NCBI GenBank assembly: GCA_040752695.1 | Contig: JBFMGO010000017.1 | Span: 5,048-69,047 of the forward strand | Source of the DNA: a bacterium | Lineage (GTDB): Bacteria > SZUA-182 > DTGQ01 | Length of the DNA: 64,000 bases | Direction of reading: 5' to 3' | Part shown: piece after piece, positions 1-64,000 of the stretch | Position numbering within the stretch: position 1 is the stretch's first letter | Layout of the letters: the number at the start of each line of letters is the position of its first letter | Made by a program: the position numbers and the translations under genes | The notes under the pieces: model-generated | Seen by the model: the letters and a program-made list of their open reading frames with translations, nothing else | Told to the model about the DNA's origin: nothing | The model's database searches: none

Positions 1-661
1 GCTCGTAGGTCAGTTTGGGAATTTCTTCCGGGTCCCCACCCGCATCCTTTCCGTAGGTGTTATCCGGATACAGCCCTTCCAGCAGAACCTTACTCAGCAG
101 TGAGTCCGCCGAAGAGTAAAGCCCCTTCATTTCATTGTAGACAATGCCGGATATGGTCAGAGGGCTTTCGAGATCGGACGGTTTTTCCAGCTCCAGATGA
201 TATCCTTCCTGCAAAAAGGTGTACAGCGAAAGCCTGGGTCTCAGGACAAGATCCATATATACTCTGGCAAGATTGAAAAAATCCGCCTTGACCTGGCTGG
301 CTACAGGATACACGGTTTTATCCGGATAGGTAAAGGCATTGATAAATGTCTTCAAGGAACCTTTGGCCAATTCGTTAAAAGCATCCTTGACCGGATACCT
401 TTCCGAGCCGGCCAGGACAGAATGTTCCAGGATGTGGGGTACTCCCGTGGAATCCGCGGGCGTGGTACGAAAACCTATGGAAAAAAGATTTTCCCGATCA
501 TCGTTATGAAGATGCAAAACACGGGCACCGGTCAGATCGTGCCGTGCCTCATAGGCGGTAACCCGGATATCGGGTATTTCCTGTACGCGTAACACCGTAA
601 ATCCATGTAACTTTTCCCCCGCTTTTAAAGTCGGCGAGGGGCAACCTCCAGAACTATCCAT
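1..661 (-). CDS. M16C (insulinase/presequence protease-like) metallopeptidase, 5' part; runs off the window start
   Basis: Manual translation from ATG at 661 (GGAGG RBS upstream): MDSSGG...FSIGFRTTPADSTGVPHILEHSVLAGSERYPVKDAF...INAFTYPDKTVYP...GIVYNEMKG. HxxEH inverted zinc motif and PreP/Cym1-type blocks. Absent from the ORF track because there is no stop in the window. Confidence 0.93.
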   Translation of the reverse strand, partial: MDSSGGCPSPTLKAGEKLHGFTVLRVQEIPDIRVTAYEARHDLTGARVLHLHNDDRENLFSIGFRTTPADSTGVPHILEHSVLAGSERYPVKDAFNELAKGSLKTFINAFTYPDKTVYPVASQVKADFFNLARVYMDLVLRPRLSLYTFLQEGYHLELEKPSDLESPLTISGIVYNEMKGLYSSADSLLSKVLLEGLYPDNTYGKDAGGDPEEIPKLTYE

Positions 662-827
662 TACGCTTCCTCCTCCTTCCGTAGTCGTCTTATTCTCCTT
701 CCATAAGCGTCTCATTCCGCAACCATGGTAACCATGGTAATCACTCCAGTCACGTATTTTCTCTTCGGCCATTCACTCCTTTTATAATCCTTCCTTATTA
801 TAATCCCTCTTTCGTTATATGACCTGC

Positions 828-855
828 ATTATAGTGTAAAAAAGCTTATTTGCAA
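828..855 (-). promoter_or_regulatory. Putative sigma70 promoter of the M16 peptidase gene
   Basis: Minus strand reads TTGCAA-N16-TATAAT, about 170 bp upstream of the ATG. Confidence 0.5.
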
Positions 856-1167
856 AGAATTTTTCCTTCCCGGTAAAGCAGCCGGTTTCTGAGATCTTAA
901 CCGTGATTCCCGGAATAAAGATTCAGAAATAGAGAGACTATAATAAAGAGACTATGCCGGGAGAATGCTGCTTTCCGGATGCTGAATTGTCAAAACATAC
1001 TGCAAAACTTGTGAAATAATTTTCCTATTAATAAAAACGTAATATATCAATATGATAAAAATATAATGATAGTAAAGTATGAATTTCTTTTCATATATCC
1101 CTAACATAATTCTAATTATTTTTCATTAGTTGAAATTAATTAGAATATAAATTTTAATTAATTTTTA

Positions 1168-1183
1168 TGGCATTCTATTTGCA
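1168..1183 (+). promoter_or_regulatory. sigma54 (-24/-12) promoter of the rhodanese/transglutaminase/RHS operon
   Basis: TGGCATTCTATTTGCA gives TGGCA-N6-TTGCA with exact GG-N10-GC spacing, preceded by about 150 bp of very AT-rich DNA. Confidence 0.72.
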
Positions 1184-1325
1184 AGGCTTCTATACTATCT
1201 ATGTACATCATCCATAATCCGGCTCAATACCAGGTTAAGTCCCGGTTATACTTCTCATTTGAAACACGGAAGCTTCAATTTCATAAAGCGTAATAAACAG
1301 TACAACAAGAGTTCATCTTTTTTGG

Positions 1326-2291
1326 ATGAACCAGAAAGAGACCAGGATTACTCTTATGATAAAAAAGCAATCTTCCATAATCAACATAGTCACCGCAGTC
1401 ACCATAGTAAACGTCATCACTGTAGTCATTATCTGCATTCTCATGAACTTATTCACCTGGAGTGTATTATCTGTCTCAACAGGACATGCATCGCAGCAGC
1501 AACAAAAGCAAATTGAAATTCCTGCTGAATTACTGGCCAGGAAATTGACAAGACGAAACCCTGATTTATTGATCTCTCCAGAATCAGTTTGGAAGAAATT
1601 AGAGAAAAAGCAGGAAATTATCCTTATTGATGTCCGGGACAGCCAGGAATTCGAAAAGCTCAGAATCCCCGGTTCCTTAAATATACCTCTTTTTGCACTC
1701 AAGACAAAGGCTTTTTTGAAGTCCAAGCCTTTGGTTTTAGTTAACGAGGGCTATACCTACAGTCAGTTGGAACAAGAATGCAAAAAGCTAAAAGGTTCCG
1801 GTTCTTCCGCTGTTTCGATATTGAAAGGTGGATTGCAGCAGTGGATGCGGAAAGGAGGAGCCTTTGAAGGAGATCTTTCTTTTCAGGGGAGACTCAATAA
1901 AATCCCTCCCTGGATTTTCTTTCAGGAGAGAAATTATGATGACTGGATTGTCGTCGATGTTTCCGAATCCAGGAAATCACATGTCCAGTCCTTACTCCCT
2001 GAGGCAGTCCATATACCTTTCTCGGATAATAATACGGAAGAATTTTTTTCGCGATTGACAACACTGATAAATGAACGCAAAGGCAATCTCTTTTACTCTG
2101 TTTTGATTCTGAACGATAAGGGGGAATATGGAGAAGTGGAAAAAATCGCTCAGAAAAAAGATATAGAAAATATTTTCTATCTGAGCGGAGGACTTGAAGA
2201 ATATCAATCATTTTTGCAGCAGCAGGCTCTTATCTGGCAGCCAAAGGCTGAAAATAAAAAGAAAGTTGAAAAGTGCCGGAGTTGTCAATGA
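1326..2291 (+). CDS. Membrane-anchored tandem rhodanese-like domain protein
   Basis: N-terminal hydrophobic segment. IILIDVRDSQEFEKLRIPGSLNIP and ILKGGLQQW in domain 1; VVDVS and YLSGGLEEY in domain 2. Ends in CRSCQ. Start may be 1356. Confidence 0.85.
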   Translation: MNQKETRITLMIKKQSSIINIVTAVTIVNVITVVIICILMNLFTWSVLSVSTGHASQQQQKQIEIPAELLARKLTRRNPDLLISPESVWKKLEKKQEIILIDVRDSQEFEKLRIPGSLNIPLFALKTKAFLKSKPLVLVNEGYTYSQLEQECKKLKGSGSSAVSILKGGLQQWMRKGGAFEGDLSFQGRLNKIPPWIFFQERNYDDWIVVDVSESRKSHVQSLLPEAVHIPFSDNNTEEFFSRLTTLINERKGNLFYSVLILNDKGEYGEVEKIAQKKDIENIFYLSGGLEEYQSFLQQQALIWQPKAENKKKVEKCRSCQ

Positions 2292-3253
2292 GAAAGATGC
2301 TGCTTGTGAGAAAGGTACTGTCCATGAGAAAGGTGAGCCAGCAGGGGAAAAAGTTCTCCAGGCGATATCTTTTCGTGGTATGCCTCTGCATGCTGTTTTC
2401 GGGGACAGGGCTGACAAGCACAGTGAGGCTGACAGGCACAGTGAATGTCTTTGGAGCCGATTATCCTGTTTTCCGGCAAATTCAATATAGCTTTACTCTT
2501 CAAAATAGAAGTAATCGTTTATTGAAAAAAGCGGAGTTTTGGACCTATGGACCGGTAAAACAAACCGCAACACAGCGGTGCGTAAGTATTGAAGCTTCTT
2601 ACCCCTATCAATTAATCACGGATGACTCGGGTAACCAGATTCTTGCCTTCTCCTTTGAGAATCTGCCGCCGTATGCCATCAAAATTATTACCATCAGGGC
2701 GGAACTCGAATTTTCAGAACTATCAAACCAATTGCCGGGTCAAGACACTCGCGCCTTCCTTCTGGCAGAAGAATATATCGAGTCCGATAATCCTGAACTT
2801 TCCGGATTTGCCAGGGGATTCCAGGGGCCGGAACCAAGTAAGGTTGTTGAAAATATATTTCACTGGATTACGGAAAATATAAAATACATGGGATATGTAA
2901 AGAATAACCGGGGCGCTCTTTATGCCTTCAGGAACAGGCAGGGTGACTGTACGGAATTCATGAACCTTTTTATTGCCCTTTGCAGGGCCAATACTATTCC
3001 TGCCCGTGGTATCGGCGGATATGTTTGTCCTGAAAGTTCCACTTTGAAAGCAGGTGAATATCACAACTGGGCGGAATTCTTCGAAGATGGGCTATGGAAA
3101 ATCGCTGATCCGCAAAAGAAGGCTTTGAGGACAAACCAATCGGCATATGTGGCCATGATGATTACCGGGGAGTCTTCCCAAAATCCCACCGGCAAGTTTT
3201 CTCAATTCCGGTTTTCAGGGGATGGACTTTATGTTGAAATGATGGATGAATAA
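2288..3253 (+). CDS. Transglutaminase-like (Cys-His-Asp) protein with N-terminal signal/anchor
   Basis: GDCTEF (Cys codon 2948-2950), ALCRANTIPARGIGG, YHNWAEF, WKIADP. ATG at 2288 overlaps the upstream TGA (ATGA), suggesting translational coupling. Confidence 0.9.
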   Translation: MRKMLLVRKVLSMRKVSQQGKKFSRRYLFVVCLCMLFSGTGLTSTVRLTGTVNVFGADYPVFRQIQYSFTLQNRSNRLLKKAEFWTYGPVKQTATQRCVSIEASYPYQLITDDSGNQILAFSFENLPPYAIKIITIRAELEFSELSNQLPGQDTRAFLLAEEYIESDNPELSGFARGFQGPEPSKVVENIFHWITENIKYMGYVKNNRGALYAFRNRQGDCTEFMNLFIALCRANTIPARGIGGYVCPESSTLKAGEYHNWAEFFEDGLWKIADPQKKALRTNQSAYVAMMITGESSQNPTGKFSQFRFSGDGLYVEMMDE

Positions 3254-3458
3254 ACAGATAAGAATCTGTTATTGTTGACTTATTATCCTTTTAAGTCTGG
3301 ATGGCAATGGTTAGGGAGGAAAGATCTTATGAAAGATCTTATGAGGAAAAATCATACACCGTTTTTGCTGACCACAATAGTAATGATTGATGGGTTAGAT
3401 GGGTTAACGGTATCGCATTTTTATTCGATGCTGAAAGAGAAGGAAGGAGACAAGAAAG

Positions 3459-6400
3459 ATGTGTAAAAAATTTAATTCCTGGTTATTTATCTTTGTAATT
3501 TTCCTTCTCCTTCCCTGTGTAACCCATGCCTCTCCTCTAACCTTATATGACACGAAAGGCTATCCGTATGATATTGAAGACGGCGGTTATCTCATTAATG
3601 GATATTCCGACGCCTATGATGGCTATTATTACTTATACGTTAATGACACTGGATATACAGGAACCCGATCAACGGTTGAGGATGATGGTCGGGAGGCAGT
3701 ATGTGATCCTCAATCGATAGCCGGACTGGATGTGAGCAGAAAAGTTTTTGTACCAGAGACTGAAAACTGGGCCAGATACCTGGAGATATTATCGAATCCA
3801 ACGGAGAGCGAAATCTGTGTTACGGTAAGGATTGGCGGGAATTTGGGTTCAGACAGCTCTACCCTTATTATTTTAACATCGGATGGAGATTCAACCTTTG
3901 AGAATACAGATACCTGGCTTGTAACTGACGATTCATCCGATGGAGGAGGGGACCCTTCGTTAGCACACATCTTCGAGGGGACGGATGCCCTGGAGAGTGT
4001 TGACACTGTCTTTGCAGCTAACAATAATGACCGTCCCTATTATCAATGGGACCAGGTATGCATACCACCCGGTCAAACCAGAATTTTCATGCATTTTGCC
4101 GTACAGCAGACCGATAGAAGCAGAGCTGTCGATGAAGCAAATTCTATAAAACCTCCATCTCCGGAGGTCACCTTAAGCGGTTTAAGTGATCTTGAGAAAG
4201 TCTGCATTGTTAACTGGTCACTCGGCCCCAGGGTAATTTCTACCATCCCGGCTCCGGATGCTGACAATGTTCCGCCAAATTCACATATTTTCGCCTATTT
4301 TAGTAAAGATCTCAATCCTTCGACAGTGAACAATTCCACTTTTTTAGTTTCAGGAAGCACGAGCGGTAATGTATCAGGGTCTACTCATTATTACCAAAAG
4401 ACGAGAATGGCTGAATTTACCCCTTCCGCTGATTTTAGTATGGGAGAAATCATTACTGTTCATTTGACTTCGCAGATCGAAGATACAGACTATCTGAGAT
4501 TACCATCAGGCTATCAATGGGTATTTACGGCAGGCAGCGCGTCCGATACGACACCTCCCTCGCCAATCTTGGATTTAGTGGCCTCAGACGATGGTAACGG
4601 AGGGATTCATCTGACGTGGACACCTGGCGGAGCATCTGATTTAGCCTACTATAAGGTTTATAGAAATACATCGGCAATAAACGATGTAACAGGATTAACG
4701 CCTGTTGGAATATCCCTTCAATCCAATTACATAGATATGTCTGCGACATTAGGAGTTACTTATTTTTATGCAGTCACTGCGGTAGATCGGAGTGGAAACG
4801 AGGACCTTTCCGTATCAGGTTACGGCCCAATAAGTGTATCCAATACCGTCCCGCCCAACCCTCCCACAGATGTTTCGATAGCTCTGGTAGATGAATCATC
4901 ACTTACCTTATCCTGGTCTCCGAATAGCGAACCGGATCTTGCCGGCTATAAGGTTTACTATGGCCTTGAAACTGGCACCTATAGTAATTTTTTTGATGTT
5001 GGCAATACTACTACGTATACACTGCATGGTTTAAGGGCTGGAGTAACGTACTATTTTGTCGTTGTCGCTTACGATACTGCGGGTAATGAAAGCGCTTATT
5101 CAGAGGAGAGATGGGAAATTCCTCTCTTGAATTATAGGATTACAGATGATGAAAATACATCGGATCAACCGACGGTCGGCATTGACTCGAACGGGAATCT
5201 TCATATTGCCTGGGTGGATGATAGAGACGGAAATTATGAAATTTACTATAAAATGATGACTGCCAAAAGGGATATCCTGATTGATGATACCCGGCTGACT
5301 TTTGATCCTGATGATTCGAGAAGACCTTCCCTGGGCATAGATTCGCAGGGTAAGGTTTATATTGCCTGGCACGATAGAAGGGGTGATACGGGTCCTGAGA
5401 TTTATTTTATGAAGGTCGATCCATCCCTGGATGACGAGGATGGTGACAGTGCAGATCCGGCAGTAATAAAAGTGATATCTGATACTGCCTTGACTCCTGA
5501 TGACGGAGTAAAATCAAGTTGCCCTGTGGTTGCCGTGGACAGCGCAGACACCATCCATGTCGTTTGGACCGAAGACCAGGATGGGGACAGGATCTTATAC
5601 ACAAAGCTCGACAGCGGTGGAACGAGGCTTATAGATGCCATAGTGATCTTTTCAGGGGGAGATTTCTGGAGATCGAATCCGGTAATCGGCACAGATGCAA
5701 ACCGAAATGTTCATATTGCCTGGAATGATAACTCTGCCACTTCCGACTATGAAATTTATTATAAAATGTTGGATGCTGCCGGTTCCACTTTGATAGAGGC
5801 AACGCAAATAACCTCTGACGATGGAAGTTCCTCAAAGAGACAATCACTGGCAGTTGACAGCCAGGGGAAAGTAATTCTTGTCTGGCATGATAAAAGAGGA
5901 AGCGATGCGCAAATATACTTCACGAAGCTTGACCCACACAATGATGACCAAAATGGAGATGCGGCAGATGCAGGGGCGATTAAGATCATCCCGGATAAAC
6001 GCCTGACCGGCGATGACCGGAAATCGAACACCCCTACCGTTGCCATAGATCGCTCTGATAATTGTCATATTGTCTGGTATGAAAATTGGGAATCAGGGGA
6101 TCATGGTGATCTTCATTATATGGTTGTAGATAACGAGGGGAATATAATCAAGCCGGATATCCCCTTGACCAGGGGTCAAACGGCAGCGACTTCTACTGAC
6201 TGGACCCTGGGAAGTATAGGGATAAATAAAACCGATGGCCATGCTCATATACTATGGTGTGATAATAGAGACGGGAACTACGAGATTTACTATTCTTCTT
6301 TCCCTCCACTTGCTCCAAAAGCATCGTTCATCTATCCGGGAGATGGCACCCAAGATGTACCACCGAATACCTCTCTACTGATATCCTTTAGTACCGAGAT

Positions 6401-9400
6401 GAATGCCTCAACCTTTAACGGCTCTACCATAACCGTCAGGGGCTCTGTTTCCGGTCTCCATACGGGAACCTTTACCTATGAGCCATCCGTAAAGAGGCTG
6501 AAAATTGATCCTGACGCTGATTTTACCCCTGGTGAACAAATTACGGTAGTCCTGAGCACAGATATACGTAATCTCCAGGGTGCAGGTCTGGCAAGCGAGT
6601 ATACCTGGTCTTTTACGACAGGTACACAAGCCGATACCATACCTCCATCCCGGGTCACTGGTCTTACGGCTCAAGCTATAGCTGAAAATGGGAGCGTTAC
6701 GTTAGCGTGGGACAATAATGGAGAACCTGACGTATACCTCTATAAGATATATCGCGATACCTCCCCTATTTCCGATGTAACCGGCCTTGAGCCCATTGCC
6801 GAGCATTATACAAACAGCTATCATGATTTTTCTGCTGCGGTTGGCCAGAATTATTACTATGCAGTCACTGCCGTAGATGTATACGGCAATGGAGATAAAT
6901 CAATAACGGGCTGTGGTCCGGTCACCCCGGCCAATAATCCCCCGCTTCCACCGGCAAGGATAAATGTTCAGCCTGCGCCAGCCGGTAATGTGGTGGATAT
7001 TTCCTGGGCAGCCAACCCGGAGACCGATTTAGCCGGATACAGGCTCTATTACGGGTTCTCCAGCGGCCAGTATGAACAGCCGATAGATATCGGCAACCAG
7101 ACCGCTTATCAATTTACCGCCACTCTTTGTCCGCCTTACTATTTTGCTTTTACCGCTTATGATACCTCAGGGAACGAGAGCACCTTGTCACCGGAAATTA
7201 TATTTTCCGGCAGTTGGGGATCGGGTGATTCGGGTGATTATAAGTTGGCCACAAGCGAGATGCCGAACAGTGGAGTTGCCTTTCACTGGATAGATATCAC
7301 AGCTTCCGGCATATCTACAGATATTACCGGGAATGATTCATCAGGGGAAGTGAGTATCGGTTTTGACTTTAAGTTCTATGAAAATAGGTATTCTACGGTG
7401 AGAGTAAGTTCCAATGGGTATCTTACTTTCGGGGGGTACGGAACAGAGCATAGTAACAGCGGTATTCCATCTGTCAATCAACCCGATAACCTGATCGCTC
7501 CCTTCTGGGACGATCTCTCTCCAAGTGGTGGAAAGATTTATTTCGAAACCAGAGGCGCTGCACCGAACCGGAGATTTATTGTGGAGTGGTACAATGTTTG
7601 TTTTAACGGTGATACCAGCACTCGGGTAACCTTCGAGGCAATCCTTTATGAAGGAAGCAATCAGATCGAATTCCAATACCTGAACGTGGAGGCAAACAGC
7701 GGAGCAAGAGGATCGGGTGCAACGATAGGGATCGAAAATGGTGATGGAACCAAAGGGCGTCAATTCTCCTGCAATACTAGTTCGTTAACCAATCGACTGG
7801 CCATCAGGTTTACCAAGCCGCACTTTGTCTCTTCAACCTACCCTGAGAGAAATGCCGTTAGTATTGCTCAAAATACCAATATCAACGTGAAGCTTTCAGA
7901 GAAAATAGATAAGAATACCATAACCGATACCAGCATTACCTTAACGGGCAGTATCAGCGGGCCTGTCACTTCTGCCTTTCGCTTTGCTGACACACTGTAC
8001 ACGCTTATCATCGATCCGGGTATCGGTTTCGCTGCCGGAGAAACCATTACCGTTGTGTTGAGCGGGAACATAGCCACCTTATCCGGAAGACAACTCGGCT
8101 GCGACTACCGCTGGACATTTACGGCAGGGGATACAAACGATACGACCCCGCCAGCGCCGCCTGAGGGAGTAATCGCGCAGACTGCCACGGCTGTCAATAG
8201 AGCGGTTATTTCCTGGACAGCCAATACGGAGCCCGACGTAGTCGGCTACAAAGTATATTATGGTTATTCCAGCGGCCAGTATGAGCAATCGATCGATGTG
8301 GGTAATCAAACCAGCTATCAGCTTATTGCAGCGACGTGTCCGCCTTATTATATTGTTGTTACAGCTTATGATGCGGCTGGATTCGAGAGCGCAACCTCTG
8401 GAGAAATAGAAATAGTAGAGTCCGCAATTATTGAAGATTTCGAATCCGGTTCACTGGCGGCCTGGAATAGGTCTTCCGGGACCATAAGCGGGGCTTACGC
8501 ACATGACGGCACAAGAGGCATAACTGACCCAGAGTGGATTTACCGGATTGACAATGCTGCAACGATACAACACGGTGATACCATTTCTGCCTGGTTTAGA
8601 CCGGGTTCCAGCAGCAGCGGCAGGTTTTACTTTGGGTTCGGTGCAGACAGTACCGGATGTTATTCATTCGTGATGGCGATGAACACAGGTCAAATCATTT
8701 TCCAGGACAACTCTGCCTATGGTTATATAAACCTAAACAGCGTCCCGCAATCGTGGACATCCGGCAAGTGGTATAGAGCGGAGGTCCGCTGGGAGACCGA
8801 TGGAATCACGACAGGTTATTTGTATGACAGTGATGGCACCACCCTATTGAACAGCCTCAGTCAACATTTATCGGGCAGAACGAGCGGCGGTGTTGCGATC
8901 CGTAGTTTTGGCGGTATTTCTATCGATACTATCCAAAGGGGTTGGGGACCGGCGAATAATAAAATAAGGAATACAATTCCTCCCAGGGATTCATCAGGAG
9001 TGCCGTTCAACACCGGTATTGCTGTCCTCTTTCATGAAGCCATGGACCTCAACAGCTTCAACAGTTCATCTATTACCGTAGAGGGAAGCGCAAGCGGTCT
9101 TCATTCTGGAAATGCAGCCTATTTACAGCCCCTGGCAGGCTTTGTCTTTAACCCGGACACACCTTTTACACCGGGCGAAACGGTTATTGTAACGATTGCC
9201 GGAAGTATCGCTACAGCCGCAGGATCTTCTTTGGGTTGTGACTACCGGTGGACATTTACGGTCGGTGATACCAGCGATGACACACCACCCCTATCCATAA
9301 CGGGCCTTACTGCTCAGGACGCCCCTGATGATACCGGAGGGAAGATAAATGTAAGCTGGGCTGCAAGCAGTGCCCAGGATCTTGCTTATTATAAGGTATA

Positions 9401-12400
9401 CAGGGATACATCCCCCATAACGGATGTGAGTCAATTGACTCCTATAGCCTTCGTCGGCACCGGCAGATTCACTGATACCGCTGCTGTCAACGAGACTGAA
9501 TATCATTATGCAGTAACTGCCGTAGATACCTGCGGCAATGAAGGCACTGCCGTAAGTGGCTTTGGCCCGGTGGCCTCAAGAGATAATATACCGCCCGCTG
9601 TTCCCGGCGGCCTCAATGTTTTCCTGTCTGGTGACAGAACCCTGGATATAAGCTGGCAAGCCGCTGCTGATGCAGATTTAGCCGGCTACAAAATTTACTA
9701 TGGTACAACGGCCCAATATGGTCAAATGATAGATGCGGGAACCCAAACCAGCTATCAGCTCAGTGGCTTACAGGGAAATACAACCTATTATATCGTAGTA
9801 ACCGCCTATGATACTTCAGGCAACGAGAGTACCTATTCAGCTCAGGTAAGCGCCCTGTCCGAGGCCATGAAAGATATTCTGCTGGTGATCGACGACAGAT
9901 ACGGCGAAGGCTCCAGCACCTATTCGAGTGAATCCTTCTTTAAAGCCGCTCTCAATGCCAATGGCTACTTATATAATACCTGGAATACCAGGGCTCAGAA
10001 CAACTCACCCTCATCAGCTTACCTGTCCAGGTTCCCGCTCGTTATCTGGAGCACAGGGGATAATCGCTCATCCACGCTTTCTTCGGCTGAAGAGCAGAGC
10101 CTTCAAGAGTACCTGGATCAGGGTGGCTTTTTATTCCTCTCCAGCCAGTTCCTGCTCTATACCAGAGGTGTCTCTTATTTCGTGCAAAACTACCTGCATG
10201 TCAGTTCTTATCAAAGCTCTCAAAATTACACCCGGATTACCGGCGTCACTTCCGATCCGGTCAGCGATGGATTAGACGCGAATTTAACCTTCCCCGGCAG
10301 CAGGTCCTATTCCAATCCCTTCACCGCAGACAGTCTTCCCTCCCTCATCTTTACGAATGAATACGGCTCAGGAATGGGTTTAAGATATACGGGCAATTAC
10401 CGCATCGTCTATCTTGCCTTTCCCTTCGAGGCTATTCGGGATACGGACCCTGCTCCCAACAATCAAAGCAGCGTCATGGCAAGAATTGTTAATTGGCTGG
10501 CTGCACCCAGTATTATTTCGTCTAAACCTTCTGACGGCAGCGCAGATCTGCCTGCGAATATCAATATAGCCGTTACTTTCAGCGAAAAGGTACTGCCGGA
10601 AACCGTTAACTCATCTACATTTGTGGTCTCTGGCAGCATGCAGGGGGCCATTGCAGGGGGAATCACCTATTACCCGGATATAAAGACCGCTGTATTCGAT
10701 CCCGCTTCGGATTTTTCTCAGGGGGAGACGGTCACGGTTACCCTTACTACGGGAATACAGGATCTTGCCAGTGTGGGACTGCTGGCGGATTACAGCTTTT
10801 CCTTTACCGCTGCGGCTGCTTCCGATGAAACGCCGCCATCAGCGATACAGAACCTGACAGCAGTTGACACCCCGAATGATACGGGAGGAAGCATCAGCCT
10901 CACCTGGGACCCAAGCCCGGATTCTGATCTTGCCTACTATAAAATATATCGGGATACCGCAGCATTTTCCGATATCTCATCCTTAAGCCCGCTTTCTACC
11001 AGCAACTCTCCATCCTTCATCGATGAAACCGCGATCGATGGCACCGACTATTACTATGCGGTAACGGCAGTGGATACCAGTGGTAATGAGGATAGTGCGG
11101 TCACCCCGGCAGCAGGGCCGGTTCAATCGAGAGATAATATTCCTCCGGCCATTCCGTCCGGTTTTGCAGGTACTGTGGTCAACGAGACATCGGTATCCCT
11201 CACCTGGACTGCAAATACAGATCCGGACCTTGCATACTACAGGGTCTATCGGAGCACAGTACCAAGATCGGGCGAATCAGTCCACACATCAGGAGATCTG
11301 GATAATACGTATTCCTATAGCAGCTTATTCAGGCGTGCTTATGTGTGGGCCTATTCTGGAGACAACGATACTTTGTCAGTTCAGGTCGATGGTTATAATC
11401 CCTCTACCGGTTCATGGGTATCTCTCTATTACGGGACCGGGGGTACCAGGACAGTTATCGATCAAACCTACTCTGCTCCCCTGTATTCCAGAATACGGGT
11501 CAGAGTAAATGACACTGAAAATAATGACACTATCTACTATCGTTATTCTTTTTCCACTGAAGAAGACCAAAACACACAAACACTGAACGCTGATATAACA
11601 AGCTATCAGATAGACGGACTCGATCCATGCACGACATACTATTTTTCAATCACTGCCCTGGATACGACAGGGAATGAAAGTGATTTTTCCCCGGAGATTT
11701 TCCTGAGCACTATTTCACCAGGCGCTCCGCAGCCACCAGCAGATCTGACTACCGTTCCGGGGAGAAATACCGTAGATCTCACCTGGCAGGCCAATGCAGA
11801 GTGTGACGTGGTGGAGTACAAGGTGTATCGAAGCCTGACGCAAGGAGAGGATTACACCCTCATCGCCTCCGTGCAGGCACCTGCTGCCACTTACATGGAT
11901 ACCGGGCTTGCTGACGGCACTACATTTTATTACGTCGTTACAGCCAAAGACTCCGAAGATAACGAAAGCTCGTATTCATCGGAGATAAGTGCGACGACAA
12001 CCAACCGGCCTCCTCAGGCAGTAATCGGAGGGCCGTATAGCGGTCAGGAAGGCTCGGTGCTGACCTTGAGCGGCAGCGGGTCTTCCGATCCCGACCCTGA
12101 GGATAGCCTGACCTATGCCTGGGATCTTGATAATGACGGCGAGTTTGACGATGCCGATACCGTGAATCCGACCTTTATCTGGCCGGATAACGGCAGCTAC
12201 ACCATTTCGCTCCAGGTTTCCGACGGCTCTTTGACGGATATTGATACTACGACAGTAACCATCGTGAATATTGCACCCATCGTAACCATAGGGCCGGATA
12301 TCACCATTGATGAAGGAGAGAGTGTCAGTTTCACTTCTTCGGTAACTGATCCCGGAACCCTGGACACCTTTACCTATGCCTGGGATTTCGGGGATTCCAC

Positions 12401-15400
12401 TGCCAGTGATCTGCCTAACCCCACCCATGTATTTACCAGCTTTGGAACCTGCACGGTTATACTCACCTGCCATGACGACGATGGCGGGCAGGGACAGGAC
12501 AGTCTGGTGGTCACGGTACGGGATACGACACCGCCAGTGCCGGATCATGATCCACTTGCGCCCATAACCGGCCATTGCCCCGGCCAGCCGGTTCCGGCAC
12601 CCACCGCCACGGATAATTCCGCAGGCAGTGTTACTGGAACAACCACTGATCCGGTAATGTACGACGAAGAAGGAACATACACCATCACCTGGACTTACAG
12701 CGACAGCTACGGGAATACCGCTACTCAGATCCAGACCGTAACGGTGGAGGACACCGAAGCACCCATACCGGATCTCCCCCAGCTTTCAGCGATACAGGGG
12801 CAGTGCTCAGTCGAGGTAAGTACGGCTCCTTCGGCAACGGACCACTGTGTCGGGCAGGTGCAAGGTAGCACCACCGATCCTTTGCAGTACAGCGAGCAAG
12901 GTACCTACACCATCACCTGGACTTACGACGATGGCCGCGGCCACACCGCTACTCAGACACAGGCAGTGTTCGTGGAAGATACCGAAGCACCGGTGCCCGA
13001 TGTGGCACAGTTGCCGGCAGTCCAGGGAGAATGCTCGGTTGAGATAACCGAAGCGCCTTCAGCTACGGATCTTTGTTCAGGTCCTGTAGCGGCTGTGACT
13101 GGCGATCCTTTACAGTATGCCGGGCAGGGCACCTATACGATTACCTGGACCTATGATGATGGCCGTGGTAATCAAAGCACGCAAGATCAGACAGCAGTAG
13201 TATCTGACACCATTGTTCCTGTCCTCACCTGTCCTGAAAATATGGCCATAACCTGCCCCCCTGAAGAATACGCTGTCTTCAATCCAGACTTCGGAACAGC
13301 AACCGTCACGGATCTGTGCGATCTGGATGTACAGGTAAGGAACGATGCTCCTGCCTATTTTCTCAAAGGCATAACTACCGTAACCTGGACGGCAACCGAT
13401 GATGCCGGTAATCAGAGTACCTGCACACAGACCGTAACCGTGGACCGGCCGGCATTCCAGTTCGAGGTCGGGCCGTCCGGCTCGGGCCATCCGTTCACTA
13501 CCATTCAATCTGCCATCGATATGGCAGTAATCGGCGATGTTATTGTTGTTCATCAGGGTACTTACACTGAAAATATTCATTTTGGCGGCAAGAACATAAC
13601 CATAAGGAGTACCGATCCGGCAAATCCGGCGGTAGTTGCAGCTACGGTTATCGATGGAGGCCAGGCGGGAAGCGTTGTTACCTTTAATCAGGGAGAGGGA
13701 AATACGGCTGCCCTGACCGGCTTTACCCTGACGAATGGAAGAGCCTCCTATGGCGGCGGTATCTCGTGCCTTTCTTCCTCACCAACCATTTCATACTGCA
13801 TCATTACGGGAAATACAACCACAGGCGATGGATACGGCGGCGGCATCTGTTTGCGTCAGTCTGCCTCACCCGTTATCAAAAACTGTACGATTGCCGGGAA
13901 TTTGGCCGATTCCTCCGGCGGCGGTATCTCGTGCCTTTCTTCTGCACCGACGATAGTAAATTGCACCATTACCGGAAATCAGGCGAAAAACTCCTCTGGC
14001 GGCGGCATCTATGCTTCATCCTCGTCCCCTGTGATTATCAATTGCACTGTTGCCGCTAATACCGCTCATGGACAGGGCGGAGGGATGGCCTGCCTTGGTT
14101 CCTCCTCAGCCACCGTTAAGAATTGTATATTCTGGAGTAATTCAGGCCAGGCAATCTCTGTTGCCACAGGCTGCACTGCCGCGGTGACCTACTCCGATAT
14201 CCAGGGAGGTTTTTCTGGCGAGGGCAATATCGATACCGATCCTGGATTTTTCGCTCCTGAAACAGGTAATTATTATCTTATGCCGGATTCCCGGTGTATC
14301 GACGCAGGAACAGACAATGGTGCTCCTTCGGTGGATAAAGACGGCAATCCCAGACCCGTGGGCCTTGGGTACGATATGGGAGCGTATGAAAATAGTGATA
14401 ACAGGGTCATAATCAGGGAGGGCGAATACACTACGGCGGTTCAGATTCATTTATCCCTGTATTCTCAGGGTGCGGTACAGATGATCATCAGTGATAATCC
14501 TTCGTTTTTACATGCTGCCTGGGAAGTCTATGCACCCGCGAAAGTCTTTACCCTCTCTGCCGGGGATGGACAAAAGACCATCTATGTCAGGTTCAGAAGT
14601 GCATCAGGGCAGGAGTCAGACGTTGTCAGTGATACTGTTACCCTCGACTCCACGCCTCCTTCTATTACTTTCGTGACCCCGGCAGAGGGTGAATCGGTCA
14701 AAAAAGTAATTCCTGTTTCGATCGCCGTTTCGGACAGTCTCTCAGGAACAGCGCAGGTTGAAATATACCTGGATGGGGTAAAAGTGCCGGAATTTACCGC
14801 TGCTCAGGATAGCTACACCTGGGAGTGGGATACCAGGGAGTATGCCGATGGCGCTCATATCTTTGAGGTTACTGCCTGCGATACCCTGAACAACTGCGAC
14901 AGCAGGCAGATAAGCGTTCAGGTAAACTATGAACCTGCCTCAGCTCCCATAATCACCTCTCCGGCAGGGGGAGCGGTTACCGATCAGACGACAACCACGG
15001 TATTGGGCTCCGCAGATCCACTTTGCAGCATCGAAATATTCGTGAATGGCACTTCGTCGGCGTCCTGCCCGTCTAATTCGCAGGGTGCTTTCACCTGTAG
15101 TGGAGTGCCCTTAGGAGAAAACAGCAACCTTATCACGGCCAAAGCTTCCGACAGCCATGGAACCGGCCCTGAATCGGCTCCGATTCAGGTCATTCGCGAT
15201 ACCGTCTCTCTCTTTCCGCACGTTTCGATAGACCAGGCAGATCAGACAGCGAATAGAGAAATTACGCTGACATTGTCCTGTGACCAGGCTACTTCGATGA
15301 TGCTGAGTGAATTCTCGAGCTTTAGCGGTGCTCAGTGGCAGCCCTATCAACCGGCAGCCTCCTGGACCCTGTCAGCCGGTGACGGTCAAAAGACCCTCTA

Positions 15401-18400
15401 TGCCAAGTTCAAGAAAGATTACGGCTTTGAGAGTCCGGCAGCCAGCGACACCATTATCCTGAACACTATACCTCCTGCAAAGCCCGCAGTAACCCTCTCC
15501 TCGCTCACCTGCGATTCCGCTGTCGTTGGCTGGGCGAATTATCCGGCTCCGAATGATCTGGCAGAATTTCGCATCTACCGCCAAACGGGAGGAGAAGGCT
15601 TCACGAGCGTGGATGGCCTGACTCCGGCTGCCGTAGCTGCCAAGACTGCCCGAAGTTATCAACTCGGATCTCTCGCACTCGACACTTCGTACTACATTGC
15701 AGTCGTGGCCGTCGATATCGCAGGCAATATGATCCTTGAGGCAACCCCTCTCACCATCTATATCGACTCCATACCACCGCAGGTCAGGATCAGAAAAATC
15801 GGCCCCGGAGCTGAACCGGATTCAGCCCTTGTCTCATGGCAGGGGTACAACACGGAGAGTCTATGCCAGTTCAGCGGGTTTAAACTCTACCATCGAGAAG
15901 CCCCCTTCACTTCGGTAAGCGGCTTGACACCCGTTGCCTCGCTCGATGCTTCAGCCAGGGAAGCCCTCGTAGAGGGTCTTGACCTAAGTACAGATCACTA
16001 TTTTGCGGTCGCCGGGTTCAATACGGCCAATGAAATGAATCAGGAGGTCGTATCCGTAAGCTGGTCCTCTTCCTCTATTCCGGAATGGCACGTTTATCCA
16101 GGGGGAAGCATCCAGACTACGGTTGCAGCGGCTGCGAACGGGGAGTCGGTTGTCGTTCATCCCGGTATCTATGAAGAGTATATCAACTTTTCCGGAAAGG
16201 CGCTTACCCTGAGGAGCTTGCAGCCCGGTGATCCTGACGTAGTTGCAGCCACGATTATTGATGGAAGACAGGCTGGAAACGTTATTACCTTTGATCATGG
16301 CGAGAAATGCAGCGCTGTAGTAAACGGGATCACCATACGGAACGGGAAACCATATGGAATCTGGCTTAATTCCGCTTCACCGCTCATCAGGAATTGCCAG
16401 ATCATGGGAACCGGAGGCTATGGAATTTACAGTCAGAATTCTGTCTCGTCCATAGAAAATAATACCATAAGCAACAACAACACCTACGGAATTTATTGTA
16501 CAGGCTCCGCTTCCCCAACCATATTCCGGAACACGATTCATCATAATATTCAAGGCGGCATCCATTACACCGGCAGCGCTCCCATCGTTATTCTCTATAA
16601 CAGTATCCATAACAACAGCATGGGCATCTACTCCAACGGTACAGGAGAGATGCTTGTCAATCGAAATAATCTCTTCGATAATTCAGACTATTTTATCTGC
16701 AACGGCTCCGCTGCGGATGTGAATGCCCAGTGGAACTGGTGGGGTCAGACGGTTACGGTCGAAATAGAGATAGGAGACAATCCCCGGAATATCAGCAAGA
16801 TCTATGACAAGTACGATAACGGATCCAAAGGCAGGGTGGATTACGCTCACTGGCTCTATGAGCCGATGGATCCTGACCCGGCCCTTCTGTCTCTTCCGCC
16901 GTTGGCCGTTACCGGCCATGAGCCTGCAGGCGAGCAGACAGCCCTTGTAAATACCGTACAAGTTACCTTTAATCAGGAAATTATCCCCGCTACCTTTACC
17001 GCTCACGATATTCTCATAAGCGGCCCTTCGGGGGTAGTGCCTGTAGCCAGCGGCCCTGTGAGGGTCGAGGGGAATACCTACGGGATAACCTTTGCCAGCC
17101 AGGGAAAGATAGGCACGTATCATGTGCATATCGGGCCATACGTAGCCAATAAAGAGGCCCAGTTCATGGATCAGGATCTGGATGGACAGGATGCGGAACT
17201 TAATCACGATGTCTATGATGCCGGTTTCTCTATCGATGTGGATATCCTGCCTCCTGAGGACGTGACGAATCTCGCGGTGCAGTGCTTTGAGGACAGGCTC
17301 GTTTTCACCTGGGATCACTCGGCTGATACCGCCGGGGACCTGGCCGGATATAAAGTCTATTTCGATGGTGCAACAGAAGGCACCCCTGTGAGCGCCGGCC
17401 AGAACAGCTATGAGGCCACAGGATTGACTCCAGCCACAGCTTATTCAATCAGGGTAACCGCTCTCGACCACGAGGGCAACGAAAGCTCCGGCCTTTCCAT
17501 GCAGCAGGCCATAACGCTGCTGAATAATCCGGCCCAGGTTGCAGTTTCTCCCTACACGAGTGGTACGGTCCGGCTTACCTGGAATGCGGTGGAGCCTGCC
17601 CAATACCTCAAGCATTATGCTGTTTATGTAAGCACTGGTGAATTCAGCGGCACTGAAGGCATGACGCCCCGGCTGAAGGTAACACAGACATCCGCCAATA
17701 TTGCCGGTCTTACCAATAATGTAACCTATTACTTCGCGGTAGCCTCGGTCAATCTTTCCGGTGGAGAGCGGCATGAAGTCAGCAGCCTGGCTTCAGCAAC
17801 TCCGCTGCCGGATACGCAGGGCCCCGAGATTTCGGCTGTCTCCTTTGATGGCACAGCTCTTGCCAGTGGCATGCTCATCCATAACTCAGGGACATTCACC
17901 GTGAATGCCGCAGATCTTGCAGGCATGAGCAGGGTGGAATTTTCCTTCGATGGAAGCCTCTTTTGGACAGACAGCAGTTCTCCCTACACCTGTCCCTGGG
18001 AATTAGCTTCGGTGACAGACGGCGATCATACCCTGAACATCACCGCCTACGATACCCTGGGAAACAGCACCAGCATCGGTTATAACCTGGTGGTCGACCT
18101 CAATCCTCCGCCAGCGCCGACACTTGCCAAGCCATCTCCCGGAACGATCACTAACAGCCGGTCGATCGTCGTGGCCGGGACTGCGCAAAAATATACCGAA
18201 ATCCTCCTCTTCCTGAATGACGCTGAAACCGGCAGCCCGGTGCCGGTAGATACCAGCGGCAATTTCAGCCTTACCTTAAGCCTGACCGAAGGGGAAAACA
18301 GGATTCAGGCTTTAGCCCGCAACCGGGGAGGAGACAGCCTAAAGAGTGCGCAGGTTATAGTCACCCTGGACACGACGCTTCCTCAGAGCCCGACCAACCT

Positions 18401-21400
18401 TTCGGCTCAGGCCAAAGCTGGCGGCATTATCAAGCTGTCCTGGCGCAATGCCGGAGATACCACGGCCAAGGGATACTATGTCTACCGGGCCGCTGCGCCT
18501 TTTACCCTGAAGAGTGAAGCCACACAGTTGAACAGCGGTCTGATTACCGCCACCACCTTTGAAAATACTCCACCCGTGGACGGCACCTATTATTATCGCG
18601 TTTCGGTCGTGGATACAGCCAATAATGAAAGTGATTTGTCCGATTATGCTTCGGCAGTTTCGGACAGAAACCCTCCCAGGGCTACTTCCATCCACTACAG
18701 CCCCAAAGGGCACTTTGATCCGGCAACAGGGAGAATGGCCCCAGGACAGGTCGATGTGCTGCTCACCGTGAGTGAGCCGCTTCTCATGACTCCCTACCTG
18801 AGCATCGCTCCTGAGGGCGGAACTCCCGTCTCTGTTGAACTCATCCAGGATTCCGATCTTGTCTACACAGGATTTTTCGTAATTTCAGGCACCACACCTA
18901 CAGGGGTTGCCTATGCGATTTTCTCGGGAAGAGACCTCGTTGGAAACCGGGGAACGGAAATCGGCACAGGAGGCTCGATTCAAATCGATACCAGCGGGCC
19001 TGCCATAAGCAAGATCAGCATCCAGCCGCCACAACCTGTCAGAAACGACGAGAGCAGCCCCATTTCCATAACCGTGACCATCGGCCTCGACGAGGCCGTG
19101 AAGTCAGGAGATCTGCCGGAACTTTCCTTTATGCTCTCTGGTGCAGGGCGGCAGCCTGTCGCTATTGCGCCTTTAACCAAAGTGAGTGTATCCGGCCTGG
19201 CCGAGGGCTGGCAGGCTGCCTTCCAACTGCCGCCAGATGCGGGCCTGGCCGAGGTCGAGACGCTTCAGTTCATATACCGCGCCAGCGATGATCTGAACAA
19301 TGTAAGTACGAAAATTCTCTGCGATAACAGCTTCCAGATTTACCAGGGAGAACTTCCTCCGCTCGAGGTGCCGGGAAATCTGACTGCCCAGGCCCTGTCG
19401 GGCGGAAAGATCAAGCTTTCCTGGAGTGAGGTGCCAAAAGCGATCGGGTATCAGCTCTACCGCAGGGCACCCGAAGAGGGCAGCCTGAGCGAGTATGCAC
19501 GGTTAGAAACCGTTCTGGAATTTATCGATGAAACCACTCTTGATGGCCGCTATAGGTATGCGATTGCCAGCATCCGTGGTGAGAATGGGCAGGAATCTTT
19601 AAGCCAGATGAGCGCTGTGGTTGAAGCCACTTCGGATGCCACCGCTTCCGGAGCTCCCCGCAATCTTTCCCTGCAACTGGTCGGTGCAGGAATCAAGGCC
19701 GTATGGGAAGCGCCTGCCGATACAGAGCAGGTTACCTATTCCCTCTACCGGTCCAGTCTTCCCGAGATTACCTCGGTCGAGGGATTGACTCCTTTGATCA
19801 AAAAGATTCCCGGCACCATAGTAATCGATCCTCATCCTTCGCTCACCGAGCACTCCTATGTGGTCACTGCCGTCGACAGTGTCGGCAACGAATCCGCACC
19901 CTCCAACTCCTTCTATTTGAATTTCCAACTGCTGCCGGTACCCAGCCTGCAAATCGTCCAGAGCGAGCATAATTCGCCCATTGTCTCCTGGACTGCGCCA
20001 GGCGGCAGTATCACTGGCTATAACCTTTACCTTGGTCCCGAAGGTGCGAAGGTAAAGATGAATCAGAACCTTTTGACAGGTCTTGTCTATATCGATACCG
20101 GCTATGCAGAGGATACGCGGCGCTACACGGTTACGGCTGTGGACGCGAGCGGTCAGGAGAGCATTGGCCGCAGTCTTACCCTGCCCCTTTTGCGGGCAGC
20201 TCTCAGGGAGGGTGAGAGCGTCCGGCGAGGCGTCATGAACCGCCTGGAATACCTCGTTGAGAACCTCTCTTCCACAACGGTGGATTCAATTCGCCTGAAG
20301 GCTCAGTTCGATACCTACGATCATACGTCGGAGCCTTTCAGTCTGGCAGCGGGCAGCTCACAGGTTGTCCCCGTGATCGTCGGCGGCTATAGCGACCTTT
20401 CCGATATCGTACCGCTTACCACAACTATCGAGGTCACGCCCAACGAGGGCGAGCGGGTGCGGATCGTCCGCAGTGGGGAAATCAAGGTCAGTGACGGTAT
20501 GCTGGTCCTTGGGATCGAGAATGAAGAGTTCGTAAGGGGAGGATCGGGAAGGGTCCGATTCACGCTCGAAAATACGAGCGAGACGGAAATAGAAATCGTT
20601 ACGGCCACAAATTCAGGCACAGCAGCCTCCAATGAAATTAAATTCTACCTCCTTGACCCTGACAGGAATATACTCTCCGTTGCAGCATACAAGCAGAACC
20701 TGGGAGCGAATATCGTTACCTTGGCCAATAGCAAGACCGTAGCCAGAATTCCCGGCGGAGCTGTTTTCACTTCAGAGCCTGTGGAAATCGCTGTTCCTTC
20801 TTCCTCACCGGACGAGATCGATATTTTCATTGACATTGCCAGCATTCATTATCACCAGGGAAGACCGGACCAGGTATCCATGGATGGCCTGAGCTCGACC
20901 TACCGGATTTCTCTGGTTGACACCTCTTACTATGGAGAAGTGATCACCGTCACTCCTGAGGTTTCCAATGGTAATCAAGACATTGTCATCACCGGAAGGG
21001 CTGTGGAACGGAGCACTCTGCAATCTTTGCCCGGAGTCCCGCTCAATCTGACGGTTTCGGTGAAAGGATTCGATCGCAACTACCAGATACTAACCGATGA
21101 GGCGGGTGCTTTCACCTTCGCCTTCTCTCCCCTGGCCGGAGAGTCTGGCCGGTATCAGGTCCGGGTCACCCATCCTGACCTTCGCGACCGGCCGGTCCAA
21201 AAGCAGTTTGTCATTAACCGGATCGCCATCACTCCAGCCACCATTAACCTGAACATTCCCCGCAATTTTACCCAGAATGTCAGTATTCAGGTAAATGCCG
21301 GGGATGGCACCTCGGTCGACAATCTGCGGTTAGTGTATCATGAGCTTAATCAGCCGGGCGGACTGCTCCCTCTGGGTGTCCACCTGACCGTAGGATCTGC

Positions 21401-24400
21401 CTTGGCCGCCGTTGGCTCCAATCAGAGCGCCTCTCTTGGCTTCAGCATCTGGGCGGACAATCAGGCTGAGCGCACAGGCAAGATTGTCCTGAAGGTAATG
21501 AGCGGTGACGAGGGGACCGCAGGCACCGAATGGGGAACCGTAGTCATCAATACCAACTTCACCGAAGCACGGCCTGCCCTGTACTTTACCCCGGATCATA
21601 TAGAAACCGGTGTTGTCCTCGACGGCAGCGTGAGCGAGTCCATCACCCTTGAAAACAAAGGGCTGGCAGACCTCAAGAGCGTTCGTCTGGCCCTTATCAC
21701 CCAGGACGGTGCAGCGGCTCCTGCCTGGGTGCGGCTCAACTCCGACCCTGAGCAGGGCGATCTGGCCATAGGAGCAAAGCGCAAAATCTCCCTGAGCTTC
21801 AGCCCAAGTTCAAGTGTTGCCGAAGGCATCTACACCTTCTACCTGCGCGTGACCAGCGCAAACTACGCAACCAGAGATATCGGCCTCTATGTTTCCGTGA
21901 CCCAGTCGGGCCAGGGAAATGTCCTTTTCAAGGTTACGGATATTTATACCGGTACGGTGAATAAAAGCGGCAGCGTTGTCCAGGGACTTGCCGGAGCGAG
22001 CATCAAGGTGCAGAACGAGAAGGTCCTGAGCGTCGAGCGAACGGCAACCACGGACAGCCTCGGTGAGGTCTATTTTACCGACCTGCCCGCAGGCGCTTAC
22101 AAATGCCGCGTTACAGCCAGCAATCACCAGGAATACATTGGCCGGTTCTGGATAAAACCGGCTATCACGGTCAATCAGGAGGTCTTCTTAGAGTACAACC
22201 TGGTCACGGTAGAGTGGAAAGTGACCGAAACCACCATCCAGGATAAATACGAGATCGTTCTGACCGCAACCTATGAGACAAATGTTCCTGCACCGGTCGT
22301 GGTGGCAGAGCCAGCCTCGGTCAGCCTGCCTGATATGAAGGCCGGTGACGTTTACTATGGCGAGTATACCCTGACCAATTACGGCCTGATCCGGGCGAAT
22401 AATCTCCAATTCATTGCACCGGCAAGCGACCAGTTGGTGAGGTTCGAACTCATGGGCGGCCTGCCGACCAGCCTCGCAGCCAAAGAGCGCATCACCGTAC
22501 CATACCGCGTAACGTGCCTGCAATCCTTCAAGCCCGAAGCGGAAGCAAGCGGCGGCGGTGGAACCGGTGGCGGCGGCGGATGTCATCTGAAATGCGTCAA
22601 GACAACCTATGACTATGAATGTTCGAATGGGAAGAAAGGCTCCAGTTCTACAACTCACTGCTGGCTTTATGGAGATTGTGGTGGTTTCGGCGGTGGCGGA
22701 GGAGGTTTTGGCGGTGGTGGTGCCAGCGGAACCTGGAATATTGGTGGCGGAGGCAGCGGAGGCAGCTACTCAGGACCTGCACCCAGCTTTGGGTCAATCA
22801 ATGGCGTGGTCTGCTGGCCAACTGCGATGAGGACGGAGCCTCTATTTGATATTAATCTCAGCATATTAGCAGACAAGTTATTGGGCATGCTAAAGGATTT
22901 TATCAAGGATCTCATTATTGATGTCGGCTGTACCGTGAATACCTTCCTGCGGGAATTTGAAGATGGAGCTACTGATCTATCCGTAAAGGTACCTGGTGGA
23001 ACTATTGACATTCAGAGAAAATTTTACGGAAATGAATGGCACTGGGAGCATCTGCGCAATAATTTACGTTTCATTTCAGATCCTCTTGGGAATTCTATTG
23101 AGTCAATTGATAAAGGCGGAGTCATTTATGAACGATGGGCTGGATATACGATCGGTTGTATACCGGTTTATACAAGCGGTTCTTACAGGATAACCCAATT
23201 GATATCCGGATCGGGCTATTATTATCGATGGGAAGATAAATTAGGAGATTGGAAGGAATTTAACCGCCAGGGTCTGATGACTTCCTATGGAACCCGCACA
23301 GGAGTGGTTGGAAAGCTTATTTATGAGGAAATAGATGATCACGGCAGATCCATCGCCGATCCGGAGTTTAAGGGTAAACTTATCGGGGTCGCAGACAGAA
23401 ATAACGTACAGGTGATCTGGTTTGAATATAACGCTGATGGTTCTATCTTGGCGGTGCGAGATAACAATAGTCACCGTGTTGAATATAGCTACACCAGCAA
23501 GCGGCTGACCAGAGTCAGGGATATGATTAACCAGGAAACAACTTATGGTTATGATGGCAGTGGCAGGATCACCAGGAAAGTTGATACAGCAGGAAGAGAG
23601 ACCCTTGTAGCCTATGATAACTACGGTAATGTATCAAAGGTTGTTGATGCACAGGGCAATGGCCATTTCTTCCAATACGATTTTAATGAAGCTAAAAAAG
23701 AGCAATACACTCAGGTTAAAACCTCTTCAGGTCAAATTAAAGAGATCTGGTTCGACCGCGATGGTATGGTTAAGAGAGTGGATGTCAATGGAAGGACCAT
23801 CAAGAAGATCGTCAAGGATGGCCGCAACCTGATAATCACTGATGAAAAGGGAAATATTACCCGGAAGGAATTCGATGAATGGGAAAACCTGACGAAAGTA
23901 ATCTATCCCGATGGCTCCACGGCTTCCGATGTATATGAGCATAAATTCAGCCAGGTCACCAGGTCTACTGATCCGAAGGGCATTATTACTGAGTATACCT
24001 ATGATACTAAAGGAAACCTGACTCGAAAGGTGGATGCCGCCGGTACACCGAGCGAACGGGTGACTACGTATGCGTACGATCAAGATGGCCAAATCATCAC
24101 CGCTACCATTGAGGGAGACGCGAATACTGAGAGCGCCACTTCGAACATGACTTACGATAGTAACGGGAACTTAGCCTCTGTTACCGATGCAATGGGCAAT
24201 GTTGTTGAATTCCTCGACTATGACAACATGGGCAATTTTCACCGGATGAGGGACCCTCGCGGATATATCTGGCACTATAATTATGATGGAATGGGAAGGC
24301 TGAAATCGATAACCGACCCGCTCAATAATACCACTGCCTTTGAGTATGACGGGGCTAACAATCAGACGGCAGTTATCAATGCCTCCTTAAAGCGCTTTGG

Positions 24401-27092
24401 CTTTGAATATGATAACCACAATAACAGAGTTAAGGCGATTGATCCGTATGGGAAATCTACAGTTATTAATTACAACACGGATAATTTACCTACGCGGATA
24501 ATTGATAAGGAAGGGAAAGAGTCCCGCTCTGAATATGACAATGAGGGAAGACTCATCAAATCCATCGATGGTGCCGGCAATCAGATTGTTTACCATTACG
24601 ACCAGAGTAACCAGACGTATGTACCGTCGGATGTGCCAGTACAGATAGATTATCCGACCTACACCCGCAAGTTCTATTATGACAGGCTTCAGCAGTTGGT
24701 TCGTGCAGTGGATGTTCTGGATGATAGTACCAGCCATTCCATGAGCTATGCCTATGACTCAACGGGAAATGTTACTTCTAAAACCGACGAGGAAGGGAAC
24801 GCAAGCCGCTATGAATATGACGCACTTGACCGGATAGTAAAAGTGACAGATTCTCTTGGCGGGATTACCGAGTACACCTACGACGATCGCGGCAACCTGA
24901 TTACGTTGAAAGATCCTGAGAACAGGATTACCCGGTATGTATATAATAAGAATAACCGTCTGGTCAAAGAAATCAGGCCGATGAACGAGGAAACGGTTTG
25001 CGAATACGATGCTGCCGGAAACCGGACCGCGATCATGGATGCCAAGGGACAGAAAATTTCTCATGAATACGATGAACTGAGCCGGTTGGCAAGAACCAGG
25101 TACTTTGCTGCCGGAGACCATACGACTCCCGTCAAGACGGTTAGTTTCAGTTACAACAAGCAGGGCAGTATTACTGCTTATAATGACGGGACTACTTCAG
25201 CCACCTATACCTATGATGATTTGCAGCGAAGGACCGGTGAGACTGTTAACTACGGACCGTTTAGTCTGAGCTATACCTATACTTATTATGCCAATGATCT
25301 GAAAAAATCCTTCACCGGCCCCGATGGTGTTCCTGTTACCTATACCTACGACAGCAATAACCGTCTGAGCAGTATCAGCATTCCGGGACAAGGGCAGATC
25401 GATTACAGCACCTACCAGTGGAACGACCCCGTTAAAATCACACTGCCTGGAGGAAGCACGAATGAGTATACCTATGATCCGATCAGGAGCCTAAAATCCA
25501 TTACCGTGAAAGACCCCGGTCAAAATGCGGTTATGGCCTACCAGTATGAGTATTCACCGGGAGGGGATGTTACTGCGAAAAATACTGAGCATGGTAAATA
25601 CACCTACCAGTTTGACGCGCTGTACCGCTTGACTGGGGCGGTGAATCCTCTGGGCACAAATGAAAGTTATACCTACGACGCGATTGGTAACCGGCTGACT
25701 GCCGCAGGAGTATCAGGAACCTGGAATTACAATGCCAATAGTGAACTCCTTGACTATGGGAGCACCTCATACCAGTATGATGATAATGGAAACGCGATTC
25801 AAAAGAATGTGGGAGGTCAGATACTCAACTATACCTACAGCGTTAGCGATCGGTTGCTGAGAGTGGAGAATGGAGCAGGTACAGCCATAGCGGAATATTA
25901 CTACGATCCTTTTGGCCGAAGGCTATGGAAAGATGTCAGAGGAGTAAAGACTTATTTCTTCTACTCTGAGGAAGGGTTTATCGGTGAGTATGACGCGAGC
26001 GGAAACGAGATCAGATCCTATGGCTATGAACCTCATTCTCTGTGGTCAACAAATCCACTCTTCCAGAAGACCGGGGGAACATACTACTGGTACCAGAACG
26101 ATCATCTCGGAACCCCGCAAAAGATTACTAATAGCAGTGGAAGAGTAGTCTGGTCAGCGATATATGATTCATTCGGCAATTGTCAGATTCAAGTGGCTGA
26201 GATTGAGAATAATCTTCGTCTACCTGGCCAGTATTATGATGCTGAGACGGGTCTTTACTATAACTGGAACCGGTACTACGATCCTGTGACCGGAAGATAT
26301 TTGAATACAGACCCGCTTAGGGACAGCGGTACCTCGAACCTCTATTCCTATGCCAGCGGCAATCCTATTGGCAATATTGATCCATATGGTTTGTGTACGC
26401 TTGTAGATCCTACGTATCCAGCGAGAAAAGCAGCCAATACAATTATAAATCTTGGCAGAACATTCTGGGCTTACTATAAACTGTTTAGGAATGAGATGGG
26501 GAATAACCCCATTATGGCACTCCTTAATGCTACTAACTTTACTTTGGGTAAAATTATTGGTTATACTACATTGCTCGAGGGTTATTTTGGTGTTGACTCG
26601 CTAACCCTTACTGAGTTGTCCCCTGAGGATAGGTTAATAAGAACTGTTGGAGGAGCCATTCAGACGGTAAGTTCTGTTGTGGCAATTGCCGAGACGGTAC
26701 ATACAGTAAGGGGGGCAATTGCGCCTGAAAATAAAATTGTCCCGAAGAATGGCGTTACTTCAAAGGGAGGCCCGCGTTTTCCGGAAGACCCGGATAAGCT
26801 ATTTCCTGAAAATTATCCTGGAATGACAAAAACTGTGAAACCAGATGGTAAAATTATTTATGAAGTTGAAGCTGGCGGGAAAAAATATTTTGTTGAATAT
26901 CATCCTCCTCATGGAGGCACGGAACATTATCCAGGCGCCCATTATCATGTAAAGAAACTCTCTGATTTTCCACCACCTGGTAAAACGAAACCTGTATCAT
27001 TTAGGCTACCCAATTTAGACCCTAGCACACCAGCGACACCAGGCGGAGGAACTTTTGCGCCTGGAGATTTTCTCCCCACATCAAATAACTAA
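3459..27092 (+). CDS. Giant (7877 aa) secreted modular protein: Ig-like/FN3/PKD/HYR/beta-helix stalk, YD/RHS repeats, RHS core and C-terminal toxin domain
   Basis: Signal peptide MCKKFNSWLFIFVIFLLLPCVTHA. Many FN3 repeats (DLAGYKVYYG...YYxVVTAYDxxGNES), five SbsA/Big_5-like domains, PKD (YAWDFGD), HYR-like repeats, GGGI beta-helix, YD repeats. RHS core YQNDHLGTP...LRLPGQYYDAETGLYYNWNRYYDPVTGRY...NPIGNIDPYGL (26379-26393). Confidence 0.95.
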   Translation: MCKKFNSWLFIFVIFLLLPCVTHASPLTLYDTKGYPYDIEDGGYLINGYSDAYDGYYYLYVNDTGYTGTRSTVEDDGREAVCDPQSIAGLDVSRKVFVPETENWARYLEILSNPTESEICVTVRIGGNLGSDSSTLIILTSDGDSTFENTDTWLVTDDSSDGGGDPSLAHIFEGTDALESVDTVFAANNNDRPYYQWDQVCIPPGQTRIFMHFAVQQTDRSRAVDEANSIKPPSPEVTLSGLSDLEKVCIVNWSLGPRVISTIPAPDADNVPPNSHIFAYFSKDLNPSTVNNSTFLVSGSTSGNVSGSTHYYQKTRMAEFTPSADFSMGEIITVHLTSQIEDTDYLRLPSGYQWVFTAGSASDTTPPSPILDLVASDDGNGGIHLTWTPGGASDLAYYKVYRNTSAINDVTGLTPVGISLQSNYIDMSATLGVTYFYAVTAVDRSGNEDLSVSGYGPISVSNTVPPNPPTDVSIALVDESSLTLSWSPNSEPDLAGYKVYYGLETGTYSNFFDVGNTTTYTLHGLRAGVTYYFVVVAYDTAGNESAYSEERWEIPLLNYRITDDENTSDQPTVGIDSNGNLHIAWVDDRDGNYEIYYKMMTAKRDILIDDTRLTFDPDDSRRPSLGIDSQGKVYIAWHDRRGDTGPEIYFMKVDPSLDDEDGDSADPAVIKVISDTALTPDDGVKSSCPVVAVDSADTIHVVWTEDQDGDRILYTKLDSGGTRLIDAIVIFSGGDFWRSNPVIGTDANRNVHIAWNDNSATSDYEIYYKMLDAAGSTLIEATQITSDDGSSSKRQSLAVDSQGKVILVWHDKRGSDAQIYFTKLDPHNDDQNGDAADAGAIKIIPDKRLTGDDRKSNTPTVAIDRSDNCHIVWYENWESGDHGDLHYMVVDNEGNIIKPDIPLTRGQTAATSTDWTLGSIGINKTDGHAHILWCDNRDGNYEIYYSSFPPLAPKASFIYPGDGTQDVPPNTSLLISFSTEMNASTFNGSTITVRGSVSGLHTGTFTYEPSVKRLKIDPDADFTPGEQITVVLSTDIRNLQGAGLASEYTWSFTTGTQADTIPPSRVTGLTAQAIAENGSVTLAWDNNGEPDVYLYKIYRDTSPISDVTGLEPIAEHYTNSYHDFSAAVGQNYYYAVTAVDVYGNGDKSITGCGPVTPANNPPLPPARINVQPAPAGNVVDISWAANPETDLAGYRLYYGFSSGQYEQPIDIGNQTAYQFTATLCPPYYFAFTAYDTSGNESTLSPEIIFSGSWGSGDSGDYKLATSEMPNSGVAFHWIDITASGISTDITGNDSSGEVSIGFDFKFYENRYSTVRVSSNGYLTFGGYGTEHSNSGIPSVNQPDNLIAPFWDDLSPSGGKIYFETRGAAPNRRFIVEWYNVCFNGDTSTRVTFEAILYEGSNQIEFQYLNVEANSGARGSGATIGIENGDGTKGRQFSCNTSSLTNRLAIRFTKPHFVSSTYPERNAVSIAQNTNINVKLSEKIDKNTITDTSITLTGSISGPVTSAFRFADTLYTLIIDPGIGFAAGETITVVLSGNIATLSGRQLGCDYRWTFTAGDTNDTTPPAPPEGVIAQTATAVNRAVISWTANTEPDVVGYKVYYGYSSGQYEQSIDVGNQTSYQLIAATCPPYYIVVTAYDAAGFESATSGEIEIVESAIIEDFESGSLAAWNRSSGTISGAYAHDGTRGITDPEWIYRIDNAATIQHGDTISAWFRPGSSSSGRFYFGFGADSTGCYSFVMAMNTGQIIFQDNSAYGYINLNSVPQSWTSGKWYRAEVRWETDGITTGYLYDSDGTTLLNSLSQHLSGRTSGGVAIRSFGGISIDTIQRGWGPANNKIRNTIPPRDSSGVPFNTGIAVLFHEAMDLNSFNSSSITVEGSASGLHSGNAAYLQPLAGFVFNPDTPFTPGETVIVTIAGSIATAAGSSLGCDYRWTFTVGDTSDDTPPLSITGLTAQDAPDDTGGKINVSWAASSAQDLAYYKVYRDTSPITDVSQLTPIAFVGTGRFTDTAAVNETEYHYAVTAVDTCGNEGTAVSGFGPVASRDNIPPAVPGGLNVFLSGDRTLDISWQAAADADLAGYKIYYGTTAQYGQMIDAGTQTSYQLSGLQGNTTYYIVVTAYDTSGNESTYSAQVSALSEAMKDILLVIDDRYGEGSSTYSSESFFKAALNANGYLYNTWNTRAQNNSPSSAYLSRFPLVIWSTGDNRSSTLSSAEEQSLQEYLDQGGFLFLSSQFLLYTRGVSYFVQNYLHVSSYQSSQNYTRITGVTSDPVSDGLDANLTFPGSRSYSNPFTADSLPSLIFTNEYGSGMGLRYTGNYRIVYLAFPFEAIRDTDPAPNNQSSVMARIVNWLAAPSIISSKPSDGSADLPANINIAVTFSEKVLPETVNSSTFVVSGSMQGAIAGGITYYPDIKTAVFDPASDFSQGETVTVTLTTGIQDLASVGLLADYSFSFTAAAASDETPPSAIQNLTAVDTPNDTGGSISLTWDPSPDSDLAYYKIYRDTAAFSDISSLSPLSTSNSPSFIDETAIDGTDYYYAVTAVDTSGNEDSAVTPAAGPVQSRDNIPPAIPSGFAGTVVNETSVSLTWTANTDPDLAYYRVYRSTVPRSGESVHTSGDLDNTYSYSSLFRRAYVWAYSGDNDTLSVQVDGYNPSTGSWVSLYYGTGGTRTVIDQTYSAPLYSRIRVRVNDTENNDTIYYRYSFSTEEDQNTQTLNADITSYQIDGLDPCTTYYFSITALDTTGNESDFSPEIFLSTISPGAPQPPADLTTVPGRNTVDLTWQANAECDVVEYKVYRSLTQGEDYTLIASVQAPAATYMDTGLADGTTFYYVVTAKDSEDNESSYSSEISATTTNRPPQAVIGGPYSGQEGSVLTLSGSGSSDPDPEDSLTYAWDLDNDGEFDDADTVNPTFIWPDNGSYTISLQVSDGSLTDIDTTTVTIVNIAPIVTIGPDITIDEGESVSFTSSVTDPGTLDTFTYAWDFGDSTASDLPNPTHVFTSFGTCTVILTCHDDDGGQGQDSLVVTVRDTTPPVPDHDPLAPITGHCPGQPVPAPTATDNSAGSVTGTTTDPVMYDEEGTYTITWTYSDSYGNTATQIQTVTVEDTEAPIPDLPQLSAIQGQCSVEVSTAPSATDHCVGQVQGSTTDPLQYSEQGTYTITWTYDDGRGHTATQTQAVFVEDTEAPVPDVAQLPAVQGECSVEITEAPSATDLCSGPVAAVTGDPLQYAGQGTYTITWTYDDGRGNQSTQDQTAVVSDTIVPVLTCPENMAITCPPEEYAVFNPDFGTATVTDLCDLDVQVRNDAPAYFLKGITTVTWTATDDAGNQSTCTQTVTVDRPAFQFEVGPSGSGHPFTTIQSAIDMAVIGDVIVVHQGTYTENIHFGGKNITIRSTDPANPAVVAATVIDGGQAGSVVTFNQGEGNTAALTGFTLTNGRASYGGGISCLSSSPTISYCIITGNTTTGDGYGGGICLRQSASPVIKNCTIAGNLADSSGGGISCLSSAPTIVNCTITGNQAKNSSGGGIYASSSSPVIINCTVAANTAHGQGGGMACLGSSSATVKNCIFWSNSGQAISVATGCTAAVTYSDIQGGFSGEGNIDTDPGFFAPETGNYYLMPDSRCIDAGTDNGAPSVDKDGNPRPVGLGYDMGAYENSDNRVIIREGEYTTAVQIHLSLYSQGAVQMIISDNPSFLHAAWEVYAPAKVFTLSAGDGQKTIYVRFRSASGQESDVVSDTVTLDSTPPSITFVTPAEGESVKKVIPVSIAVSDSLSGTAQVEIYLDGVKVPEFTAAQDSYTWEWDTREYADGAHIFEVTACDTLNNCDSRQISVQVNYEPASAPIITSPAGGAVTDQTTTTVLGSADPLCSIEIFVNGTSSASCPSNSQGAFTCSGVPLGENSNLITAKASDSHGTGPESAPIQVIRDTVSLFPHVSIDQADQTANREITLTLSCDQATSMMLSEFSSFSGAQWQPYQPAASWTLSAGDGQKTLYAKFKKDYGFESPAASDTIILNTIPPAKPAVTLSSLTCDSAVVGWANYPAPNDLAEFRIYRQTGGEGFTSVDGLTPAAVAAKTARSYQLGSLALDTSYYIAVVAVDIAGNMILEATPLTIYIDSIPPQVRIRKIGPGAEPDSALVSWQGYNTESLCQFSGFKLYHREAPFTSVSGLTPVASLDASAREALVEGLDLSTDHYFAVAGFNTANEMNQEVVSVSWSSSSIPEWHVYPGGSIQTTVAAAANGESVVVHPGIYEEYINFSGKALTLRSLQPGDPDVVAATIIDGRQAGNVITFDHGEKCSAVVNGITIRNGKPYGIWLNSASPLIRNCQIMGTGGYGIYSQNSVSSIENNTISNNNTYGIYCTGSASPTIFRNTIHHNIQGGIHYTGSAPIVILYNSIHNNSMGIYSNGTGEMLVNRNNLFDNSDYFICNGSAADVNAQWNWWGQTVTVEIEIGDNPRNISKIYDKYDNGSKGRVDYAHWLYEPMDPDPALLSLPPLAVTGHEPAGEQTALVNTVQVTFNQEIIPATFTAHDILISGPSGVVPVASGPVRVEGNTYGITFASQGKIGTYHVHIGPYVANKEAQFMDQDLDGQDAELNHDVYDAGFSIDVDILPPEDVTNLAVQCFEDRLVFTWDHSADTAGDLAGYKVYFDGATEGTPVSAGQNSYEATGLTPATAYSIRVTALDHEGNESSGLSMQQAITLLNNPAQVAVSPYTSGTVRLTWNAVEPAQYLKHYAVYVSTGEFSGTEGMTPRLKVTQTSANIAGLTNNVTYYFAVASVNLSGGERHEVSSLASATPLPDTQGPEISAVSFDGTALASGMLIHNSGTFTVNAADLAGMSRVEFSFDGSLFWTDSSSPYTCPWELASVTDGDHTLNITAYDTLGNSTSIGYNLVVDLNPPPAPTLAKPSPGTITNSRSIVVAGTAQKYTEILLFLNDAETGSPVPVDTSGNFSLTLSLTEGENRIQALARNRGGDSLKSAQVIVTLDTTLPQSPTNLSAQAKAGGIIKLSWRNAGDTTAKGYYVYRAAAPFTLKSEATQLNSGLITATTFENTPPVDGTYYYRVSVVDTANNESDLSDYASAVSDRNPPRATSIHYSPKGHFDPATGRMAPGQVDVLLTVSEPLLMTPYLSIAPEGGTPVSVELIQDSDLVYTGFFVISGTTPTGVAYAIFSGRDLVGNRGTEIGTGGSIQIDTSGPAISKISIQPPQPVRNDESSPISITVTIGLDEAVKSGDLPELSFMLSGAGRQPVAIAPLTKVSVSGLAEGWQAAFQLPPDAGLAEVETLQFIYRASDDLNNVSTKILCDNSFQIYQGELPPLEVPGNLTAQALSGGKIKLSWSEVPKAIGYQLYRRAPEEGSLSEYARLETVLEFIDETTLDGRYRYAIASIRGENGQESLSQMSAVVEATSDATASGAPRNLSLQLVGAGIKAVWEAPADTEQVTYSLYRSSLPEITSVEGLTPLIKKIPGTIVIDPHPSLTEHSYVVTAVDSVGNESAPSNSFYLNFQLLPVPSLQIVQSEHNSPIVSWTAPGGSITGYNLYLGPEGAKVKMNQNLLTGLVYIDTGYAEDTRRYTVTAVDASGQESIGRSLTLPLLRAALREGESVRRGVMNRLEYLVENLSSTTVDSIRLKAQFDTYDHTSEPFSLAAGSSQVVPVIVGGYSDLSDIVPLTTTIEVTPNEGERVRIVRSGEIKVSDGMLVLGIENEEFVRGGSGRVRFTLENTSETEIEIVTATNSGTAASNEIKFYLLDPDRNILSVAAYKQNLGANIVTLANSKTVARIPGGAVFTSEPVEIAVPSSSPDEIDIFIDIASIHYHQGRPDQVSMDGLSSTYRISLVDTSYYGEVITVTPEVSNGNQDIVITGRAVERSTLQSLPGVPLNLTVSVKGFDRNYQILTDEAGAFTFAFSPLAGESGRYQVRVTHPDLRDRPVQKQFVINRIAITPATINLNIPRNFTQNVSIQVNAGDGTSVDNLRLVYHELNQPGGLLPLGVHLTVGSALAAVGSNQSASLGFSIWADNQAERTGKIVLKVMSGDEGTAGTEWGTVVINTNFTEARPALYFTPDHIETGVVLDGSVSESITLENKGLADLKSVRLALITQDGAAAPAWVRLNSDPEQGDLAIGAKRKISLSFSPSSSVAEGIYTFYLRVTSANYATRDIGLYVSVTQSGQGNVLFKVTDIYTGTVNKSGSVVQGLAGASIKVQNEKVLSVERTATTDSLGEVYFTDLPAGAYKCRVTASNHQEYIGRFWIKPAITVNQEVFLEYNLVTVEWKVTETTIQDKYEIVLTATYETNVPAPVVVAEPASVSLPDMKAGDVYYGEYTLTNYGLIRANNLQFIAPASDQLVRFELMGGLPTSLAAKERITVPYRVTCLQSFKPEAEASGGGGTGGGGGCHLKCVKTTYDYECSNGKKGSSSTTHCWLYGDCGGFGGGGGGFGGGGASGTWNIGGGGSGGSYSGPAPSFGSINGVVCWPTAMRTEPLFDINLSILADKLLGMLKDFIKDLIIDVGCTVNTFLREFEDGATDLSVKVPGGTIDIQRKFYGNEWHWEHLRNNLRFISDPLGNSIESIDKGGVIYERWAGYTIGCIPVYTSGSYRITQLISGSGYYYRWEDKLGDWKEFNRQGLMTSYGTRTGVVGKLIYEEIDDHGRSIADPEFKGKLIGVADRNNVQVIWFEYNADGSILAVRDNNSHRVEYSYTSKRLTRVRDMINQETTYGYDGSGRITRKVDTAGRETLVAYDNYGNVSKVVDAQGNGHFFQYDFNEAKKEQYTQVKTSSGQIKEIWFDRDGMVKRVDVNGRTIKKIVKDGRNLIITDEKGNITRKEFDEWENLTKVIYPDGSTASDVYEHKFSQVTRSTDPKGIITEYTYDTKGNLTRKVDAAGTPSERVTTYAYDQDGQIITATIEGDANTESATSNMTYDSNGNLASVTDAMGNVVEFLDYDNMGNFHRMRDPRGYIWHYNYDGMGRLKSITDPLNNTTAFEYDGANNQTAVINASLKRFGFEYDNHNNRVKAIDPYGKSTVINYNTDNLPTRIIDKEGKESRSEYDNEGRLIKSIDGAGNQIVYHYDQSNQTYVPSDVPVQIDYPTYTRKFYYDRLQQLVRAVDVLDDSTSHSMSYAYDSTGNVTSKTDEEGNASRYEYDALDRIVKVTDSLGGITEYTYDDRGNLITLKDPENRITRYVYNKNNRLVKEIRPMNEETVCEYDAAGNRTAIMDAKGQKISHEYDELSRLARTRYFAAGDHTTPVKTVSFSYNKQGSITAYNDGTTSATYTYDDLQRRTGETVNYGPFSLSYTYTYYANDLKKSFTGPDGVPVTYTYDSNNRLSSISIPGQGQIDYSTYQWNDPVKITLPGGSTNEYTYDPIRSLKSITVKDPGQNAVMAYQYEYSPGGDVTAKNTEHGKYTYQFDALYRLTGAVNPLGTNESYTYDAIGNRLTAAGVSGTWNYNANSELLDYGSTSYQYDDNGNAIQKNVGGQILNYTYSVSDRLLRVENGAGTAIAEYYYDPFGRRLWKDVRGVKTYFFYSEEGFIGEYDASGNEIRSYGYEPHSLWSTNPLFQKTGGTYYWYQNDHLGTPQKITNSSGRVVWSAIYDSFGNCQIQVAEIENNLRLPGQYYDAETGLYYNWNRYYDPVTGRYLNTDPLRDSGTSNLYSYASGNPIGNIDPYGLCTLVDPTYPARKAANTIINLGRTFWAYYKLFRNEMGNNPIMALLNATNFTLGKIIGYTTLLEGYFGVDSLTLTELSPEDRLIRTVGGAIQTVSSVVAIAETVHTVRGAIAPENKIVPKNGVTSKGGPRFPEDPDKLFPENYPGMTKTVKPDGKIIYEVEAGGKKYFVEYHPPHGGTEHYPGAHYHVKKLSDFPPPGKTKPVSFRLPNLDPSTPATPGGGTFAPGDFLPTSNN

Positions 27093-27106
27093 AGGTGAAT
27101 TTGACT

Positions 27107-27622
27107 ATGAATATTGTAGTCTCTATTGGAGAGATAGATGAAGAAGGTCATTTTAGAAATCCACGGTGGTTTGCCCTTTTGAAATGGCTTAGAGATAGTT
27201 GCAATAATTTAAGGATATATACAAAATGGTACCGGTACCAATTAGGATCTACTTTATCAAAGGGGTGGAGTATTGAAGAAGAACCATTTCCCGATCAGAG
27301 TGCTGATATGCGAGGATTCCGATTGTGGCTGGAAGGAAAAAAAGCGTGGGATGATATTGTTAACCTTTTATTTGATATAGATAATGGGATCTCCCATATT
27401 TATTTTTTAGACGGAAATCACTATATTGGGGAATTAGAAGTAGAAGATGGTGAGAATTTCATAGTGTTACATGTAACACAGTCTCAAGAAATAGTTTTGT
27501 TAAATGAGATTCCTGATTTACGTAAAAATGTTGAAGTGTGTCGAATTTGGCATAGTCATATCGACGGACTAATGGATAATGCAGTATGGAAACCTTTAGG
27601 TGGCGCAGAAATACGTGAATAA
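27107..27622 (+). CDS. Putative cognate immunity protein of the RHS toxin
   Basis: Small AT-rich ORF starting 15 bp after the RHS stop, with an AAGGTG RBS. Position is typical for immunity genes; no family recognised. Confidence 0.7.
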   Translation: MNIVVSIGEIDEEGHFRNPRWFALLKWLRDSCNNLRIYTKWYRYQLGSTLSKGWSIEEEPFPDQSADMRGFRLWLEGKKAWDDIVNLLFDIDNGISHIYFLDGNHYIGELEVEDGENFIVLHVTQSQEIVLLNEIPDLRKNVEVCRIWHSHIDGLMDNAVWKPLGGAEIRE

Positions 27623-27654
27623 TTCCTGTCCTACCTCAAGGTAAGGAATACATT

Positions 27655-27927
27655 ATGAAAACTGAAGAGATAAAATTTGATATTCCGGAAGATATCCTTG
27701 CCTCTCTTAAAAGTGGCATAGAGGATCTAAAGCAGGACATACGGTCGATAGTGGCCATAACCTATTATAGAGAGAAAAAATTATCGCTTGGTAAAGCTGC
27801 TCAGTTGGCAGGGATGAACAGACTCGATTTTATGGACTTACTAGCTGAAAAGAGAATTACTATTTTCGATTTGGATGAGAGTGCTGCAAAAGTTGAGATT
27901 GAAAGTGCCAGAAATATCATAAGATGA
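27655..27927 (+). CDS. UPF0175-family antitoxin-like protein
   Basis: AITYYREKKLSLGKAAQLAGMNRLDFMDLL helix-turn-helix signature; paired with the downstream PIN gene. Confidence 0.88.
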   Translation: MKTEEIKFDIPEDILASLKSGIEDLKQDIRSIVAITYYREKKLSLGKAAQLAGMNRLDFMDLLAEKRITIFDLDESAAKVEIESARNIIR

Positions 27928-27941
27928 TGATAAGGTGAACC

Positions 27942-28427
27942 ATGATTATTGTGAGTAATTCTACGCCGATCATCGCCTTTTCCAGAATCAATCAAATGGA
28001 GCTTCTCCAGGTAATCGTTGGAAAGCTTTTAATTCCTGCAGAAGTAGCCAATGAATTATCAGAATATGGAAAAGGAAAGAACAAGAGCTTAGACCTTAAT
28101 CAACATAAATGGATTACGGTGCAGGAAATCCAGGATAAGTCCAAAATGAGGCTGCTTCTCCCCTCTTTAGATAGGGGAGAAGCAGAAGTAATTGAGCTGG
28201 CGATTGAAACAAAGACAGATTTAGTTTTAATTGATGAGTTGACCGGCAGGAAAGTCGCAGAGTCACTTGATTTGAATATTATTGGCTCGGCGGGAATTTT
28301 GATAAAGGCAAAAGATCTAGGAAAAATACAAGCAGTTAAACCTTACATGGATGAGATGGTTGATAAAGGGATAAGGTATAGCGAGCGATTTTATAAGAGC
28401 TTATTACACCAGATAGGAGAATTGTGA
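27942..28427 (+). CDS. DUF3368-type PIN-domain toxin
   Basis: MIIVSNSTPII, LDRGEAEVIELA, LVLIDELTGRKVA, GSAGILIKAK. Confidence 0.88.
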   Translation: MIIVSNSTPIIAFSRINQMELLQVIVGKLLIPAEVANELSEYGKGKNKSLDLNQHKWITVQEIQDKSKMRLLLPSLDRGEAEVIELAIETKTDLVLIDELTGRKVAESLDLNIIGSAGILIKAKDLGKIQAVKPYMDEMVDKGIRYSERFYKSLLHQIGEL

Positions 28428-28455
28428 GTCAGAAGAAGGAGGTGTCATGTCTGGA

Positions 28456-28642
28456 GTGCGCCAGGCGAAGCTTGCGCTGTCCAATTGGTTGAGAAGCCAA
28501 CCTGGTAAAGTTTAACCAACAGCCAGAACCGAGTTTTGCGCCTATGCAGGTAACTGTATAGGTGAAGCGTAAACAAAGGAGGCAGTAGGCCGTAATCCTA
28601 TGAGGGTGAAGGCGGGTCAGCTCCGAAAACTGACAAACGTTG
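28456..28642 (+). mobile_element. Group II intron 5' fragment (domain I), copy 1
   Basis: Begins GTGCG. GNRA-capped hairpins TTGGTT-GAGA-AGCCAA and GCCTATGCAG-GTAA-CTGTATAGGT, and a GAAGCGTA motif. Roughly 90% identical by eye to 30451-30637. No RT ORF and no DV/DVI. Confidence 0.8.
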
Positions 28643-28740
28643 AGAAGGCGAAGTAGGTGTCAGAGCTTGATTTGATATATATGGAAAAGGTGATAAAGTG
28701 TGTAGGATTTAGGATTAGGAATAGGATGGGAAGTTGAAAG

Positions 28741-28972
28741 ATGCCAGTTGTCATTCAGAGATGGCAAGGCACGGATAAGAAGATCCCAAAACACATAAAT
28801 AAATTGATAAAGGATATTCAAAGAAACAAGTATGAAAGTGTTGGAAAACCGGAAACCGCTAAAACATAATTTATTGGATTACTGGTCGCGTCGAATTATC
28901 AGTGAACACAGGCTGGTTTACAAAAATGGAAACGACCGGATAATGATAGCTCAGTTGAGATATCGTTATTAG
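28741..28972 (+). pseudogene. yoeB: Txe/YoeB-family toxin pseudogene
   Basis: WQGTDKK...INKLIKDIQRN...GKPE, frameshift near 28853, then PLKHNL..YWSRRIISEHRLVY...IAQLRYRY*. N-terminus missing; no YefM partner. Confidence 0.85.
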
Positions 28973-29010
28973 AAAAAGTATAATAGTAAAAAATGGAGAT
29001 GGTGAGGTGA

Positions 29011-29325
29011 ATGGCATTTTTTAAAGACTTCCGTAATAGGCATATCCGATTAACACATGAAAGACAGAATCATTTGGAAACTGATCATCCAGAAATGTTT
29101 GGGCAGATTGACAAGATAGAGCATACCTTGACGAATCCTGATATAGTTGTCAGGTCAAAAACAGATCCTGACGTTGAATTATTTTATCGACATTATCCTG
29201 CCACACCTGTTACTGAAAAGTATCTATGTGTGGTAGTTAAAGTATTAGCTGGTGACATGTTTATCATTACGGCCTATTTTACAGACACGATCAAAAAAGG
29301 CGAGATATTATGGGTAAAGAAGTAA
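29011..29325 (+). CDS. Putative toxin (DUF4258/BECR-like nuclease fold) paired with DUF2283
   Basis: IRLTHERQNHL..HPEM...TLTNPD...KYLCVVVK...FIITAYFTD; overlaps the downstream DUF2283 gene. Confidence 0.7.
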   Translation: MAFFKDFRNRHIRLTHERQNHLETDHPEMFGQIDKIEHTLTNPDIVVRSKTDPDVELFYRHYPATPVTEKYLCVVVKVLAGDMFIITAYFTDTIKKGEILWVKK

Positions 29326-29525
29326 AAATATGGTACGACAAAGAAGGAGATTACCTTGAAGTTATCTTTGAGCAAAAAGCCGGATACTTCAAGGAGACGG
29401 AAAATGACGCAATAATGGAAAAAGTAGATAATGAGGGAAACATTATTGGTTTTTCCATTCTCAAAGTGAGTGCCTTGAAAGAGGAAAAACCTTTTTCAAT
29501 CAGTCTTAAAAGCCATGCTGCGTAA
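29310..29525 (+). CDS. DUF2283-family antitoxin-like protein
   Basis: VKIWYDKEGDYLEV...VDNEGNIIGFSIL. Confidence 0.85.
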   Translation: MGKEVKIWYDKEGDYLEVIFEQKAGYFKETENDAIMEKVDNEGNIIGFSILKVSALKEEKPFSISLKSHAA

Positions 29526-29663
29526 GATTAGGGATGGGTTTACATTTGGTTAGGTTTACATTTGGTTATATATAAAAATTGGTTATGTACAAAAACGAGA
29601 AGATGTGGTGCCAACAATTCCTACGTTTTTTGGAGTGTGTAAAGTAAGTAAGGTAAAGTAAGT

Positions 29664-29709
29664 AAAGTAAGCCAATAGTTAGAAGCGAGTTTTGCGTAAT
29701 ACAGGTAAC
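29664..29709 (+). mobile_element. Degenerate internal fragment of the same group II intron (copy 3)
   Basis: AAAGTAAGCCAATAGTTAGAAGCGAGTTTTGCGTAATACAGGTAAC aligns with AAAGTTTAACCAACAGCCAGAACCGAGTTTTGCACCTATACAGGTAAC of copy 2. Confidence 0.6.
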
Positions 29710-29735
29710 CGCGCGGAGGTAAAGAGGTAAAACGG

Positions 29736-29993
29736 ATGCCAATAATCAGCCAATTTCTTGGGATCATCATTGCGATGTATTGGGATGATCATTTGCCCCC
29801 ACATTTTCACGCCAAATATGGAGGGTATGAAATTATAGTAAATATACTCAATGGAGTAATAGAGGGGAAGTTTCCCAAAAGAGCGCTCAGACATGTTCTG
29901 GAATGGTATGAGTTACATAAAGATGAATTGCTGGAAGATTGGGAACTTTGTCGAAAGCAAGAACAACCAAAACCAATTGAACCATTGGAGTAA
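29736..29993 (+). CDS. DUF4160-family protein (putative TA toxin)
   Basis: MPIISQFLGIIIAMYWDDHLPPHFHAKY...EWYELHKDEL...IEPLE. Confidence 0.9.
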   Translation: MPIISQFLGIIIAMYWDDHLPPHFHAKYGGYEIIVNILNGVIEGKFPKRALRHVLEWYELHKDELLEDWELCRKQEQPKPIEPLE

Positions 29994-29995
29994 AA

Positions 29996-30289
29996 ATGAT
30001 TTTGCATGTTACAAATGCAATATATATTGGGGATTATAAGGTAGAAGTATCTTTTAATGATGGACGCAAAGGGGTGGCCGATTTATCGGAGTCCTTAAAA
30101 GGCCCCGTTTTTGAGCCTCTGAAAGACAAGGCAATTTTTTCTCAACTGAAAGTTGATGAAGTCCTTGAAACAATTACCTGGCCAAACGGAGCAGATTTTG
30201 CACCAGAGTATTTATATTTTCAAGCGCTTAAGAGCAAAGCAGAACCAGAATTGCAGGCGAAATTTAAGGAGTGGGGATACGTTACCTGA
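29996..30289 (+). CDS. DUF2442-family protein (putative TA antitoxin)
   Basis: VSFNDG...GPVFEPLKD...TITWPNGADFAPEYLY; the usual partner of DUF4160. Confidence 0.9.
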   Translation: MILHVTNAIYIGDYKVEVSFNDGRKGVADLSESLKGPVFEPLKDKAIFSQLKVDEVLETITWPNGADFAPEYLYFQALKSKAEPELQAKFKEWGYVT

Positions 30290-30450
30290 TTAGTGATTAC
30301 TCAGGTAGATAGGTTATAGGCGTTTAGACTACGAAATCAGGGTCAGCCTTTGAATTTACAAGTAACAAACTGATAATACTCTCGATATAAGGTAATGTAT
30401 TTATCCAACGATAAATAAAAACAGCATTAAGAAGGATGTGTCAGTCTTGA

Positions 30451-30717
30451 GTGCGCCAGGCGAAGCCTGCACTTATCCAGTTGGTTGAGAAGCCAACCTG
30501 GTAAAGTTTAACCAACAGCCAGAACCGAGTTTTGCACCTATACAGGTAACTGCATGGGTGAAGCGTAAACTAGGGAGACAGTAGGCCGTAATCCGATGAG
30601 GGTGAAGGCGAGTCAGCTTCGAAAATGACAATCGTTGTGGAGTAAGCTGACGTGATTCAAGACACGGAAAGCAGCAACGAAGCCATCGTTAAGAGGTGAG
30701 ATGGTGGAAACTCCACT
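30451..30717 (+). mobile_element. Group II intron 5' fragment (most of domain I, including EBS1), copy 2
   Basis: GTGCG start directly after GTCTTGA. GTGGAGT...ACTCCAC stem encloses the hairpin CGTG-ATTCAAGA-CACG (30651-30666), whose loop TCAAGA is the reverse complement of the 5'-exon end TCTTGA. Confidence 0.85.
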
Positions 30718-30863
30718 GAAATCAGGAATGGGATAGTGGAAGGGAAAATGTCAAAGCGTGCTCTTAAAATGGTTTTCGAGTGGTATGAGCAGCATACTGA
30801 CGAATTACTCATGAATTGGGAGTTGGCGAAGGAAAGAAAGCCATTAAAAAAATAGAGCCTTAG
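30718..30863 (+). pseudogene. C-terminal fragment of a second DUF4160 gene, fused to the truncated intron
   Basis: EIRNGIVEGKMSKRALKMVFEWYEQHTDELLMNWELAKERKPLKK, frameshift, IEPL. Homologous to the C-terminal half of 29736-29993. Confidence 0.82.
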
Positions 30864-30914
30864 ATCCATTCGAGAAGGGGCATATTTGAAAATAATATGA
30901 AATCTGCAAGTAAA

Positions 30915-31304
30915 TTACCAAATAGTCTTAATAGAAGGGAGTTTTTGGAGTGTTTCATCTTTGGTAATGAGGGGGCAACTAAGATATTTCGCTGTTGAAG
31001 CAATTATTTTGTCATGTAATTCAGGGACTTCTTTCAGGGCAACCATTTTCTGAAGAATGGGATAGTCGAGTGCAATGAGTACAAAATTCTCACTCATATA
31101 CATTCTCTTAAATAAATTTTTGAAATTGAAAGTAATACGCTTTTTCTCAAAGATACTCAGTGATTCAGCAATGACAATCGAAGGAATAAAAATAACAGCA
31201 TCTCCTTTTTCACATTTTTCAAAAATCTCTAAAGCTTTAGGACTGATTTGGGGGCTGTCTGTAAACCACCAGAGAAGTGCATGGGTATCAGCTACGAAGT
31301 TCAT
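30915..31304 (-). CDS. VapC/PIN-domain toxin
   Basis: FVADTHALLWWF, IPSIVIAE, ELHDKIIASTA...PLITKDE. Confidence 0.9.
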   Translation of the reverse strand: MNFVADTHALLWWFTDSPQISPKALEIFEKCEKGDAVIFIPSIVIAESLSIFEKKRITFNFKNLFKRMYMSENFVLIALDYPILQKMVALKEVPELHDKIIASTAKYLSCPLITKDETLQKLPSIKTIW

Positions 31305-31311
31305 AGATACC

Positions 31312-31527
31312 TTACAATCCTATTTTGCTATCGAGAGATTCTTTTGCAGAGTCAATGTCTTGTTCAGTAATTTCTATCCCTTTGAGAATACCTTTAAGCG
31401 AGATAACTTTTTTCCCGGAAGGTGTGAGACGTTTGAGAACCGATAGTTTCAGATCCATAACTTCTTTCTCAATATTTTCGATTTTATGGAGAATTTCAAC
31501 AGTGCTGTTCGCATCTGTATGCTTCAT
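31312..31527 (-). CDS. Putative antitoxin of the PIN toxin
   Basis: ATG at 31527 with AAGGAG RBS; VISLKGILKGIEITEQDIDSAKESL; immediately upstream of the PIN gene. Confidence 0.72.
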   Translation of the reverse strand: MKHTDANSTVEILHKIENIEKEVMDLKLSVLKRLTPSGKKVISLKGILKGIEITEQDIDSAKESLDSKIGL

Positions 31528-31708
31528 GATTATTATCTCCTTATGATATAGCGTAAGCTGATAAATAGTAAGCTTGTGATGGTAATAGCTTAACAAGATG
31601 ATCTTAGCATGAGGAAAATTCTTTGTCAAAAGGGAAAAGAACATTGATCAAACCATTCGTTCGGAGCTTCCGAAGAGGAGGAAGAATATTGTCTTTGCTG
31701 GTAGGTAG

Positions 31709-31904
31709 TTAATACTACAACGGGAGATTATCCAGACTCTCGCAGGGAGGGGGCCTTTTAGGTAAGGCAAAAAGAGCAACATTGGTCATTCCCGCGAAGG
31801 CTCGTCCAAGGCCCCAAGAATAGCTTGGAATCCAGAAGCCCCTATAAAGCCTGGATTCCCGCCTTCGCGGGAATGACGGTTTGAAAGTCTCGTTGTGGTA
31901 TTAA
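31709..31904. mobile_element. MITE-like element carrying a GTCATTCCCGCG palindrome
   Basis: Terminal inverted repeats TTAATACTACAACGGGA / TCTCGTTGTGGTATTAA (15 of 17 match). Internal hairpin GTCATTCCCGCGAAGGC...GCCTTCGCGGGAATGAC (31785-31877). Confidence 0.68.
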
Positions 31905-32063
31905 GATTCCTCACCATTCCCCTTCGCTTTGCTCAAGGTTTCAGCTCACATCTTCGGAATGATACGTTCACTGGGAAGCTGGCTAGTTGTATATCAAATA
32001 ATTTTAGTAAAAATAATATAAAGAGTTCGCTCATAATATAGTAGCCATCACATCCATTTTCTT

Positions 32064-32089
32064 GTCATTCCCGCGAAGGCTTAGAATCC
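32064..32089 (+). repeat. Half copy of the GTCATTCCCGCGAAGGC REP-like repeat
   Basis: GTCATTCCCGCGAAGGCTTAGAATCC; the first 17 nt are identical to 31785-31801. Confidence 0.7.
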
Positions 32090-32173
32090 GTTATGAGCGA
32101 AAGAGTTAAATACCAAAACAGGAAAGAAACGAGAAGGATAAATCATAGATCCAAAACGGAAAGGAGTGATATC

Positions 32174-35100
32174 ATGGGAAAGAGAGCACTCGAAAAGAGA
32201 GCATTGGGAAAGAGAGCACTGGGAAAGAGAAGCTTGGAAAAGGGGGCATTGGAAAAGATACCCTTTAGGAAACAACCCCTGTCTTTTTTACCGCAGTTAA
32301 GACAATCATTGATATTGCTTTCACTTTACCTATTGCTTTCTCTGTTCATCTTTCCCCTCATCTCTCCCCTCACCTCTCTCCTCCCCCTGCCCCTGTCTTC
32401 ACCCCTCTCCCTGCCCTTATCTTCGCACCTCTCCCTCCCTTCTTCCCTCACCTGCCTCCTTCCCCTCCCCTTCTCCCCCTCCCCTGCCTTTGCAGCCGGT
32501 GACTCCCTCTGTGCGCGGGTCAAGATCGAGGTTCGTCAGGAGTTGACTCTGGAGCGGCAGGCATTTGATGCGCATATGCGGATCAACAATGGCCTTTCCA
32601 CCATCACCCTGGAAAGCGTGGACATAGACGTTTCTTTCAGCGATGCGGAAGGGAATACGGTTCGGGCAAGCTATGATCCCGGCGACACCAGTGCGCTTTT
32701 TTTCATACGGCTGGATAGCATGGATAACATAAACAATGTAACCGGCACAGGATCTGTCGGGCCGTCAACCTCGGCTGACATTCACTGGCTGATAATACCC
32801 GCACCGGGCGCATCGAACGGATTGCAGGAAGGCGCGCTGTATTACGTAGGAGCAAGGCTCACTTACACGATTGGCGGTGAGGAGCATGTTACTGACGTCA
32901 CGCCGGATTATATTTTCGTCAAGCCGATGCCCATGCTGACCCTGGATTATTTCCTTCCGCGCGATGTCTTTGGCGACGATGCCTTTACTACTGAGATCGA
33001 GCCGCCCGTTCCCTATAATCTTGGGGTCAGGGTAAAGAATGACGGTGCGGGCACTGCCAAAAACCTCAAGATCGACTCTGCCCAGCCTAAAATCATCGAG
33101 AATGAGCTGGGCCTTTTGATCAACTTCGTGATCGAAGGCAGTGAGGTAAATGGAAATCAGGCCACCAAGAGCCTTCTGGCTGATTTTGGGAATATTGCAC
33201 CCCATACTTCGGGTGTGGCGAGGTGGATCATGACCTGTACTCTGTCCGGACAGTTTATATCATTCGAAGCGGAGTTTTCCCATGCGGATGAGCTTGGGGG
33301 GGAGCTCACCTCACTGATAGATGCTGTCAATACCCATTTTCTGGTTCGTGATGTGCTGGTGGACCTGCCTGGCCGGGATGCCATCCGTGACTTTCTGGCC
33401 AGTGATGGCGGGGTGTACAGGGTTTATGAATCCGAGAGTGTGGACACCGATGTTGCGGATCAGTCCTCTGATGCGAGCCTTCAGCTTGCGGGAGAGTCCG
33501 CGACCCAGGTCCGTTATACGCTATCGGCTCCAATCACCAGCGGCTTTATGTACGTACAGTTACCCGATCCGACCAACGGCCAGATGGTGCTCAGTGAGGT
33601 AGTGCGTTCCGATGGCAAGCGCATCAAGGCGGAAAATGCCTGGCTCTCCAAGACCCGCAAGGAGGACCACTCCTGGAATCACCTTATCAATCTGTTCGAT
33701 GTCAACACCACTAACTCATATACCATTGTCTTCGGGAATCCCGCCGACATCCCCGATCCTCCGGTGCTTCAGTATATTCCGGACAGAACACGGACGGAAG
33801 GAGAGCAAATGTCCTTTATCGTCGAGGCGAGCGATCCGGATGGGACAGTGCCTTCAATCACTGCTGCTCCTTTGCCTCCTGGTGCACAGTATACCGATCA
33901 GGGAAATGGCACGGGGATTTTTGACTGGACGCCGCAGGTTGGCCAGGCGGGGCGGTACGAGATCACCTTTACTGCCTCGGATGGTGTTTTGGAGGCTTCC
34001 CGGCGGGCTGCCCTCGTTATTTCTTCCCTGGTCACTGACTCGGATGGCGATGGCCTGCCCGATGACTGGGAGCTTGAGCATTTCGGGAGTCTGGATAGAA
34101 CCGGAACAGGCGACTTTGATGAAGACGGCCTGTCGGATGAGGATGAATACGCACACCAAATGGACCCCGGCCGCAGCAATGCACCGACTGTCCCGGTGAT
34201 TGCCTCACCGGCAAACAACTCCGAAGTGACAGTTCTTCAGCCGGATCTGGCAATTCAAAACAGCACCGATCCTGATGGAGATAATATCGTATATTCCTTT
34301 GAGGTTTATTCGGATCAGGGGATGACCAGCCTTGTGGCCAGCCGGCCGGATGTGCCTGAGATAACGGCAGGGACATCATGGCACCTGCCGCAGGCACTGC
34401 AAGACAATACCTGGTACTACTGGCGTGTCAGGGCAACCGACGGCATGTGCACGAGCCAGTGGGTCTATGGCCGTTTCTTTACCAATACGGTCAATGATCC
34501 TCCCGGAGCGTTTCAGGTGAGCAGCCCCAAGGATGGCTCGGCGGTGGACAGCAGGCAGCCCGTGCTGCAAGTCACCAACAGCACGGATGCAGATCAGGAC
34601 GTGATCACCTATGCCTTCAGTGTGTATGCAGACAGCGGCAGCGGCCCCGGTACCCTGATTGCCTCTGCATCGGGTATTCCACAGGGTGGGAATCAGGCTG
34701 CTGGCACCACATCCTGGACCATAGATACGACAATGGAAGACAATACACGCTATTTCTGGAAGGCAGTGGCCACGGATTCACACGGAGCGAGCATCGAAAC
34801 CCAACTCGCTTCATTCTTCGTAAACACTGCGAACGATGCGCCACAGGCGCCGGTCATTTCATCCCCTGGCGCCGGCAGCGAATTAACTATTCCGGAACTT
34901 GACCTTGTAGTCAATAATACGGTTGACGCAGATGGCGATGCCTTGAGTTATTTCTTTGAGCTCGACCAGGTGAATACCTTCGACAGCGCGGCCAAACGAA
35001 CCTCAGGCGGGCTGGATGAGGGGAGCGGCACCACTACCTCCTGGCATGTGAGCGGCCTCAGTGATAATACCCTGTATTATTGGCGCGTCAAGGCCAATGA

Positions 35101-36946
35101 CGGGACAGCGGAAAGCGGCTGGGCGCAGGGAAGCTTTATGATCAATACGGTCAATGACAGCCCCTCGGCTCCAACCTTGAAGAACCCTGGCGAAGGGGCC
35201 CAGGTGCAGACCCTCACACCGCAGCTTGAGGTGAATCCTTCAATGGATGTCGATCTTGACAGCCTCACTTACTCTTTCGAGGTTTACTCACAAGCCGATT
35301 TGATAACCCTGGTTGCTCACGGCCAATCGAGCACTCCTGCCTGGACAGTATCTTCCGCCCTTCAGGACAACACCTGGTATTACTGGAGCAGCCGTGCCGT
35401 AGACGAGCATGAAGATGTCAGCGCCTGGATGAATACGGCATCCTTCTTCGTGAATAACAACGGCGTTGACGATCCTCCGACGATCAGCGTGACAGAGCCT
35501 TCTGACGATCTGATAACCAATGGAACTTCTGTCACTTCCATCACCATCCGCTGGGATGACCATGATCCTGACAGCAATGCCGATATAGCCCTCTATCGCG
35601 ACAACGATTCCTTTGGCGAAGATGGTGTTTTGATTGCCGAAGGGATAAAAGAAGATCCAGATGGAGGAGATAATGATGCTTATACCTGGGATATCAGCGG
35701 CCTGGAAGAAGGCACCTCCCTGGAAGAAGGCACCTATTATGTGTATGCCCGGATAACCGACGGGACTTCTCCCATATCGGCTTACGCCCGGGGAGCTGTC
35801 ACGATCGACAGAACGCCGCCGCAGGTCAATGCTGCACCGGCTGGCGGAACGTATGTCGGATCTCGAAGTGTAACCCTTCAGTCCAACGAGACAGCCAGCA
35901 TTTACTATACCCTGGATGGAAGTGATCCGACATGCGCCTCCCTCAGCTATAGCACCCCAATTGCGATAACCGAGACTGCTACCCTCAAGTTTATGGCCGT
36001 AGATACGGCAGGGAACAAGAGCAATGTAATGGCTGAGACCTATACCATCGAGGCGGTCCCTGAGGTTTCGGGCTTCTCGATCGATGTAGAGGATATCACG
36101 ATCCAGCCTGGTGTGGCTTTCGACGTAACCATAACGGCCGTGGATAACCGGGATATGGTTTTCAGCGGATTCTCTGGATATGTAACCTTATCCGTATCCA
36201 GCGGGTCTATCCATCCCACTGCCACCGACCGGTTCACAGATGGTATATGGAGGGGGCAGGTTCAAATAACCGGTGCCGACGGCGTTGTTACCATGACGGC
36301 TTCAGCGGACAGTCACACAGGGACAAGGGAATTGCATATGGCATGTGCGGTTCCACAGGCTCCACTCCTCGAATACCCGGCTGAAGGAGCTGAAAATATC
36401 GATACTGGCACCGCCTTTACCTGGAATACTGTCGAGAGTGCGGACCATTATACTTTGCGCGTTGCCACGGATTATGGGCTTAATAATACCATCTATACTC
36501 AGGACTCCATCACTGCTCCCTACTTCCAGCCATCACCTGCCCAAGACTTCTTTGCACTGCTCGCAGCCGGACAGACGTACTACTGGGGAGTGAAGGGTGT
36601 TAATGAATGCGGAGAGGGTCCGTTCAGCAATCCCCGGTCCTTCATGATCACGGGAGATATAGCACCAGGCATAACCCTGGTCACTCCAGCAGGCGGAGCA
36701 ATTCTCGATGCCGGGCAACCATACCTTATTCAGTGGAATTTCACCGGTAATCCCGGATCGACGGTCCAGATCAGGTATAACACAGGCGGACGTACCTGGT
36801 ATGACATTGCCACGGCCGTACCCATAGGGGATCGGAGCTTCAGTTGGAATATACCGGCAATTGCAGCCAGTACCTGCAAAATCAAAATCGAGTCGGAGCA
36901 GGATCGTACCATTTACCATATCAGTGACCTGTTTACCATCGAATAG
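32174..36946 (+). CDS. Large secreted Ig/FN3-rich protein, probable partner of the giant RHS protein
   Basis: AAGGAG RBS before ATG 32174. Expanded signal region ending PAFA-AGD, then SLCARVKIEVRQELTLERQAFDAHMRINN domain, putative Ig domain (FDWTP), Ca-binding DSDGDGLPDDWE, four repeats ending L.DNT.YYW, and chitobiase-C-like IYYTLDGSDP. Confidence 0.88.
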   Translation: MGKRALEKRALGKRALGKRSLEKGALEKIPFRKQPLSFLPQLRQSLILLSLYLLLSLFIFPLISPLTSLLPLPLSSPLSLPLSSHLSLPSSLTCLLPLPFSPSPAFAAGDSLCARVKIEVRQELTLERQAFDAHMRINNGLSTITLESVDIDVSFSDAEGNTVRASYDPGDTSALFFIRLDSMDNINNVTGTGSVGPSTSADIHWLIIPAPGASNGLQEGALYYVGARLTYTIGGEEHVTDVTPDYIFVKPMPMLTLDYFLPRDVFGDDAFTTEIEPPVPYNLGVRVKNDGAGTAKNLKIDSAQPKIIENELGLLINFVIEGSEVNGNQATKSLLADFGNIAPHTSGVARWIMTCTLSGQFISFEAEFSHADELGGELTSLIDAVNTHFLVRDVLVDLPGRDAIRDFLASDGGVYRVYESESVDTDVADQSSDASLQLAGESATQVRYTLSAPITSGFMYVQLPDPTNGQMVLSEVVRSDGKRIKAENAWLSKTRKEDHSWNHLINLFDVNTTNSYTIVFGNPADIPDPPVLQYIPDRTRTEGEQMSFIVEASDPDGTVPSITAAPLPPGAQYTDQGNGTGIFDWTPQVGQAGRYEITFTASDGVLEASRRAALVISSLVTDSDGDGLPDDWELEHFGSLDRTGTGDFDEDGLSDEDEYAHQMDPGRSNAPTVPVIASPANNSEVTVLQPDLAIQNSTDPDGDNIVYSFEVYSDQGMTSLVASRPDVPEITAGTSWHLPQALQDNTWYYWRVRATDGMCTSQWVYGRFFTNTVNDPPGAFQVSSPKDGSAVDSRQPVLQVTNSTDADQDVITYAFSVYADSGSGPGTLIASASGIPQGGNQAAGTTSWTIDTTMEDNTRYFWKAVATDSHGASIETQLASFFVNTANDAPQAPVISSPGAGSELTIPELDLVVNNTVDADGDALSYFFELDQVNTFDSAAKRTSGGLDEGSGTTTSWHVSGLSDNTLYYWRVKANDGTAESGWAQGSFMINTVNDSPSAPTLKNPGEGAQVQTLTPQLEVNPSMDVDLDSLTYSFEVYSQADLITLVAHGQSSTPAWTVSSALQDNTWYYWSSRAVDEHEDVSAWMNTASFFVNNNGVDDPPTISVTEPSDDLITNGTSVTSITIRWDDHDPDSNADIALYRDNDSFGEDGVLIAEGIKEDPDGGDNDAYTWDISGLEEGTSLEEGTYYVYARITDGTSPISAYARGAVTIDRTPPQVNAAPAGGTYVGSRSVTLQSNETASIYYTLDGSDPTCASLSYSTPIAITETATLKFMAVDTAGNKSNVMAETYTIEAVPEVSGFSIDVEDITIQPGVAFDVTITAVDNRDMVFSGFSGYVTLSVSSGSIHPTATDRFTDGIWRGQVQITGADGVVTMTASADSHTGTRELHMACAVPQAPLLEYPAEGAENIDTGTAFTWNTVESADHYTLRVATDYGLNNTIYTQDSITAPYFQPSPAQDFFALLAAGQTYYWGVKGVNECGEGPFSNPRSFMITGDIAPGITLVTPAGGAILDAGQPYLIQWNFTGNPGSTVQIRYNTGGRTWYDIATAVPIGDRSFSWNIPAIAASTCKIKIESEQDRTIYHISDLFTIE

Positions 36947-37004
36947 CTGTTTGAGAAAAGGGGGGAGTCGTCAATCCAAAACTCATTTAAATTTCGGAGG
37001 GATC

Positions 37005-37694
37005 ATGAAGAAGTTCGTTTTGGTTAGTTTGCTGCTGGGATTCATTCTCTCAGCAGGCCGAGTACAGGCAACATCAACAGGCTTTCAAAATGCAGGATTC
37101 GAAGATGGAAACCTTCAATTTTGGAACCCATCAGGCGTTGTAACCATATCTGAAGGTGATGATTTTACCAGACCCTTTGAAGGGCGCTATATGGCCATGA
37201 TTTCATCTCCAGCGAAAAATGGCGGTGGATATGTGTATGATAATTATCTAAGCCAGGACCTCGATACGTCGATTGGAACAATTTCTTTCTGGTATAACTT
37301 TTTTACCAGGGATTATGATCTCGATGATCCCGGCTTTGCACTGTCAATTAATAATAGTGACATATTTTCACTCAGGGCCAGCGATGCCGATGTTGAATAC
37401 CATGATCCTGTCTGGACGACAGGCTGGCGTCAATTCAGTTATGATCTCTCCGCACTATCGGGAACAATCACGGTCAATTTGAGTATCTTTGGTGGTAATA
37501 CTGGTTCCGGTGGTGGAGACGATGACAATACCTTAAATTCCTGGGTATACATCGACTCTGCGGAACCGGTTTTTACACCAGGGCCGGCTGCACCTATACC
37601 TGAGCCCGGCACAATGGCACTTTTTCTGTGTGTGGGATTCTTTTTCCTGTTCATGTTCTTAGGGCAAAGGCAGAAATTAACGGCAACAAAGTAG
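37005..37694 (+). CDS. PEP-CTERM sorting-signal protein
   Basis: GGAGG RBS, signal peptide MKKFVLVSLLLGFILSAGRVQA, FQNAGFEDG beta-sandwich start, and C-terminal IPEPGT + TM helix + basic RQK tail. Confidence 0.9.
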   Translation: MKKFVLVSLLLGFILSAGRVQATSTGFQNAGFEDGNLQFWNPSGVVTISEGDDFTRPFEGRYMAMISSPAKNGGGYVYDNYLSQDLDTSIGTISFWYNFFTRDYDLDDPGFALSINNSDIFSLRASDADVEYHDPVWTTGWRQFSYDLSALSGTITVNLSIFGGNTGSGGGDDDNTLNSWVYIDSAEPVFTPGPAAPIPEPGTMALFLCVGFFFLFMFLGQRQKLTATK

Positions 37695-37712
37695 GCCCAG
37701 GCAGGGATAATA

Positions 37713-37794
37713 GGGTCACAGAAAGACTGTTTTAAAAGGGTCGCAGAACGACTGTTGCTTTTGAAAGGTCACAGAAACGACTGTTTTAAAAAGG
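37713..37794. repeat. Three imperfect 25-28 bp intergenic direct repeats
   Basis: GGTCACAGAAAGACTGTTTTAAAAG / GGTCGCAGAACGACTGTTGCTTTTGAAA / GGTCACAGAAACGACTGTTTTAAAAAGG. Confidence 0.8.
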
Positions 37795-37884
37795 AAAGAA
37801 ATAGGAAGAACTGAAAAACCGGCTCAGTCCAAAAAGGAAGCGGTACCTGTTTGGGATGGCATTTGTCATAAGGAAAAGATGTGA

Positions 37885-40800
37885 ATGACCACTGTTGCGC
37901 CATCCATTACCTATCTAAAGACATCTATTACCCGCATTCTGAATGCACGTGACACTGTTGTCGGGGGCGGATTCCTGATATCAGAAAAGCATGTGCTCAC
38001 CTGTGCCCACGTGGTTGCCCAGGCTCTGGGTATCCCGGCCAATACGCATGAGCGGCCAGATATTCAGGTCAATCTCGATTTTCCCTTTCCTTCCAGGCCG
38101 AGAGGTTTCCCTTCAGGGAGAATTACCGCTCGGGTAATTCACTGGTGGCCGGCGGTATCCAGCCCGCCAGCCTATGGAACTGACATCGCTGTTTTAGAAC
38201 TCGAATCCGGGATCCCGTCTGGAGCTCGGTTCAGCCGCCTGATAGCCGCAGATGCAGATGATTTATGGGGACATCGATGCTGGACCTTTGGTTTCCCCCC
38301 CGGAGGAGATGGTGATAGCGGTGTGTGGGCTTCGGGGATAGTACGAGCAGAACAAGCCAGGGGCCGGGTCCAGATGGAGGCCGCGGGAGACACCGGCTTC
38401 CCTGTGATGCAAGGATTCAGTGGCACTCCTGTATGGGATGACGAAGGTGGAGTAAAGGGTATTGTCGGTATGATCGCAGAGATTGTACCCATGCCCGACA
38501 CCTGGGTTGCCTTCTTTATCCCTGCCACCCACCTGATTGAGGTCTCGCCCGAGTTGAATGAGCGGGCTATCCCGCCCTGCCCTTATCGCGGCCTGCAGTC
38601 CTTCCGGGAAAAGGATTCATCCTTCTTCTTTGGTCGTGAGGAGGTTACGGAGCGATTGCGGGAGGGTGTGCATCGTAATCCATTAACCGCTGTATTAGGT
38701 CCATCGGCCAGCGGCAAATCCTCGGTAGTCTTTGCCGGTCTTATCCCCTCTTTGCGCCGTGAAAAGAAGTGGCTCATTGTCTCTATGCGTCCCGAAAGCC
38801 GTCCTTTCCATGCTCTGGCCGCAGCACTCGTTGCAGTGCTGGGTTCCCCGATAAGTCCTGCAAAACGGTTGATTGAAGCTAAAACCCTGGCTCAGGAGCT
38901 CCGTGATGGAAGTATTACCCTCCAGGATATTGTGGAAGAAGTGGTACGGGAAAGGGAAGGATTTCGCGTGCTCCTCGTTATCGATCAGTTCGAGGAGCTG
39001 TTCACCCTCTGTCAGGAAGGAGAGATTCGCCGACAATTTCTCGATCAGCTGCTGGCGGCCATACGAACCACACCTCATCAGCACAGGTTGCGGTTTACCC
39101 TGCTCTTTACTCTCCGTGCCGACTTTTTAGGTCATGTACTCTCTTACCGCCCCTTAGCCGATGCCTTACAGCATGCTGACCTGAAACTTGGCCCAATGAC
39201 GCTTCAGGAATTGCGAAGCACGATCGAGATGCCAGCCCGCAAGCGGAAGGTAAAGATTGAAGATGGCTTAACCGAGCGTATTCTCGATGCGGTAAGCCGA
39301 TCGCCGGGCAATCTGGCCCTGATCGAGTTTGCCCTGACCATGCTCTGGGAAAAGCAGAAAAACCGCCAACTGACGCACGCAGCCTACGATGAAATCGGCG
39401 GTGTCGAAAAGGCTCTGGCCAGCTACGCACTGGAGGTTTTCAGTTGCTTCACGAAGGAGGAACAGGAAAGAATACACAGGATTTTTATCCAGTTGGTACA
39501 TCCCGGTGAAGGGACAGAGGATACCCGCTCTCTGGCCTCCCGCGCTGAGGTAGGGGAAGAAAACTGGGATCTGATAACCCGTTTGACTGATACCCGCCTG
39601 CTGGTAAGTGGACATCACGAGGCAACCGGCGAAGAAACGGTAGAAATCGTACACGAGGCACTGATCAAAGAATGGAGCAGCCTGCGGGAATGGATGGAGG
39701 CTGACCGGATTTTCCGCACCTGGCAGGAGAGACTTCGGGCAGCAATGCATCAGTGGGAAGCCAGCGGCACGGATGAGGGAGCCTTGATGCGGGGTGCTCC
39801 CCTGGTAGAGGCCGAAGATTGGCTCCTGAAGCGCCGGAGTGATCTGCGTGAGGATGAGCGGATCTTTATTGAGGCTGGTTTGACACTGCGGGAGCGGGAG
39901 AGAACGGAGCGCGAGCGCCTGCGCAGGCGTATCACCTTCGGGATTACGGCAGGTCTGGTCATGGCTCTGATTCTGGCCGGGTTTGCCGGGCTGCAATGGT
40001 GGCGTACCGAAAGGCAACACCAAATGACTCTTGCCAGTAAGTTGGCTGCCCAGGCTGAACTCACTATGAAGCAGCGGGCGCATTTGTTGCCGCGCAGTGT
40101 TCTTCTCGCCGTAGAGTCTATGCGGCGGTATCCTTCTCTTGAGGCGGATCAGGTATTGCGGCATGGATTGTCTTTGCTTCCCCGGCCTGTCATTCATCAA
40201 AACAAGATCATGAGGCATGAGAGCGAGGTGACCGATGTCGTTTTCAGCCCAGATGGGAGATATCTGGCCTCAGCGGGCAGGGATCATACCGCCCGGATCT
40301 GGGATGCGGCCAACGGCAGGGAAATTGCCTGCCTGAAGCACGACTGGCATGTTACCGCTATAACCTTCAGCCCGGATGCACACGATGCTCATTATCTCCA
40401 CTATCTGGCCACGGCCAGCGATGATCATACCGCAAGACTGTGGGAGGTCCCTGGCGGCAGGGAAAAGGCCCGCCTGATCCACCATGACAATGTGAACGCC
40501 GTAGCCTTCAGTCCTGATGCGCAGTATCTGGCTACAGCCAGTGATGACCATACGGTTAAGCTCTGGAGGATTTCCGGCGGGCAGGAGGACGCTGGCCGGG
40601 AGTACGCTGGAGGGGAGGATGCTAGCAGGGAGGATGCTGGCAGGGAGGATGCTGGCCAGGAGATCGTTGGTCGTGAGGTCAGGTGTTTGTCCCATGAGGA
40701 CAGGGTAACTGTCATAGCCTTTAGTCCGGATGGGAACTATCTGGCTACAGGCAGTGACGATCACACGGCCAGGCTGTGGGAGACAGGCAGCGGTAAGGAA

Positions 40801-43707
40801 GTATGCTGCATGCGCCATCGGGGCAGAGTGACAGCCGTAGCCTTTAGTCCATGCGGAGAATATCTGGCCACAGCAAGTTCAGACCATAGCGCGCGAGTAT
40901 GGAAGAAGAGCTGTGGTCAGAGTGTTGTTCTCACGGGCAAGCCGGATACAGGGGTACCGGATATGGGGGTATTTGATACAGGGGTACCGGATAAAGGAGG
41001 AGTGGATAGGGAGGGAGAGAAGACAGAAGGAGAAAAAATAGAGGGAGAGGAGACAGAAGGTGAGAACATAGGGGGAGAGAAGACAGAAGGTGAGAACATA
41101 GAGGGAGAGAAGACAGAAGGAGAAAAAATAGGTGGAGAGAAGACAGAAGGAGAGACGGTAGAGATAGAGGAGATTGCCCGTATGAACCATGATGAGCAGG
41201 TAACCGCGCTTGCCTTCAGCCCGGATGGCCGATATCTGGCTACAGGAGGTGGAAACTGCACTGCCCAGGTGTGGGAAGCACTCAGTGGACGGCTGGTCAG
41301 CCGACTGGTCCACGAGGGCAAAGTGACCTGCCTGGTATTCAGTCCTGATGGGAAATACCTGACCACTGCCGGTGAGGATTGTACGGCCAAAATGTGGGAG
41401 ACAAACAGCGGGGAGGAAGTCATCCGCCTGGCTCATGAGGATGCGGTGACAGCCGTCACCTTCAGCCAGGATGGCCACTATCTGGCTACAGCCGGCAAAG
41501 ATCATACCATACGCATGTGGGAGGCAACCAGTTGGCGGAAAAACGCCCGGATGATCCACGAAGGGATGGTGACTCATGCAGCTTTCAGCCCGGATGGGAA
41601 GTATCTGGCTACTGTCGGCTCGGATTGCACGGCCAGGTTCTGGGATATACCCGGTTGCAGCGAAATCACTCGCCTGAAACATGCCTGGCCCATAATGTGT
41701 GCAGTCTTCAGCCCGGCTGGCCGATACCTGGCCACAGCCAGTGGTGATCATACCGCCCGCGTGTGGGAAATACCCGGCGGCCGGGAGACTGGCCGACTGG
41801 TCCACAGGCAGGGTGTGGGCGTATATGGCGTGGTTTTTAGCCCGGATGGGAAGTATCTGGCCACTGCCAGTTCAGACCTCACGATTCGGGTCTGGAAAAT
41901 GAGTAGTGGCCGGAGCGTATCCAGTATCTTGCCGGGTGGAGAGGTGACAGCTCTTGGTTTCAGCCGGGACAGCCGCTATCTGGCTGCCGCCGTGAATGAG
42001 CAACCTGTTCAGGTGTGGGAGGTAACCAGCGGCAGAAAAATCCCCCGGCTCATGAACCAGGCCCAAGTAGGGGATGGGATGGCTGGAGGAAATATGGATG
42101 GAGGGAATATGGCTGAGGGGGATATAACTGAAGGGGGCATGCCAGAGGGGAATATGGATGGAGAGGACATAGCCGGCGGAAATATGGCTGGCGGGAGTAC
42201 GGATGGCGGGAATATGACTGGAGGGAGTACGGATAGAGGGAGTATGGCTGAGGATGACACTTCCTTTGTCCATCTCATCCGCCTGGATCACGACAGGAAA
42301 GCCATAACTGTCGCTCTCAGCCCACTCAACCCACTCAGCCATGGGAAAGCAGTGACTGTCACACTCAGCCCCGGAGGCCGGTATCTGGCCACTGCCGATA
42401 ATAGCCCGGCTGTCTCAGTGCAGGAGGTGAGCAGTGGCAGGGAAGTCGCTCAGGTGACCCATACCTGGGACGTGACTGGCCTTGCCTACAGTCCGGACGG
42501 GAAATACGTAGCCACATCCAGCGATGACTGCACAGTCCGGGTGTGGGAAGCACCCGGTGGCCGGGAAATTGCTCTCCTGCGCCATGAGGGGCAGGTCAAA
42601 GCTTTTGCCTTCAGCCCGGATGGGAAATATCTGACCAGCGCCGCCCAGGGGAGCCCCACTGTACAGATGTGGGAAGCTGCTCATGGACGGGAAGTTACAT
42701 CCATGACCATGACTCATAACGTCCAGGTAAACTCTCTCGTCTTCAGTCCTTGCGGGCACTATCTGGCTGCGGCAGATGATGACCGGACAGTACGGATATG
42801 GAAAATGACCGATCAAACCGGTCAAATAGGAAAGATAAGCAGTCGGACAGGGAAGACGGCCGGTGGCCAGAAACCGGATTCCAACCGGATGGGGAAGAGA
42901 AAGATACCCGGAGATCAGCAGCCGCTTTCCAGCCGGACAGGGAAGATGTCCGGTAGCCAGCAGCCGCTTTCCGTAGGTCAGGCACCTGTATCTATAATGG
43001 CCAGTGGCCAGCAGCCGCTTTCCGTAGATCAGGCACCTGTATCTGTGTCCATGATGTCCAGTGGCCGGCAGCCTGTATCCATACATCATGAGAGCCAGGT
43101 GAAAGCCCTTGCCTTCAGTCCGGACGGGAAATACCTGGCCACAGCCGATGGAGACCGTAAAGTATGGCTATGGGAAACAGGCACTGGCCGGGAAATTGCC
43201 TGTATGCTTCAGGCGGCGGGCATCAACAGCATTGCTTTCAGCCCGAACGCAAAATATCTGGCCACTGCCAGCAGTGATCAAACCGTATGGGTATGGAAAG
43301 TGCCCGGCGGGCAGGAAGTTTCCCGCCTTGCTCACGAGGGCTCGGTATATGCAATCGGTTTCAGCCCTGATGGAGAATATTTAGCCACGGCTACTTCAGC
43401 CCATACCGCCTGGGTATGGAAAGCAGCCACAGGACGGAAAGTTGCCTGCATGTCCCATGCAGCAGAGATATATGCCATTGTCTTCAGCCCGGATGGGAAA
43501 TATCTGGCCACAGCCAGTGAAGATCACACGGCACAGGTTTGGCTCTGGCGGCCAGAGGACATGATCGCCGAAGCCTGCACTCGCCTTGACTGCAATCTCA
43601 CTCCGCAGGAGTGGTCCCAGTATCTGGAGAATGAGCCATACCGCAAGACCTGCCCGGATATATCTTGTCCTGCCCCGAATTCATCATTGCCTCACCCGCC
43701 GCCATAA
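37885..43707 (+). CDS. Trypsin-like serine protease + STAND (nSTAND1-like) NTPase + TM helix + long WD40 array
   Basis: Catalytic triad TCAH / DIAVL / GFSG. CPYRGLQSF..FFGRE, Walker A GPSASGKSS, Walker B LLVIDQFEELF, LRADF, VEIVHEALI. About 20 WD40 repeats (FSPDGKYLATAS.D.T.R.W). Confidence 0.93.
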   Translation: MTTVAPSITYLKTSITRILNARDTVVGGGFLISEKHVLTCAHVVAQALGIPANTHERPDIQVNLDFPFPSRPRGFPSGRITARVIHWWPAVSSPPAYGTDIAVLELESGIPSGARFSRLIAADADDLWGHRCWTFGFPPGGDGDSGVWASGIVRAEQARGRVQMEAAGDTGFPVMQGFSGTPVWDDEGGVKGIVGMIAEIVPMPDTWVAFFIPATHLIEVSPELNERAIPPCPYRGLQSFREKDSSFFFGREEVTERLREGVHRNPLTAVLGPSASGKSSVVFAGLIPSLRREKKWLIVSMRPESRPFHALAAALVAVLGSPISPAKRLIEAKTLAQELRDGSITLQDIVEEVVREREGFRVLLVIDQFEELFTLCQEGEIRRQFLDQLLAAIRTTPHQHRLRFTLLFTLRADFLGHVLSYRPLADALQHADLKLGPMTLQELRSTIEMPARKRKVKIEDGLTERILDAVSRSPGNLALIEFALTMLWEKQKNRQLTHAAYDEIGGVEKALASYALEVFSCFTKEEQERIHRIFIQLVHPGEGTEDTRSLASRAEVGEENWDLITRLTDTRLLVSGHHEATGEETVEIVHEALIKEWSSLREWMEADRIFRTWQERLRAAMHQWEASGTDEGALMRGAPLVEAEDWLLKRRSDLREDERIFIEAGLTLRERERTERERLRRRITFGITAGLVMALILAGFAGLQWWRTERQHQMTLASKLAAQAELTMKQRAHLLPRSVLLAVESMRRYPSLEADQVLRHGLSLLPRPVIHQNKIMRHESEVTDVVFSPDGRYLASAGRDHTARIWDAANGREIACLKHDWHVTAITFSPDAHDAHYLHYLATASDDHTARLWEVPGGREKARLIHHDNVNAVAFSPDAQYLATASDDHTVKLWRISGGQEDAGREYAGGEDASREDAGREDAGQEIVGREVRCLSHEDRVTVIAFSPDGNYLATGSDDHTARLWETGSGKEVCCMRHRGRVTAVAFSPCGEYLATASSDHSARVWKKSCGQSVVLTGKPDTGVPDMGVFDTGVPDKGGVDREGEKTEGEKIEGEETEGENIGGEKTEGENIEGEKTEGEKIGGEKTEGETVEIEEIARMNHDEQVTALAFSPDGRYLATGGGNCTAQVWEALSGRLVSRLVHEGKVTCLVFSPDGKYLTTAGEDCTAKMWETNSGEEVIRLAHEDAVTAVTFSQDGHYLATAGKDHTIRMWEATSWRKNARMIHEGMVTHAAFSPDGKYLATVGSDCTARFWDIPGCSEITRLKHAWPIMCAVFSPAGRYLATASGDHTARVWEIPGGRETGRLVHRQGVGVYGVVFSPDGKYLATASSDLTIRVWKMSSGRSVSSILPGGEVTALGFSRDSRYLAAAVNEQPVQVWEVTSGRKIPRLMNQAQVGDGMAGGNMDGGNMAEGDITEGGMPEGNMDGEDIAGGNMAGGSTDGGNMTGGSTDRGSMAEDDTSFVHLIRLDHDRKAITVALSPLNPLSHGKAVTVTLSPGGRYLATADNSPAVSVQEVSSGREVAQVTHTWDVTGLAYSPDGKYVATSSDDCTVRVWEAPGGREIALLRHEGQVKAFAFSPDGKYLTSAAQGSPTVQMWEAAHGREVTSMTMTHNVQVNSLVFSPCGHYLAAADDDRTVRIWKMTDQTGQIGKISSRTGKTAGGQKPDSNRMGKRKIPGDQQPLSSRTGKMSGSQQPLSVGQAPVSIMASGQQPLSVDQAPVSVSMMSSGRQPVSIHHESQVKALAFSPDGKYLATADGDRKVWLWETGTGREIACMLQAAGINSIAFSPNAKYLATASSDQTVWVWKVPGGQEVSRLAHEGSVYAIGFSPDGEYLATATSAHTAWVWKAATGRKVACMSHAAEIYAIVFSPDGKYLATASEDHTAQVWLWRPEDMIAEACTRLDCNLTPQEWSQYLENEPYRKTCPDISCPAPNSSLPHPPP

Positions 43708-43844
43708 CAATCCCCGGCTTCTGCACTTCCTGGAAGCAACCGGGCGGGCCGGGCATCCCTCGCCTGATAACTCCAAAGATCCCTTCACATTAAGCAGTTC
43801 CACAGAAAAACTGCTTTCTTTTCATGAGGTTATTATCAAATTCC

Positions 43845-43957
43845 GTAAGTTCTCAATAAGTTCGGGTAAAATTGAGTTTTTAAAAATATGAATACCATAA
43901 TTTCAACAGGTTACACTAACCGATATTGCTATTTACCTCAACTTTTTGAGAAGTTAC
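43845..43957. mobile_element. 113-bp MITE with 26-bp TIRs and 8-bp target duplication
   Basis: Left GTAAGTTCTCAATAAGTTCGGGTAAA vs reverse complement of right end GTAACTTCTCAAAAAGTTGAGGTAAA (22 of 26 match). CAAATTCC at 43837-43844 and 43958-43965. Confidence 0.85.
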
Positions 43958-44110
43958 CAAATTCCGCCCCCAGGAAAAAAAATCTCTGAAAATTTTCCTC
44001 ATTACATGCTCTTTAGTTTTTAGAAGGAGTGATAAGAAATAAAAACAAATTTTATTCGCTCTCATATAGCAGATACCAGAAAAGAGGTGTATTATGTTGT
44101 ATAAAGAGGT

Positions 44111-45494
44111 TTGAGTATCTTATCTACCTATGCCTGCTCTACACTGAAATTAGACGGCTATACTTGGGATCGTTGGGGTACCGTTTTAACAGGGGGGTTA
44201 CGTTATCTAACCGGTGCTGATGGTTCTGTATATAATAGGGAAAACGTAGGAATGGATTATGCAGCGGGGTTGCAGAATGGATTGGTGATCAAGAATGCAT
44301 GGAAGGATGCTCTCATAACTCGCATAACATCTTCGCCTAATCATGCTGTGGCTATAGCCACTGGTAGGACATCGAGTGAATGCGTGACCCGTCGTGATAC
44401 GATGACATGGAAGAATTATTCCAGTTTCGCACGTCTAAAAGATAGTAATATTCGGTATTACTGTTGGTCCCATTTGGATAATCTTACTAGTAGTTTACAA
44501 GCTAGTCCTGCCAGGATAACAAAAGAGATACTTCCCCTTTTGACAAGAGAGGAGGGGCCTGGAATGAAGCAGATGACTGACAATCTATTGCAGAATTTTC
44601 AAAATTCGTCCAAAGCTATTACAACAGGAGGAAACGTGGACTTCGATATTGATGAAGACAGAATATGGGTTAATGGTGAGGGATGGCATCTTATTGTTTA
44701 CAAGGACGGTACGAATGTACGCTACAGAAATTATGGGTATCAGGAACGTATACCTAAATCCCAAAAAGCCACTGGCAAAGTTCCTGAAAACAAACTGGAA
44801 GCTTTAGGGAGGAAATTTATAGCTCAAGAACTTGCACCATACTATTAAGCTAGGCAAAAATGAGAAGATCATCCCACTTCGAGTAAGCTATGAAATTGTA
44901 GGTTCTGGGCGTGTTGATAGTGACGAAATCGAAAGCGAGGATGTGGCAGGAAGTATAGTTTTCTTTACCCGAGTGGTGGATGGGATTGAGATATTAGGAG
45001 GAGGTTCCGTGATCGCTGTACTTTTTGCCAGTGACTTAACTCCAATAGGGTTCGATTTTGACTGGTCATCATACAATACAACTAACAAAGTTCAGGAGAT
45101 AGCTGGGTTATCTGAAGTCTATGGGCGAGTGTCAGCACTATCAACTCTTAAAAATGAGGCAGATAAAATCGAATTCAAGAGGGTTGATTTTGGATATTAT
45201 GACCCTGGTGTTAGGGACCGTGATCCCATGGCTTATGTCCAACCGTCAGTAGCTATCGATTATGTTGCCGAGTTTGGGGCTAAGAATGATGAGAAAGATC
45301 CCGATTTACAGGAAGAAACTTATACTACCGCTGCTTACGTAGATTACATCCCTATAGGTAGAACAGTGGAAGAAGATACTATGTGGCCACAGGCCATTCA
45401 ACTCAGGAATGAAGGTGATCAAAGCGTTGATTCAAAACTTTCTCATGCATTACCGCTCGACAGACTTATTCAGGGCTTAGGCATTGAGGATTAA
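44111..45494 (+). pseudogene. Degraded gene pair: headless C-terminal fragment (possibly DUF6345-like) fused to a second, frameshifted gene
   Basis: TTG start without RBS, beginning mid-domain (YACSTL...DRW...GGLRYLTG...IKNAW). The second reading frame breaks at about 44843 (LAPY / IKLGKNE) and continues to 45494. Confidence 0.5.
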
Positions 45495-45504
45495 AAAGAG
45501 AATT

Positions 45505-45700
45505 GAGGGAGCTCCAGACCAGGCCATGGACCTAGCGGCTGTTCCAAGGGGTGGATTGGTTAGGGACGATGGTGGCAAATGAGCCCGGCAAGTAGTGAGC
45601 CACCTCGCCCCCCCACGGAACCTTTGCCTCCCACACAAACAAAACGCTGTGTGGGAGGCAAAGACTTATAACCAATGGTGCCGGTTTGAAGGATTGACAA
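45505..45700 (+). ncRNA. Structured non-coding element, possibly the orphan non-coding end of an IS110-family element
   Basis: GC-rich island in AT-rich DNA. Nested stems GTTCC..GTGG/CCAC.GGAAC and GGTGGC/GCCACC, perfect 16-bp hairpin at 45622-45663, ends in TTGACA. Family assignment is recollection only. Confidence 0.42.
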
Positions 45701-45757
45701 ACTGTTCTGGTCAAGTCTGCAAAGAACAGTTGTTAAAATAAAATTAATAATTTTTAT

Positions 45758-45787
45758 TTGACACAGAAGATTATATAAGTATATATT
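45758..45787 (+). promoter_or_regulatory. Putative sigma70 promoter of the 46058-58753 operon
   Basis: TTGACA-N18-TATATT with an AT-rich upstream region. Confidence 0.45.
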
Positions 45788-45905
45788 ATTAATATAAGTT
45801 TATAATTATTTATAGTTAGATTAATTATAAAGGGAGTTTTATAAATGGCAACAGATCAAACTCTTTCAACTACTATGGCCGTTTTCAGTTGTATATGCTC
45901 CATAT

Positions 45906-45957
45906 AATTCCTGGTATTCCTGCTATTCCTTGTATCCCTGCTATTCGTGGTATTCCT
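45906..45957. repeat. 9-bp intergenic tandem repeat (about 6 imperfect copies)
   Basis: TATTCCTG(G/C)-like units: AATTCCTGG TATTCCTGC TATTCCTTG TATCCCTGC TATTCGTGG TATTCCT. Confidence 0.75.
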
Positions 45958-46057
45958 CTGTCGTTTAGAACATATAGTATTCCAGTCAAGTGAAAATCGT
46001 TATAAGAGCCTGCCCGAAAAGTTTTAAGAAGCTCCCTCAATACAATGAGAGTTTGTC

Positions 46058-48265
46058 ATGATCCAATTCAGGCGATCCCGAACAGGTCGTTTCATAGCTG
46101 CACTTTTGTCCTTTTTTCTCTACCTTTTCGGCTGTGCACCTTCCCAACCTAAAGTTTGCCTTAAAGATGGGCAGCAATACTGTGTCACCTCGGAGTGGGC
46201 TCATCGCGCTACCTGGGATGCCTGCTATCAGCGTGGGCTCAATTGTGAAGAGGGAGAATGCTGGGAGTATGCGATTGAAGAATTCCAGCAGGCAATTGCC
46301 CTTCGCTTTAAAGATAAAAGAAATGTGAGAGCTTACGGGCTTCATTTTCTGGATGAATACTTTCCCCACCGGGAACTGGGAATCTGCTATTTCCATTTGG
46401 GAAGGATCGAGGATGCTTTGAAGGAACTGGAGATGTCCAGAAGGCAGACTCCTTCGGCCAGGGCTAACTACTACTTGAATCAAGTCCATCGGGCTCATCT
46501 TCTGGCTACTGGCAAGGACAGCGCTTTACCAGTCATCCGGCTGGAGTTGCCTGATAAAGAACATCTGACTAACCGAACCCCTTTTATAATTCAGGGGACT
46601 GTCGAGGACGATGAGTTTGTGTCTGCTATTTCGATCAACCATACCCCTGTTTTCATCGAATCAGCCCAGCCGGTCATTCCCTTCACTTTCTCTGCTGATC
46701 TGGAAGAGGGATGGAATGCTATTAAAGTTACCGCCACGGATCTGGTTGACCGGCAGGACCAAAAGAGTATCCGGATCTACCTGGATCAACAGGGGCCACT
46801 GGTAATAACCAAACCTGTTTGGGGAGAGCAAAGTGGAGGAGGGAGGCATGGTTCTCAGATAACCTTAACTGCCCTTGTCTTTGATCACTCCGGCATCGTC
46901 TCCTTTCGGCTTAATGACCAGGAAGTGCCAAGAGCAGGTCTTGATCAGCTCTGGTTGATTGAAGAAACCATCTCCCCCGCCGTGGAAATAGAGAGCATAC
47001 CCTTTAGTGCCCAGGATCGGGCTGGAAATATCACCAGAGGAGTGATTTACCTCCGCCCCGGCCGGCGGAGGTCCAGGCTGGCCATGCGGATGGCCTGTTT
47101 AGGTCCTGTCAATTCCTGGACCGATGTGGCGGCCCTGAGCCGAGATGAAGAGAAAGAGGAAAAGGAAGAGGGAGAGGGAGAGAATATTGTATTCAACATT
47201 GTCTCCCCGCCGCAGGAGGATTTGAAAACCTATTACCAGGAGATCTTTCTGGAAGGTGAGATTGAAGCCCAATACGGGATACGGAGAATTAAACTCAATG
47301 GTAAGGAGTTATCTCACGGGAAAGCGATAGAAGAGGTATTTGAAGATAATCTGCCGGAACTTGTCCGGGAACTCAGGGAGAAAAACCGGGACACTGAAGC
47401 ACTGATACAAACAGCCTATACTATTCTTGGAGGGCACGGCAGCTACTATCTCAATCAAACGATCCCTCTGAGAGACAAACTCACCACCATAGTCCTCAGG
47501 GCGGAGGATAATGCCGGGAATGAGAGGTCAGAGCAGTTTCGTATCCGGAAAATCGAGCGAGAGGAAGTTTTTAAAAGTGAAGAGCGCATGTGCCTGGCCA
47601 TTATTCCCTTCAATGTTGAAGCGGGTAACTATGGTTACCGGGATGAGATTAGCATTGAGCGAATCAGGGACAAGCTGTTAAAAAATTTCGTTCAGCAAGG
47701 ACGTTTCAACCTGTTGGAGCAGGAGAAACTTCCCTGGAATCTGATTGAAAAGGCATATCATACCGGAAAGATGTGCGCTGAAGAGGTTGTCCGGCAAATC
47801 GGTGAGAGCACCTTGGCCGAAGGTGTCATCTGTGGGAGTGTCCGAAGATGGATGGATGGAATCGAGATCAAGGCCTGGGTCCGGGAGACAGAGAAGGGCC
47901 GGGCGATTATCCCCCTCCAGGATGTCTTTACTCCTGTTAATAATGAAAAAAACCGGGAGGTCATCATCTCAGGTCTGGCTATGAAGTTCCGTGACTCTTT
48001 CCCCATATGTCAGGGGAAAATTACCAAAGTTGGTCAAGGAGGGGAAAGCATCCTCGTGGACATTGGGTCGGAAATCTGCACTGGTATCCGTGCCGGTATG
48101 ATGTACAACGTCTTTCTCGACGAGCGGGAACTGATCGATAAGGCCAGGATAGAGAAGGTGGAAGAGAGCGAATCTGAAGCCAGATTTTCAAGGGGCGAGA
48201 GGAAAGAGGAGAAAGTTGAGGATATGGGAGGAATAGCGAAGGAATATCAGGTAAGGACACGGTAG
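46058..48265 (+). CDS. Lipoprotein with TPR, Ig-like domains and a C-terminal CsgG/FlgT-like alpha/beta domain
   Basis: Lipobox LFGC. TPR YFPHRELGICYFHLGRIEDALKELE. Ig motifs (LEEGWNAIKVTATD, AQDRAGN, AEDNAGN). LAIIPF...GRFNLLEQE...AEGVICGSV. Confidence 0.75.
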   Translation: MIQFRRSRTGRFIAALLSFFLYLFGCAPSQPKVCLKDGQQYCVTSEWAHRATWDACYQRGLNCEEGECWEYAIEEFQQAIALRFKDKRNVRAYGLHFLDEYFPHRELGICYFHLGRIEDALKELEMSRRQTPSARANYYLNQVHRAHLLATGKDSALPVIRLELPDKEHLTNRTPFIIQGTVEDDEFVSAISINHTPVFIESAQPVIPFTFSADLEEGWNAIKVTATDLVDRQDQKSIRIYLDQQGPLVITKPVWGEQSGGGRHGSQITLTALVFDHSGIVSFRLNDQEVPRAGLDQLWLIEETISPAVEIESIPFSAQDRAGNITRGVIYLRPGRRRSRLAMRMACLGPVNSWTDVAALSRDEEKEEKEEGEGENIVFNIVSPPQEDLKTYYQEIFLEGEIEAQYGIRRIKLNGKELSHGKAIEEVFEDNLPELVRELREKNRDTEALIQTAYTILGGHGSYYLNQTIPLRDKLTTIVLRAEDNAGNERSEQFRIRKIEREEVFKSEERMCLAIIPFNVEAGNYGYRDEISIERIRDKLLKNFVQQGRFNLLEQEKLPWNLIEKAYHTGKMCAEEVVRQIGESTLAEGVICGSVRRWMDGIEIKAWVRETEKGRAIIPLQDVFTPVNNEKNREVIISGLAMKFRDSFPICQGKITKVGQGGESILVDIGSEICTGIRAGMMYNVFLDERELIDKARIEKVEESESEARFSRGERKEEKVEDMGGIAKEYQVRTR

Positions 48266-48405
48266 AAAGGGGGGAGTTACACTTAACCATGAATTACTTT
48301 ATTCCTTATATCCAGCAACGGATTCCGGACATGAGAGAAGGGTAATGAAAAGAATCCAAATACTTCAGCAAGGGGAGATTGAGAAGGGAGCTTATGGAGG
48401 ATACC

Positions 48406-51400
48406 ATGAATATGAAAATTTCCAAGATCCAGTATAGCCCAACTTTTATCGGAGAACTTTTTACCATTATTCTTATCCTTTCGCTGTTCTTTTTTGGGAG
48501 AACTACTGCCGCACAGGTAATTGTTAACTCTTTTTCTCGCGAAAAAGAAGCTGGAACCTTTCAATTTCCTCCCTCCCTGCCAAGTCTGACACCTCCCTCT
48601 CTGCCAAGTCTAACACCTCCCTCCCTGCCAAGCTTGACACCTCCCTCCCTGCCAAGCCTGACACCTCCCTCTTTGCCAAGTGCAACACCTCCCTCCTTGC
48701 CAAGCTTGACACCTCTCTCTCTGCCAGGTGAACCACTTTCCCCCTGGTCAATTGTACCTCCTATTCCCCTCATACCAAGCCCAATACCTCTCCGTCCTCC
48801 TGCCGGGATTGGAGGAGGTGGTTTTATGCGGGAATCTACTCAAGATCAAGTTTATTTGGGATTAGTGGGGCGGTGGAATAATGATTATGGTCAATTTTGT
48901 GCTGTTAAGCACATGGAATTACAGGAAGAGGGGAAGAGTGCGATAAATTATGTCTGTTGCGCTACCTCGAAGGGGGTGGTGATCTATAATAACATTGGCA
49001 GGCAAACAGCAGCTTCTTTCATCCCTCTTGATAGATGTGAAGATTTAGAAATATACAGAGAAACCCACGGAGGTGCCATTTATCTCTATATAGCTGGAGA
49101 GAGGGGCCTCCACATCATCAACATAGATGATTCTACAAAGCCGTATTATGTCGCTCGCTGCAATACTCCTGGTGAGGCACAAGGTGTAGCCGTAGGGAAT
49201 AACCTTGCTTATGTAGCTGACGGAGAAAGCGGCATACAGGTTGTCGATATCAGCGACCCGAGCAGGCCCAGGATTGTCGGGAGCTTCGACACCCCGGGCT
49301 TTGCGAAGGATGTGGCCCTCCGGGATGACTATGCTTATGTGGCTGATGGGAAAAGTGGTTTCCATGTTGTTGATATAAGCGATCCGAGCGGGCCTAAGCT
49401 TGTTGGAACCTGTGATACGCCCGGCTCCGCGGAAGATGTAGTTATAGATAGTAACTATGCTTATGTAGCTGATGGAAGTTGTCCCGACTTCGGGATGAGG
49501 GGAGGCTTATTCCATGTTATCGATGTAAGTAATGAGAAGGAACCCTTTATTTTCGACACCTGTCTTTTTAAGGCTGCTATTGAGTCGAGATACGCACAAA
49601 GTGTAGCCATAAGCGAGGGATATGCTTATGTAGCCGTTTCGCTGATTCCGGAGGGTATGGTCTATATTATAGACATCAGTGACCCGAACGCAAGTATTGT
49701 TGGAATTTGGAATACCGAAGGCCCTGCCTTTGGTGTGGATGTAGGGGGCAATTATGCTTATGTAGCAGATGGCATCCCGGAGATGAATGGCTTGCAGGTT
49801 CTTGATATTAGTGACCCGACCGGGCCAAAGCTTGTGAAAACCTATTATGCCTATGACTGTGCACTAAAAGTGGATGTAGATGGTGATTATGCTTATGTAC
49901 ATGATAATTATAAGGGCTTACAGGTTATCGATATCAGCGACAAGAGCGGACTCAAGCTTGTTGGCGGTCTTGGTATCTCTGACTATGCACAAGATGCAGT
50001 TATTGGGGATGACCATACGTATATAGCTAACGGGAGTGGCGGCTTACTGATTATCAATACCGCTGACTCGACCGGGCCAAAGCTTGTTGGAACCTGTGAT
50101 ACGCCTGGCTCCGCGCAAAATGTGGTTATAAGGGACAACTATGCCTATGTAGCCGATGGGGAAAACAGCTTACTGATTATTCACATGAGCGACCCGGATG
50201 GGCCATGGCAAGGCTGGAGTTTCAATCCCCCGGACAATGCAATAGATGTAGCCATAAGGGATGACTATGCCTATGTAGCTGATGGGGAAAGCGGTCTACG
50301 GATAATTGATATCAGCGACCCGACAAGGGCAAAGCCTGTTAGTACCTTTGATACGCATGGCTACGCGCAAGGTGTTGTTATAGGTAGCAACTACGCCTAT
50401 GTAGCTGATGGAGAAAACGGCTTACTGATTATCGATATCAGTGATCCAAAATGGCCGTGGGAAGCGGGGAAATACGATATTTCTGATTCTGATAATCCGC
50501 TGGCAATGACGATGGACGTAGCTCTATCGGGAGACTATGCTTTTGTAGCCGGAGGGGGCTGGCACGGCTCGCAGGGGAACGGCTTGCAGGTTATTAATGT
50601 CAGCGATCCCTATAGACCAATGCTTGTCGGAACCTGTGATACTGGCTCTGCATACGATGTAGCCATAGAGGGAGACTATGTTTATGTAGCTGCTGAGGAC
50701 TATGGGTTATTTAAGCTCAAGATAAATACGGGTCCTTCTCCAAAAGGCAATCTTGTTTTAGTTGCGGGAGGAGGTGAAAATGCCCTCTGGCCTGTTACTC
50801 AGGGCCAGGCAAATCAGGTACTGAATACCTTCTTCAATCATGGCTATGAGTTTTACGACACCTGGTATCTCAATCCTATATCATCCCAAGACATTGATAA
50901 CGATGGTGTTTTCGATCAACTGGCAGTAGATGATTTTAAACCGACTCGTGATGGTTTAAAACTTGCTGTAACTGATTGGGGAATCAATGAGAGTATCAAC
51001 ACCGGCCCCTTATTCATTTCTCTCATAGGTCAAGGTGCACAGGACCTCTTTCAGATCATGCCTAATGAAGTATTATCTGCCAGGGAGTTAAAAAGCTTCA
51101 TTGATATCTTTCAGGTGACAACACGCCCTGTAATCGTCCTCCTGGAATTTACCTCCTCCGGTTCTTTCTGCAACGATCTGATAGATGCCGATATTCCCCC
51201 TTATACCCGCACTATCATAACCTGCACGGACGAAGGGAGCTCTTATCTTGATTCCACAGGGCAACGCTCCTTTACCGGACAGTTACTGTCCCTCTTTCAA
51301 AATCCCAACCAGACGACAGATCAATTATCCGGCCTTTTCGCCGATATCGGAATCTCGCATTACCAGCGGGTCAAACTCATGCAGGGCCTTTTCTCCCAGG

Positions 51401-54400
51401 CACGGGACAGCTTCTGGTCCTCAGGCCATCCCTTCGATACGCAGCCCCCCCAGATGGTCACTGCCCAGGGGCCCCATACTCTGTACAGCATCGCCCTCAC
51501 GGCAGACTCTCATCAATCCACCATTACCGATCCCAACCAATTCATCTTAACAGACTCCGGCCAGACTATAGTCCTCACAGCCACAGGCCACTACTTGGAC
51601 GGTGACTTCGACCTCACCGGCCAGGTTTACTATCACTCCTCAGATCCATCCATACTGCTGGTAACCCCTGACGGTAAAGCCTCGCCCAATCTCGCCACGG
51701 AATATAATGGCAAGGCTTATATCCTGGCCACCATCATTGACCCGAACTTCACCCAGGCGCCCGGTCATGATATTGATCCAAACTTCACGCAGGCTCCCGG
51801 TCAAGGTCCCGATTATGGTCATGATCAAGGTCCCGATTATGGTCATGGTCAAGATCCTAAAATCCCGCCGCTTGGAGGAGTAACCGGAAGAATCCCGGTC
51901 ACAGTGGAAATCCCGGCCTGGAAAGAAAAAGATGGCCTGCCCCTGGCCATAATCGTGGCTGGAGAAATAAGTAAAAACGACAGCCTCTGGAAAGACACAC
52001 ACACTATTGCCCAGTATGCGTACCTTACACTCCTTGACAGGGGATACAGTCGAAGCAGGATACAGTATTTTACCCACCTTGAGGAAAAACTTGGTACCAG
52101 CAGCGACTATAAAAGCACAGATCTTGACCAGGATGGAGATCCAGACAATGATATAGACGGTATCCCCTCCCTGGATACTCTCGGTCAGGCACTCACCACC
52201 TGGGTAGAGGAAAAAGGGACAGACAGCCTCATCCTCATTTTGGTAGACCACGGCCAAAGATCAGGCGGATTCTATCTGAACCAGTACGATATACTCACCC
52301 CTCAGCTTCTGGATTTGTGGCTGGATGAGCTGCAAGACCAAAATCCGAACCTTAAAATTACCATCATTATCGAATCATGTTATTCGGGGCTGTTTACCGA
52401 ACCACTGAAGAGAAAAGACCGCATCATCGTCACCTCCACGAACCAGGATGTGTCCTATAGCTCCGCTCAGGGGCTGGTTTCCTTTACCTACTATCTTCTT
52501 ACTTCCCTGCAGGCCGGATCCAATCTGGCATCTGCTTATGACAGTGCCCGCTGCTCCATGTCGGAGATAGGCCGCTTCCTGTACAAAAACAAAGAAACCC
52601 TCGATGAGCCTCGCCAACTGCCCCAGCTTGAGAACCGCCCTCTGGCCAATGTCACTTCCCTTAGCGGTGACTTTATCATCAGCCAGGGTCAGCCGGTCAT
52701 CACTTCGGTGGAACTTTCCCCTGATCCTGATCATATTCCCTATGAACAGGAGGTCACCATACGGATCAATGCGTTTGACCTTGACGGCATAGCCGAGGTC
52801 TGGGCCATGGTCAATGCCACTTACAGCCGGCCTGTATTTTCCGGTGATCCTGAGCGGCCAGTTATAGATCTTCCCCGGATAGATCTTTCGCCCGCAAAGG
52901 AAGGTGGGTATAAGGGCACTTACTCCGGCTTTGCCTACCCCGGCCCCTACAGCCTGCTCGTTTTTGCCCGCGACCAGGACGGCAGCGTCTCTTTACCCTG
53001 CACGGTATCGCTCAATGTAACCGGGCAGGCGCAAAACAGGGCTCTTTTGCTGGCTGGATGGAACCCCGCAGATCCTGACCGGTTTTCCCGCCTCCTCTCC
53101 CATGCCCAGTGGGTTCTTCAGGAAAAGCGCCTGGATAAGGTTGTCCCGCTCCTCCCTGCACCTGACGGGTCGGGCCCCACTCTTGAAAATGTCCATCGCA
53201 CGCTTCAAGACCTGGCTCAGGGTGCGGATCAGCTCTTTGTCTATCTTATCGGGCTAACGCTGAGACCTGACGGGCCAACACTGAGACCTGACGGGCCAAC
53301 ACTAAGGCAGAGCGACCATGTGGTTTTTCAGCTCAACGAGCAGGAGACACTGTCACCGGATAAGCTCGACGAATGGCTGGATGAGCTTTCAGGATGCAGC
53401 CAGGTGGTACTTGTAGATACTCCTGAAGCCCAGGATTTCTTTCGATCATCGCCCAACCGGATCTATGTGGGAGGTGCCTCCAAGGGGGAGGATGCCTATC
53501 TGGATCAGGGAGCCTACTGCTCTTTCTCGCACTTTTTCTTCACCTGCCTCTACTGGGGGGCAAGCGTCAGACAGGCTTATGAATTCTCGATCAATGCGCT
53601 CAAGCGGTATTCACGCCAGACTCCGGCACTGGAGGACGGACAACAGGGAAAAGCGGCCCTGGCCACCTATATCGGCTCGCCCTTTGTAGTCAAAACCTGT
53701 GGTCCCCGGCTTATAGTGCCGCATGGTCAATTCGTGCAGGGGGATGAATCCCTGCGGGTCGATGTATCGGAGTCAGATCCCAACACCAGAAGCACCAGAG
53801 TCTGGGCGCTGATCAAGGCACCTGGCAAAGAAATTGGGGAACTGGAGGAGATAACCTTCTCAAAAGCACCAGGCCAGGAAGGAAGATATCAGGCCAGCTA
53901 TTCCTTTGTCCAGGCAGGCACCTACGAGATCACCGTCTACACGGAGGACTCACACGGGCTGCTGGACTACGATACGACAACTGTCACCGTGGAAAGTATA
54001 GTGAAAAGTATATATGAAAAAGATAACTTTGAGGTTGATGATACTCCAGTCCAGGCTGCTCCCATACTGATCAATGATATTCAATTCCCCCAATTGCACA
54101 GCTTTCACAATGCTCATGATACAGATTGGGTTATCTTTCATGCATACCCCGATAGATGGTATGATTTCTGGGTGATGAGAAAAGGCGATTGGCTGGACTG
54201 CCCCCTCAAGGCAGCACTTTATTTCCTGGATCTGGATAGTGAGCAGATTATAGAGGTTCTGGACGAATATGACCAAACGCCCAGGATTCTCGGTTTCTCC
54301 GGATACTCAGGATGTGAACAGTCGGATTACATCTATCCCGGCCTCCTGTCCAGGGCCGGATTCTACTTTCTCAAGTTCTATTACGGCTGCGACACTATAC

Positions 54401-55539
54401 CTGAAGGGGCGAATACAGAATACGAGATTATCAAGATCACGGACGATCAGGCAGCTCCAACCGGGACTATCTGCGGCCATGTGCTCCACAGTACCTATCA
54501 TTCTGGTATTCCGGGAGTAACGGTCAAGACAGAGATCATCGCAGCCGGTGGAAAAACTCAGCCAATCGAGACGAAGAGCGGAAAGGGAGGAGTTTTCTTT
54601 CTCTTTGATCTGGAGGCGGGGGATTATCAGGTTAAGGCCGCAGCCCCCGGATACCAGGACAGCCTGACGACTTTTGTTCCGGTAACGGAAAATTCATATA
54701 CAGGCTTTACCATTTATCTTTCCCCCGATTCTCAGGATTCTGTTAAGCCATCAGTACCTGATATCCTTAATGTGTTGGACAATTATACCCCTTCTGTCCA
54801 AGCCAGTTATAAGGATCGCCAAAAAGAACGCATCATAACCCTTCGTACGGGAATGAATCTGTTCAGTTGCCCCTGCCTGCCTCTGTATGCTGACAGCGGA
54901 TCGTTTCTCCAGGAAATTCGTCATTCAGTCAGCACCTACTATCAGAAAAAAGACACCCCCTTCGGGCTCTTGGCGGATATTCGCAGATACGATTCGTACA
55001 ATGGCCGATGGCAAACCTGCTCTCTAGATACTAACCGGAAAGTTCAGGGAAAGATCTTTAATCTTGATCCTCGTGAAGGCTACCTGGTGTATCTCGATAT
55101 CCGGGATATCCAGAATCCTGACCGGAGCCTGAAATCGCTGACTCTGCCTGTCACGTGTGCCAAGACCGAATCTCAGAGCACTGAATCTCAGAGCGAGGGA
55201 TATCATTTCAAGCCGGGAATCAATTTTGTTGGTTTTGACCAATCTTCCTGCCAATATGACTCAAATCGTTTGCTGCAAAACCTGAAGCAAGTGAATACCA
55301 CAGCAAATACGGCAAAAAACCTTGCGAATACAGTAAAAATCCCTGCAAATACGGCCATAGACCCTGCAAATACGGCAAAAATACCTGCGACCATGTTCCA
55401 CTATTCACCCCGGAGCGGATCTTTCCAGCCTCATTACCAAATGTTCGGCCAACCTGCCGGTCAGCCCTGCCAACTCGAAGAAGATAAAGGATACAACCTG
55501 TTTATTAAGGAGGAAATCCGTGATTGGCAGATCGAGTAA
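48406..55539 (+). CDS. Secreted LVIVD-repeat protein with peptidase C13 (legumain/clan CD) domains and a carboxypeptidase-regulatory-like domain
   Basis: GGAGG RBS and signal-like N-terminus. About 12 LVIVD repeats (YAYVADGESGLRIIDISDP). LAIIVAG...LVDHG (52246)...IIIESCYSG (Cys 52378). DLEAGDYQVKAAAPGY. Confidence 0.85.
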   Translation: MNMKISKIQYSPTFIGELFTIILILSLFFFGRTTAAQVIVNSFSREKEAGTFQFPPSLPSLTPPSLPSLTPPSLPSLTPPSLPSLTPPSLPSATPPSLPSLTPLSLPGEPLSPWSIVPPIPLIPSPIPLRPPAGIGGGGFMRESTQDQVYLGLVGRWNNDYGQFCAVKHMELQEEGKSAINYVCCATSKGVVIYNNIGRQTAASFIPLDRCEDLEIYRETHGGAIYLYIAGERGLHIINIDDSTKPYYVARCNTPGEAQGVAVGNNLAYVADGESGIQVVDISDPSRPRIVGSFDTPGFAKDVALRDDYAYVADGKSGFHVVDISDPSGPKLVGTCDTPGSAEDVVIDSNYAYVADGSCPDFGMRGGLFHVIDVSNEKEPFIFDTCLFKAAIESRYAQSVAISEGYAYVAVSLIPEGMVYIIDISDPNASIVGIWNTEGPAFGVDVGGNYAYVADGIPEMNGLQVLDISDPTGPKLVKTYYAYDCALKVDVDGDYAYVHDNYKGLQVIDISDKSGLKLVGGLGISDYAQDAVIGDDHTYIANGSGGLLIINTADSTGPKLVGTCDTPGSAQNVVIRDNYAYVADGENSLLIIHMSDPDGPWQGWSFNPPDNAIDVAIRDDYAYVADGESGLRIIDISDPTRAKPVSTFDTHGYAQGVVIGSNYAYVADGENGLLIIDISDPKWPWEAGKYDISDSDNPLAMTMDVALSGDYAFVAGGGWHGSQGNGLQVINVSDPYRPMLVGTCDTGSAYDVAIEGDYVYVAAEDYGLFKLKINTGPSPKGNLVLVAGGGENALWPVTQGQANQVLNTFFNHGYEFYDTWYLNPISSQDIDNDGVFDQLAVDDFKPTRDGLKLAVTDWGINESINTGPLFISLIGQGAQDLFQIMPNEVLSARELKSFIDIFQVTTRPVIVLLEFTSSGSFCNDLIDADIPPYTRTIITCTDEGSSYLDSTGQRSFTGQLLSLFQNPNQTTDQLSGLFADIGISHYQRVKLMQGLFSQARDSFWSSGHPFDTQPPQMVTAQGPHTLYSIALTADSHQSTITDPNQFILTDSGQTIVLTATGHYLDGDFDLTGQVYYHSSDPSILLVTPDGKASPNLATEYNGKAYILATIIDPNFTQAPGHDIDPNFTQAPGQGPDYGHDQGPDYGHGQDPKIPPLGGVTGRIPVTVEIPAWKEKDGLPLAIIVAGEISKNDSLWKDTHTIAQYAYLTLLDRGYSRSRIQYFTHLEEKLGTSSDYKSTDLDQDGDPDNDIDGIPSLDTLGQALTTWVEEKGTDSLILILVDHGQRSGGFYLNQYDILTPQLLDLWLDELQDQNPNLKITIIIESCYSGLFTEPLKRKDRIIVTSTNQDVSYSSAQGLVSFTYYLLTSLQAGSNLASAYDSARCSMSEIGRFLYKNKETLDEPRQLPQLENRPLANVTSLSGDFIISQGQPVITSVELSPDPDHIPYEQEVTIRINAFDLDGIAEVWAMVNATYSRPVFSGDPERPVIDLPRIDLSPAKEGGYKGTYSGFAYPGPYSLLVFARDQDGSVSLPCTVSLNVTGQAQNRALLLAGWNPADPDRFSRLLSHAQWVLQEKRLDKVVPLLPAPDGSGPTLENVHRTLQDLAQGADQLFVYLIGLTLRPDGPTLRPDGPTLRQSDHVVFQLNEQETLSPDKLDEWLDELSGCSQVVLVDTPEAQDFFRSSPNRIYVGGASKGEDAYLDQGAYCSFSHFFFTCLYWGASVRQAYEFSINALKRYSRQTPALEDGQQGKAALATYIGSPFVVKTCGPRLIVPHGQFVQGDESLRVDVSESDPNTRSTRVWALIKAPGKEIGELEEITFSKAPGQEGRYQASYSFVQAGTYEITVYTEDSHGLLDYDTTTVTVESIVKSIYEKDNFEVDDTPVQAAPILINDIQFPQLHSFHNAHDTDWVIFHAYPDRWYDFWVMRKGDWLDCPLKAALYFLDLDSEQIIEVLDEYDQTPRILGFSGYSGCEQSDYIYPGLLSRAGFYFLKFYYGCDTIPEGANTEYEIIKITDDQAAPTGTICGHVLHSTYHSGIPGVTVKTEIIAAGGKTQPIETKSGKGGVFFLFDLEAGDYQVKAAAPGYQDSLTTFVPVTENSYTGFTIYLSPDSQDSVKPSVPDILNVLDNYTPSVQASYKDRQKERIITLRTGMNLFSCPCLPLYADSGSFLQEIRHSVSTYYQKKDTPFGLLADIRRYDSYNGRWQTCSLDTNRKVQGKIFNLDPREGYLVYLDIRDIQNPDRSLKSLTLPVTCAKTESQSTESQSEGYHFKPGINFVGFDQSSCQYDSNRLLQNLKQVNTTANTAKNLANTVKIPANTAIDPANTAKIPATMFHYSPRSGSFQPHYQMFGQPAGQPCQLEEDKGYNLFIKEEIRDWQIE
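48568..48726 (+). repeat. 24-bp in-frame tandem repeat encoding (PPSLPSLT)n
   Basis: CCTCCCTCYCTGCCAAGYYTGACA, about 6.5 copies. Confidence 0.9.
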
Positions 55540-58500
55540 TCAAAAAGGATGGGGAACCAGGGGGAGCCAAGAGAGACAAAAATGGAAGGGAAAAAGACGA
55601 AAATGCAGGGGAAAATGGCTTGATAAGTTCCTCCTCTGGGGAGGAGCGGGAGTGGCATTTTTCATAGTTTCCGCCTGGTTTCACCTGAACCTCGTGTTGT
55701 GCCGGGCAGACGCCGGAGGATCGGTGCGGTATGCAGACCCCGGTACCGGCATTCAACAGATTATCGATGAGGCATCATCCGGGGATACGGTTTTGGTGAG
55801 AAAGGGATGCTATCGGGAAGGGACCATCTCCCTGAAAGAGGGCATCTCTTTGGCTGGCATGGCAGAGGATGTGGGCGAAGTGGTGATTTCAGGCGATCCG
55901 ACAGGTCCTGTAATCGAAGCCGCCAGCCATACGACTATTGAAAATCTGGTTATTCGCGACGGGGAAGTAGGTATTTGCGGAAACAGGTCGTGTCCTGCGA
56001 CGGATATTACGATCGAACATAATCTGATTATAAAAAACAGGTTTGGCATGCTGTTCGTAAAGGCAGACAGGATCAGCCTGACCAATACGACGATTGCCCA
56101 TAATGTGGAAGCAGGGGTCCTGGTCGTTCTCGATCCCAACGGTCCCGTTTTTCATGCCGAGGGCAACATTATTGCCTTTAACAAGGGACCCTACGGGAGT
56201 ATTAGCTTTATTCAGCGGGATGATGCTGCTGATGCAGAGTTAACCTCCCTTTTAGATCCAGCCGCCATCTGTCTTCGTCATAATAATATATATGATAGTC
56301 TCTATCACCTTTGGTTCCATACCGACAACAGTGAGGAGAAAATCCCTCTCCTCTCGCCGGAGATTTTCGGCCCCGGTAACTTTGCAGCCGATCCCTGCTT
56401 TGCAGACCCAAACAGCGAAAACTACCGCCTTTTATCCTCTTCTCCCTGCATTGACCGCGGGGACCCAAGGAGTGATTACTCATATGAGCCTCAGCCCAAT
56501 GGCAGAAGGGTTAACCTCGGCTTTTACGGCAACACCCTGCTGGCTGCTCCCAGCCTGGATTCCGATGATGACGGCCTTTATGATTATCAGGAAGGAAACG
56601 GGGATTTAGATGGAGATAGCCTGCCGGATTGGCAGGATGCGGATACCGCTGCCATACCATTACCCTTTCGCCCGGATAAGCTCTTTCTCCATCTTCAGGA
56701 CATGAGCCATGATTTAGATCAGGATATGCACTGTAAGGATATTCAATTCAAGGATGTTCAAGCGGTGTGTCCCTCTGATCTGATTATCGATCCACCTGTA
56801 GGCATACTTCCCTTTGACCTGATTCAATGGAAAGCGTCCAATCTGGAAGAAGGAGCCGTAATCCTTGTCAAGGTGCGCTTTCCGCAAGATTTCCATGCCC
56901 TCGGCATAAGCCGTTATCTGGCTTCATCGCCAAAAGACTCATCATGGCAATCTCTTCCCATTGAGATTGATCAGAATGAGACGGCTGTCACGTATGCTAT
57001 CGAGGATGGCTGCCCAGGGGACAGGGATGGAACCAGAAACGGTGTCATCGAGCATCTGGGCGGTCTGACCATCCCGGAGTCGATTACCTGGAAAAATCCG
57101 GAGAGCTGCTTTATTGCTCTCGTCAATCCTTCCTTTTCGAACCAAGCAGGGAGTATCTCCTATGACGATATCTCCTGTAACGGTTTCTCCTGTAGCGGCT
57201 TCTCCTGTTTGTTTTCTTTAATCTTTCTTATCACCGGCTGCTTCCTTTGCTGTTCTGTGCGGGAAGGAGTATTGAAAAAGCATTGCCTCCCGGCTTTTTT
57301 TATTTTCATAGCTGCACTTCTTTCTCCCTCCCCTGGCTGGGCACAAGTAAAGGAGGATATCGAGATCACCTCATCCGCTCATCCGGTTGGTTCCGGGGCC
57401 AGAGCCCTGGGGATGGCCGGAGCCTTTATCGGGATTGCTGACGATGCCACTGCTGCCTCATGGAATCCAGCGGGGCTGAAGCACCTTGGAAGACCGGAGA
57501 TTTCGTGGGTAAAGGCTTATTCTTCCAGAAAGGAGCGTTATGAATTTGAGGAGAGCCCCGAAGCGTCAGGTTCGTACTGGTTATCCGGGTGGAATACCAA
57601 CTACCTGAGTCTGTCCTGCCAACGATGGTTCTGGCGGTTGCGGAGAAATCTCGCCTTCTCCATGAGCTATCAGCATCTCTATGACTTTTCCAAAAAGCTT
57701 TCTGCCTATCACTGGCGATCCATTGCCGATTCCGAGAGTCCCTCGCAAGACGATTCCGAGAGCTCTTCCCAAGACGATTCAAGAAGCCCCTCCCAAGACG
57801 ATACAAAGAGCCCCTACCATGACATGGAGTATCAGGCAAGCTATGAACAATCAGGCGGGCTCAGGGCACTTTGCCTGGCTTCTTCGGTCGATGTCATTCC
57901 CAGCAGGTTGACCTTTGGCCTGACGGTAAATATATGGTCGGACAAACTCTTTCCCAATGAATGGATCGAAAAATACCATAAGGACGGCCAGGGGATACTG
58001 GGTGAAGATCGCCAACCTGTGCAGACGCATACCGATGTCCTTGAAAAATATACCTTCTGTGGGCTTAATTTTAATCTTGGCCTTCTTTGGGATATCGGGG
58101 AAACTCTCACTCTGGGAGCGGTCTATAAAACCCCCTTCACCGCGGATCTGGAACATACCACTATTTATTATAGAAAAGTAGAATACTCCCATCAGGAGAC
58201 CCTTCCTTCTCAATACAACTACTCTATCCGCCCGGATCACGAGCGACTGTCTATGCCCAGGTCATACGGTATCGGCCTGGCCTGTCAACCTGTTGATCAG
58301 TTGGTGGTAGATATCGATATCTACCGGACAGAGTGGGGAGAGTATGAACTGCTGAAAGCAGACGGCAGCCGGATCAATCCGGTTACCGGCCAATCTGGAG
58401 TCAAGGTAAAACCAACTCACCAGATCCGTTTCGGTGGAGAATATGTTTGGGCAACATCAAAAGCCCTCCTCCCTGCCGTCAGGGCAGGAGTATTCTACGA

Positions 58501-58753
58501 TCCTGCACCCGCCCCAAATCAGCCGGATGATTTTTACGGCTTCAGTCTCGGTTTTGGATTGACCATAAGAGATACAAAGAAAAGCGCACTTCGCAGGAAG
58601 AGGCAAAAAGAGAAAAGGGATATGATAAGTATCGATGCAGCCTACCAGTACCGCTGGGGCAAAAGTGTAGAGGGAGAAACCATACGGGGAGAGCATTCAG
58701 CGGCAGGTATAGATCATCACCTCGTTTATCTTTCCGCGATTTATTATTTTTAA
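55520..58753 (+). CDS. Parallel beta-helix passenger fused to a FadL/OmpP1-like outer-membrane beta-barrel
   Basis: IQQIIDEASSGDTVLVRKG beta-helix start, SPCIDRGDP, DSDDDG Ca motifs, CFIA + hydrophobic stretch. Then PVGSGARALGMAGAFIGIADDATAASWNPAGL and C-terminal YLSAIYYF. Start uncertain. Confidence 0.8.
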   Translation: MIGRSSNQKGWGTRGSQERQKWKGKRRKCRGKWLDKFLLWGGAGVAFFIVSAWFHLNLVLCRADAGGSVRYADPGTGIQQIIDEASSGDTVLVRKGCYREGTISLKEGISLAGMAEDVGEVVISGDPTGPVIEAASHTTIENLVIRDGEVGICGNRSCPATDITIEHNLIIKNRFGMLFVKADRISLTNTTIAHNVEAGVLVVLDPNGPVFHAEGNIIAFNKGPYGSISFIQRDDAADAELTSLLDPAAICLRHNNIYDSLYHLWFHTDNSEEKIPLLSPEIFGPGNFAADPCFADPNSENYRLLSSSPCIDRGDPRSDYSYEPQPNGRRVNLGFYGNTLLAAPSLDSDDDGLYDYQEGNGDLDGDSLPDWQDADTAAIPLPFRPDKLFLHLQDMSHDLDQDMHCKDIQFKDVQAVCPSDLIIDPPVGILPFDLIQWKASNLEEGAVILVKVRFPQDFHALGISRYLASSPKDSSWQSLPIEIDQNETAVTYAIEDGCPGDRDGTRNGVIEHLGGLTIPESITWKNPESCFIALVNPSFSNQAGSISYDDISCNGFSCSGFSCLFSLIFLITGCFLCCSVREGVLKKHCLPAFFIFIAALLSPSPGWAQVKEDIEITSSAHPVGSGARALGMAGAFIGIADDATAASWNPAGLKHLGRPEISWVKAYSSRKERYEFEESPEASGSYWLSGWNTNYLSLSCQRWFWRLRRNLAFSMSYQHLYDFSKKLSAYHWRSIADSESPSQDDSESSSQDDSRSPSQDDTKSPYHDMEYQASYEQSGGLRALCLASSVDVIPSRLTFGLTVNIWSDKLFPNEWIEKYHKDGQGILGEDRQPVQTHTDVLEKYTFCGLNFNLGLLWDIGETLTLGAVYKTPFTADLEHTTIYYRKVEYSHQETLPSQYNYSIRPDHERLSMPRSYGIGLACQPVDQLVVDIDIYRTEWGEYELLKADGSRINPVTGQSGVKVKPTHQIRFGGEYVWATSKALLPAVRAGVFYDPAPAPNQPDDFYGFSLGFGLTIRDTKKSALRRKRQKEKRDMISIDAAYQYRWGKSVEGETIRGEHSAAGIDHHLVYLSAIYYF

Positions 58754-58765
58754 CAAACTTTCGCT

Positions 58766-58880
58766 AACCTTACTGCTGATCTGGGACATAATCAACCTTA
58801 CTGCTGATCTGGAACATGGCCAACCTTACTGCTGATCTGGGAGCAACATAACCAACCATACTGCTGATCTGAAACATACC
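58766..58880. repeat. Four imperfect 27-32 bp tandem repeats between convergent genes
   Basis: Core AACC(T/A)TACTGCTGATCTG at 58766, 58794, 58822 and 58854. Confidence 0.9.
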
Positions 58881-58891
58881 ACAAGCTCTGC

Positions 58892-59554
58892 CTATTTCTG
58901 AAGATTAAGTGAAATATTCGCAATGGTTTTTCCTTGCTTTGCAATCTCGATCGCATATCCGCCAAAAGATAAATCTTCACAGGAGATTGTCCCATCCTGG
59001 CTGCACGTGGTGAATGTTTCCTCTGTATCAGTATCTGTTAAGGTAAGGTCGATCTTGGGAAGGGGATCTCCTTTTGGAGCATTTTTAACCGTGATATGCA
59101 GGTCAATCATACCTTCCATATCCCCATCCACATTGACCTCTACCCAGCATCCCTGAAATTCTTTCCCTAAAGACAGAAAAGTCTGTTTTGTACCTTCTCC
59201 CTTGCTGGCCAAAACGACTTGAGGGATAATAAATCCAGTATGGCGGGTGTTTTCCCATTTACCATTAATAAATTGAATGAAGATCTCCAGCAGTCCAATC
59301 TTTTTAGTATCGCTCATTTTTTGCATTATTTTGTGGAAGACTCCATCCGGAATCTCAACGCGGCTTTCCTCATCCTGCAACTCCAGTTCCGAATTGGCAA
59401 AGGCGACAGTCTCCTTGCGGCAATAGGAACATTCCAAAAGGTGAACCTCAATTTCCTGGCGCTCTTTATCAGAGCACATCTTTAGAACATACCGCAATAT
59501 ACTGATTGTTTCAGGACATCGCTTTCTGTATATGTCGGTTACAGAGTTTTTCAT
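58892..59554 (-). CDS. Zinc-finger (zf-HC2) anti-sigma-like protein, soluble, with C-terminal beta-sandwich
   Basis: CP...IEVHLLECSYCRKE (HxxxCxxC); no TM; C-terminal GTISCEDLSFGGYAIEI; downstream of the sigma-like gene. Confidence 0.75.
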   Translation of the reverse strand: MKNSVTDIYRKRCPETISILRYVLKMCSDKERQEIEVHLLECSYCRKETVAFANSELELQDEESRVEIPDGVFHKIMQKMSDTKKIGLLEIFIQFINGKWENTRHTGFIIPQVVLASKGEGTKQTFLSLGKEFQGCWVEVNVDGDMEGMIDLHITVKNAPKGDPLPKIDLTLTDTDTEETFTTCSQDGTISCEDLSFGGYAIEIAKQGKTIANISLNLQK

Positions 59555-59709
59555 AATAAACAGCCTTTTTTAAAATTGCATATACTTTATTAAAATGGGA
59601 TATATTTTTAAGAAAGAATAGACACGGTATATTCTTAAGATTGAGACCCACATGTAAAGCTTATCCTTTATCTTTCTGTCTTATCTTTCTGTCTATAAAG
59701 AGCAGCGTA

Positions 59710-60594
59710 CTAGCCAATATTTTCACCGCTATTGAAATATTTTTTTACTTTACCGGTAATTTCATTTATCGTCTCACAAACTATAGACTCACTGACATTC
59801 AATGAATGAGCAATTTCAGGTTTTCCATACCCAACTAAATAAAGACTCATAAGTTGTATTTTACGGTAAGGAAATCCCTCTTCCATTATATCTATTAATT
59901 TTTTCAAAAACCTCTTATTATCTTCGCCCTTTGGACATACCATGTTCATTTCTGGATGGATGAGCCGCCCCTTTTCCAAATACCATTGTAATATCTTTAA
60001 CATGGACTGCCTTTTTTTCTCTGCAACCCAGGCATTAGATTTTCCGATTGCTTTGGCAATCGTTGTCTGATCACATCCATCGATAAGATAATAATGCATA
60101 ACTAAAGATTCCCCATGATCAAGTGTTTGCTCCATGGTTCTTTTCAGTTCATTGATGAAGATCCGCTGCTCTCTCTTCTCGTCAACATTCGGATCCTCGT
60201 AGCCTTCGTCGATTTCCTTGGTATCTCTTTCTCTTTTTTTAAATAGTGATACTCGGCGTAATGTTGTTATGTTAATGTAACCCCAAAAAATGCACTTATG
60301 CGTATCACTGTTATGACTGTTAAGAATGTTTATTATATCCATGAGGCTCTTGTCATTGTGAAAAGGATTCATAATAATACTGTAATAGACAGTTTCCTGG
60401 AGGTACTCTTTTGATCCTCGATAACTCTCCAATAATCTTTCAATCTTATACCAGATTCTCCCTCCCCAGATTTTGAGAAAATATTCCCAGGCAGTATCTA
60501 CTCTTCGAGTCATCTCACGAAGGAGTAAAACTATATCCGAATATCTTTCATTATCTTCTTTTTGTATCTTAATGCCCTGAAATGTATAGCGCAT
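59710..60594 (-). CDS. ECF-like sigma factor with two sigma4-like HTH regions
   Basis: AWEYFLKIWGGRIW (region 2-like), YYLIDGCDQTTIAKAIGKS and LYLVGYGKPEIAHSLNVSE. Confidence 0.65.
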   Translation of the reverse strand: MRYTFQGIKIQKEDNERYSDIVLLLREMTRRVDTAWEYFLKIWGGRIWYKIERLLESYRGSKEYLQETVYYSIIMNPFHNDKSLMDIINILNSHNSDTHKCIFWGYINITTLRRVSLFKKRERDTKEIDEGYEDPNVDEKREQRIFINELKRTMEQTLDHGESLVMHYYLIDGCDQTTIAKAIGKSNAWVAEKKRQSMLKILQWYLEKGRLIHPEMNMVCPKGEDNKRFLKKLIDIMEEGFPYRKIQLMSLYLVGYGKPEIAHSLNVSESIVCETINEITGKVKKYFNSGENIG

Positions 60595-61159
60595 ATTGAA
60601 TCCTAACGCTCATGTTTAAAACATGCGCGAATTCTAAACGCCCTGTTTTCCATAATTAATCTATAACCTTACTACCTTAACTACTTTTTAAAATTAGAAA
60701 ATTGCTTATTTCCTATACAAATATATTATTTACCTTAATACATGATTAAGTCAAGAAAAAGTAATGAATATTTTGCAATTAATTAAATTATAGCATTGAA
60801 TCCAGGAAAATCTGTAGCTTGAAACAATTTAATCTGATGTCACCATTATGCTGGACAGGGAAGAGTACCGCCTTATTTGATGTATACTCTTCCCGTACAC
60901 TCGATGAGCTATTCGTATGTATTCATACTTCTTCATCCCTATCATCCTTTCTGCCTCCAGTATCATGGTCTCTTCTATTCCTTTTTCCTTGCCCATATAA
61001 TACTGGAAACTTCAGTCAGGGGTGGGGGAATTTTGCGTTGTCACAAATCCCTAATCTGGGGGAATCTTAGGTTAGCACAATCACACGAAGCTACTCCCTA
61101 CCAATTACTGCTTCTTCAGCATTTCCAAAATCAAACCGAGATCTAAGGAGGTGGATTAA

Positions 61160-61921
61160 TTAAGCGCTTACAGGGCAATGGATTTGCTGCTCTATGCTTT
61201 TAACGTCTAACAGGACTTCGGTTCTTTTGGGAGTAATAATTGAACAGGCAGTTCCCGCTATGATACAGGAAACAGCCTTGTATTGGGCAAAGTTTTTAAA
61301 CGTCCAAATAAAGCAATCTGACGCATGTTCAACATTTTGGACTGCAAAAATATTAATTGGCGACGTAAAGCCACATTTTAATACCTTTGATAATGCTTCT
61401 TTCGCAGTCCATATAAGAGTAAGTTGAAGAATATTTGATCCTGGCAAGGATTTGATCAATTGAGATTCTTCGGATGTACATTGGGCTAGGATAGCATCTC
61501 CCTTATCTGGATCAACTTTTTCTAAGTCGATAGCCATTGGATATTCTTCTGGAAAAGCAACTGCTCCTCCCCACTCATCACAATGCGAGATGCTCACCTG
61601 TACATTTCCATTTGTTGGATAATGGACAATTGGTTGCTCAAATACACCATGATGGACCAAAATCTTCCTTGTGTCTAGCTCACGTAAATAGGCTGAGAGC
61701 ACTTGTTTGGCACAGTATCTTCCTAAAAGAAAGCTTTCTTGCCGCCGCTGGAAAGTAAGAGAATTATAATAGGCAAGCTCGTCAGGGTGCAAGAATTGTA
61801 TTCTTTTCTTCTTTAGATCCGGCAAGGGATGAGTTGAAACACAAAGATAAGCCTTAAAATAGTTATGGGTCCTTTTTACGTTAAGCTTTCCTCTATAGGT
61901 GAGAGGAAACAATGTATACAC
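61160..61921 (-). CDS. 4'-phosphopantetheinyl transferase (Sfp-type)
   Basis: SFLLGRYCAK, VSISH, MAIDLE, IWTAKEALSK. Confidence 0.9.
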   Translation of the reverse strand: MYTLFPLTYRGKLNVKRTHNYFKAYLCVSTHPLPDLKKKRIQFLHPDELAYYNSLTFQRRQESFLLGRYCAKQVLSAYLRELDTRKILVHHGVFEQPIVHYPTNGNVQVSISHCDEWGGAVAFPEEYPMAIDLEKVDPDKGDAILAQCTSEESQLIKSLPGSNILQLTLIWTAKEALSKVLKCGFTSPINIFAVQNVEHASDCFIWTFKNFAQYKAVSCIIAGTACSIITPKRTEVLLDVKSIEQQIHCPVSA

Positions 61922-62048
61922 GGTTGTTCGCTCCTGTGGTTGAGATCATATAAGGCATGTGCATAAAAGAGTATTAAACTCTCTGACTGCCCTCGTGAAG
62001 CGAATAGCTGCTTCACCTCTGTTAAGGATTCCTATTCGTGAAGTGTCA

Positions 62049-64000
62049 TCAAGTGGCCATCCGGGGCTGCAATGTGTTAAAACGTTCGTTTAATAAAGCG
62101 GCTGTTTCTTTCATCAATTTCTCTGCAATTTCATCAACATGGCGATTTCGCCAATTTTCAAACTCTGTTCCTTTTACCCATTGATTAAAGGCACCTAAGG
62201 ACGATCCACATTGGACTTGATAATCAACCTCCTGCTCCTCATTTCCTATTAATGCTAGGCTGGTTGAGTATCCAAAATACCAGCGGAAAATTAAAGCCAT
62301 TTTATGTCTGGGATTTCTTTCAGCTTTTTTTATCTCATCTGGACTCACCTCTTGCCAATAGTCCTTTGTTTCCTCCCATACTTCTTCAAAACTTCGTTTA
62401 AAATACTTTTCCTGAATCTGTTTTTTTGTCTTCTCATCAATTTCATCCAGAGAATTATAGTGAGTATAGAGATCGTACAATTTATTGGCTCTCGCAGGGA
62501 AAAATACTCCTTTTCTGAGAACCTGCATTTTTGCGCCTATTTCAAACATATCCCCTGCTGGAGCATAAGTTGTGTCTTGCACATTGATATTTTGCAGCAT
62601 ATTTTTCACAGCATCGCTGGTACCGGCCTCTACGGTACATTGGTTTATCGAACCGGTAAGGATAAAGTCTGCTCCCATGATAAAGGCCGCTGCTGCAGCT
62701 TCCGGCGTTCCTATGCCTCCACCGGTTCCGACTCTGATTTTCTTTTTGTAACCATATGCTTTCATCTTCTTATTTCTCAAAGACATTATAGCTGGCAAGA
62801 GAACATAAGCTACGCCCTGGTCAGTATGCCCTCCGGAATCTGCCTCAACGCAGATGTTGTCAGACATGGGTATTTCTTTCCCTAATGCTGCTTCCTCATA
62901 TGACAGTTTTCCATTATCGAGCAATTTTCGGACAATGTCTTCAGGGGGAGGACTCATAAAAAGATCTGCAATTTCAGGACGGGATAATTTGGCCATGAGT
63001 TTGTTTGGGGTAATTATCTCTCCGATCCTGTTACGATGAATTCCCTTCAACCGGAAACCTACTAAACCTGGTGTCATTTGCATGTAAGCTGCGGCTTCAA
63101 CATTGCGAACCCCGTATTTGAAAAACAAATCTATGGTCTTATCCTCCAATCGAGGATCTTGTAAATTGTACAAAAGATTTACACCATATGGTTCTCCTTT
63201 ATGAAGTTCTTGTTGGATATATTGAATCGATTTTTCAATCTGATCCGAGGACATACCTCCTGTTCCAAGATAACCGATCAGGCCTGCTTTGCCCATTCTT
63301 GTTACAAGTTCTTTGGAGGCAATACCTTTGTACATTGCTCCTGCTACGTAAGCATATTTAATAGCATACTCCTCTCTAAATTCTTTATTGCCCAGGGAAG
63401 AAGCTGTTATTTTTGCCCCTGTTTTCCCCTGATCAGTCTGATCCCAGCCCTGAACTGCCGCAGAAGGAGTCTCCTTCAAAATTATACCGGGCTTGGCTTC
63501 TTTTTGGAGAGGCTTGGCTTCTTTTTGGATTTGAGTAATTAAGTTCGTTAATATCTTGCCAGGTCCGATCTCTTTAAATTCTTTTACTCCTTCTCCCATG
63601 AGGTAACGAATACTTTCGGTCCACCTGACAGAGTGGGTAATCTGGTCAGCTAAAAGCTGTTTGAATCTTTCTTTTGTATAGGGGCTTGCCTCGACATTCG
63701 ATATCACTGGTATGACCGGATCTGAAAATTCAAATGGCTCTAAAAATCGCTCGAATTCTCGCCTGGCTGATTCCATATACCGTGAATGAAAGGCACCGCT
63801 TACATTAAGGATAATACACCGGACACCTGCTTTCTTAAAAATTGTTTCAGCTTGATCGATATCCTTTTTAAACCCTGAGATTACTGTTTGAGATGGGGAA
63901 TTGAAATTAGCTATATCAATACCTTCCAAACCCTCTGCCTTTAAAATTTCTCTCACCTTTTCCCCATCTGGTCCAATTACCGCTGCCATGCCTCCGCCCG
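62049..64000 (-). CDS. Malonyl-CoA:ACP acyltransferase fused to a PfaD-family enoyl reductase (PksE/DfnA-type trans-AT); 5' end outside the window
   Basis: GGMAAVIG, IANFNSPSQTVISG, SGAFHSRYM, VRWTES, EIGPG. Then YVAGAMYKGIAS, EADSGGHTD, LTGSINQCTVEAGTS, APAGDMFEIG, DYQVQCG. Confidence 0.93.
   Translation of the reverse strand, partial: GGGMAAVIGPDGEKVREILKAEGLEGIDIANFNSPSQTVISGFKKDIDQAETIFKKAGVRCIILNVSGAFHSRYMESARREFERFLEPFEFSDPVIPVISNVEASPYTKERFKQLLADQITHSVRWTESIRYLMGEGVKEFKEIGPGKILTNLITQIQKEAKPLQKEAKPGIILKETPSAAVQGWDQTDQGKTGAKITASSLGNKEFREEYAIKYAYVAGAMYKGIASKELVTRMGKAGLIGYLGTGGMSSDQIEKSIQYIQQELHKGEPYGVNLLYNLQDPRLEDKTIDLFFKYGVRNVEAAAYMQMTPGLVGFRLKGIHRNRIGEIITPNKLMAKLSRPEIADLFMSPPPEDIVRKLLDNGKLSYEEAALGKEIPMSDNICVEADSGGHTDQGVAYVLLPAIMSLRNKKMKAYGYKKKIRVGTGGGIGTPEAAAAAFIMGADFILTGSINQCTVEAGTSDAVKNMLQNINVQDTTYAPAGDMFEIGAKMQVLRKGVFFPARANKLYDLYTHYNSLDEIDEKTKKQIQEKYFKRSFEEVWEETKDYWQEVSPDEIKKAERNPRHKMALIFRWYFGYSTSLALIGNEEQEVDYQVQCGSSLGAFNQWVKGTEFENWRNRHVDEIAEKLMKETAALLNERFNTLQPRMAT

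Follow-up and report, generated by a model that had tools for sequence, protein, structure and literature searches.

The window analysed here is a stretch of 64,000 nt of bacterial DNA (GCA_040752695.1 JBFMGO010000017.1:5048-69047) from a genome that is 96.6% complete, and the region studied within it extends from 1168 to 37694. The genes encoding a rhodanese-like protein, a transglutaminase-fold enzyme, a giant RHS protein, a candidate immunity protein, a set of toxin-antitoxin (TA) modules and a large secreted partner protein are real and intact, and together with the accompanying features they are arranged as follows:

1168..1182, plus strand: sigma-54-like -24/-12 site (TGGCAT-N5-TTGC; TGGCATTCTATTTGC, one mismatch)
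1326..2291, plus strand: exported tandem pseudo-rhodanese, 321 aa, with a C-terminal CxxC (CRSC); PF00581, E 1.5e-17, two stretches
2273..3253, plus strand: exported transglutaminase-fold enzyme, 326 aa from GTG 2273; PF01841, E 2.4e-18
3459-27092, plus strand: giant ORF, 7877 aa, uninterrupted, with a 24-aa signal peptide
3459..17228, plus strand: giant aa 1-4590, signal peptide (aa 1-24) and lineage-specific adhesin array (Big_5/fn3 supermodules, PKD, HYR, beta-helix)
17229..22541, plus strand: giant aa 4591-6361, conserved stalk core (fn3, Big_7, Big_13, Ig-like, CarboxypepD_reg)
22542..22823, plus strand: giant aa 6362-6455, Gly/Cys-rich linker, the split point in Microbulbifer aggregans
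22824..26393, plus strand: giant aa 6456-7645, RHS plug and shell with core domain, ending in DPYGL (aa 7641-7645)
26394..27092, plus strand: giant aa 7646-7877, polymorphic tip (232 aa), a linker module and a His-rich C-terminal domain, then stop
27095..27622, plus strand: candidate immunity protein, 175 aa, named by position only (starts 3 nt after the toxin stop)
27655..31644, no single strand: inserted block of five type II TA modules, outside the conserved system
27655-27927 and 27942-28427: UPF0175 and DUF3368 (family match)
28741-28972: broken YoeB (family match)
29011-29325 and 29310-29525: PBECR-like and DUF2283 (family match)
29736-29993 and 29996-30289: DUF4160 and DUF2442 (family match)
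30915-31304 and 31312-31644, minus strand: PIN and its partner, an inverted pair (family match for PIN)
32093..36946, plus strand: partner protein, 1617 aa from ATG 32093, a conserved head followed by a variable Ig/FN3-like array
37005..37694, plus strand: 229-aa secreted protein with a PEP-CTERM-like tail (IPEP, a hydrophobic stretch and basic residues), below cut-off

A preliminary description of this region had placed these features in a single co-oriented run opened by a sigma-54 promoter and closed by a PEP-CTERM gene. The genes, translational coupling and domains that it reported were recovered in the present analysis; co-orientation held for most of the run but failed for the PIN gene and its partner on the minus strand, and the promoter and PEP-CTERM calls came out weaker. 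The sigma-54-like site is plausibly positioned, about 145 nt upstream of the rhodanese gene. Its statistics are at chance level, with six such matches observed in the window versus 3.47 expected and 14 of 100 shuffles reaching six. The site was also rejected as a conserved feature, as only 2 of 36 related loci have a strict site ahead of the cluster.

The rhodanese-like protein had been described as Cys-less, and this was borne out for its active sites: the rhodanese fold is present and the catalytic loop Cys of the sulfurtransferases is absent, with N in its place in both loops (VLVNEGY at aa 137 and LILNDKG at aa 260). Across 32 aligned homologues, the only invariant cysteines were found to be C317 and C320, and a C-terminal CxxC was retained in all 32; the homologues bear ordinary signal peptides. 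The transglutaminase gene probably starts at ATG 2288, which overlaps the rhodanese stop codon (TGA 2289-2291) in an ATGA arrangement and agrees with the translational coupling reported previously; GTG 2273 is also possible. Residues C226, H264 and D279 were invariant in 44 of 44 sequences, such that the Cys-His-Asp triad of the active PF01841 form is present and the enzyme is apparently active as judged from its sequence. The Cys codon at 2948-2950, to which the preliminary description had drawn attention, encodes the invariant catalytic Cys226. The nearest solved relative of the enzyme was 3isr, a putative cysteine protease (E 1.2e-9).

The third gene encodes the 7877-aa RHS protein with signal peptide in one open reading frame, as first described. 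Assembly collapse is unlikely, since the internal DNA repeats of the gene are at most 81% alike. Pfam families matched by the protein include Big_5, fn3, PKD, HYR, beta-helix, Big_7, Big_13, CarboxypepD_reg, RHS_repeat and the RHS core, with RHS_repeat (PF05593) at E 1.1e-75 over nine stretches and the core (PF03527) at E 7e-13. Thus, two hallmarks of RHS/YD polymorphic toxins are present: (i) a repeat array of shell length; and (ii) a core with a predicted DPxGL autoproteolysis motif. About 1,190 residues separate the linker from DPYGL, and a DPLR sequence occurs at aa 7618, 24 residues upstream of DPYGL. The shell aligns over up to ~520 residues to solved Rhs shells. Its best PDB sequence matches were Rhs proteins (8h8a at 3.2e-61, with others annotated as T6SS), followed by a teneurin-like protein at 9.9e-31 and Tc toxins at 3.8e-6. 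When the giant was compared with its homologues, long alignments of high identity were found to start at about aa 4575-4690, with only short module-level matches upstream; residues 1-300 had no match in any fetched locus, and the genome encodes numerous paralogues of the beta-helix and HYR modules. Only residues ~4591-7645 are common to the homologues by sequence comparison, and the N-terminal 4,590 are lineage-specific. Homologues of the stalk core in 12 metagenome loci and in three genomes (G051, G020 and G024) are 45-64% identical to it, and a search with aa 5537-6420 returned 414 proteins at E<=1e-20 among 7998 scored. The earlier reading had overlooked that the conserved family takes in only the ~3,050 C-terminal residues of the giant.

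Beyond DPYGL lies the tip, in which a linker module (aa ~17-118 of the tip) is followed by a His-rich domain formed by the last ~110-115 aa (modelled as 26739-27089). The tips of homologues diverge completely past DPxGL, and a search for the tip in 209 genomes did not find it. The last ~110 aa were found to recur at the C-termini of 26 cluster representatives (E<=1e-10); among 10 carriers scanned, five had RHS families and one of these five also had PT-HINT. The protein therefore appears to end in a hypervariable candidate toxin domain that is common to other RHS and PT-HINT scaffolds, and this His-rich domain is common in metagenomes while lacking a Pfam family. Its residues H58, H70, R89, D94 and P95 are invariant, and its AF2 model (pLDDT 87.7) gave no PDB match in a fold search at E<=0.001. 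No Pfam match or known toxin family was detected for the tip; a feature look-up returned MafB-like features (0.93, 155 shared features), which we treat as a lead only. Of the immunity gene claimed previously, the 175-aa ORF 3 nt past the stop of the giant stands, and its role is that of a candidate by position only, with no match in Pfam or NCBIfam. Small ORFs of similar placement were detected behind the RHS stop in L028, L054/G051, L083 and L046, and orphan cassettes of an RHS end plus a small ORF were detected in G184 and G175. In four loci (L015, L018, L048 and L088), the RHS stop and the partner gene are too close together for an immunity gene to fit between them.

These four loci, the tip without a known toxin family or fold match and the TTR-like CarboxypepD_reg domain ahead of the shell (giant aa 6165-6227), which is placed as described for teneurin-like proteins in the part of PMC13018210 considered here, would be consistent with a teneurin-like adhesion or recognition device, in which the shell is structural and the tip, in many members, is not an antibacterial toxin. 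We consider this quite improbable, as the DPxGL motif is kept while the sequence downstream of it is hypervariable, the C-terminal domain of the window is common to other RHS and PT-HINT proteins in the manner of polymorphic toxin domains, and the immunity-sized ORFs and orphan cassettes likewise argue against it. The resemblance to teneurin-like proteins (TLPs; Raoelijaona et al. 2026, PMC13018210) covers several features. Based on the sections of that article considered here, both begin with a Sec signal and adhesion domains that vary at the N-terminus, followed by a TTR-like domain ahead of a YD/RHS shell with a bipartite DPxG autoproteolysis motif; the C-terminal toxin, a candidate in the giant, is small and polymorphic, an immunity gene, here likewise a candidate, lies downstream, and both are found in Thermodesulfobacteriota and other social bacteria. 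The export and anchoring of TLPs are predicted in that article from signal sequences only. In sequence, the shell of the giant is much closer to Rhs proteins (3.2e-61) than to the solved TLP (9.9e-31). No NHL family, which forms the TLP propeller, was among the Pfam matches at a whole-protein E<=1 for aa 4595-6920, with the HMMER filters dropping most matches above about E 0.1; the TLP superfold of FN-plug, NHL beta-propeller and YD-shell was thus not recognized, as judged by sequence only. Furthermore, neither transglutaminase nor rhodanese is mentioned in the main text of PMC13018210.

Downstream of the candidate immunity gene, the TA array of the preliminary description was identified as the UPF0175-DUF3368, broken YoeB, PBECR-like-DUF2283, DUF4160-DUF2442 and PIN modules. 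This block is an insertion between the immunity and partner genes of the window copy; that it splits an otherwise tight RHS-partner gene pair had previously been overlooked. Base composition was tried as evidence of transfer and was not decisive. The 1.6-kaa secreted Ig/FN3 protein reported on the far side of the block was confirmed as a secreted multi-Ig protein of 1617 aa; the database gene call is 1590 aa, corresponding to a start at ATG 32174. Its head (aa ~125-560, window 32465-33772, ~430 aa) has no Pfam family and bears the sequence CARVKIE..RQELTLERQAFDA, in which C16 and Q25 (CARVKIE..Q) are invariant and mean column identity is 69%. Searching with the head identified 1741 proteins at E<=1e-3 among 8000 scored, with the best 120 being 63-80% identical in the head; the domain is common in metagenomes but is without a Pfam family or a family name. 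The head was modelled as a chain of beta-sandwich domains (AF2 pLDDT 87.2), for which the fold search gave no specific PDB match and returned only generic Ig-like chains at TM<=0.22. DUF11/CARDB-like features were suggested by a feature look-up (0.84), again as a lead only. Two proposals regarding the head were rejected: (i) that the giant and the partner share it, as their sole blastp match was a 195-aa FN3-like stretch at E 0.002; and (ii) that two paralogous head clades serve the two gene contexts, as the RHS-context label needs 9 changes over 12 rows on a quick tree.

The gene neighbourhood was examined in 80 metagenome loci anchored on the head domain, which reduced to 68 clusters at 95% identity, 54 of them with at least 1.5 kb of upstream sequence; the pattern search behind these loci is biased towards close relatives, which are not independent of one another. 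Directly upstream of the head protein, a transglutaminase alone was found in 36 of the 54 clusters, an RHS core alone in 11, the two together in 1 and neither in 6 (raw counts of 45, 12 and 10 of 66 loci). When examining the downstream side, a rhodanese gene was found behind the partner gene in 20 of 21 informative clusters, and 12 loci with room had a large open ORF behind this rhodanese, of which 8 matched the giant. In the 36 clusters with no RHS gene visible upstream, the RHS gene may lie downstream, past the 10-kb flank. The order seen in the window was recovered in a metagenome-assembled genome (G051:C40), where rhodanese and transglutaminase genes are followed by a 4818-aa stalk-RHS protein (59% identity over giant aa 4591-7648) and the partner. 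By sequence, Microbulbifer aggregans also appears to carry the gene order of the window with stalk and RHS as separate genes, namely a 274-aa ORF, the transglutaminase, a 5060-aa stalk, a 1499-aa RHS protein and the partner. Of 10 loci found via the transglutaminase, six had the rhodanese upstream and six had the partner directly downstream. Within one class of 209 genomes, 14 had the head, 11 had the transglutaminase (10 of them together with the head) and 9 had the stalk core (6 shared). Two clusters were found in G020. The neighbourhood of rhodanese, transglutaminase, stalk-RHS and CARVKIE.. genes that the preliminary description had proposed to look for was thus found, the four genes being linked in several gene orders across many loci, from organisms whose labels place them in different phyla, and to this extent its interpretation is supported. 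No fifth conserved gene emerged from all-against-all clustering of the unlabelled ORFs of the 80 loci, which yielded nothing but shadow frames, N-terminal parts of the downstream giants and transposase-like ORFs, and the neighbourhood showed no conserved component for outer-membrane export.

The linkage could also be read as two separable modules that form no complex, with the rhodanese and transglutaminase serving as a general maturation or release device for very large exported proteins of any kind, much as the transglutaminase-like protease LapG acts in the periplasm on the adhesin LapA, and the stalk-RHS and head proteins as independent clients in a shared island of surface proteins. The enzyme pair indeed precedes other large secreted proteins that lack the head in L004 (beta-helix) and L005 (Laminin_G_3), and the transglutaminase gene lies directly upstream of whichever large gene comes first, be it the head protein as in the 36 clusters or the giant as in the window, G051 and Microbulbifer; the richness of the window region in other giant surface proteins is also in keeping with such an island. 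The two modules can occur apart: on a 6.48-Mb contig of G185, a divergent stalk-RHS gene, a partner gene and a PEP-CTERM gene were found together, with the transglutaminase and rhodanese absent within the 60 kb examined and genome-wide at E<=1e-20. That the RHS-partner adjacency is kept in G185 in the absence of the enzyme pair, however, counts against mere co-residence, as does the fact that in L015, L018, L048, L088 and G051 the head-domain match starts only 107-585 nt past the RHS stop. In addition, the head is 61-80% identical across loci while the remainder of the protein varies, a pattern that fits a conserved binding partner better than a simple client tag. We thus regard this reading as unlikely. 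Co-folding of the head domain (alignment A1) with transglutaminase residues 60-326 (A2) scored 0.00 against a mark of 0.32 in a single run without controls, and is taken as evidence in neither direction.

RHS toxins are understood where a T6SS or a Tc translocator delivers them. Like the T6SS Rhs effectors (PDB 8h8a, 7q97 and 8uy4), which have the closest shell and core sequences, the giant combines a DPxGL site with the logic of a candidate toxin followed by a candidate immunity gene, and two TssC sheath genes scored over cut-off in the genome (contigs C8 and C110); several of the Rhs proteins closest to the shell by sequence are annotated as T6SS-associated. Delivery of the giant as an effector of this T6SS is, however, highly improbable: a predicted cleavable Sec signal and a stalk of 6,400 residues of extracellular-type Ig/FN3/beta-helix domains precede the shell, no PAAR or VgrG family occurs in the protein and no PAAR match occurs anywhere in the genome, the chaperone context is missing, the TssC genes are only on other contigs, and no T6SS gene recurs in the neighbourhoods examined. 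None of the PAAR, VgrG, WXG, TcB or SpvB families was among the listed matches of the giant, consistent with what had been reported, and the T6SS independence proposed at that time is plausible, with the qualification that the genome has its two TssC genes elsewhere. The Tc (ABC) toxins, TcA/TcB-TcC, are similar in that an RHS cocoon with a cleaved C-terminal toxin is encoded beside a very large partner, and the partner protein invites the analogy with TcA. Unlike the Tc toxins, only the last ~100 core residues matched TccC (E 3.8e-6), no SpvB, TcB mid-domain or propeller family was found in the Pfam scans, and the partner head gave no TcA-like fold match; the locus thus does not group with them.

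A further parallel is the LapA/LapG/LapD system, in which a giant surface adhesin is under the control of a periplasmic transglutaminase-like cysteine protease and a catalytically dead regulator domain; the giant, the transglutaminase-fold enzyme and the pseudo-rhodanese may be viewed as analogous to these three. The differences are that (i) the enzyme belongs to PF01841, and is not of a LapG-type family as it matches PF01841 and no other Pfam family; (ii) the giant has a Sec and not a T1SS signal; and (iii) there is no LapD-like c-di-GMP receptor. The closest precedent is that of the Sec-dependent ('T2SS-type') RHS toxins of Zhang et al. 2012 (PMC3482391), which, in the sections of the paper considered here, have a signal peptide, RHS repeats, bacterial Ig domains, a variable C-terminal toxin and an associated transglutaminase-fold module with a suggested role at the cell surface. 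Inactive transglutaminase domains are described there as fused behind the signal peptide of such toxins, and these fusions are a counterpart of the gene linkage seen here. Unlike those toxins, the transglutaminase of the present locus is a separate gene with an intact and invariant Cys-His-Asp triad, and it is accompanied by the pseudo-rhodanese and the conserved-head partner, neither of which is mentioned in those sections of PMC3482391.

We read the locus as encoding a Sec-type RHS polymorphic toxin with a previously undescribed accessory gene set, pointing to an undescribed mode of display or delivery for such toxins. It is fairly probable that the window contains, in intact form, a four-part Sec-dependent RHS toxin system that recurs in other genomes and whose accessory proteins would act in maturation, docking and T6SS-free delivery. 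In this system, all four proteins would reach the periplasm via Sec, and the stalk protein would end in an RHS shell that encloses a variable C-terminal toxin cut off at DPYGL, the toxin here being a putative His-rich domain of ~110 residues with its candidate immunity gene directly behind. The transglutaminase-fold enzyme would mature the large proteins by cleavage or isopeptide cross-linking, with the pseudo-rhodanese helping it as an adaptor or a thiol/disulfide cofactor, while the conserved head of the partner may dock or anchor the stalk-RHS protein at the cell surface, and the tip would be delivered to neighbouring cells on contact without a T6SS. The copy in the window would be atypical in its additional ~4,590 N-terminal residues, drawn from adhesin modules of its own genome, and in the TA block between the immunity and partner genes. 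More doubtful, though conceivable, is the wider proposal that the four-gene set constitutes a T6SS-independent delivery route in diderms, with the partner as a docking or translocation device that is TcA-like in function and built of beta-sandwiches, and with an active transglutaminase in the periplasm and the CxxC pseudo-rhodanese covalently assembling or licensing the machine. If so, it would provide hints as to how Sec-exported RHS toxins without a known secretion system are displayed and fired. The gene set that travels with Sec-type RHS toxins offers concrete candidates for the machinery of display, holding and release in outer-membrane bacteria. The loci are labelled Desulfobacterota, Gammaproteobacteria and others, and the set was also seen in a small phylum for which there are just 20 species genomes. 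Among cultured bacteria, a stalk-RHS homologue is present by name in Desulfosarcina ovata, and Microbulbifer aggregans carries the whole cluster.

The last gene of the region was found to encode a PEP motif, hydrophobic stretch and basic residues in keeping with the original PEP-CTERM call, but its tail scored below both curated cut-offs (Pfam, 13.3 bits vs 20.7; TIGR02595, 15.3 vs 16), and the protein had no tblastn match in the 80 loci at 1e-6. Behind the partner gene, PEP-CTERM ORFs were also detected in L014, L083 and G185 (Pfam 21.5 bits, over cut-off), and L097 has a tail of similar type. With regard to the possible anchoring role suggested earlier for this putative exosortase substrate, a PEP-CTERM gene came after the partner in 2 of the 6 RHS-type loci that had room for one and in none of 23 transglutaminase-type loci; it recurs in only a minority of loci. 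The window region is rich in further giant surface proteins, and the genome encodes three full-length exosortase genes along with a fourth, partial match.

The rhodanese, transglutaminase, stalk-RHS and head-protein genes were found to co-occur in head-anchored, transglutaminase-found and whole-genome loci. The preliminary description, which had proposed a Sec-exported giant RHS toxin with a dedicated transglutaminase, a rhodanese and a secreted partner, was largely borne out in what it observed, and gene linkage supports the candidate system. The features concerned are listed below, where the giant is the exported stalk-RHS protein and the head is the conserved N-terminal part of the partner.

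Features of the window
1326-2291: rhodanese, 321 aa, two rhodanese domains
2273-3253: transglutaminase-core protein, between the rhodanese and the giant
3459-27092, plus strand: giant, a single open frame of 7877 aa (ORF listing and translation); by Pfam five Big_5, many fn3, PKD, HYR, two right-handed beta-helices, Big_7, Big_13 and CarboxypepD_reg (aa 6165-6227), with RHS repeats (E 1.1e-75) and RHS core (E 7e-13); Gly/Cys-rich linker (aa 6362-6455) between stalk and RHS part
Downstream, 3 nt past the giant stop: 175-aa ORF matching no family
Downstream of the 175-aa ORF: five type II toxin-antitoxin (TA) modules, one broken, one on the minus strand
28741-28972, plus strand: YoeB-like toxin gene in two pieces in different frames, the second of which matches PF06769 (E 2.8e-12)
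32093-36946, downstream of the TA modules: partner, a 1617-aa multi-Ig protein
Downstream of the partner gene: 229-aa protein with a PEP-CTERM-like tail
37885-43707, plus strand: 1940-aa nSTAND1 NTPase with a long WD40 array (PF20703 E 8.9e-115; WD40 E 7.7e-164)
46058-58753, plus strand: second large-surface-protein cluster, with a 735-aa TPR and Big_13 protein and a 2386-aa LVIVD-repeat protein
61160-63989, minus strand: phosphopantetheinyl transferase and FabD/NMO-type acyltransferase-enoyl reductase gene, at the window 3′ edge and unrelated to the system

Species genomes searched with the transglutaminase yielded 10 loci; the rhodanese was upstream in six (two of the four misses had almost no upstream sequence), and a partner homologue was directly downstream in six, with alignments beginning at about residue 110-135, at the CARVKIE motif. 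In addition, 80 metagenome loci anchored on the head with 10-kb flanks were mapped with the window's proteins and formed 68 clusters at 95% identity, of which the 54 with at least 1.5 kb of upstream sequence were used for the upstream counts. Directly upstream of the head gene were: (i) the transglutaminase in 36/54; (ii) a giant homologue on the same strand (residues ~4600-7648, 45-64% identical) in 11/54; (iii) both in 1/54; and (iv) neither in 6/54. The rhodanese followed the head gene in 20 of the 21 clusters with a complete head gene and sequence beyond, and a very large ORF opened after this rhodanese in all 12 loci with room for it, eight of which match the giant. From these counts of genes flanking the head (54 upstream, 21 downstream clusters), the commonest order was therefore read as transglutaminase, head protein, rhodanese and giant; other orders exist. 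Heads of the transglutaminase-upstream and RHS-upstream contexts were intermixed on a quick tree, and one genome (G020) has two clusters that differ in gene order. The order in the metagenome-assembled genome (MAG) G051 (contig C40) is exactly that of the window, with rhodanese, transglutaminase, a 4818-aa stalk-RHS protein and a head protein; 585 nt lie between the RHS stop and the point where the head-domain match begins. In Microbulbifer aggregans the transglutaminase and a head protein occur with a stalk of 5060 aa and an RHS protein of 1499 aa encoded by separate genes, which divide where the window's giant has its Gly/Cys linker. The two ORFs are 57 nt apart (L094, G024:C3, 10172-19998, minus strand) and the RHS protein is without an evident signal peptide; the split may be a frameshift, or else the RHS part would need some other route of export.

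Among 209 genomes of one MAG's GTDB class, 14 were found to carry the head, 11 the transglutaminase (10 with head) and nine the stalk core (six with head). The system is sporadic in the window's own phylum, because a full-length head was found in only two of the 20 species genomes in the collection and in neither of the two same-genus relatives. Several stalk-RHS and head-domain proteins of the same source share a longest-contig value (17864, 19051, 40213, 14557 and 21710), which hints at further co-located pairs. That the four genes form a strict four-part machine is argued against by two arrangements: (i) loci L004 and L005, in which the enzyme pair precedes other kinds of large proteins; and (ii) a 6.48-Mb contig (G185) with a divergent RHS-head-PEP-CTERM cluster that is without the enzyme pair.

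All four proteins carry signal peptides. The window rhodanese has Asn in place of the expected catalytic Cys in both active-site loops and ends in CRSC-Q; this C-terminal CxxC was invariant in 32/32 rhodanese sequences, while the active-site Cys was not conserved. The probable ATG start of the transglutaminase overlaps the rhodanese stop (ATGA), and its Cys-His-Asp triad was invariant in 44/44 sequences. A sigma-54 promoter had also been proposed for the cluster; the site at 1168 was no better than chance in the window and, being present in 2/36 related loci, is not conserved. Of the proposed PEP-CTERM gene, the PEP-CTERM-like tail was recovered, but its score was just below the curated cut-offs.

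The first 24 residues of the giant form a signal peptide, and its ATG is preceded, 8 nt away, by an AAGGAGA ribosome-binding site. Because identity among the DNA repeats within it does not exceed 81%, the long frame is probably not a product of misassembly. DPYGL at aa 7641 ends the RHS core, with a DPLR motif beginning 24 residues upstream. Homologues aligned at length from about residue 4575-4690 to 7644-7651; upstream of ~4575 the matches were short and module-level (beta-helix, fn3), and none of the fetched loci matched the first 300 residues. Many paralogues of the beta-helix, HYR and PKD modules found in the N-terminal 4,590 residues are encoded elsewhere in this genome. The stalk-core family comprised 414 proteins at E<=1e-20 among 7998 scored, with a usual length of ~2,000-4,300 aa in a search that took in proteins up to 4331 aa. 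A lone 50-residue RHS core-end fragment was located elsewhere in the source genome (C36:45366-45515), where a second full RHS gene was not found.

The head (~430 residues) is widespread and strongly conserved, with 1741 proteins at E<=1e-3 among 8000 candidates scored, and matches no Pfam or NCBIfam family. In the best 120 of these 1741 proteins, identity within the head was 63-80% and the downstream domains differ; in an alignment of 40 sequences mean column identity was 69%, with a Cys and a Gln near the mature N-terminus invariant. AlphaFold2 predicted a chain of beta-sandwich domains with confidence (pLDDT 87.2), for which no specific match was found in the PDB (TM <=0.22). The partner ORF opens with an odd 108-residue leader (32093-32420, plus strand), in which KRALE-like repeats and a long hydrophobic stretch rich in Leu, Ser and Pro precede the AFA that closes the signal peptide; the database gene call begins at Met28, and homologues have short ordinary signal peptides. 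The same genome has a second, divergent head-domain gene (45-46% identity), with which a contig of 5.3 kb opens (C191:377-1612).

The tips of the stalk-RHS proteins are polymorphic, with homologue sequences past DPxGL (141-223 residues) mutually unrelated. The window tip (aa 7646-7877) consists of a linker shared by a few other proteins and a last module of ~110 residues that recurs C-terminally in 26 cluster representatives (E<=1e-10); five of 10 scanned carriers have RHS families, one of these five PT-HINT as well. His, Arg and Asp positions in this domain are invariant, its predicted model is confident (pLDDT 87.7) with no fold match in the PDB, and it behaves like a putative polymorphic-toxin domain. 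Across the loci compared, variation collects in the interval from the RHS stop to the head gene, a slot that holds immunity-sized ORFs in the window and four other loci, orphan RHS-end cassettes in G184 and G175, and transposase-like ORFs in some loci; it is empty in L015, L018, L048 and L088, where the head-domain match begins just 107-343 nt after the RHS stop. The 4.5-kb TA block occupies this slot in the window, most likely as the result of an insertion; its YoeB-like gene is a decayed TA module. ORFs with the motif PLRIxYPGAFYHVTSRGNER, presumably akin to REP-associated/IS200-like tyrosine transposases, recur between the RHS and head genes or upstream of the head gene (L046, 2805-5170; also L045, L077 and L089-L091).

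By sequence, the giant's shell has its best matches among Rhs proteins, of which several are annotated as T6SS-associated (3.2e-61); the solved bacterial teneurin-like protein is less similar (9.9e-31), and Tc toxins match at the core end only (3.8e-6). A 2026 paper on teneurin-like proteins (PMC13018210) describes a logic common to the giant: a Sec signal, domains for adhesion, a TTR-like domain and a shell, as well as a small polymorphic toxin with an immunity gene, for which the window has a candidate; an NHL propeller was not detected in the giant. The text of that paper mentions neither transglutaminase nor rhodanese. Zhang et al. 2012 (PMC3482391) describe Sec-type RHS toxins in which an inactive transglutaminase domain follows the signal peptide as a fusion, and propose a surface-anchoring role for it, which lends the mechanism proposed here indirect support. 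Judged by titles and abstracts, none of the other giant-gene, Rhs and transglutaminase papers listed looked relevant, and full-text literature searches, assessed likewise, returned no description of the RHS, transglutaminase and rhodanese gene set. The cluster is classed as a variant Sec-type RHS polymorphic toxin with a previously undescribed, recurrent accessory gene set. The transglutaminase-fold enzyme, a protease or a cross-linker, may work on the large proteins either periplasmically or at the cell surface, with the pseudo-rhodanese as its possible adaptor or thiol/disulfide partner. The stalk-RHS protein would dock onto the conserved head, and the toxin would be delivered by contact without a T6SS. 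Counting further against a strict four-part machine, no outer-membrane component was conserved nearby in the neighbourhoods examined, and T6SS sheath genes are present elsewhere in the genome, though with no PAAR family match.

The nSTAND1-WD40 gene, directly 3′ of the PEP-CTERM-like gene, is outside the conserved neighbourhood of the other loci. In the cluster at 46058-58753, the LVIVD-repeat protein includes a Peptidase_C13-like stretch, and the third member is a 1077-aa beta-helix protein with a C-terminal FadL/TodX-like outer-membrane barrel; three other contigs of this genome (C135, C112 and C41) carry paralogous sets.

Follow-up and report, generated by a model that had tools for sequence, protein, structure and literature searches.

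Group II intron relics beside a recurrent motif in a bacterial toxin-antitoxin island: probable remnants of homing into mobile-element terminal repeats

Within the 64,000-nucleotide stretch of bacterial DNA analyzed here (the window), two intron-like fragments lie immediately 3' of copies of one short motif. The preliminary description of the locus interpreted the motif as a recurrent, possibly single-stranded site between gene cassettes, and the fragments as an intron lineage specialized on such sites in the manner of the group IIC-attC introns of integrons. The question raised by the locus is whether the motif belongs to a cassette system or has another origin. The analysis favors the latter: the fragments are probably relics of an endonuclease-less, IIE/IIF-like group II intron that homed into the terminal repeats of mobile elements, and that left two independent dead stubs (W1 and W2) and an older scrap. 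The features concerned are as follows.

27655-28427, plus strand: UPF0175 gene (27655-27927) and DUF3368/PIN-like gene (27942-28427), identified with Pfam, directly upstream of motif copy A.
28433-28455, plus strand: motif copy A (AAGAAGGAGGTGTCATGTCTGGA), 5' exon and putative homing site, with IBS2 TGTCA at 28443-28447 and IBS1 TCTGGA at 28450-28455.
28456-28630, plus strand: W1, 5' fragment of an intron, positions 1-175 of ~2081 (RF02005, nhmmer).
28648-28670, plus strand: unoccupied motif-like copy B (GCGAAGTAGGTGTCAGAGCTTGA), with three mismatches to the 15-mer motif, at the 3' edge of W1.
29663-29722, plus strand: third, older intron fragment, positions 51-110 (nhmmer).
30429-30450, plus strand: motif copy C (AAGAAGGATGTGTCAGTCTTGA), 5' exon and putative homing site, with IBS2 TGTCA at 30439-30443 and IBS1 TCTTGA at 30445-30450.
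30451-30717, plus strand: W2, 5' fragment of an intron, positions 1-267, most of domain I (RF02005, nhmmer).
30718-30855, plus strand: 3' third of a DUF4160 gene without a start codon (PF13711, E 7.2e-7, profile positions 35-65 of 65).

The sequence GTGCG directly follows the motif at both junctions, at 28456 in W1 and at 30451 in W2. The Rfam model RF02005 (group-II-D1D4-6; gathering score 49) matched W2 at 30488-30730 with 109.8 bits (E 3.5e-30) and W1 at 28492-28663 with 66.8 bits (E 1.7e-16), with 82 model positions deleted in the latter. Nothing else in the window reached an Rfam gathering threshold. An nhmmer profile built from two full-length relatives of the intron was run on the window and delimited W2 at 30451-30718 (intron positions 1-267, E 1.4e-73) and W1 at 28456-28630 (positions 1-175, E 9e-52). 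It also recovered a third, more diverged piece at 29663-29722 (positions 51-110, E 5.3e-5) which is part of a direct-repeat family, D2 (84% over 25 nt), and is followed after 13 nt by an intact DUF4160 gene (29736-29993, Pfam). Thus, W1 and W2 each display the GUGYG 5' end and the domain I fold of group II introns, and the original identification of intron fragments that start exactly after the motif is borne out by sequence, Rfam model and profile. The two belong to one intron family. No RF00029 match to domains V and VI was detected in the window, no BLAST match extended past intron position 267, and the window contains no intron-encoded reverse transcriptase/maturase (the domain IV ORF). 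As domains V and VI are absent from the window, the copies within it are relics and not functional members: W1 and W2 are dead 5' (domain I) stubs without domains II-VI and without a reverse transcriptase. W2 is broken off inside domain I, and the DUF4160 remnant that is joined directly onto its cut end marks the deletion that took the rest of the intron. W1 keeps EBS2 and has lost the EBS1 hairpin, domains II-VI and the ORF; its homology frays between 28630 and 28650.

The EBS1 element of W2, TCAAGA (30657-30662), is exposed in the loop ATTCAAGA (30655-30662) of a hairpin with the arms CGTG (30651-30654) and CACG (30663-30666), and EBS2, TGACA, is located at 30626-30630. Copy C can form six Watson-Crick pairs with EBS1 of the adjoining W2 and five with EBS2, and IBS2 of copy A forms five with the surviving EBS2 of W1 (TGACA, 28631-28635). 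When columns 3-8 of the EBS1 loop were compared with the last six exon bases, six Watson-Crick pairs were found in four of five copies, and five plus one G-U pair in the fifth; the best non-cognate combination gave 5 + 0. Cognate EBS2 elements formed five Watson-Crick pairs in four of six copies, four in one and 3 + 1 in one, with the co-varying sets TGACA/TGTCA, TGTCC/GGACA and TGCTT(T)/(A)AAGCA. Across five members of the family, EBS1 and EBS2 thus vary in step with the 5' exon and the assignments are real, which upholds the two pairings (TCAAGA/TCTTGA and TGACA/TGTCA) that had been proposed from the window. As the target is chosen by EBS pairing, the flanking motif is simply the homing site. 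The junction exceeds chance: the window contains GTGTCA-N(0-3)-TCTKGA twice where 0.06 are expected, and none of 100 shuffles reached two. A junction pattern run on the 20 genomes of the phylum matched only the three known sites. In metagenome contigs a junction pattern matched two loci: a true occupied site on L022, where the contig breaks off within the intron, and a second that is not an intron. No full-length intron with W-type EBS elements was found in the genome and metagenome contig collections: a 19-mer scan for the W-type EBS1 hairpin returned five loci in genome contigs, none of which matched the intron profile, in line with chance occurrence, and a 23-mer scan of metagenome contigs returned none. 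No copy shows EBS1 of the W1 sub-lineage: W1 itself has lost it, and the contig of L022 stops at intron position 138.

Two full-length relatives of the intron, C228 and C114 (2081 and 2082 nt), are present in the same genome and match both RF02005 and RF00029 (domains V-VI; 58 and 55.9 bits, respectively). Each encodes a 473-aa protein (TIGR04416, 342.5 bits; cut-off 300) whose ORF terminates at domain V and in which only RVT_1 (residues 116-345) and GIIM (374-440) were recognized, with no endonuclease domain found. Domain V within the RF00029 match is GCGG-GAAAU-CCGC, and its 5-nt terminal loop is a trait described for IIE/IIF introns (PMC3753933). Judged by the domain content of the intron-encoded protein and by the domain V loop, the intron resembles endonuclease-less IIE/IIF introns. 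As characterized in that source for Cl.be.I2, Pe.th.I2 and Ge.ur.I1-1, the likeness comprises an intron-encoded protein without an endonuclease domain, a compact RNA (~730 nt without the ORF), an IIB-like organization with EBS1 and a co-varying EBS2, and the 5-nt domain V loop. EBS2 covariation in IIE/IIF introns was noted there before, yet EBS2 was dispensable for splicing in vitro (PMC3753933). Class assignment through plasmid-borne introns was dropped: the best plasmid-borne relatives were only 42-47% identical and carried no class label. Both full-length relatives use another target, the loop of GGGGACAGATTT palindromes, with EBS elements retargeted. Relatives at sites unrelated to the motif had been named in the preliminary description as evidence against it, and to the letter this is what was found.

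The proposed analogy with IIC-attC introns fared less well. IIC introns such as B.h.I1 and S.ma.I2 (PMC1702495, PMC4424553) and the family studied here both exploit recurrent palindromic motifs outside genes, and the two full-length copies occupy terminator-like palindromes. However, IIC introns are described in these sources as lacking EBS2, inserting after a stem-loop and following structure more than sequence, whereas the present family has EBS2, reads sequence and inserts within the palindrome, in the loop or early 3' arm. A co-varying 5-bp EBS2-IBS2 pairing is present, the W-type sites lack a strong upstream stem-loop, and the full-length copies are inside palindromes and not after them. 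As the family has EBS2, it is not IIC-like. Nor is there an attC site as in IIC-attC systems, and the top-scoring match to an integron integrase in the genome reached 88.7 bits, below the cut-off of 265.

Comparison with occupied sites elsewhere bears on whether W1 and W2 are separate insertions. The L022 intron shares 96.4% identity (133/138) with W1, whereas W1 matches W2 at 89.7% (174/194) and the differently targeted C228 copy at 89.5%. W2 is 92.0% identical (219/238) to a fragment in a sister species (G003:C36), with identical EBS1 and EBS2. Further occupied sites, GGTGTCAAGTCTTGA followed by GTGCG in the sister species (G003:C6) and GGTGTCAGATCTGGA followed by GTGCG on L022, confirm from their 5' exons that the sub-lineage recurs at the same exon elsewhere, as had been anticipated. 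The IBS1 variant tracks the intron sub-lineage, being TCTGGA in W1 and L022 and TCTTGA in W2 and G003:C6. The preliminary description had itself raised a contrary explanation, namely that a single insertion was later copied by a local segmental duplication together with its ~22-nt flank, in which case the motif would be uninformative on target choice. W1 and W2 are both 3'-truncated in the same orientation, 1996 nt apart; they have AAGAAGGAKGTGTCA in common. Moreover, the flanks differ by two substitutions and one indel in 23 nt, which is like the 10% divergence of the introns. Nevertheless, there is no similarity upstream of the 22 nt nor downstream of the stubs, W1 is much nearer to L022 than to W2, W2 is nearer to the G003 fragments (219/238 and 28/30), and the IBS1 variants track two sub-lineages across three separate sources. 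In addition, the 1-nt difference in exon spacing is matched by 1 nt before EBS2 (CGAAAACTGACA versus CGAAAA-TGACA). A duplication is distinctly unlikely on this evidence, and the sequences argue that W1 and W2 inserted independently.

The association with toxin-antitoxin genes might instead suggest that the motif is a recombination or boundary site of an attC-like toxin-antitoxin cassette system, with the intron as its specialized parasite. Each of the five intron-tied copies comes directly after a small gene for a toxin, antitoxin or immunity protein: copy A starts 6 nt past the stop codon of the DUF3368 gene, copy C follows DUF2442, the G003:C6 copy follows a YgiT/MqsA-like gene, and the L022 motif follows the gene after an RHS-SLT toxin. 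W1 and L022 are both downstream of homologous RHS genes (52% amino acid identity, 424 residues), and the island gene content varies between sister species. In G003:C6 the UPF0175-DUF3368 pair recurs with 82% DNA identity, ~720 nt before the occupied motif, and is all the synteny that the window and that contig share. Against a cassette system, the motif is missing from the other six or seven gene boundaries of the island, and no inverted partner was found within the island. The whole 6-Mb genome contains just two copies of the 15-mer, one at each intron stub, so it is not a general inter-cassette site. Genome-wide, neither GTGTCA.{0,2}TCTKGA (6 against 4.45 expected), AGGTGTCA (156 against ~185), GTAGGTGTCA (9 against 11.5) nor the 13-mer with up to one mismatch (6 against 7.2) was enriched; the exact 13-mer occurred three times against ~0.2 expected. 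Unoccupied copies elsewhere adjoin or enter ordinary genes (hexapeptide transferase, GH57, PS decarboxylase) and not cassettes, other family members take other targets, and the co-varying EBS2 and full-size domain V, together with the missing integrase, set the system apart from IIC-attC introns. A cassette system is thus very improbable, and the idea of a lineage specialized on its sites is not sustained; what stands of the motif is its recurrence as a sequence family in the phylum set. The finding reveals no new cassette or integron-like system. Separately, minus-strand matches at 48580-48725 proved to be a 24-nt coding tandem repeat in the ORF at 48379-55539 and were treated as coincidence.

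The core of the motif, GTCAGGTCTTGA, corresponds to the outer end of a phylum-wide repeat family, with 210 matches in 18 of 20 genomes against four for the reversed control. The copies mostly form inverted pairs 30-340 nt apart, with singles also present. At 32 sampled sites similarity begins abruptly at the boundary between TGGG and GTCAGGTCTTGA, which is an element end. Copy number per genome ranges from 0 to 59, the richest being G008 (59), G010 (43) and G005 (29), and the window's genome has only four. The pattern AGGTGTCAN{1,2}TCTKGA gave 14 matches in nine of the 20 genomes against one for the reversed control. Seven of the 14 are an identical unoccupied 16-mer, AGGTGTCAGGTCTTGA, in four genomes, and three are within long ORFs and may be chance. 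Copy A is identical to AGGTGTCAGGTCTTGA at 13 of 16 positions and copies A and B span 13-14 of 16, copy C matches at 13 of 14 with one deletion, and G003:C6 at 15 of 16. Within copy B, 28652-28664 (AGTAGGTGTCAGA) is a 13/13 match to the repeat unit that adjoins the L022 intron.

Inverted core copies flank Y1_Tnp genes (Pfam E 4e-14) in three of ten near-full-length loci, in one as the 22-nt repeat AGGTGTCAGGTCTTGACATGCA; related inverted repeats occur at three more loci, and none were found at the remaining four. The Y1 transposase has a putative C-terminal DnaA-like HTH (26.7 bits, below the Pfam cut-off of 31.5). In the window's genome a protein query found no intact RAYT-like gene, and a Pfam search found one broken IS200-type remnant on C133 that is unrelated and lacks the motif. 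A GTAG/ATAG tag accompanies a minority of copies (~6 of 13 listed sites), and NNAG, judged by eye, most. With 5 bp and -3.2 kcal/mol, the motif hairpin does not outperform shuffled sequence in three of the four sites that form it; a stem of 4-5 bp was predicted in four of seven folded sites, with z-scores of -0.75, -0.80, +0.10 and -2.13. Folding therefore lends no support to the suggestion that the motif acts as a single strand, which is left to rest on the link to the Y1 transposase.

It might be argued that the likeness between exon motif and Y1-element terminal repeat is coincidental, and that the intron had a unique homing site of the ordinary kind, spread over a few loci by drift or transport. 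The similarity spans only 13-16 nt, the hairpin is weak, and intron domain I was not found in the repeat-richest genomes G008, G010 and G005. Furthermore, all 32 sampled high-copy sites read GGGGTCA and not GGTGTCA, so the exact target of the intron is a rare sub-type. Coincidence is difficult to reconcile, however, with the exact unoccupied 16-mer, which occurs seven times in four genomes against ~0.03 expected from size alone and is one base off the occupied exon of G003:C6. The same subterminal tandem units (..TAGGTGTCAY..) precede the 16-mer at G016:C50 and G017:C86 and the occupied site on L022, and the exon of another family member, G009:C39 (TATCAGGTCTTTT), shares TCAGGTCTT with the core. 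Coincidence is accordingly judged unlikely, and the motifs in the window probably descend from the repeat family.

The preferred reading, homing into terminal repeats, can be set out as a sequence of events whose order and mobility mechanism we infer. Recognition of the DNA target by an active member would depend on base pairing between RNA and DNA. The 5 nt that follow CGAAAA in the Id stem (EBS2) would pair with exon positions -13/-12 to -9/-8, and EBS1, loop positions 3-8 of the Id3 hairpin, with positions -6 to -1, where reverse-splicing would take place. As the intron has no endonuclease, copying presumably proceeds from the nascent strand at the replication fork, by extension from the literature on introns of this type. 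The homing site, GGTGTCA-N-GTCTKGA, would be a variant form of the outer terminal repeat carried by small inverted-repeat elements, a family that is phylum-wide and tied to IS200-like Y1 (RAYT/TIRYT-like) transposase genes, such that the intron 'hides' in element ends. In the window, three solo end copies would have settled in the toxin-antitoxin genes that follow a giant RHS toxin gene; two of the three would have been invaded, and later deletions would have removed everything 3' of position ~175 (W1) or 267 (W2). Several observations count against this reading: no full-length W-type intron was found, the window's genome has few copies of the core and no intact RAYT-like gene, W1 and W2 have eight further upstream bases (AAGAAGGA) in common that are missing at the other two occupied sites, and motif-like copy B lies at the 3' edge of W1.

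Introns commonly hide in mobile elements according to PMC7306698, and RmInt2 is reported to reside in the inverted repeats of ISRm17 (PMC4615759). As presented in the latter source, RmInt1 and RmInt2 of Sinorhizobium (class D; ISRm2011-2 and ISRm17) likewise encode a protein without an endonuclease domain, find a target defined by IBS1, IBS2 and a few distal exon positions, home into another mobile element (its body or its terminal inverted repeat), where safe sites are many, and include related introns of one genome with differing, retargeted EBS elements. In contrast to RmInt2 as described there, the host element here is of the Y1/HUH type (IS200-like, RAYT-like) with small non-autonomous derivatives and not a DDE insertion sequence, the domain V loop is of 5 nt (IIE/IIF) and not of class D, and the copies in the window are dead stubs. 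The repeat family in turn recalls the REP/REPIN-RAYT and 'TIRtron' systems (PMC3733652, PMC3337134, PMC2817692, PMC8266576), in whose descriptions short repeats also occur singly or as inverted pairs, inverted repeats flank a Y1 transposase gene, and copy number varies widely among related genomes. It differs in that the GTAG tag is confined to a minority of copies, the predicted hairpin has just 5-6 bp and the transposase has the sub-cut-off HTH match. REPs are mobile-element targets, including for two of nine group II intron copies in P. putida KT2440 (PMC1525189). Apart from this table entry, no description of group II introns that home into the terminal repeats of RAYT/REP or Y1-transposase systems was found in the literature searched.

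Guide loops that match their own flank are a textbook property of group II introns, encountered here in two decayed copies, and homing into mobile-element ends is a familiar habit of such introns. The locus nevertheless supplies, for an endonuclease-less IIE/IIF-like family, a clean series of natural EBS1/EBS2-exon pairs that co-vary. It also ties these introns to the terminal repeats of miniature elements associated with Y1 transposases, within an uncultivated phylum, which would extend the 'hide in another mobile element' strategy of RmInt2/ISRm17 to HUH-type elements, and it flags a previously undescribed phylum-wide repeat family. A broader proposal, which we regard as possible but rather doubtful, is that an endonuclease-less IIE/IIF-like clade of this small phylum tracks the diversifying terminal repeats of Y1 (HUH) elements, with EBS1 and EBS2 of each sub-lineage retuned to one repeat sub-family, insertion in the loop or early 3' arm, and IBS2 on the 5' arm. 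Should it hold, the intron would be a retroelement specialized on the ends of single-strand-DNA transposons, and the intron may share the lagging-strand single-stranded window of those elements. The sub-family targets under this proposal would be GGTGTCA..TCTKGA, the GGGGACAGATTT palindromes, TCAGGTCTTTT and ..GCAAATTCTTA, the last of which may be compared with the inverted repeat GGGGTCAAATCTT.

Two 5′ group II intron fragments in the window, termed W1 and W2, are the remains of an ordinary retroelement and lie at its own homing site. Re-reading of the sequence at both copies confirmed the junctions reported in the preliminary description, with GTGCG immediately following the exon motif. A profile built from two full copies (contigs C228 and C114 of the same genome) set the bounds of the three intron pieces below, which are listed with the exon motifs in front of W1 and W2.

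28433-28455, 5′ exon motif of W1, AAGAAGGAGGTGTCATGTCTGGA, GTGCG immediately after
28456-28630, W1, intron positions 1-175
29663-29722, third piece, weak (E 5e-5), intron positions 51-110
30429-30450, 5′ exon motif of W2, AAGAAGGATGTGTCAGTCTTGA, GTGCG immediately after
30451-30718, W2, intron positions 1-267

The 64-kb window (G000:C17:5048-69047) holds exactly two gathering-level Rfam matches, both to RF02005 (group II intron D1-D4-6), at 30488-30730 (109.8 bits, E 3.5e-30) and 28492-28663 (66.8 bits, E 1.7e-16), and two instances of the junction pattern GTGTCA-N(0-3)-TCTKGA versus 0.06 expected. As neither Rfam nor BLAST with the intron revealed intron sequence past position 267 in the window, W1 and W2 are dead 5′ stubs. 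The EBS1 hairpin has been lost from W1, and W2 runs at 30717/30718 straight into the 3′ third of a DUF4160 gene (Pfam E 7e-7).

When the whole genome was queried with W2, four places were recovered, namely the two in the window and two apparently intact introns.

C228:150-2230, minus strand, full-length intron of 2081 nt (locus L026)
C114:13134-15215, minus strand, full-length intron of 2082 nt (locus L027)

These introns are 77.7% identical, and both carry RF02005 in their 5′ part and RF00029 (domains V-VI) in their 3′ part. Each contains a 473-aa ORF that scored 342.5 bits with the NCBIfam group II intron RT/maturase model (cut-off 300). RVT_1 and GIIM are the sole domains of the ORF and the intron-encoded protein (IEP) thus has no endonuclease domain, an arrangement ascribed to classes C, D, E and F and a few CL introns (PMC4424553). 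Domain V reads GCGG-GAAAU-CCGC, and its 5-nt loop is described as a peculiarity of IIE and IIF (PMC3753933). The ORF apart, the intron RNA measures about 730 nt, and identity to the best plasmid-borne relatives is 42-47%. The endonuclease-less IEP and the domain V loop, along with the RNA size, suggest that the family is IIE/IIF-like, not IIC. The palindrome- or terminator-like siting of the C228 and C114 copies resembles that of IIC introns, although EBS2 is present here. A full-length intron with guides for the window motif was not found in scans of genome contigs, metagenome contigs and the 20 genomes of the phylum. The same genome also has, at C29:25300-25378 (minus strand), domains V-VI of a related intron as a lone 3′ fragment, and the 3′ exon after it resembles that of the C114 copy (...CTTTGTCCA...AAGTCTGTCCCCTTTTTCC).

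The guide sequences were assessed in an alignment of W1, W2, C228, C114, G009:C108 and G009:C39 (a related genome), G003:C36 and G003:C6 (the sister species) and L022, a metagenome contig with an occupied motif. The 8-nt loop named in the preliminary description is variable across copies on a conserved stem; positions 3-8 of the loop (EBS1) pair with the final six exon bases (IBS1). EBS2 comprises the 5 nt after CGAAAA, and its partner lies farther upstream in the exon than IBS1.

Guide sequences and their exon partners.
W2: EBS1 TCAAGA, IBS1 TCTTGA; EBS2/IBS2 TGACA/TGTCA
W1: EBS2/IBS2 TGACA/TGTCA
C228: EBS1 TTGAAA, IBS1 TTTCAA; EBS2, 4 pairs
C114: EBS1 AATAAA, IBS1 TTTATT; EBS2/IBS2 TGTCC/GGACA
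G009:C39 (decayed): EBS1 AAAAGA, IBS1 TCTTTT; EBS2, only 3+1
G009:C108: EBS1 TAGGAA, IBS1 TTCTTA, one G-U; EBS2/IBS2 TGCTT/AAGCA

Cognate EBS1-IBS1 pairing was 6+0 in four of the five copies and 5+1 in the other, compared to a maximum of 5+0 for non-cognate combinations. Thus, the TCAAGA and TGACA elements proposed previously as EBS1 and EBS2 are correct. Every group II intron is defined by guides that pair with the exon at its own insertion site, and such pairing is nothing special here.

A single segmental duplication that included the flank would also place two stubs behind one motif, and AAGAAGGA, which is common to the W1 and W2 flanks, is unexplained by separate insertions. However, W1 is nearer to the L022 intron (96.4% identity, 133/138) than to W2 (89.7%), and is 89.5% identical to the C228 copy, which occupies another target. 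W2 is 92.0% identical to the sister-species fragment G003:C36, with EBS1 and EBS2 identical. Moreover, the IBS1 variant tracks the sub-lineage, being TCTGGA at W1 and L022 and TCTTGA at W2 and G003:C6, and no upstream similarity between the two sites reaches past the 22-nt flank. On these sequence comparisons W1 and W2 were concluded to represent separate insertions of two intron sub-lineages. The locus on L022 is of a kind homologous to that in the window: its RHS protein, which carries an SLT toxin tip, shares 52% identity over 424 aa with the end of the window's 7877-aa RHS protein, and its 5′ exon reads as that of W1 with one more 13-nt unit. At the sister-species locus G003:C6:107074-110117 (L011), a block with DUF4258, a YgiT/MqsA-like gene, an occupied motif and a 30-nt intron remnant is bounded by two direct ~60-nt copies of a RarA/MgsA-like gene's 5′ end (positions 790-860 and 1725-1795 of the locus), which suggests that the block inserted with target duplication.

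The motif had been viewed as an inter-cassette site, but in this genome it does not act as one. In the 6.05 Mb genome AAGAAGGAKGTGTCA occurs twice, both times at the stubs, GTGTCA.{0,2}TCTKGA matched 6 times versus 4.45 expected, and AGGTGTCA was not enriched (156 versus about 185 expected). In the island that follows the giant gene, motif-like sequence marks only three boundaries: one at each stub and one where W1 ends on its 3′ side (28648-28670). No integron integrase exceeded the cut-off in the genome, and unoccupied repeat copies in other genomes adjoin or sit inside ordinary genes. Overall, the preliminary interpretation is partly supported: the group II intron, its pairing with the exon and the recurrence of the target are real, but the cassette and integron framing does not hold. 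Nor do the full-length relatives occupy the same motif: those in C228 and C114 sit in palindrome loops, GGGGACAGAT-TTCAA|ATCTGTCCCC and GGGGACAGATTTATT|..., respectively, both of the form GGGGACAGATTT...AAATCTGTCCCC. Where they hold no intron, these palindromes resemble bidirectional terminators. Minus-strand motif-like matches at 48580-48725 were rejected as a coding tandem repeat inside ORF 48379-55539; the six to seven 24-nt (8-codon) units, encoded on the plus strand close to the N-terminal end of a 2386-aa protein, read GGGAGGTGTCAGRCTTGG on the minus strand, and their resemblance to the exon motif was judged coincidental.

Repeats were sought in 20 genomes of the phylum, all draft assemblies (the class contains the same 20), with the reversed pattern as control. 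The pattern AGGTGTCAN{1,2}TCTKGA gave 14 matches in nine genomes versus one for the control: two occupied sites, seven identical unoccupied 16-mers (AGGTGTCAGGTCTTGA, four genomes), one close variant, and four 15-mers, three of which are inside long ORFs and may be due to chance. A 22-nt inverted repeat, AGGTGTCAGGTCTTGACATGCA, made up of two inverted copies in G016:C50, surrounds a Y1 (IS200-like) transposase gene (Pfam E 4e-14) whose product has a weak DnaA-type HTH. Among ten near-full-length Y1 homologues in the phylum, inverted core copies surround three and related repeats (GGGGTCAAATCTTTATT, GGGTCACATCTTAAAT) three more; a flanking repeat was not found at the other four. The 12-mer core, GTCAGGTCTTGA, has 210 copies in 18 of the 20 genomes versus four in the control (highest counts: G008, 59; G010, 43; G005, 29), and most of the 210 stand in inverted pairs with 30-340 nt between them. 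At 32 sampled sites similarity starts abruptly at TGGG|GTCAGGTCTTGA|ATTATCAGTTT and the core therefore forms the outer terminus of a small inverted-repeat element. GGGGACAGATTT has 53 copies in nine of the 20 genomes versus two in the control. As both motif-type and GGGGACAGATTT-type targets recur in the phylum, the intron family probably lives in short repeated palindromic or terminal-repeat elements. Such siting agrees with reports that introns shelter in mobile elements (PMC7306698), that RmInt2 occupies ISRm17 inverted repeats (PMC4615759) and that two of nine intron copies in P. putida lie at REPs (PMC1525189). REPs or longer inverted repeats flank Y1 transposase genes (PMC3733652).

The link between the window motif and the repeat family amounts to 13-16 nt of similarity, and all 32 sampled high-copy ends read GGGGTCA, not GGTGTCA. 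Searches of the repeat-rich genomes did not recover intron domain I, and the window's own genome has only four core copies and no intact RAYT-like gene by protein query and Pfam. The predicted hairpin TGTCA-GGTCT-TGACA is weak (-3.2 kcal/mol), with z-scores between -0.8 and +0.1 at three sites and somewhat better (-2.1) at one, and is absent at three; a single-stranded site therefore could be proposed only from Y1 transposase biology.

The miniature inverted-repeat elements, with outer end TGGGGTCAGGTCTTGAATTATCAGTTT and 0 to 59 copies per genome, form an apparently undescribed family associated with a Y1_Tnp transposase with a C-terminal DnaA-like HTH. There are many sites in G008, G010, G005 and G001; loci include G016:C50:460-1512 (L039/L074), G008:C12 (L081) and G016:C55 (L087).

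Neighboring genes in the window include the following.

3459-27092, plus strand, 7877-aa RHS-repeat protein, RHS_repeat in 9 stretches and an RHS core motif inside the last 1030 aa
27095-27622, plus strand, 175-aa ORF, no Pfam match, probably the immunity gene of the RHS protein
28741-28969, plus strand, YoeB-like toxin pseudogene in two reading frames (Pfam model residues 11-45 and 50-80 on different frames), no adjoining antitoxin gene recognized

A toxin-antitoxin graveyard downstream of the RHS gene contains UPF0175/DUF3368, a PBECR-like gene with DUF2283, DUF4160/DUF2442 and a minus-strand PIN pair. Just upstream of a 1617-aa ORF at 32093, the 17-nt word GTCATTCCCGCGAAGGC has three exact copies, one inverted (31785-31801; 31861-31877, minus strand; 32064-32080), and represents a further family of short repeats with no relation to the motif.
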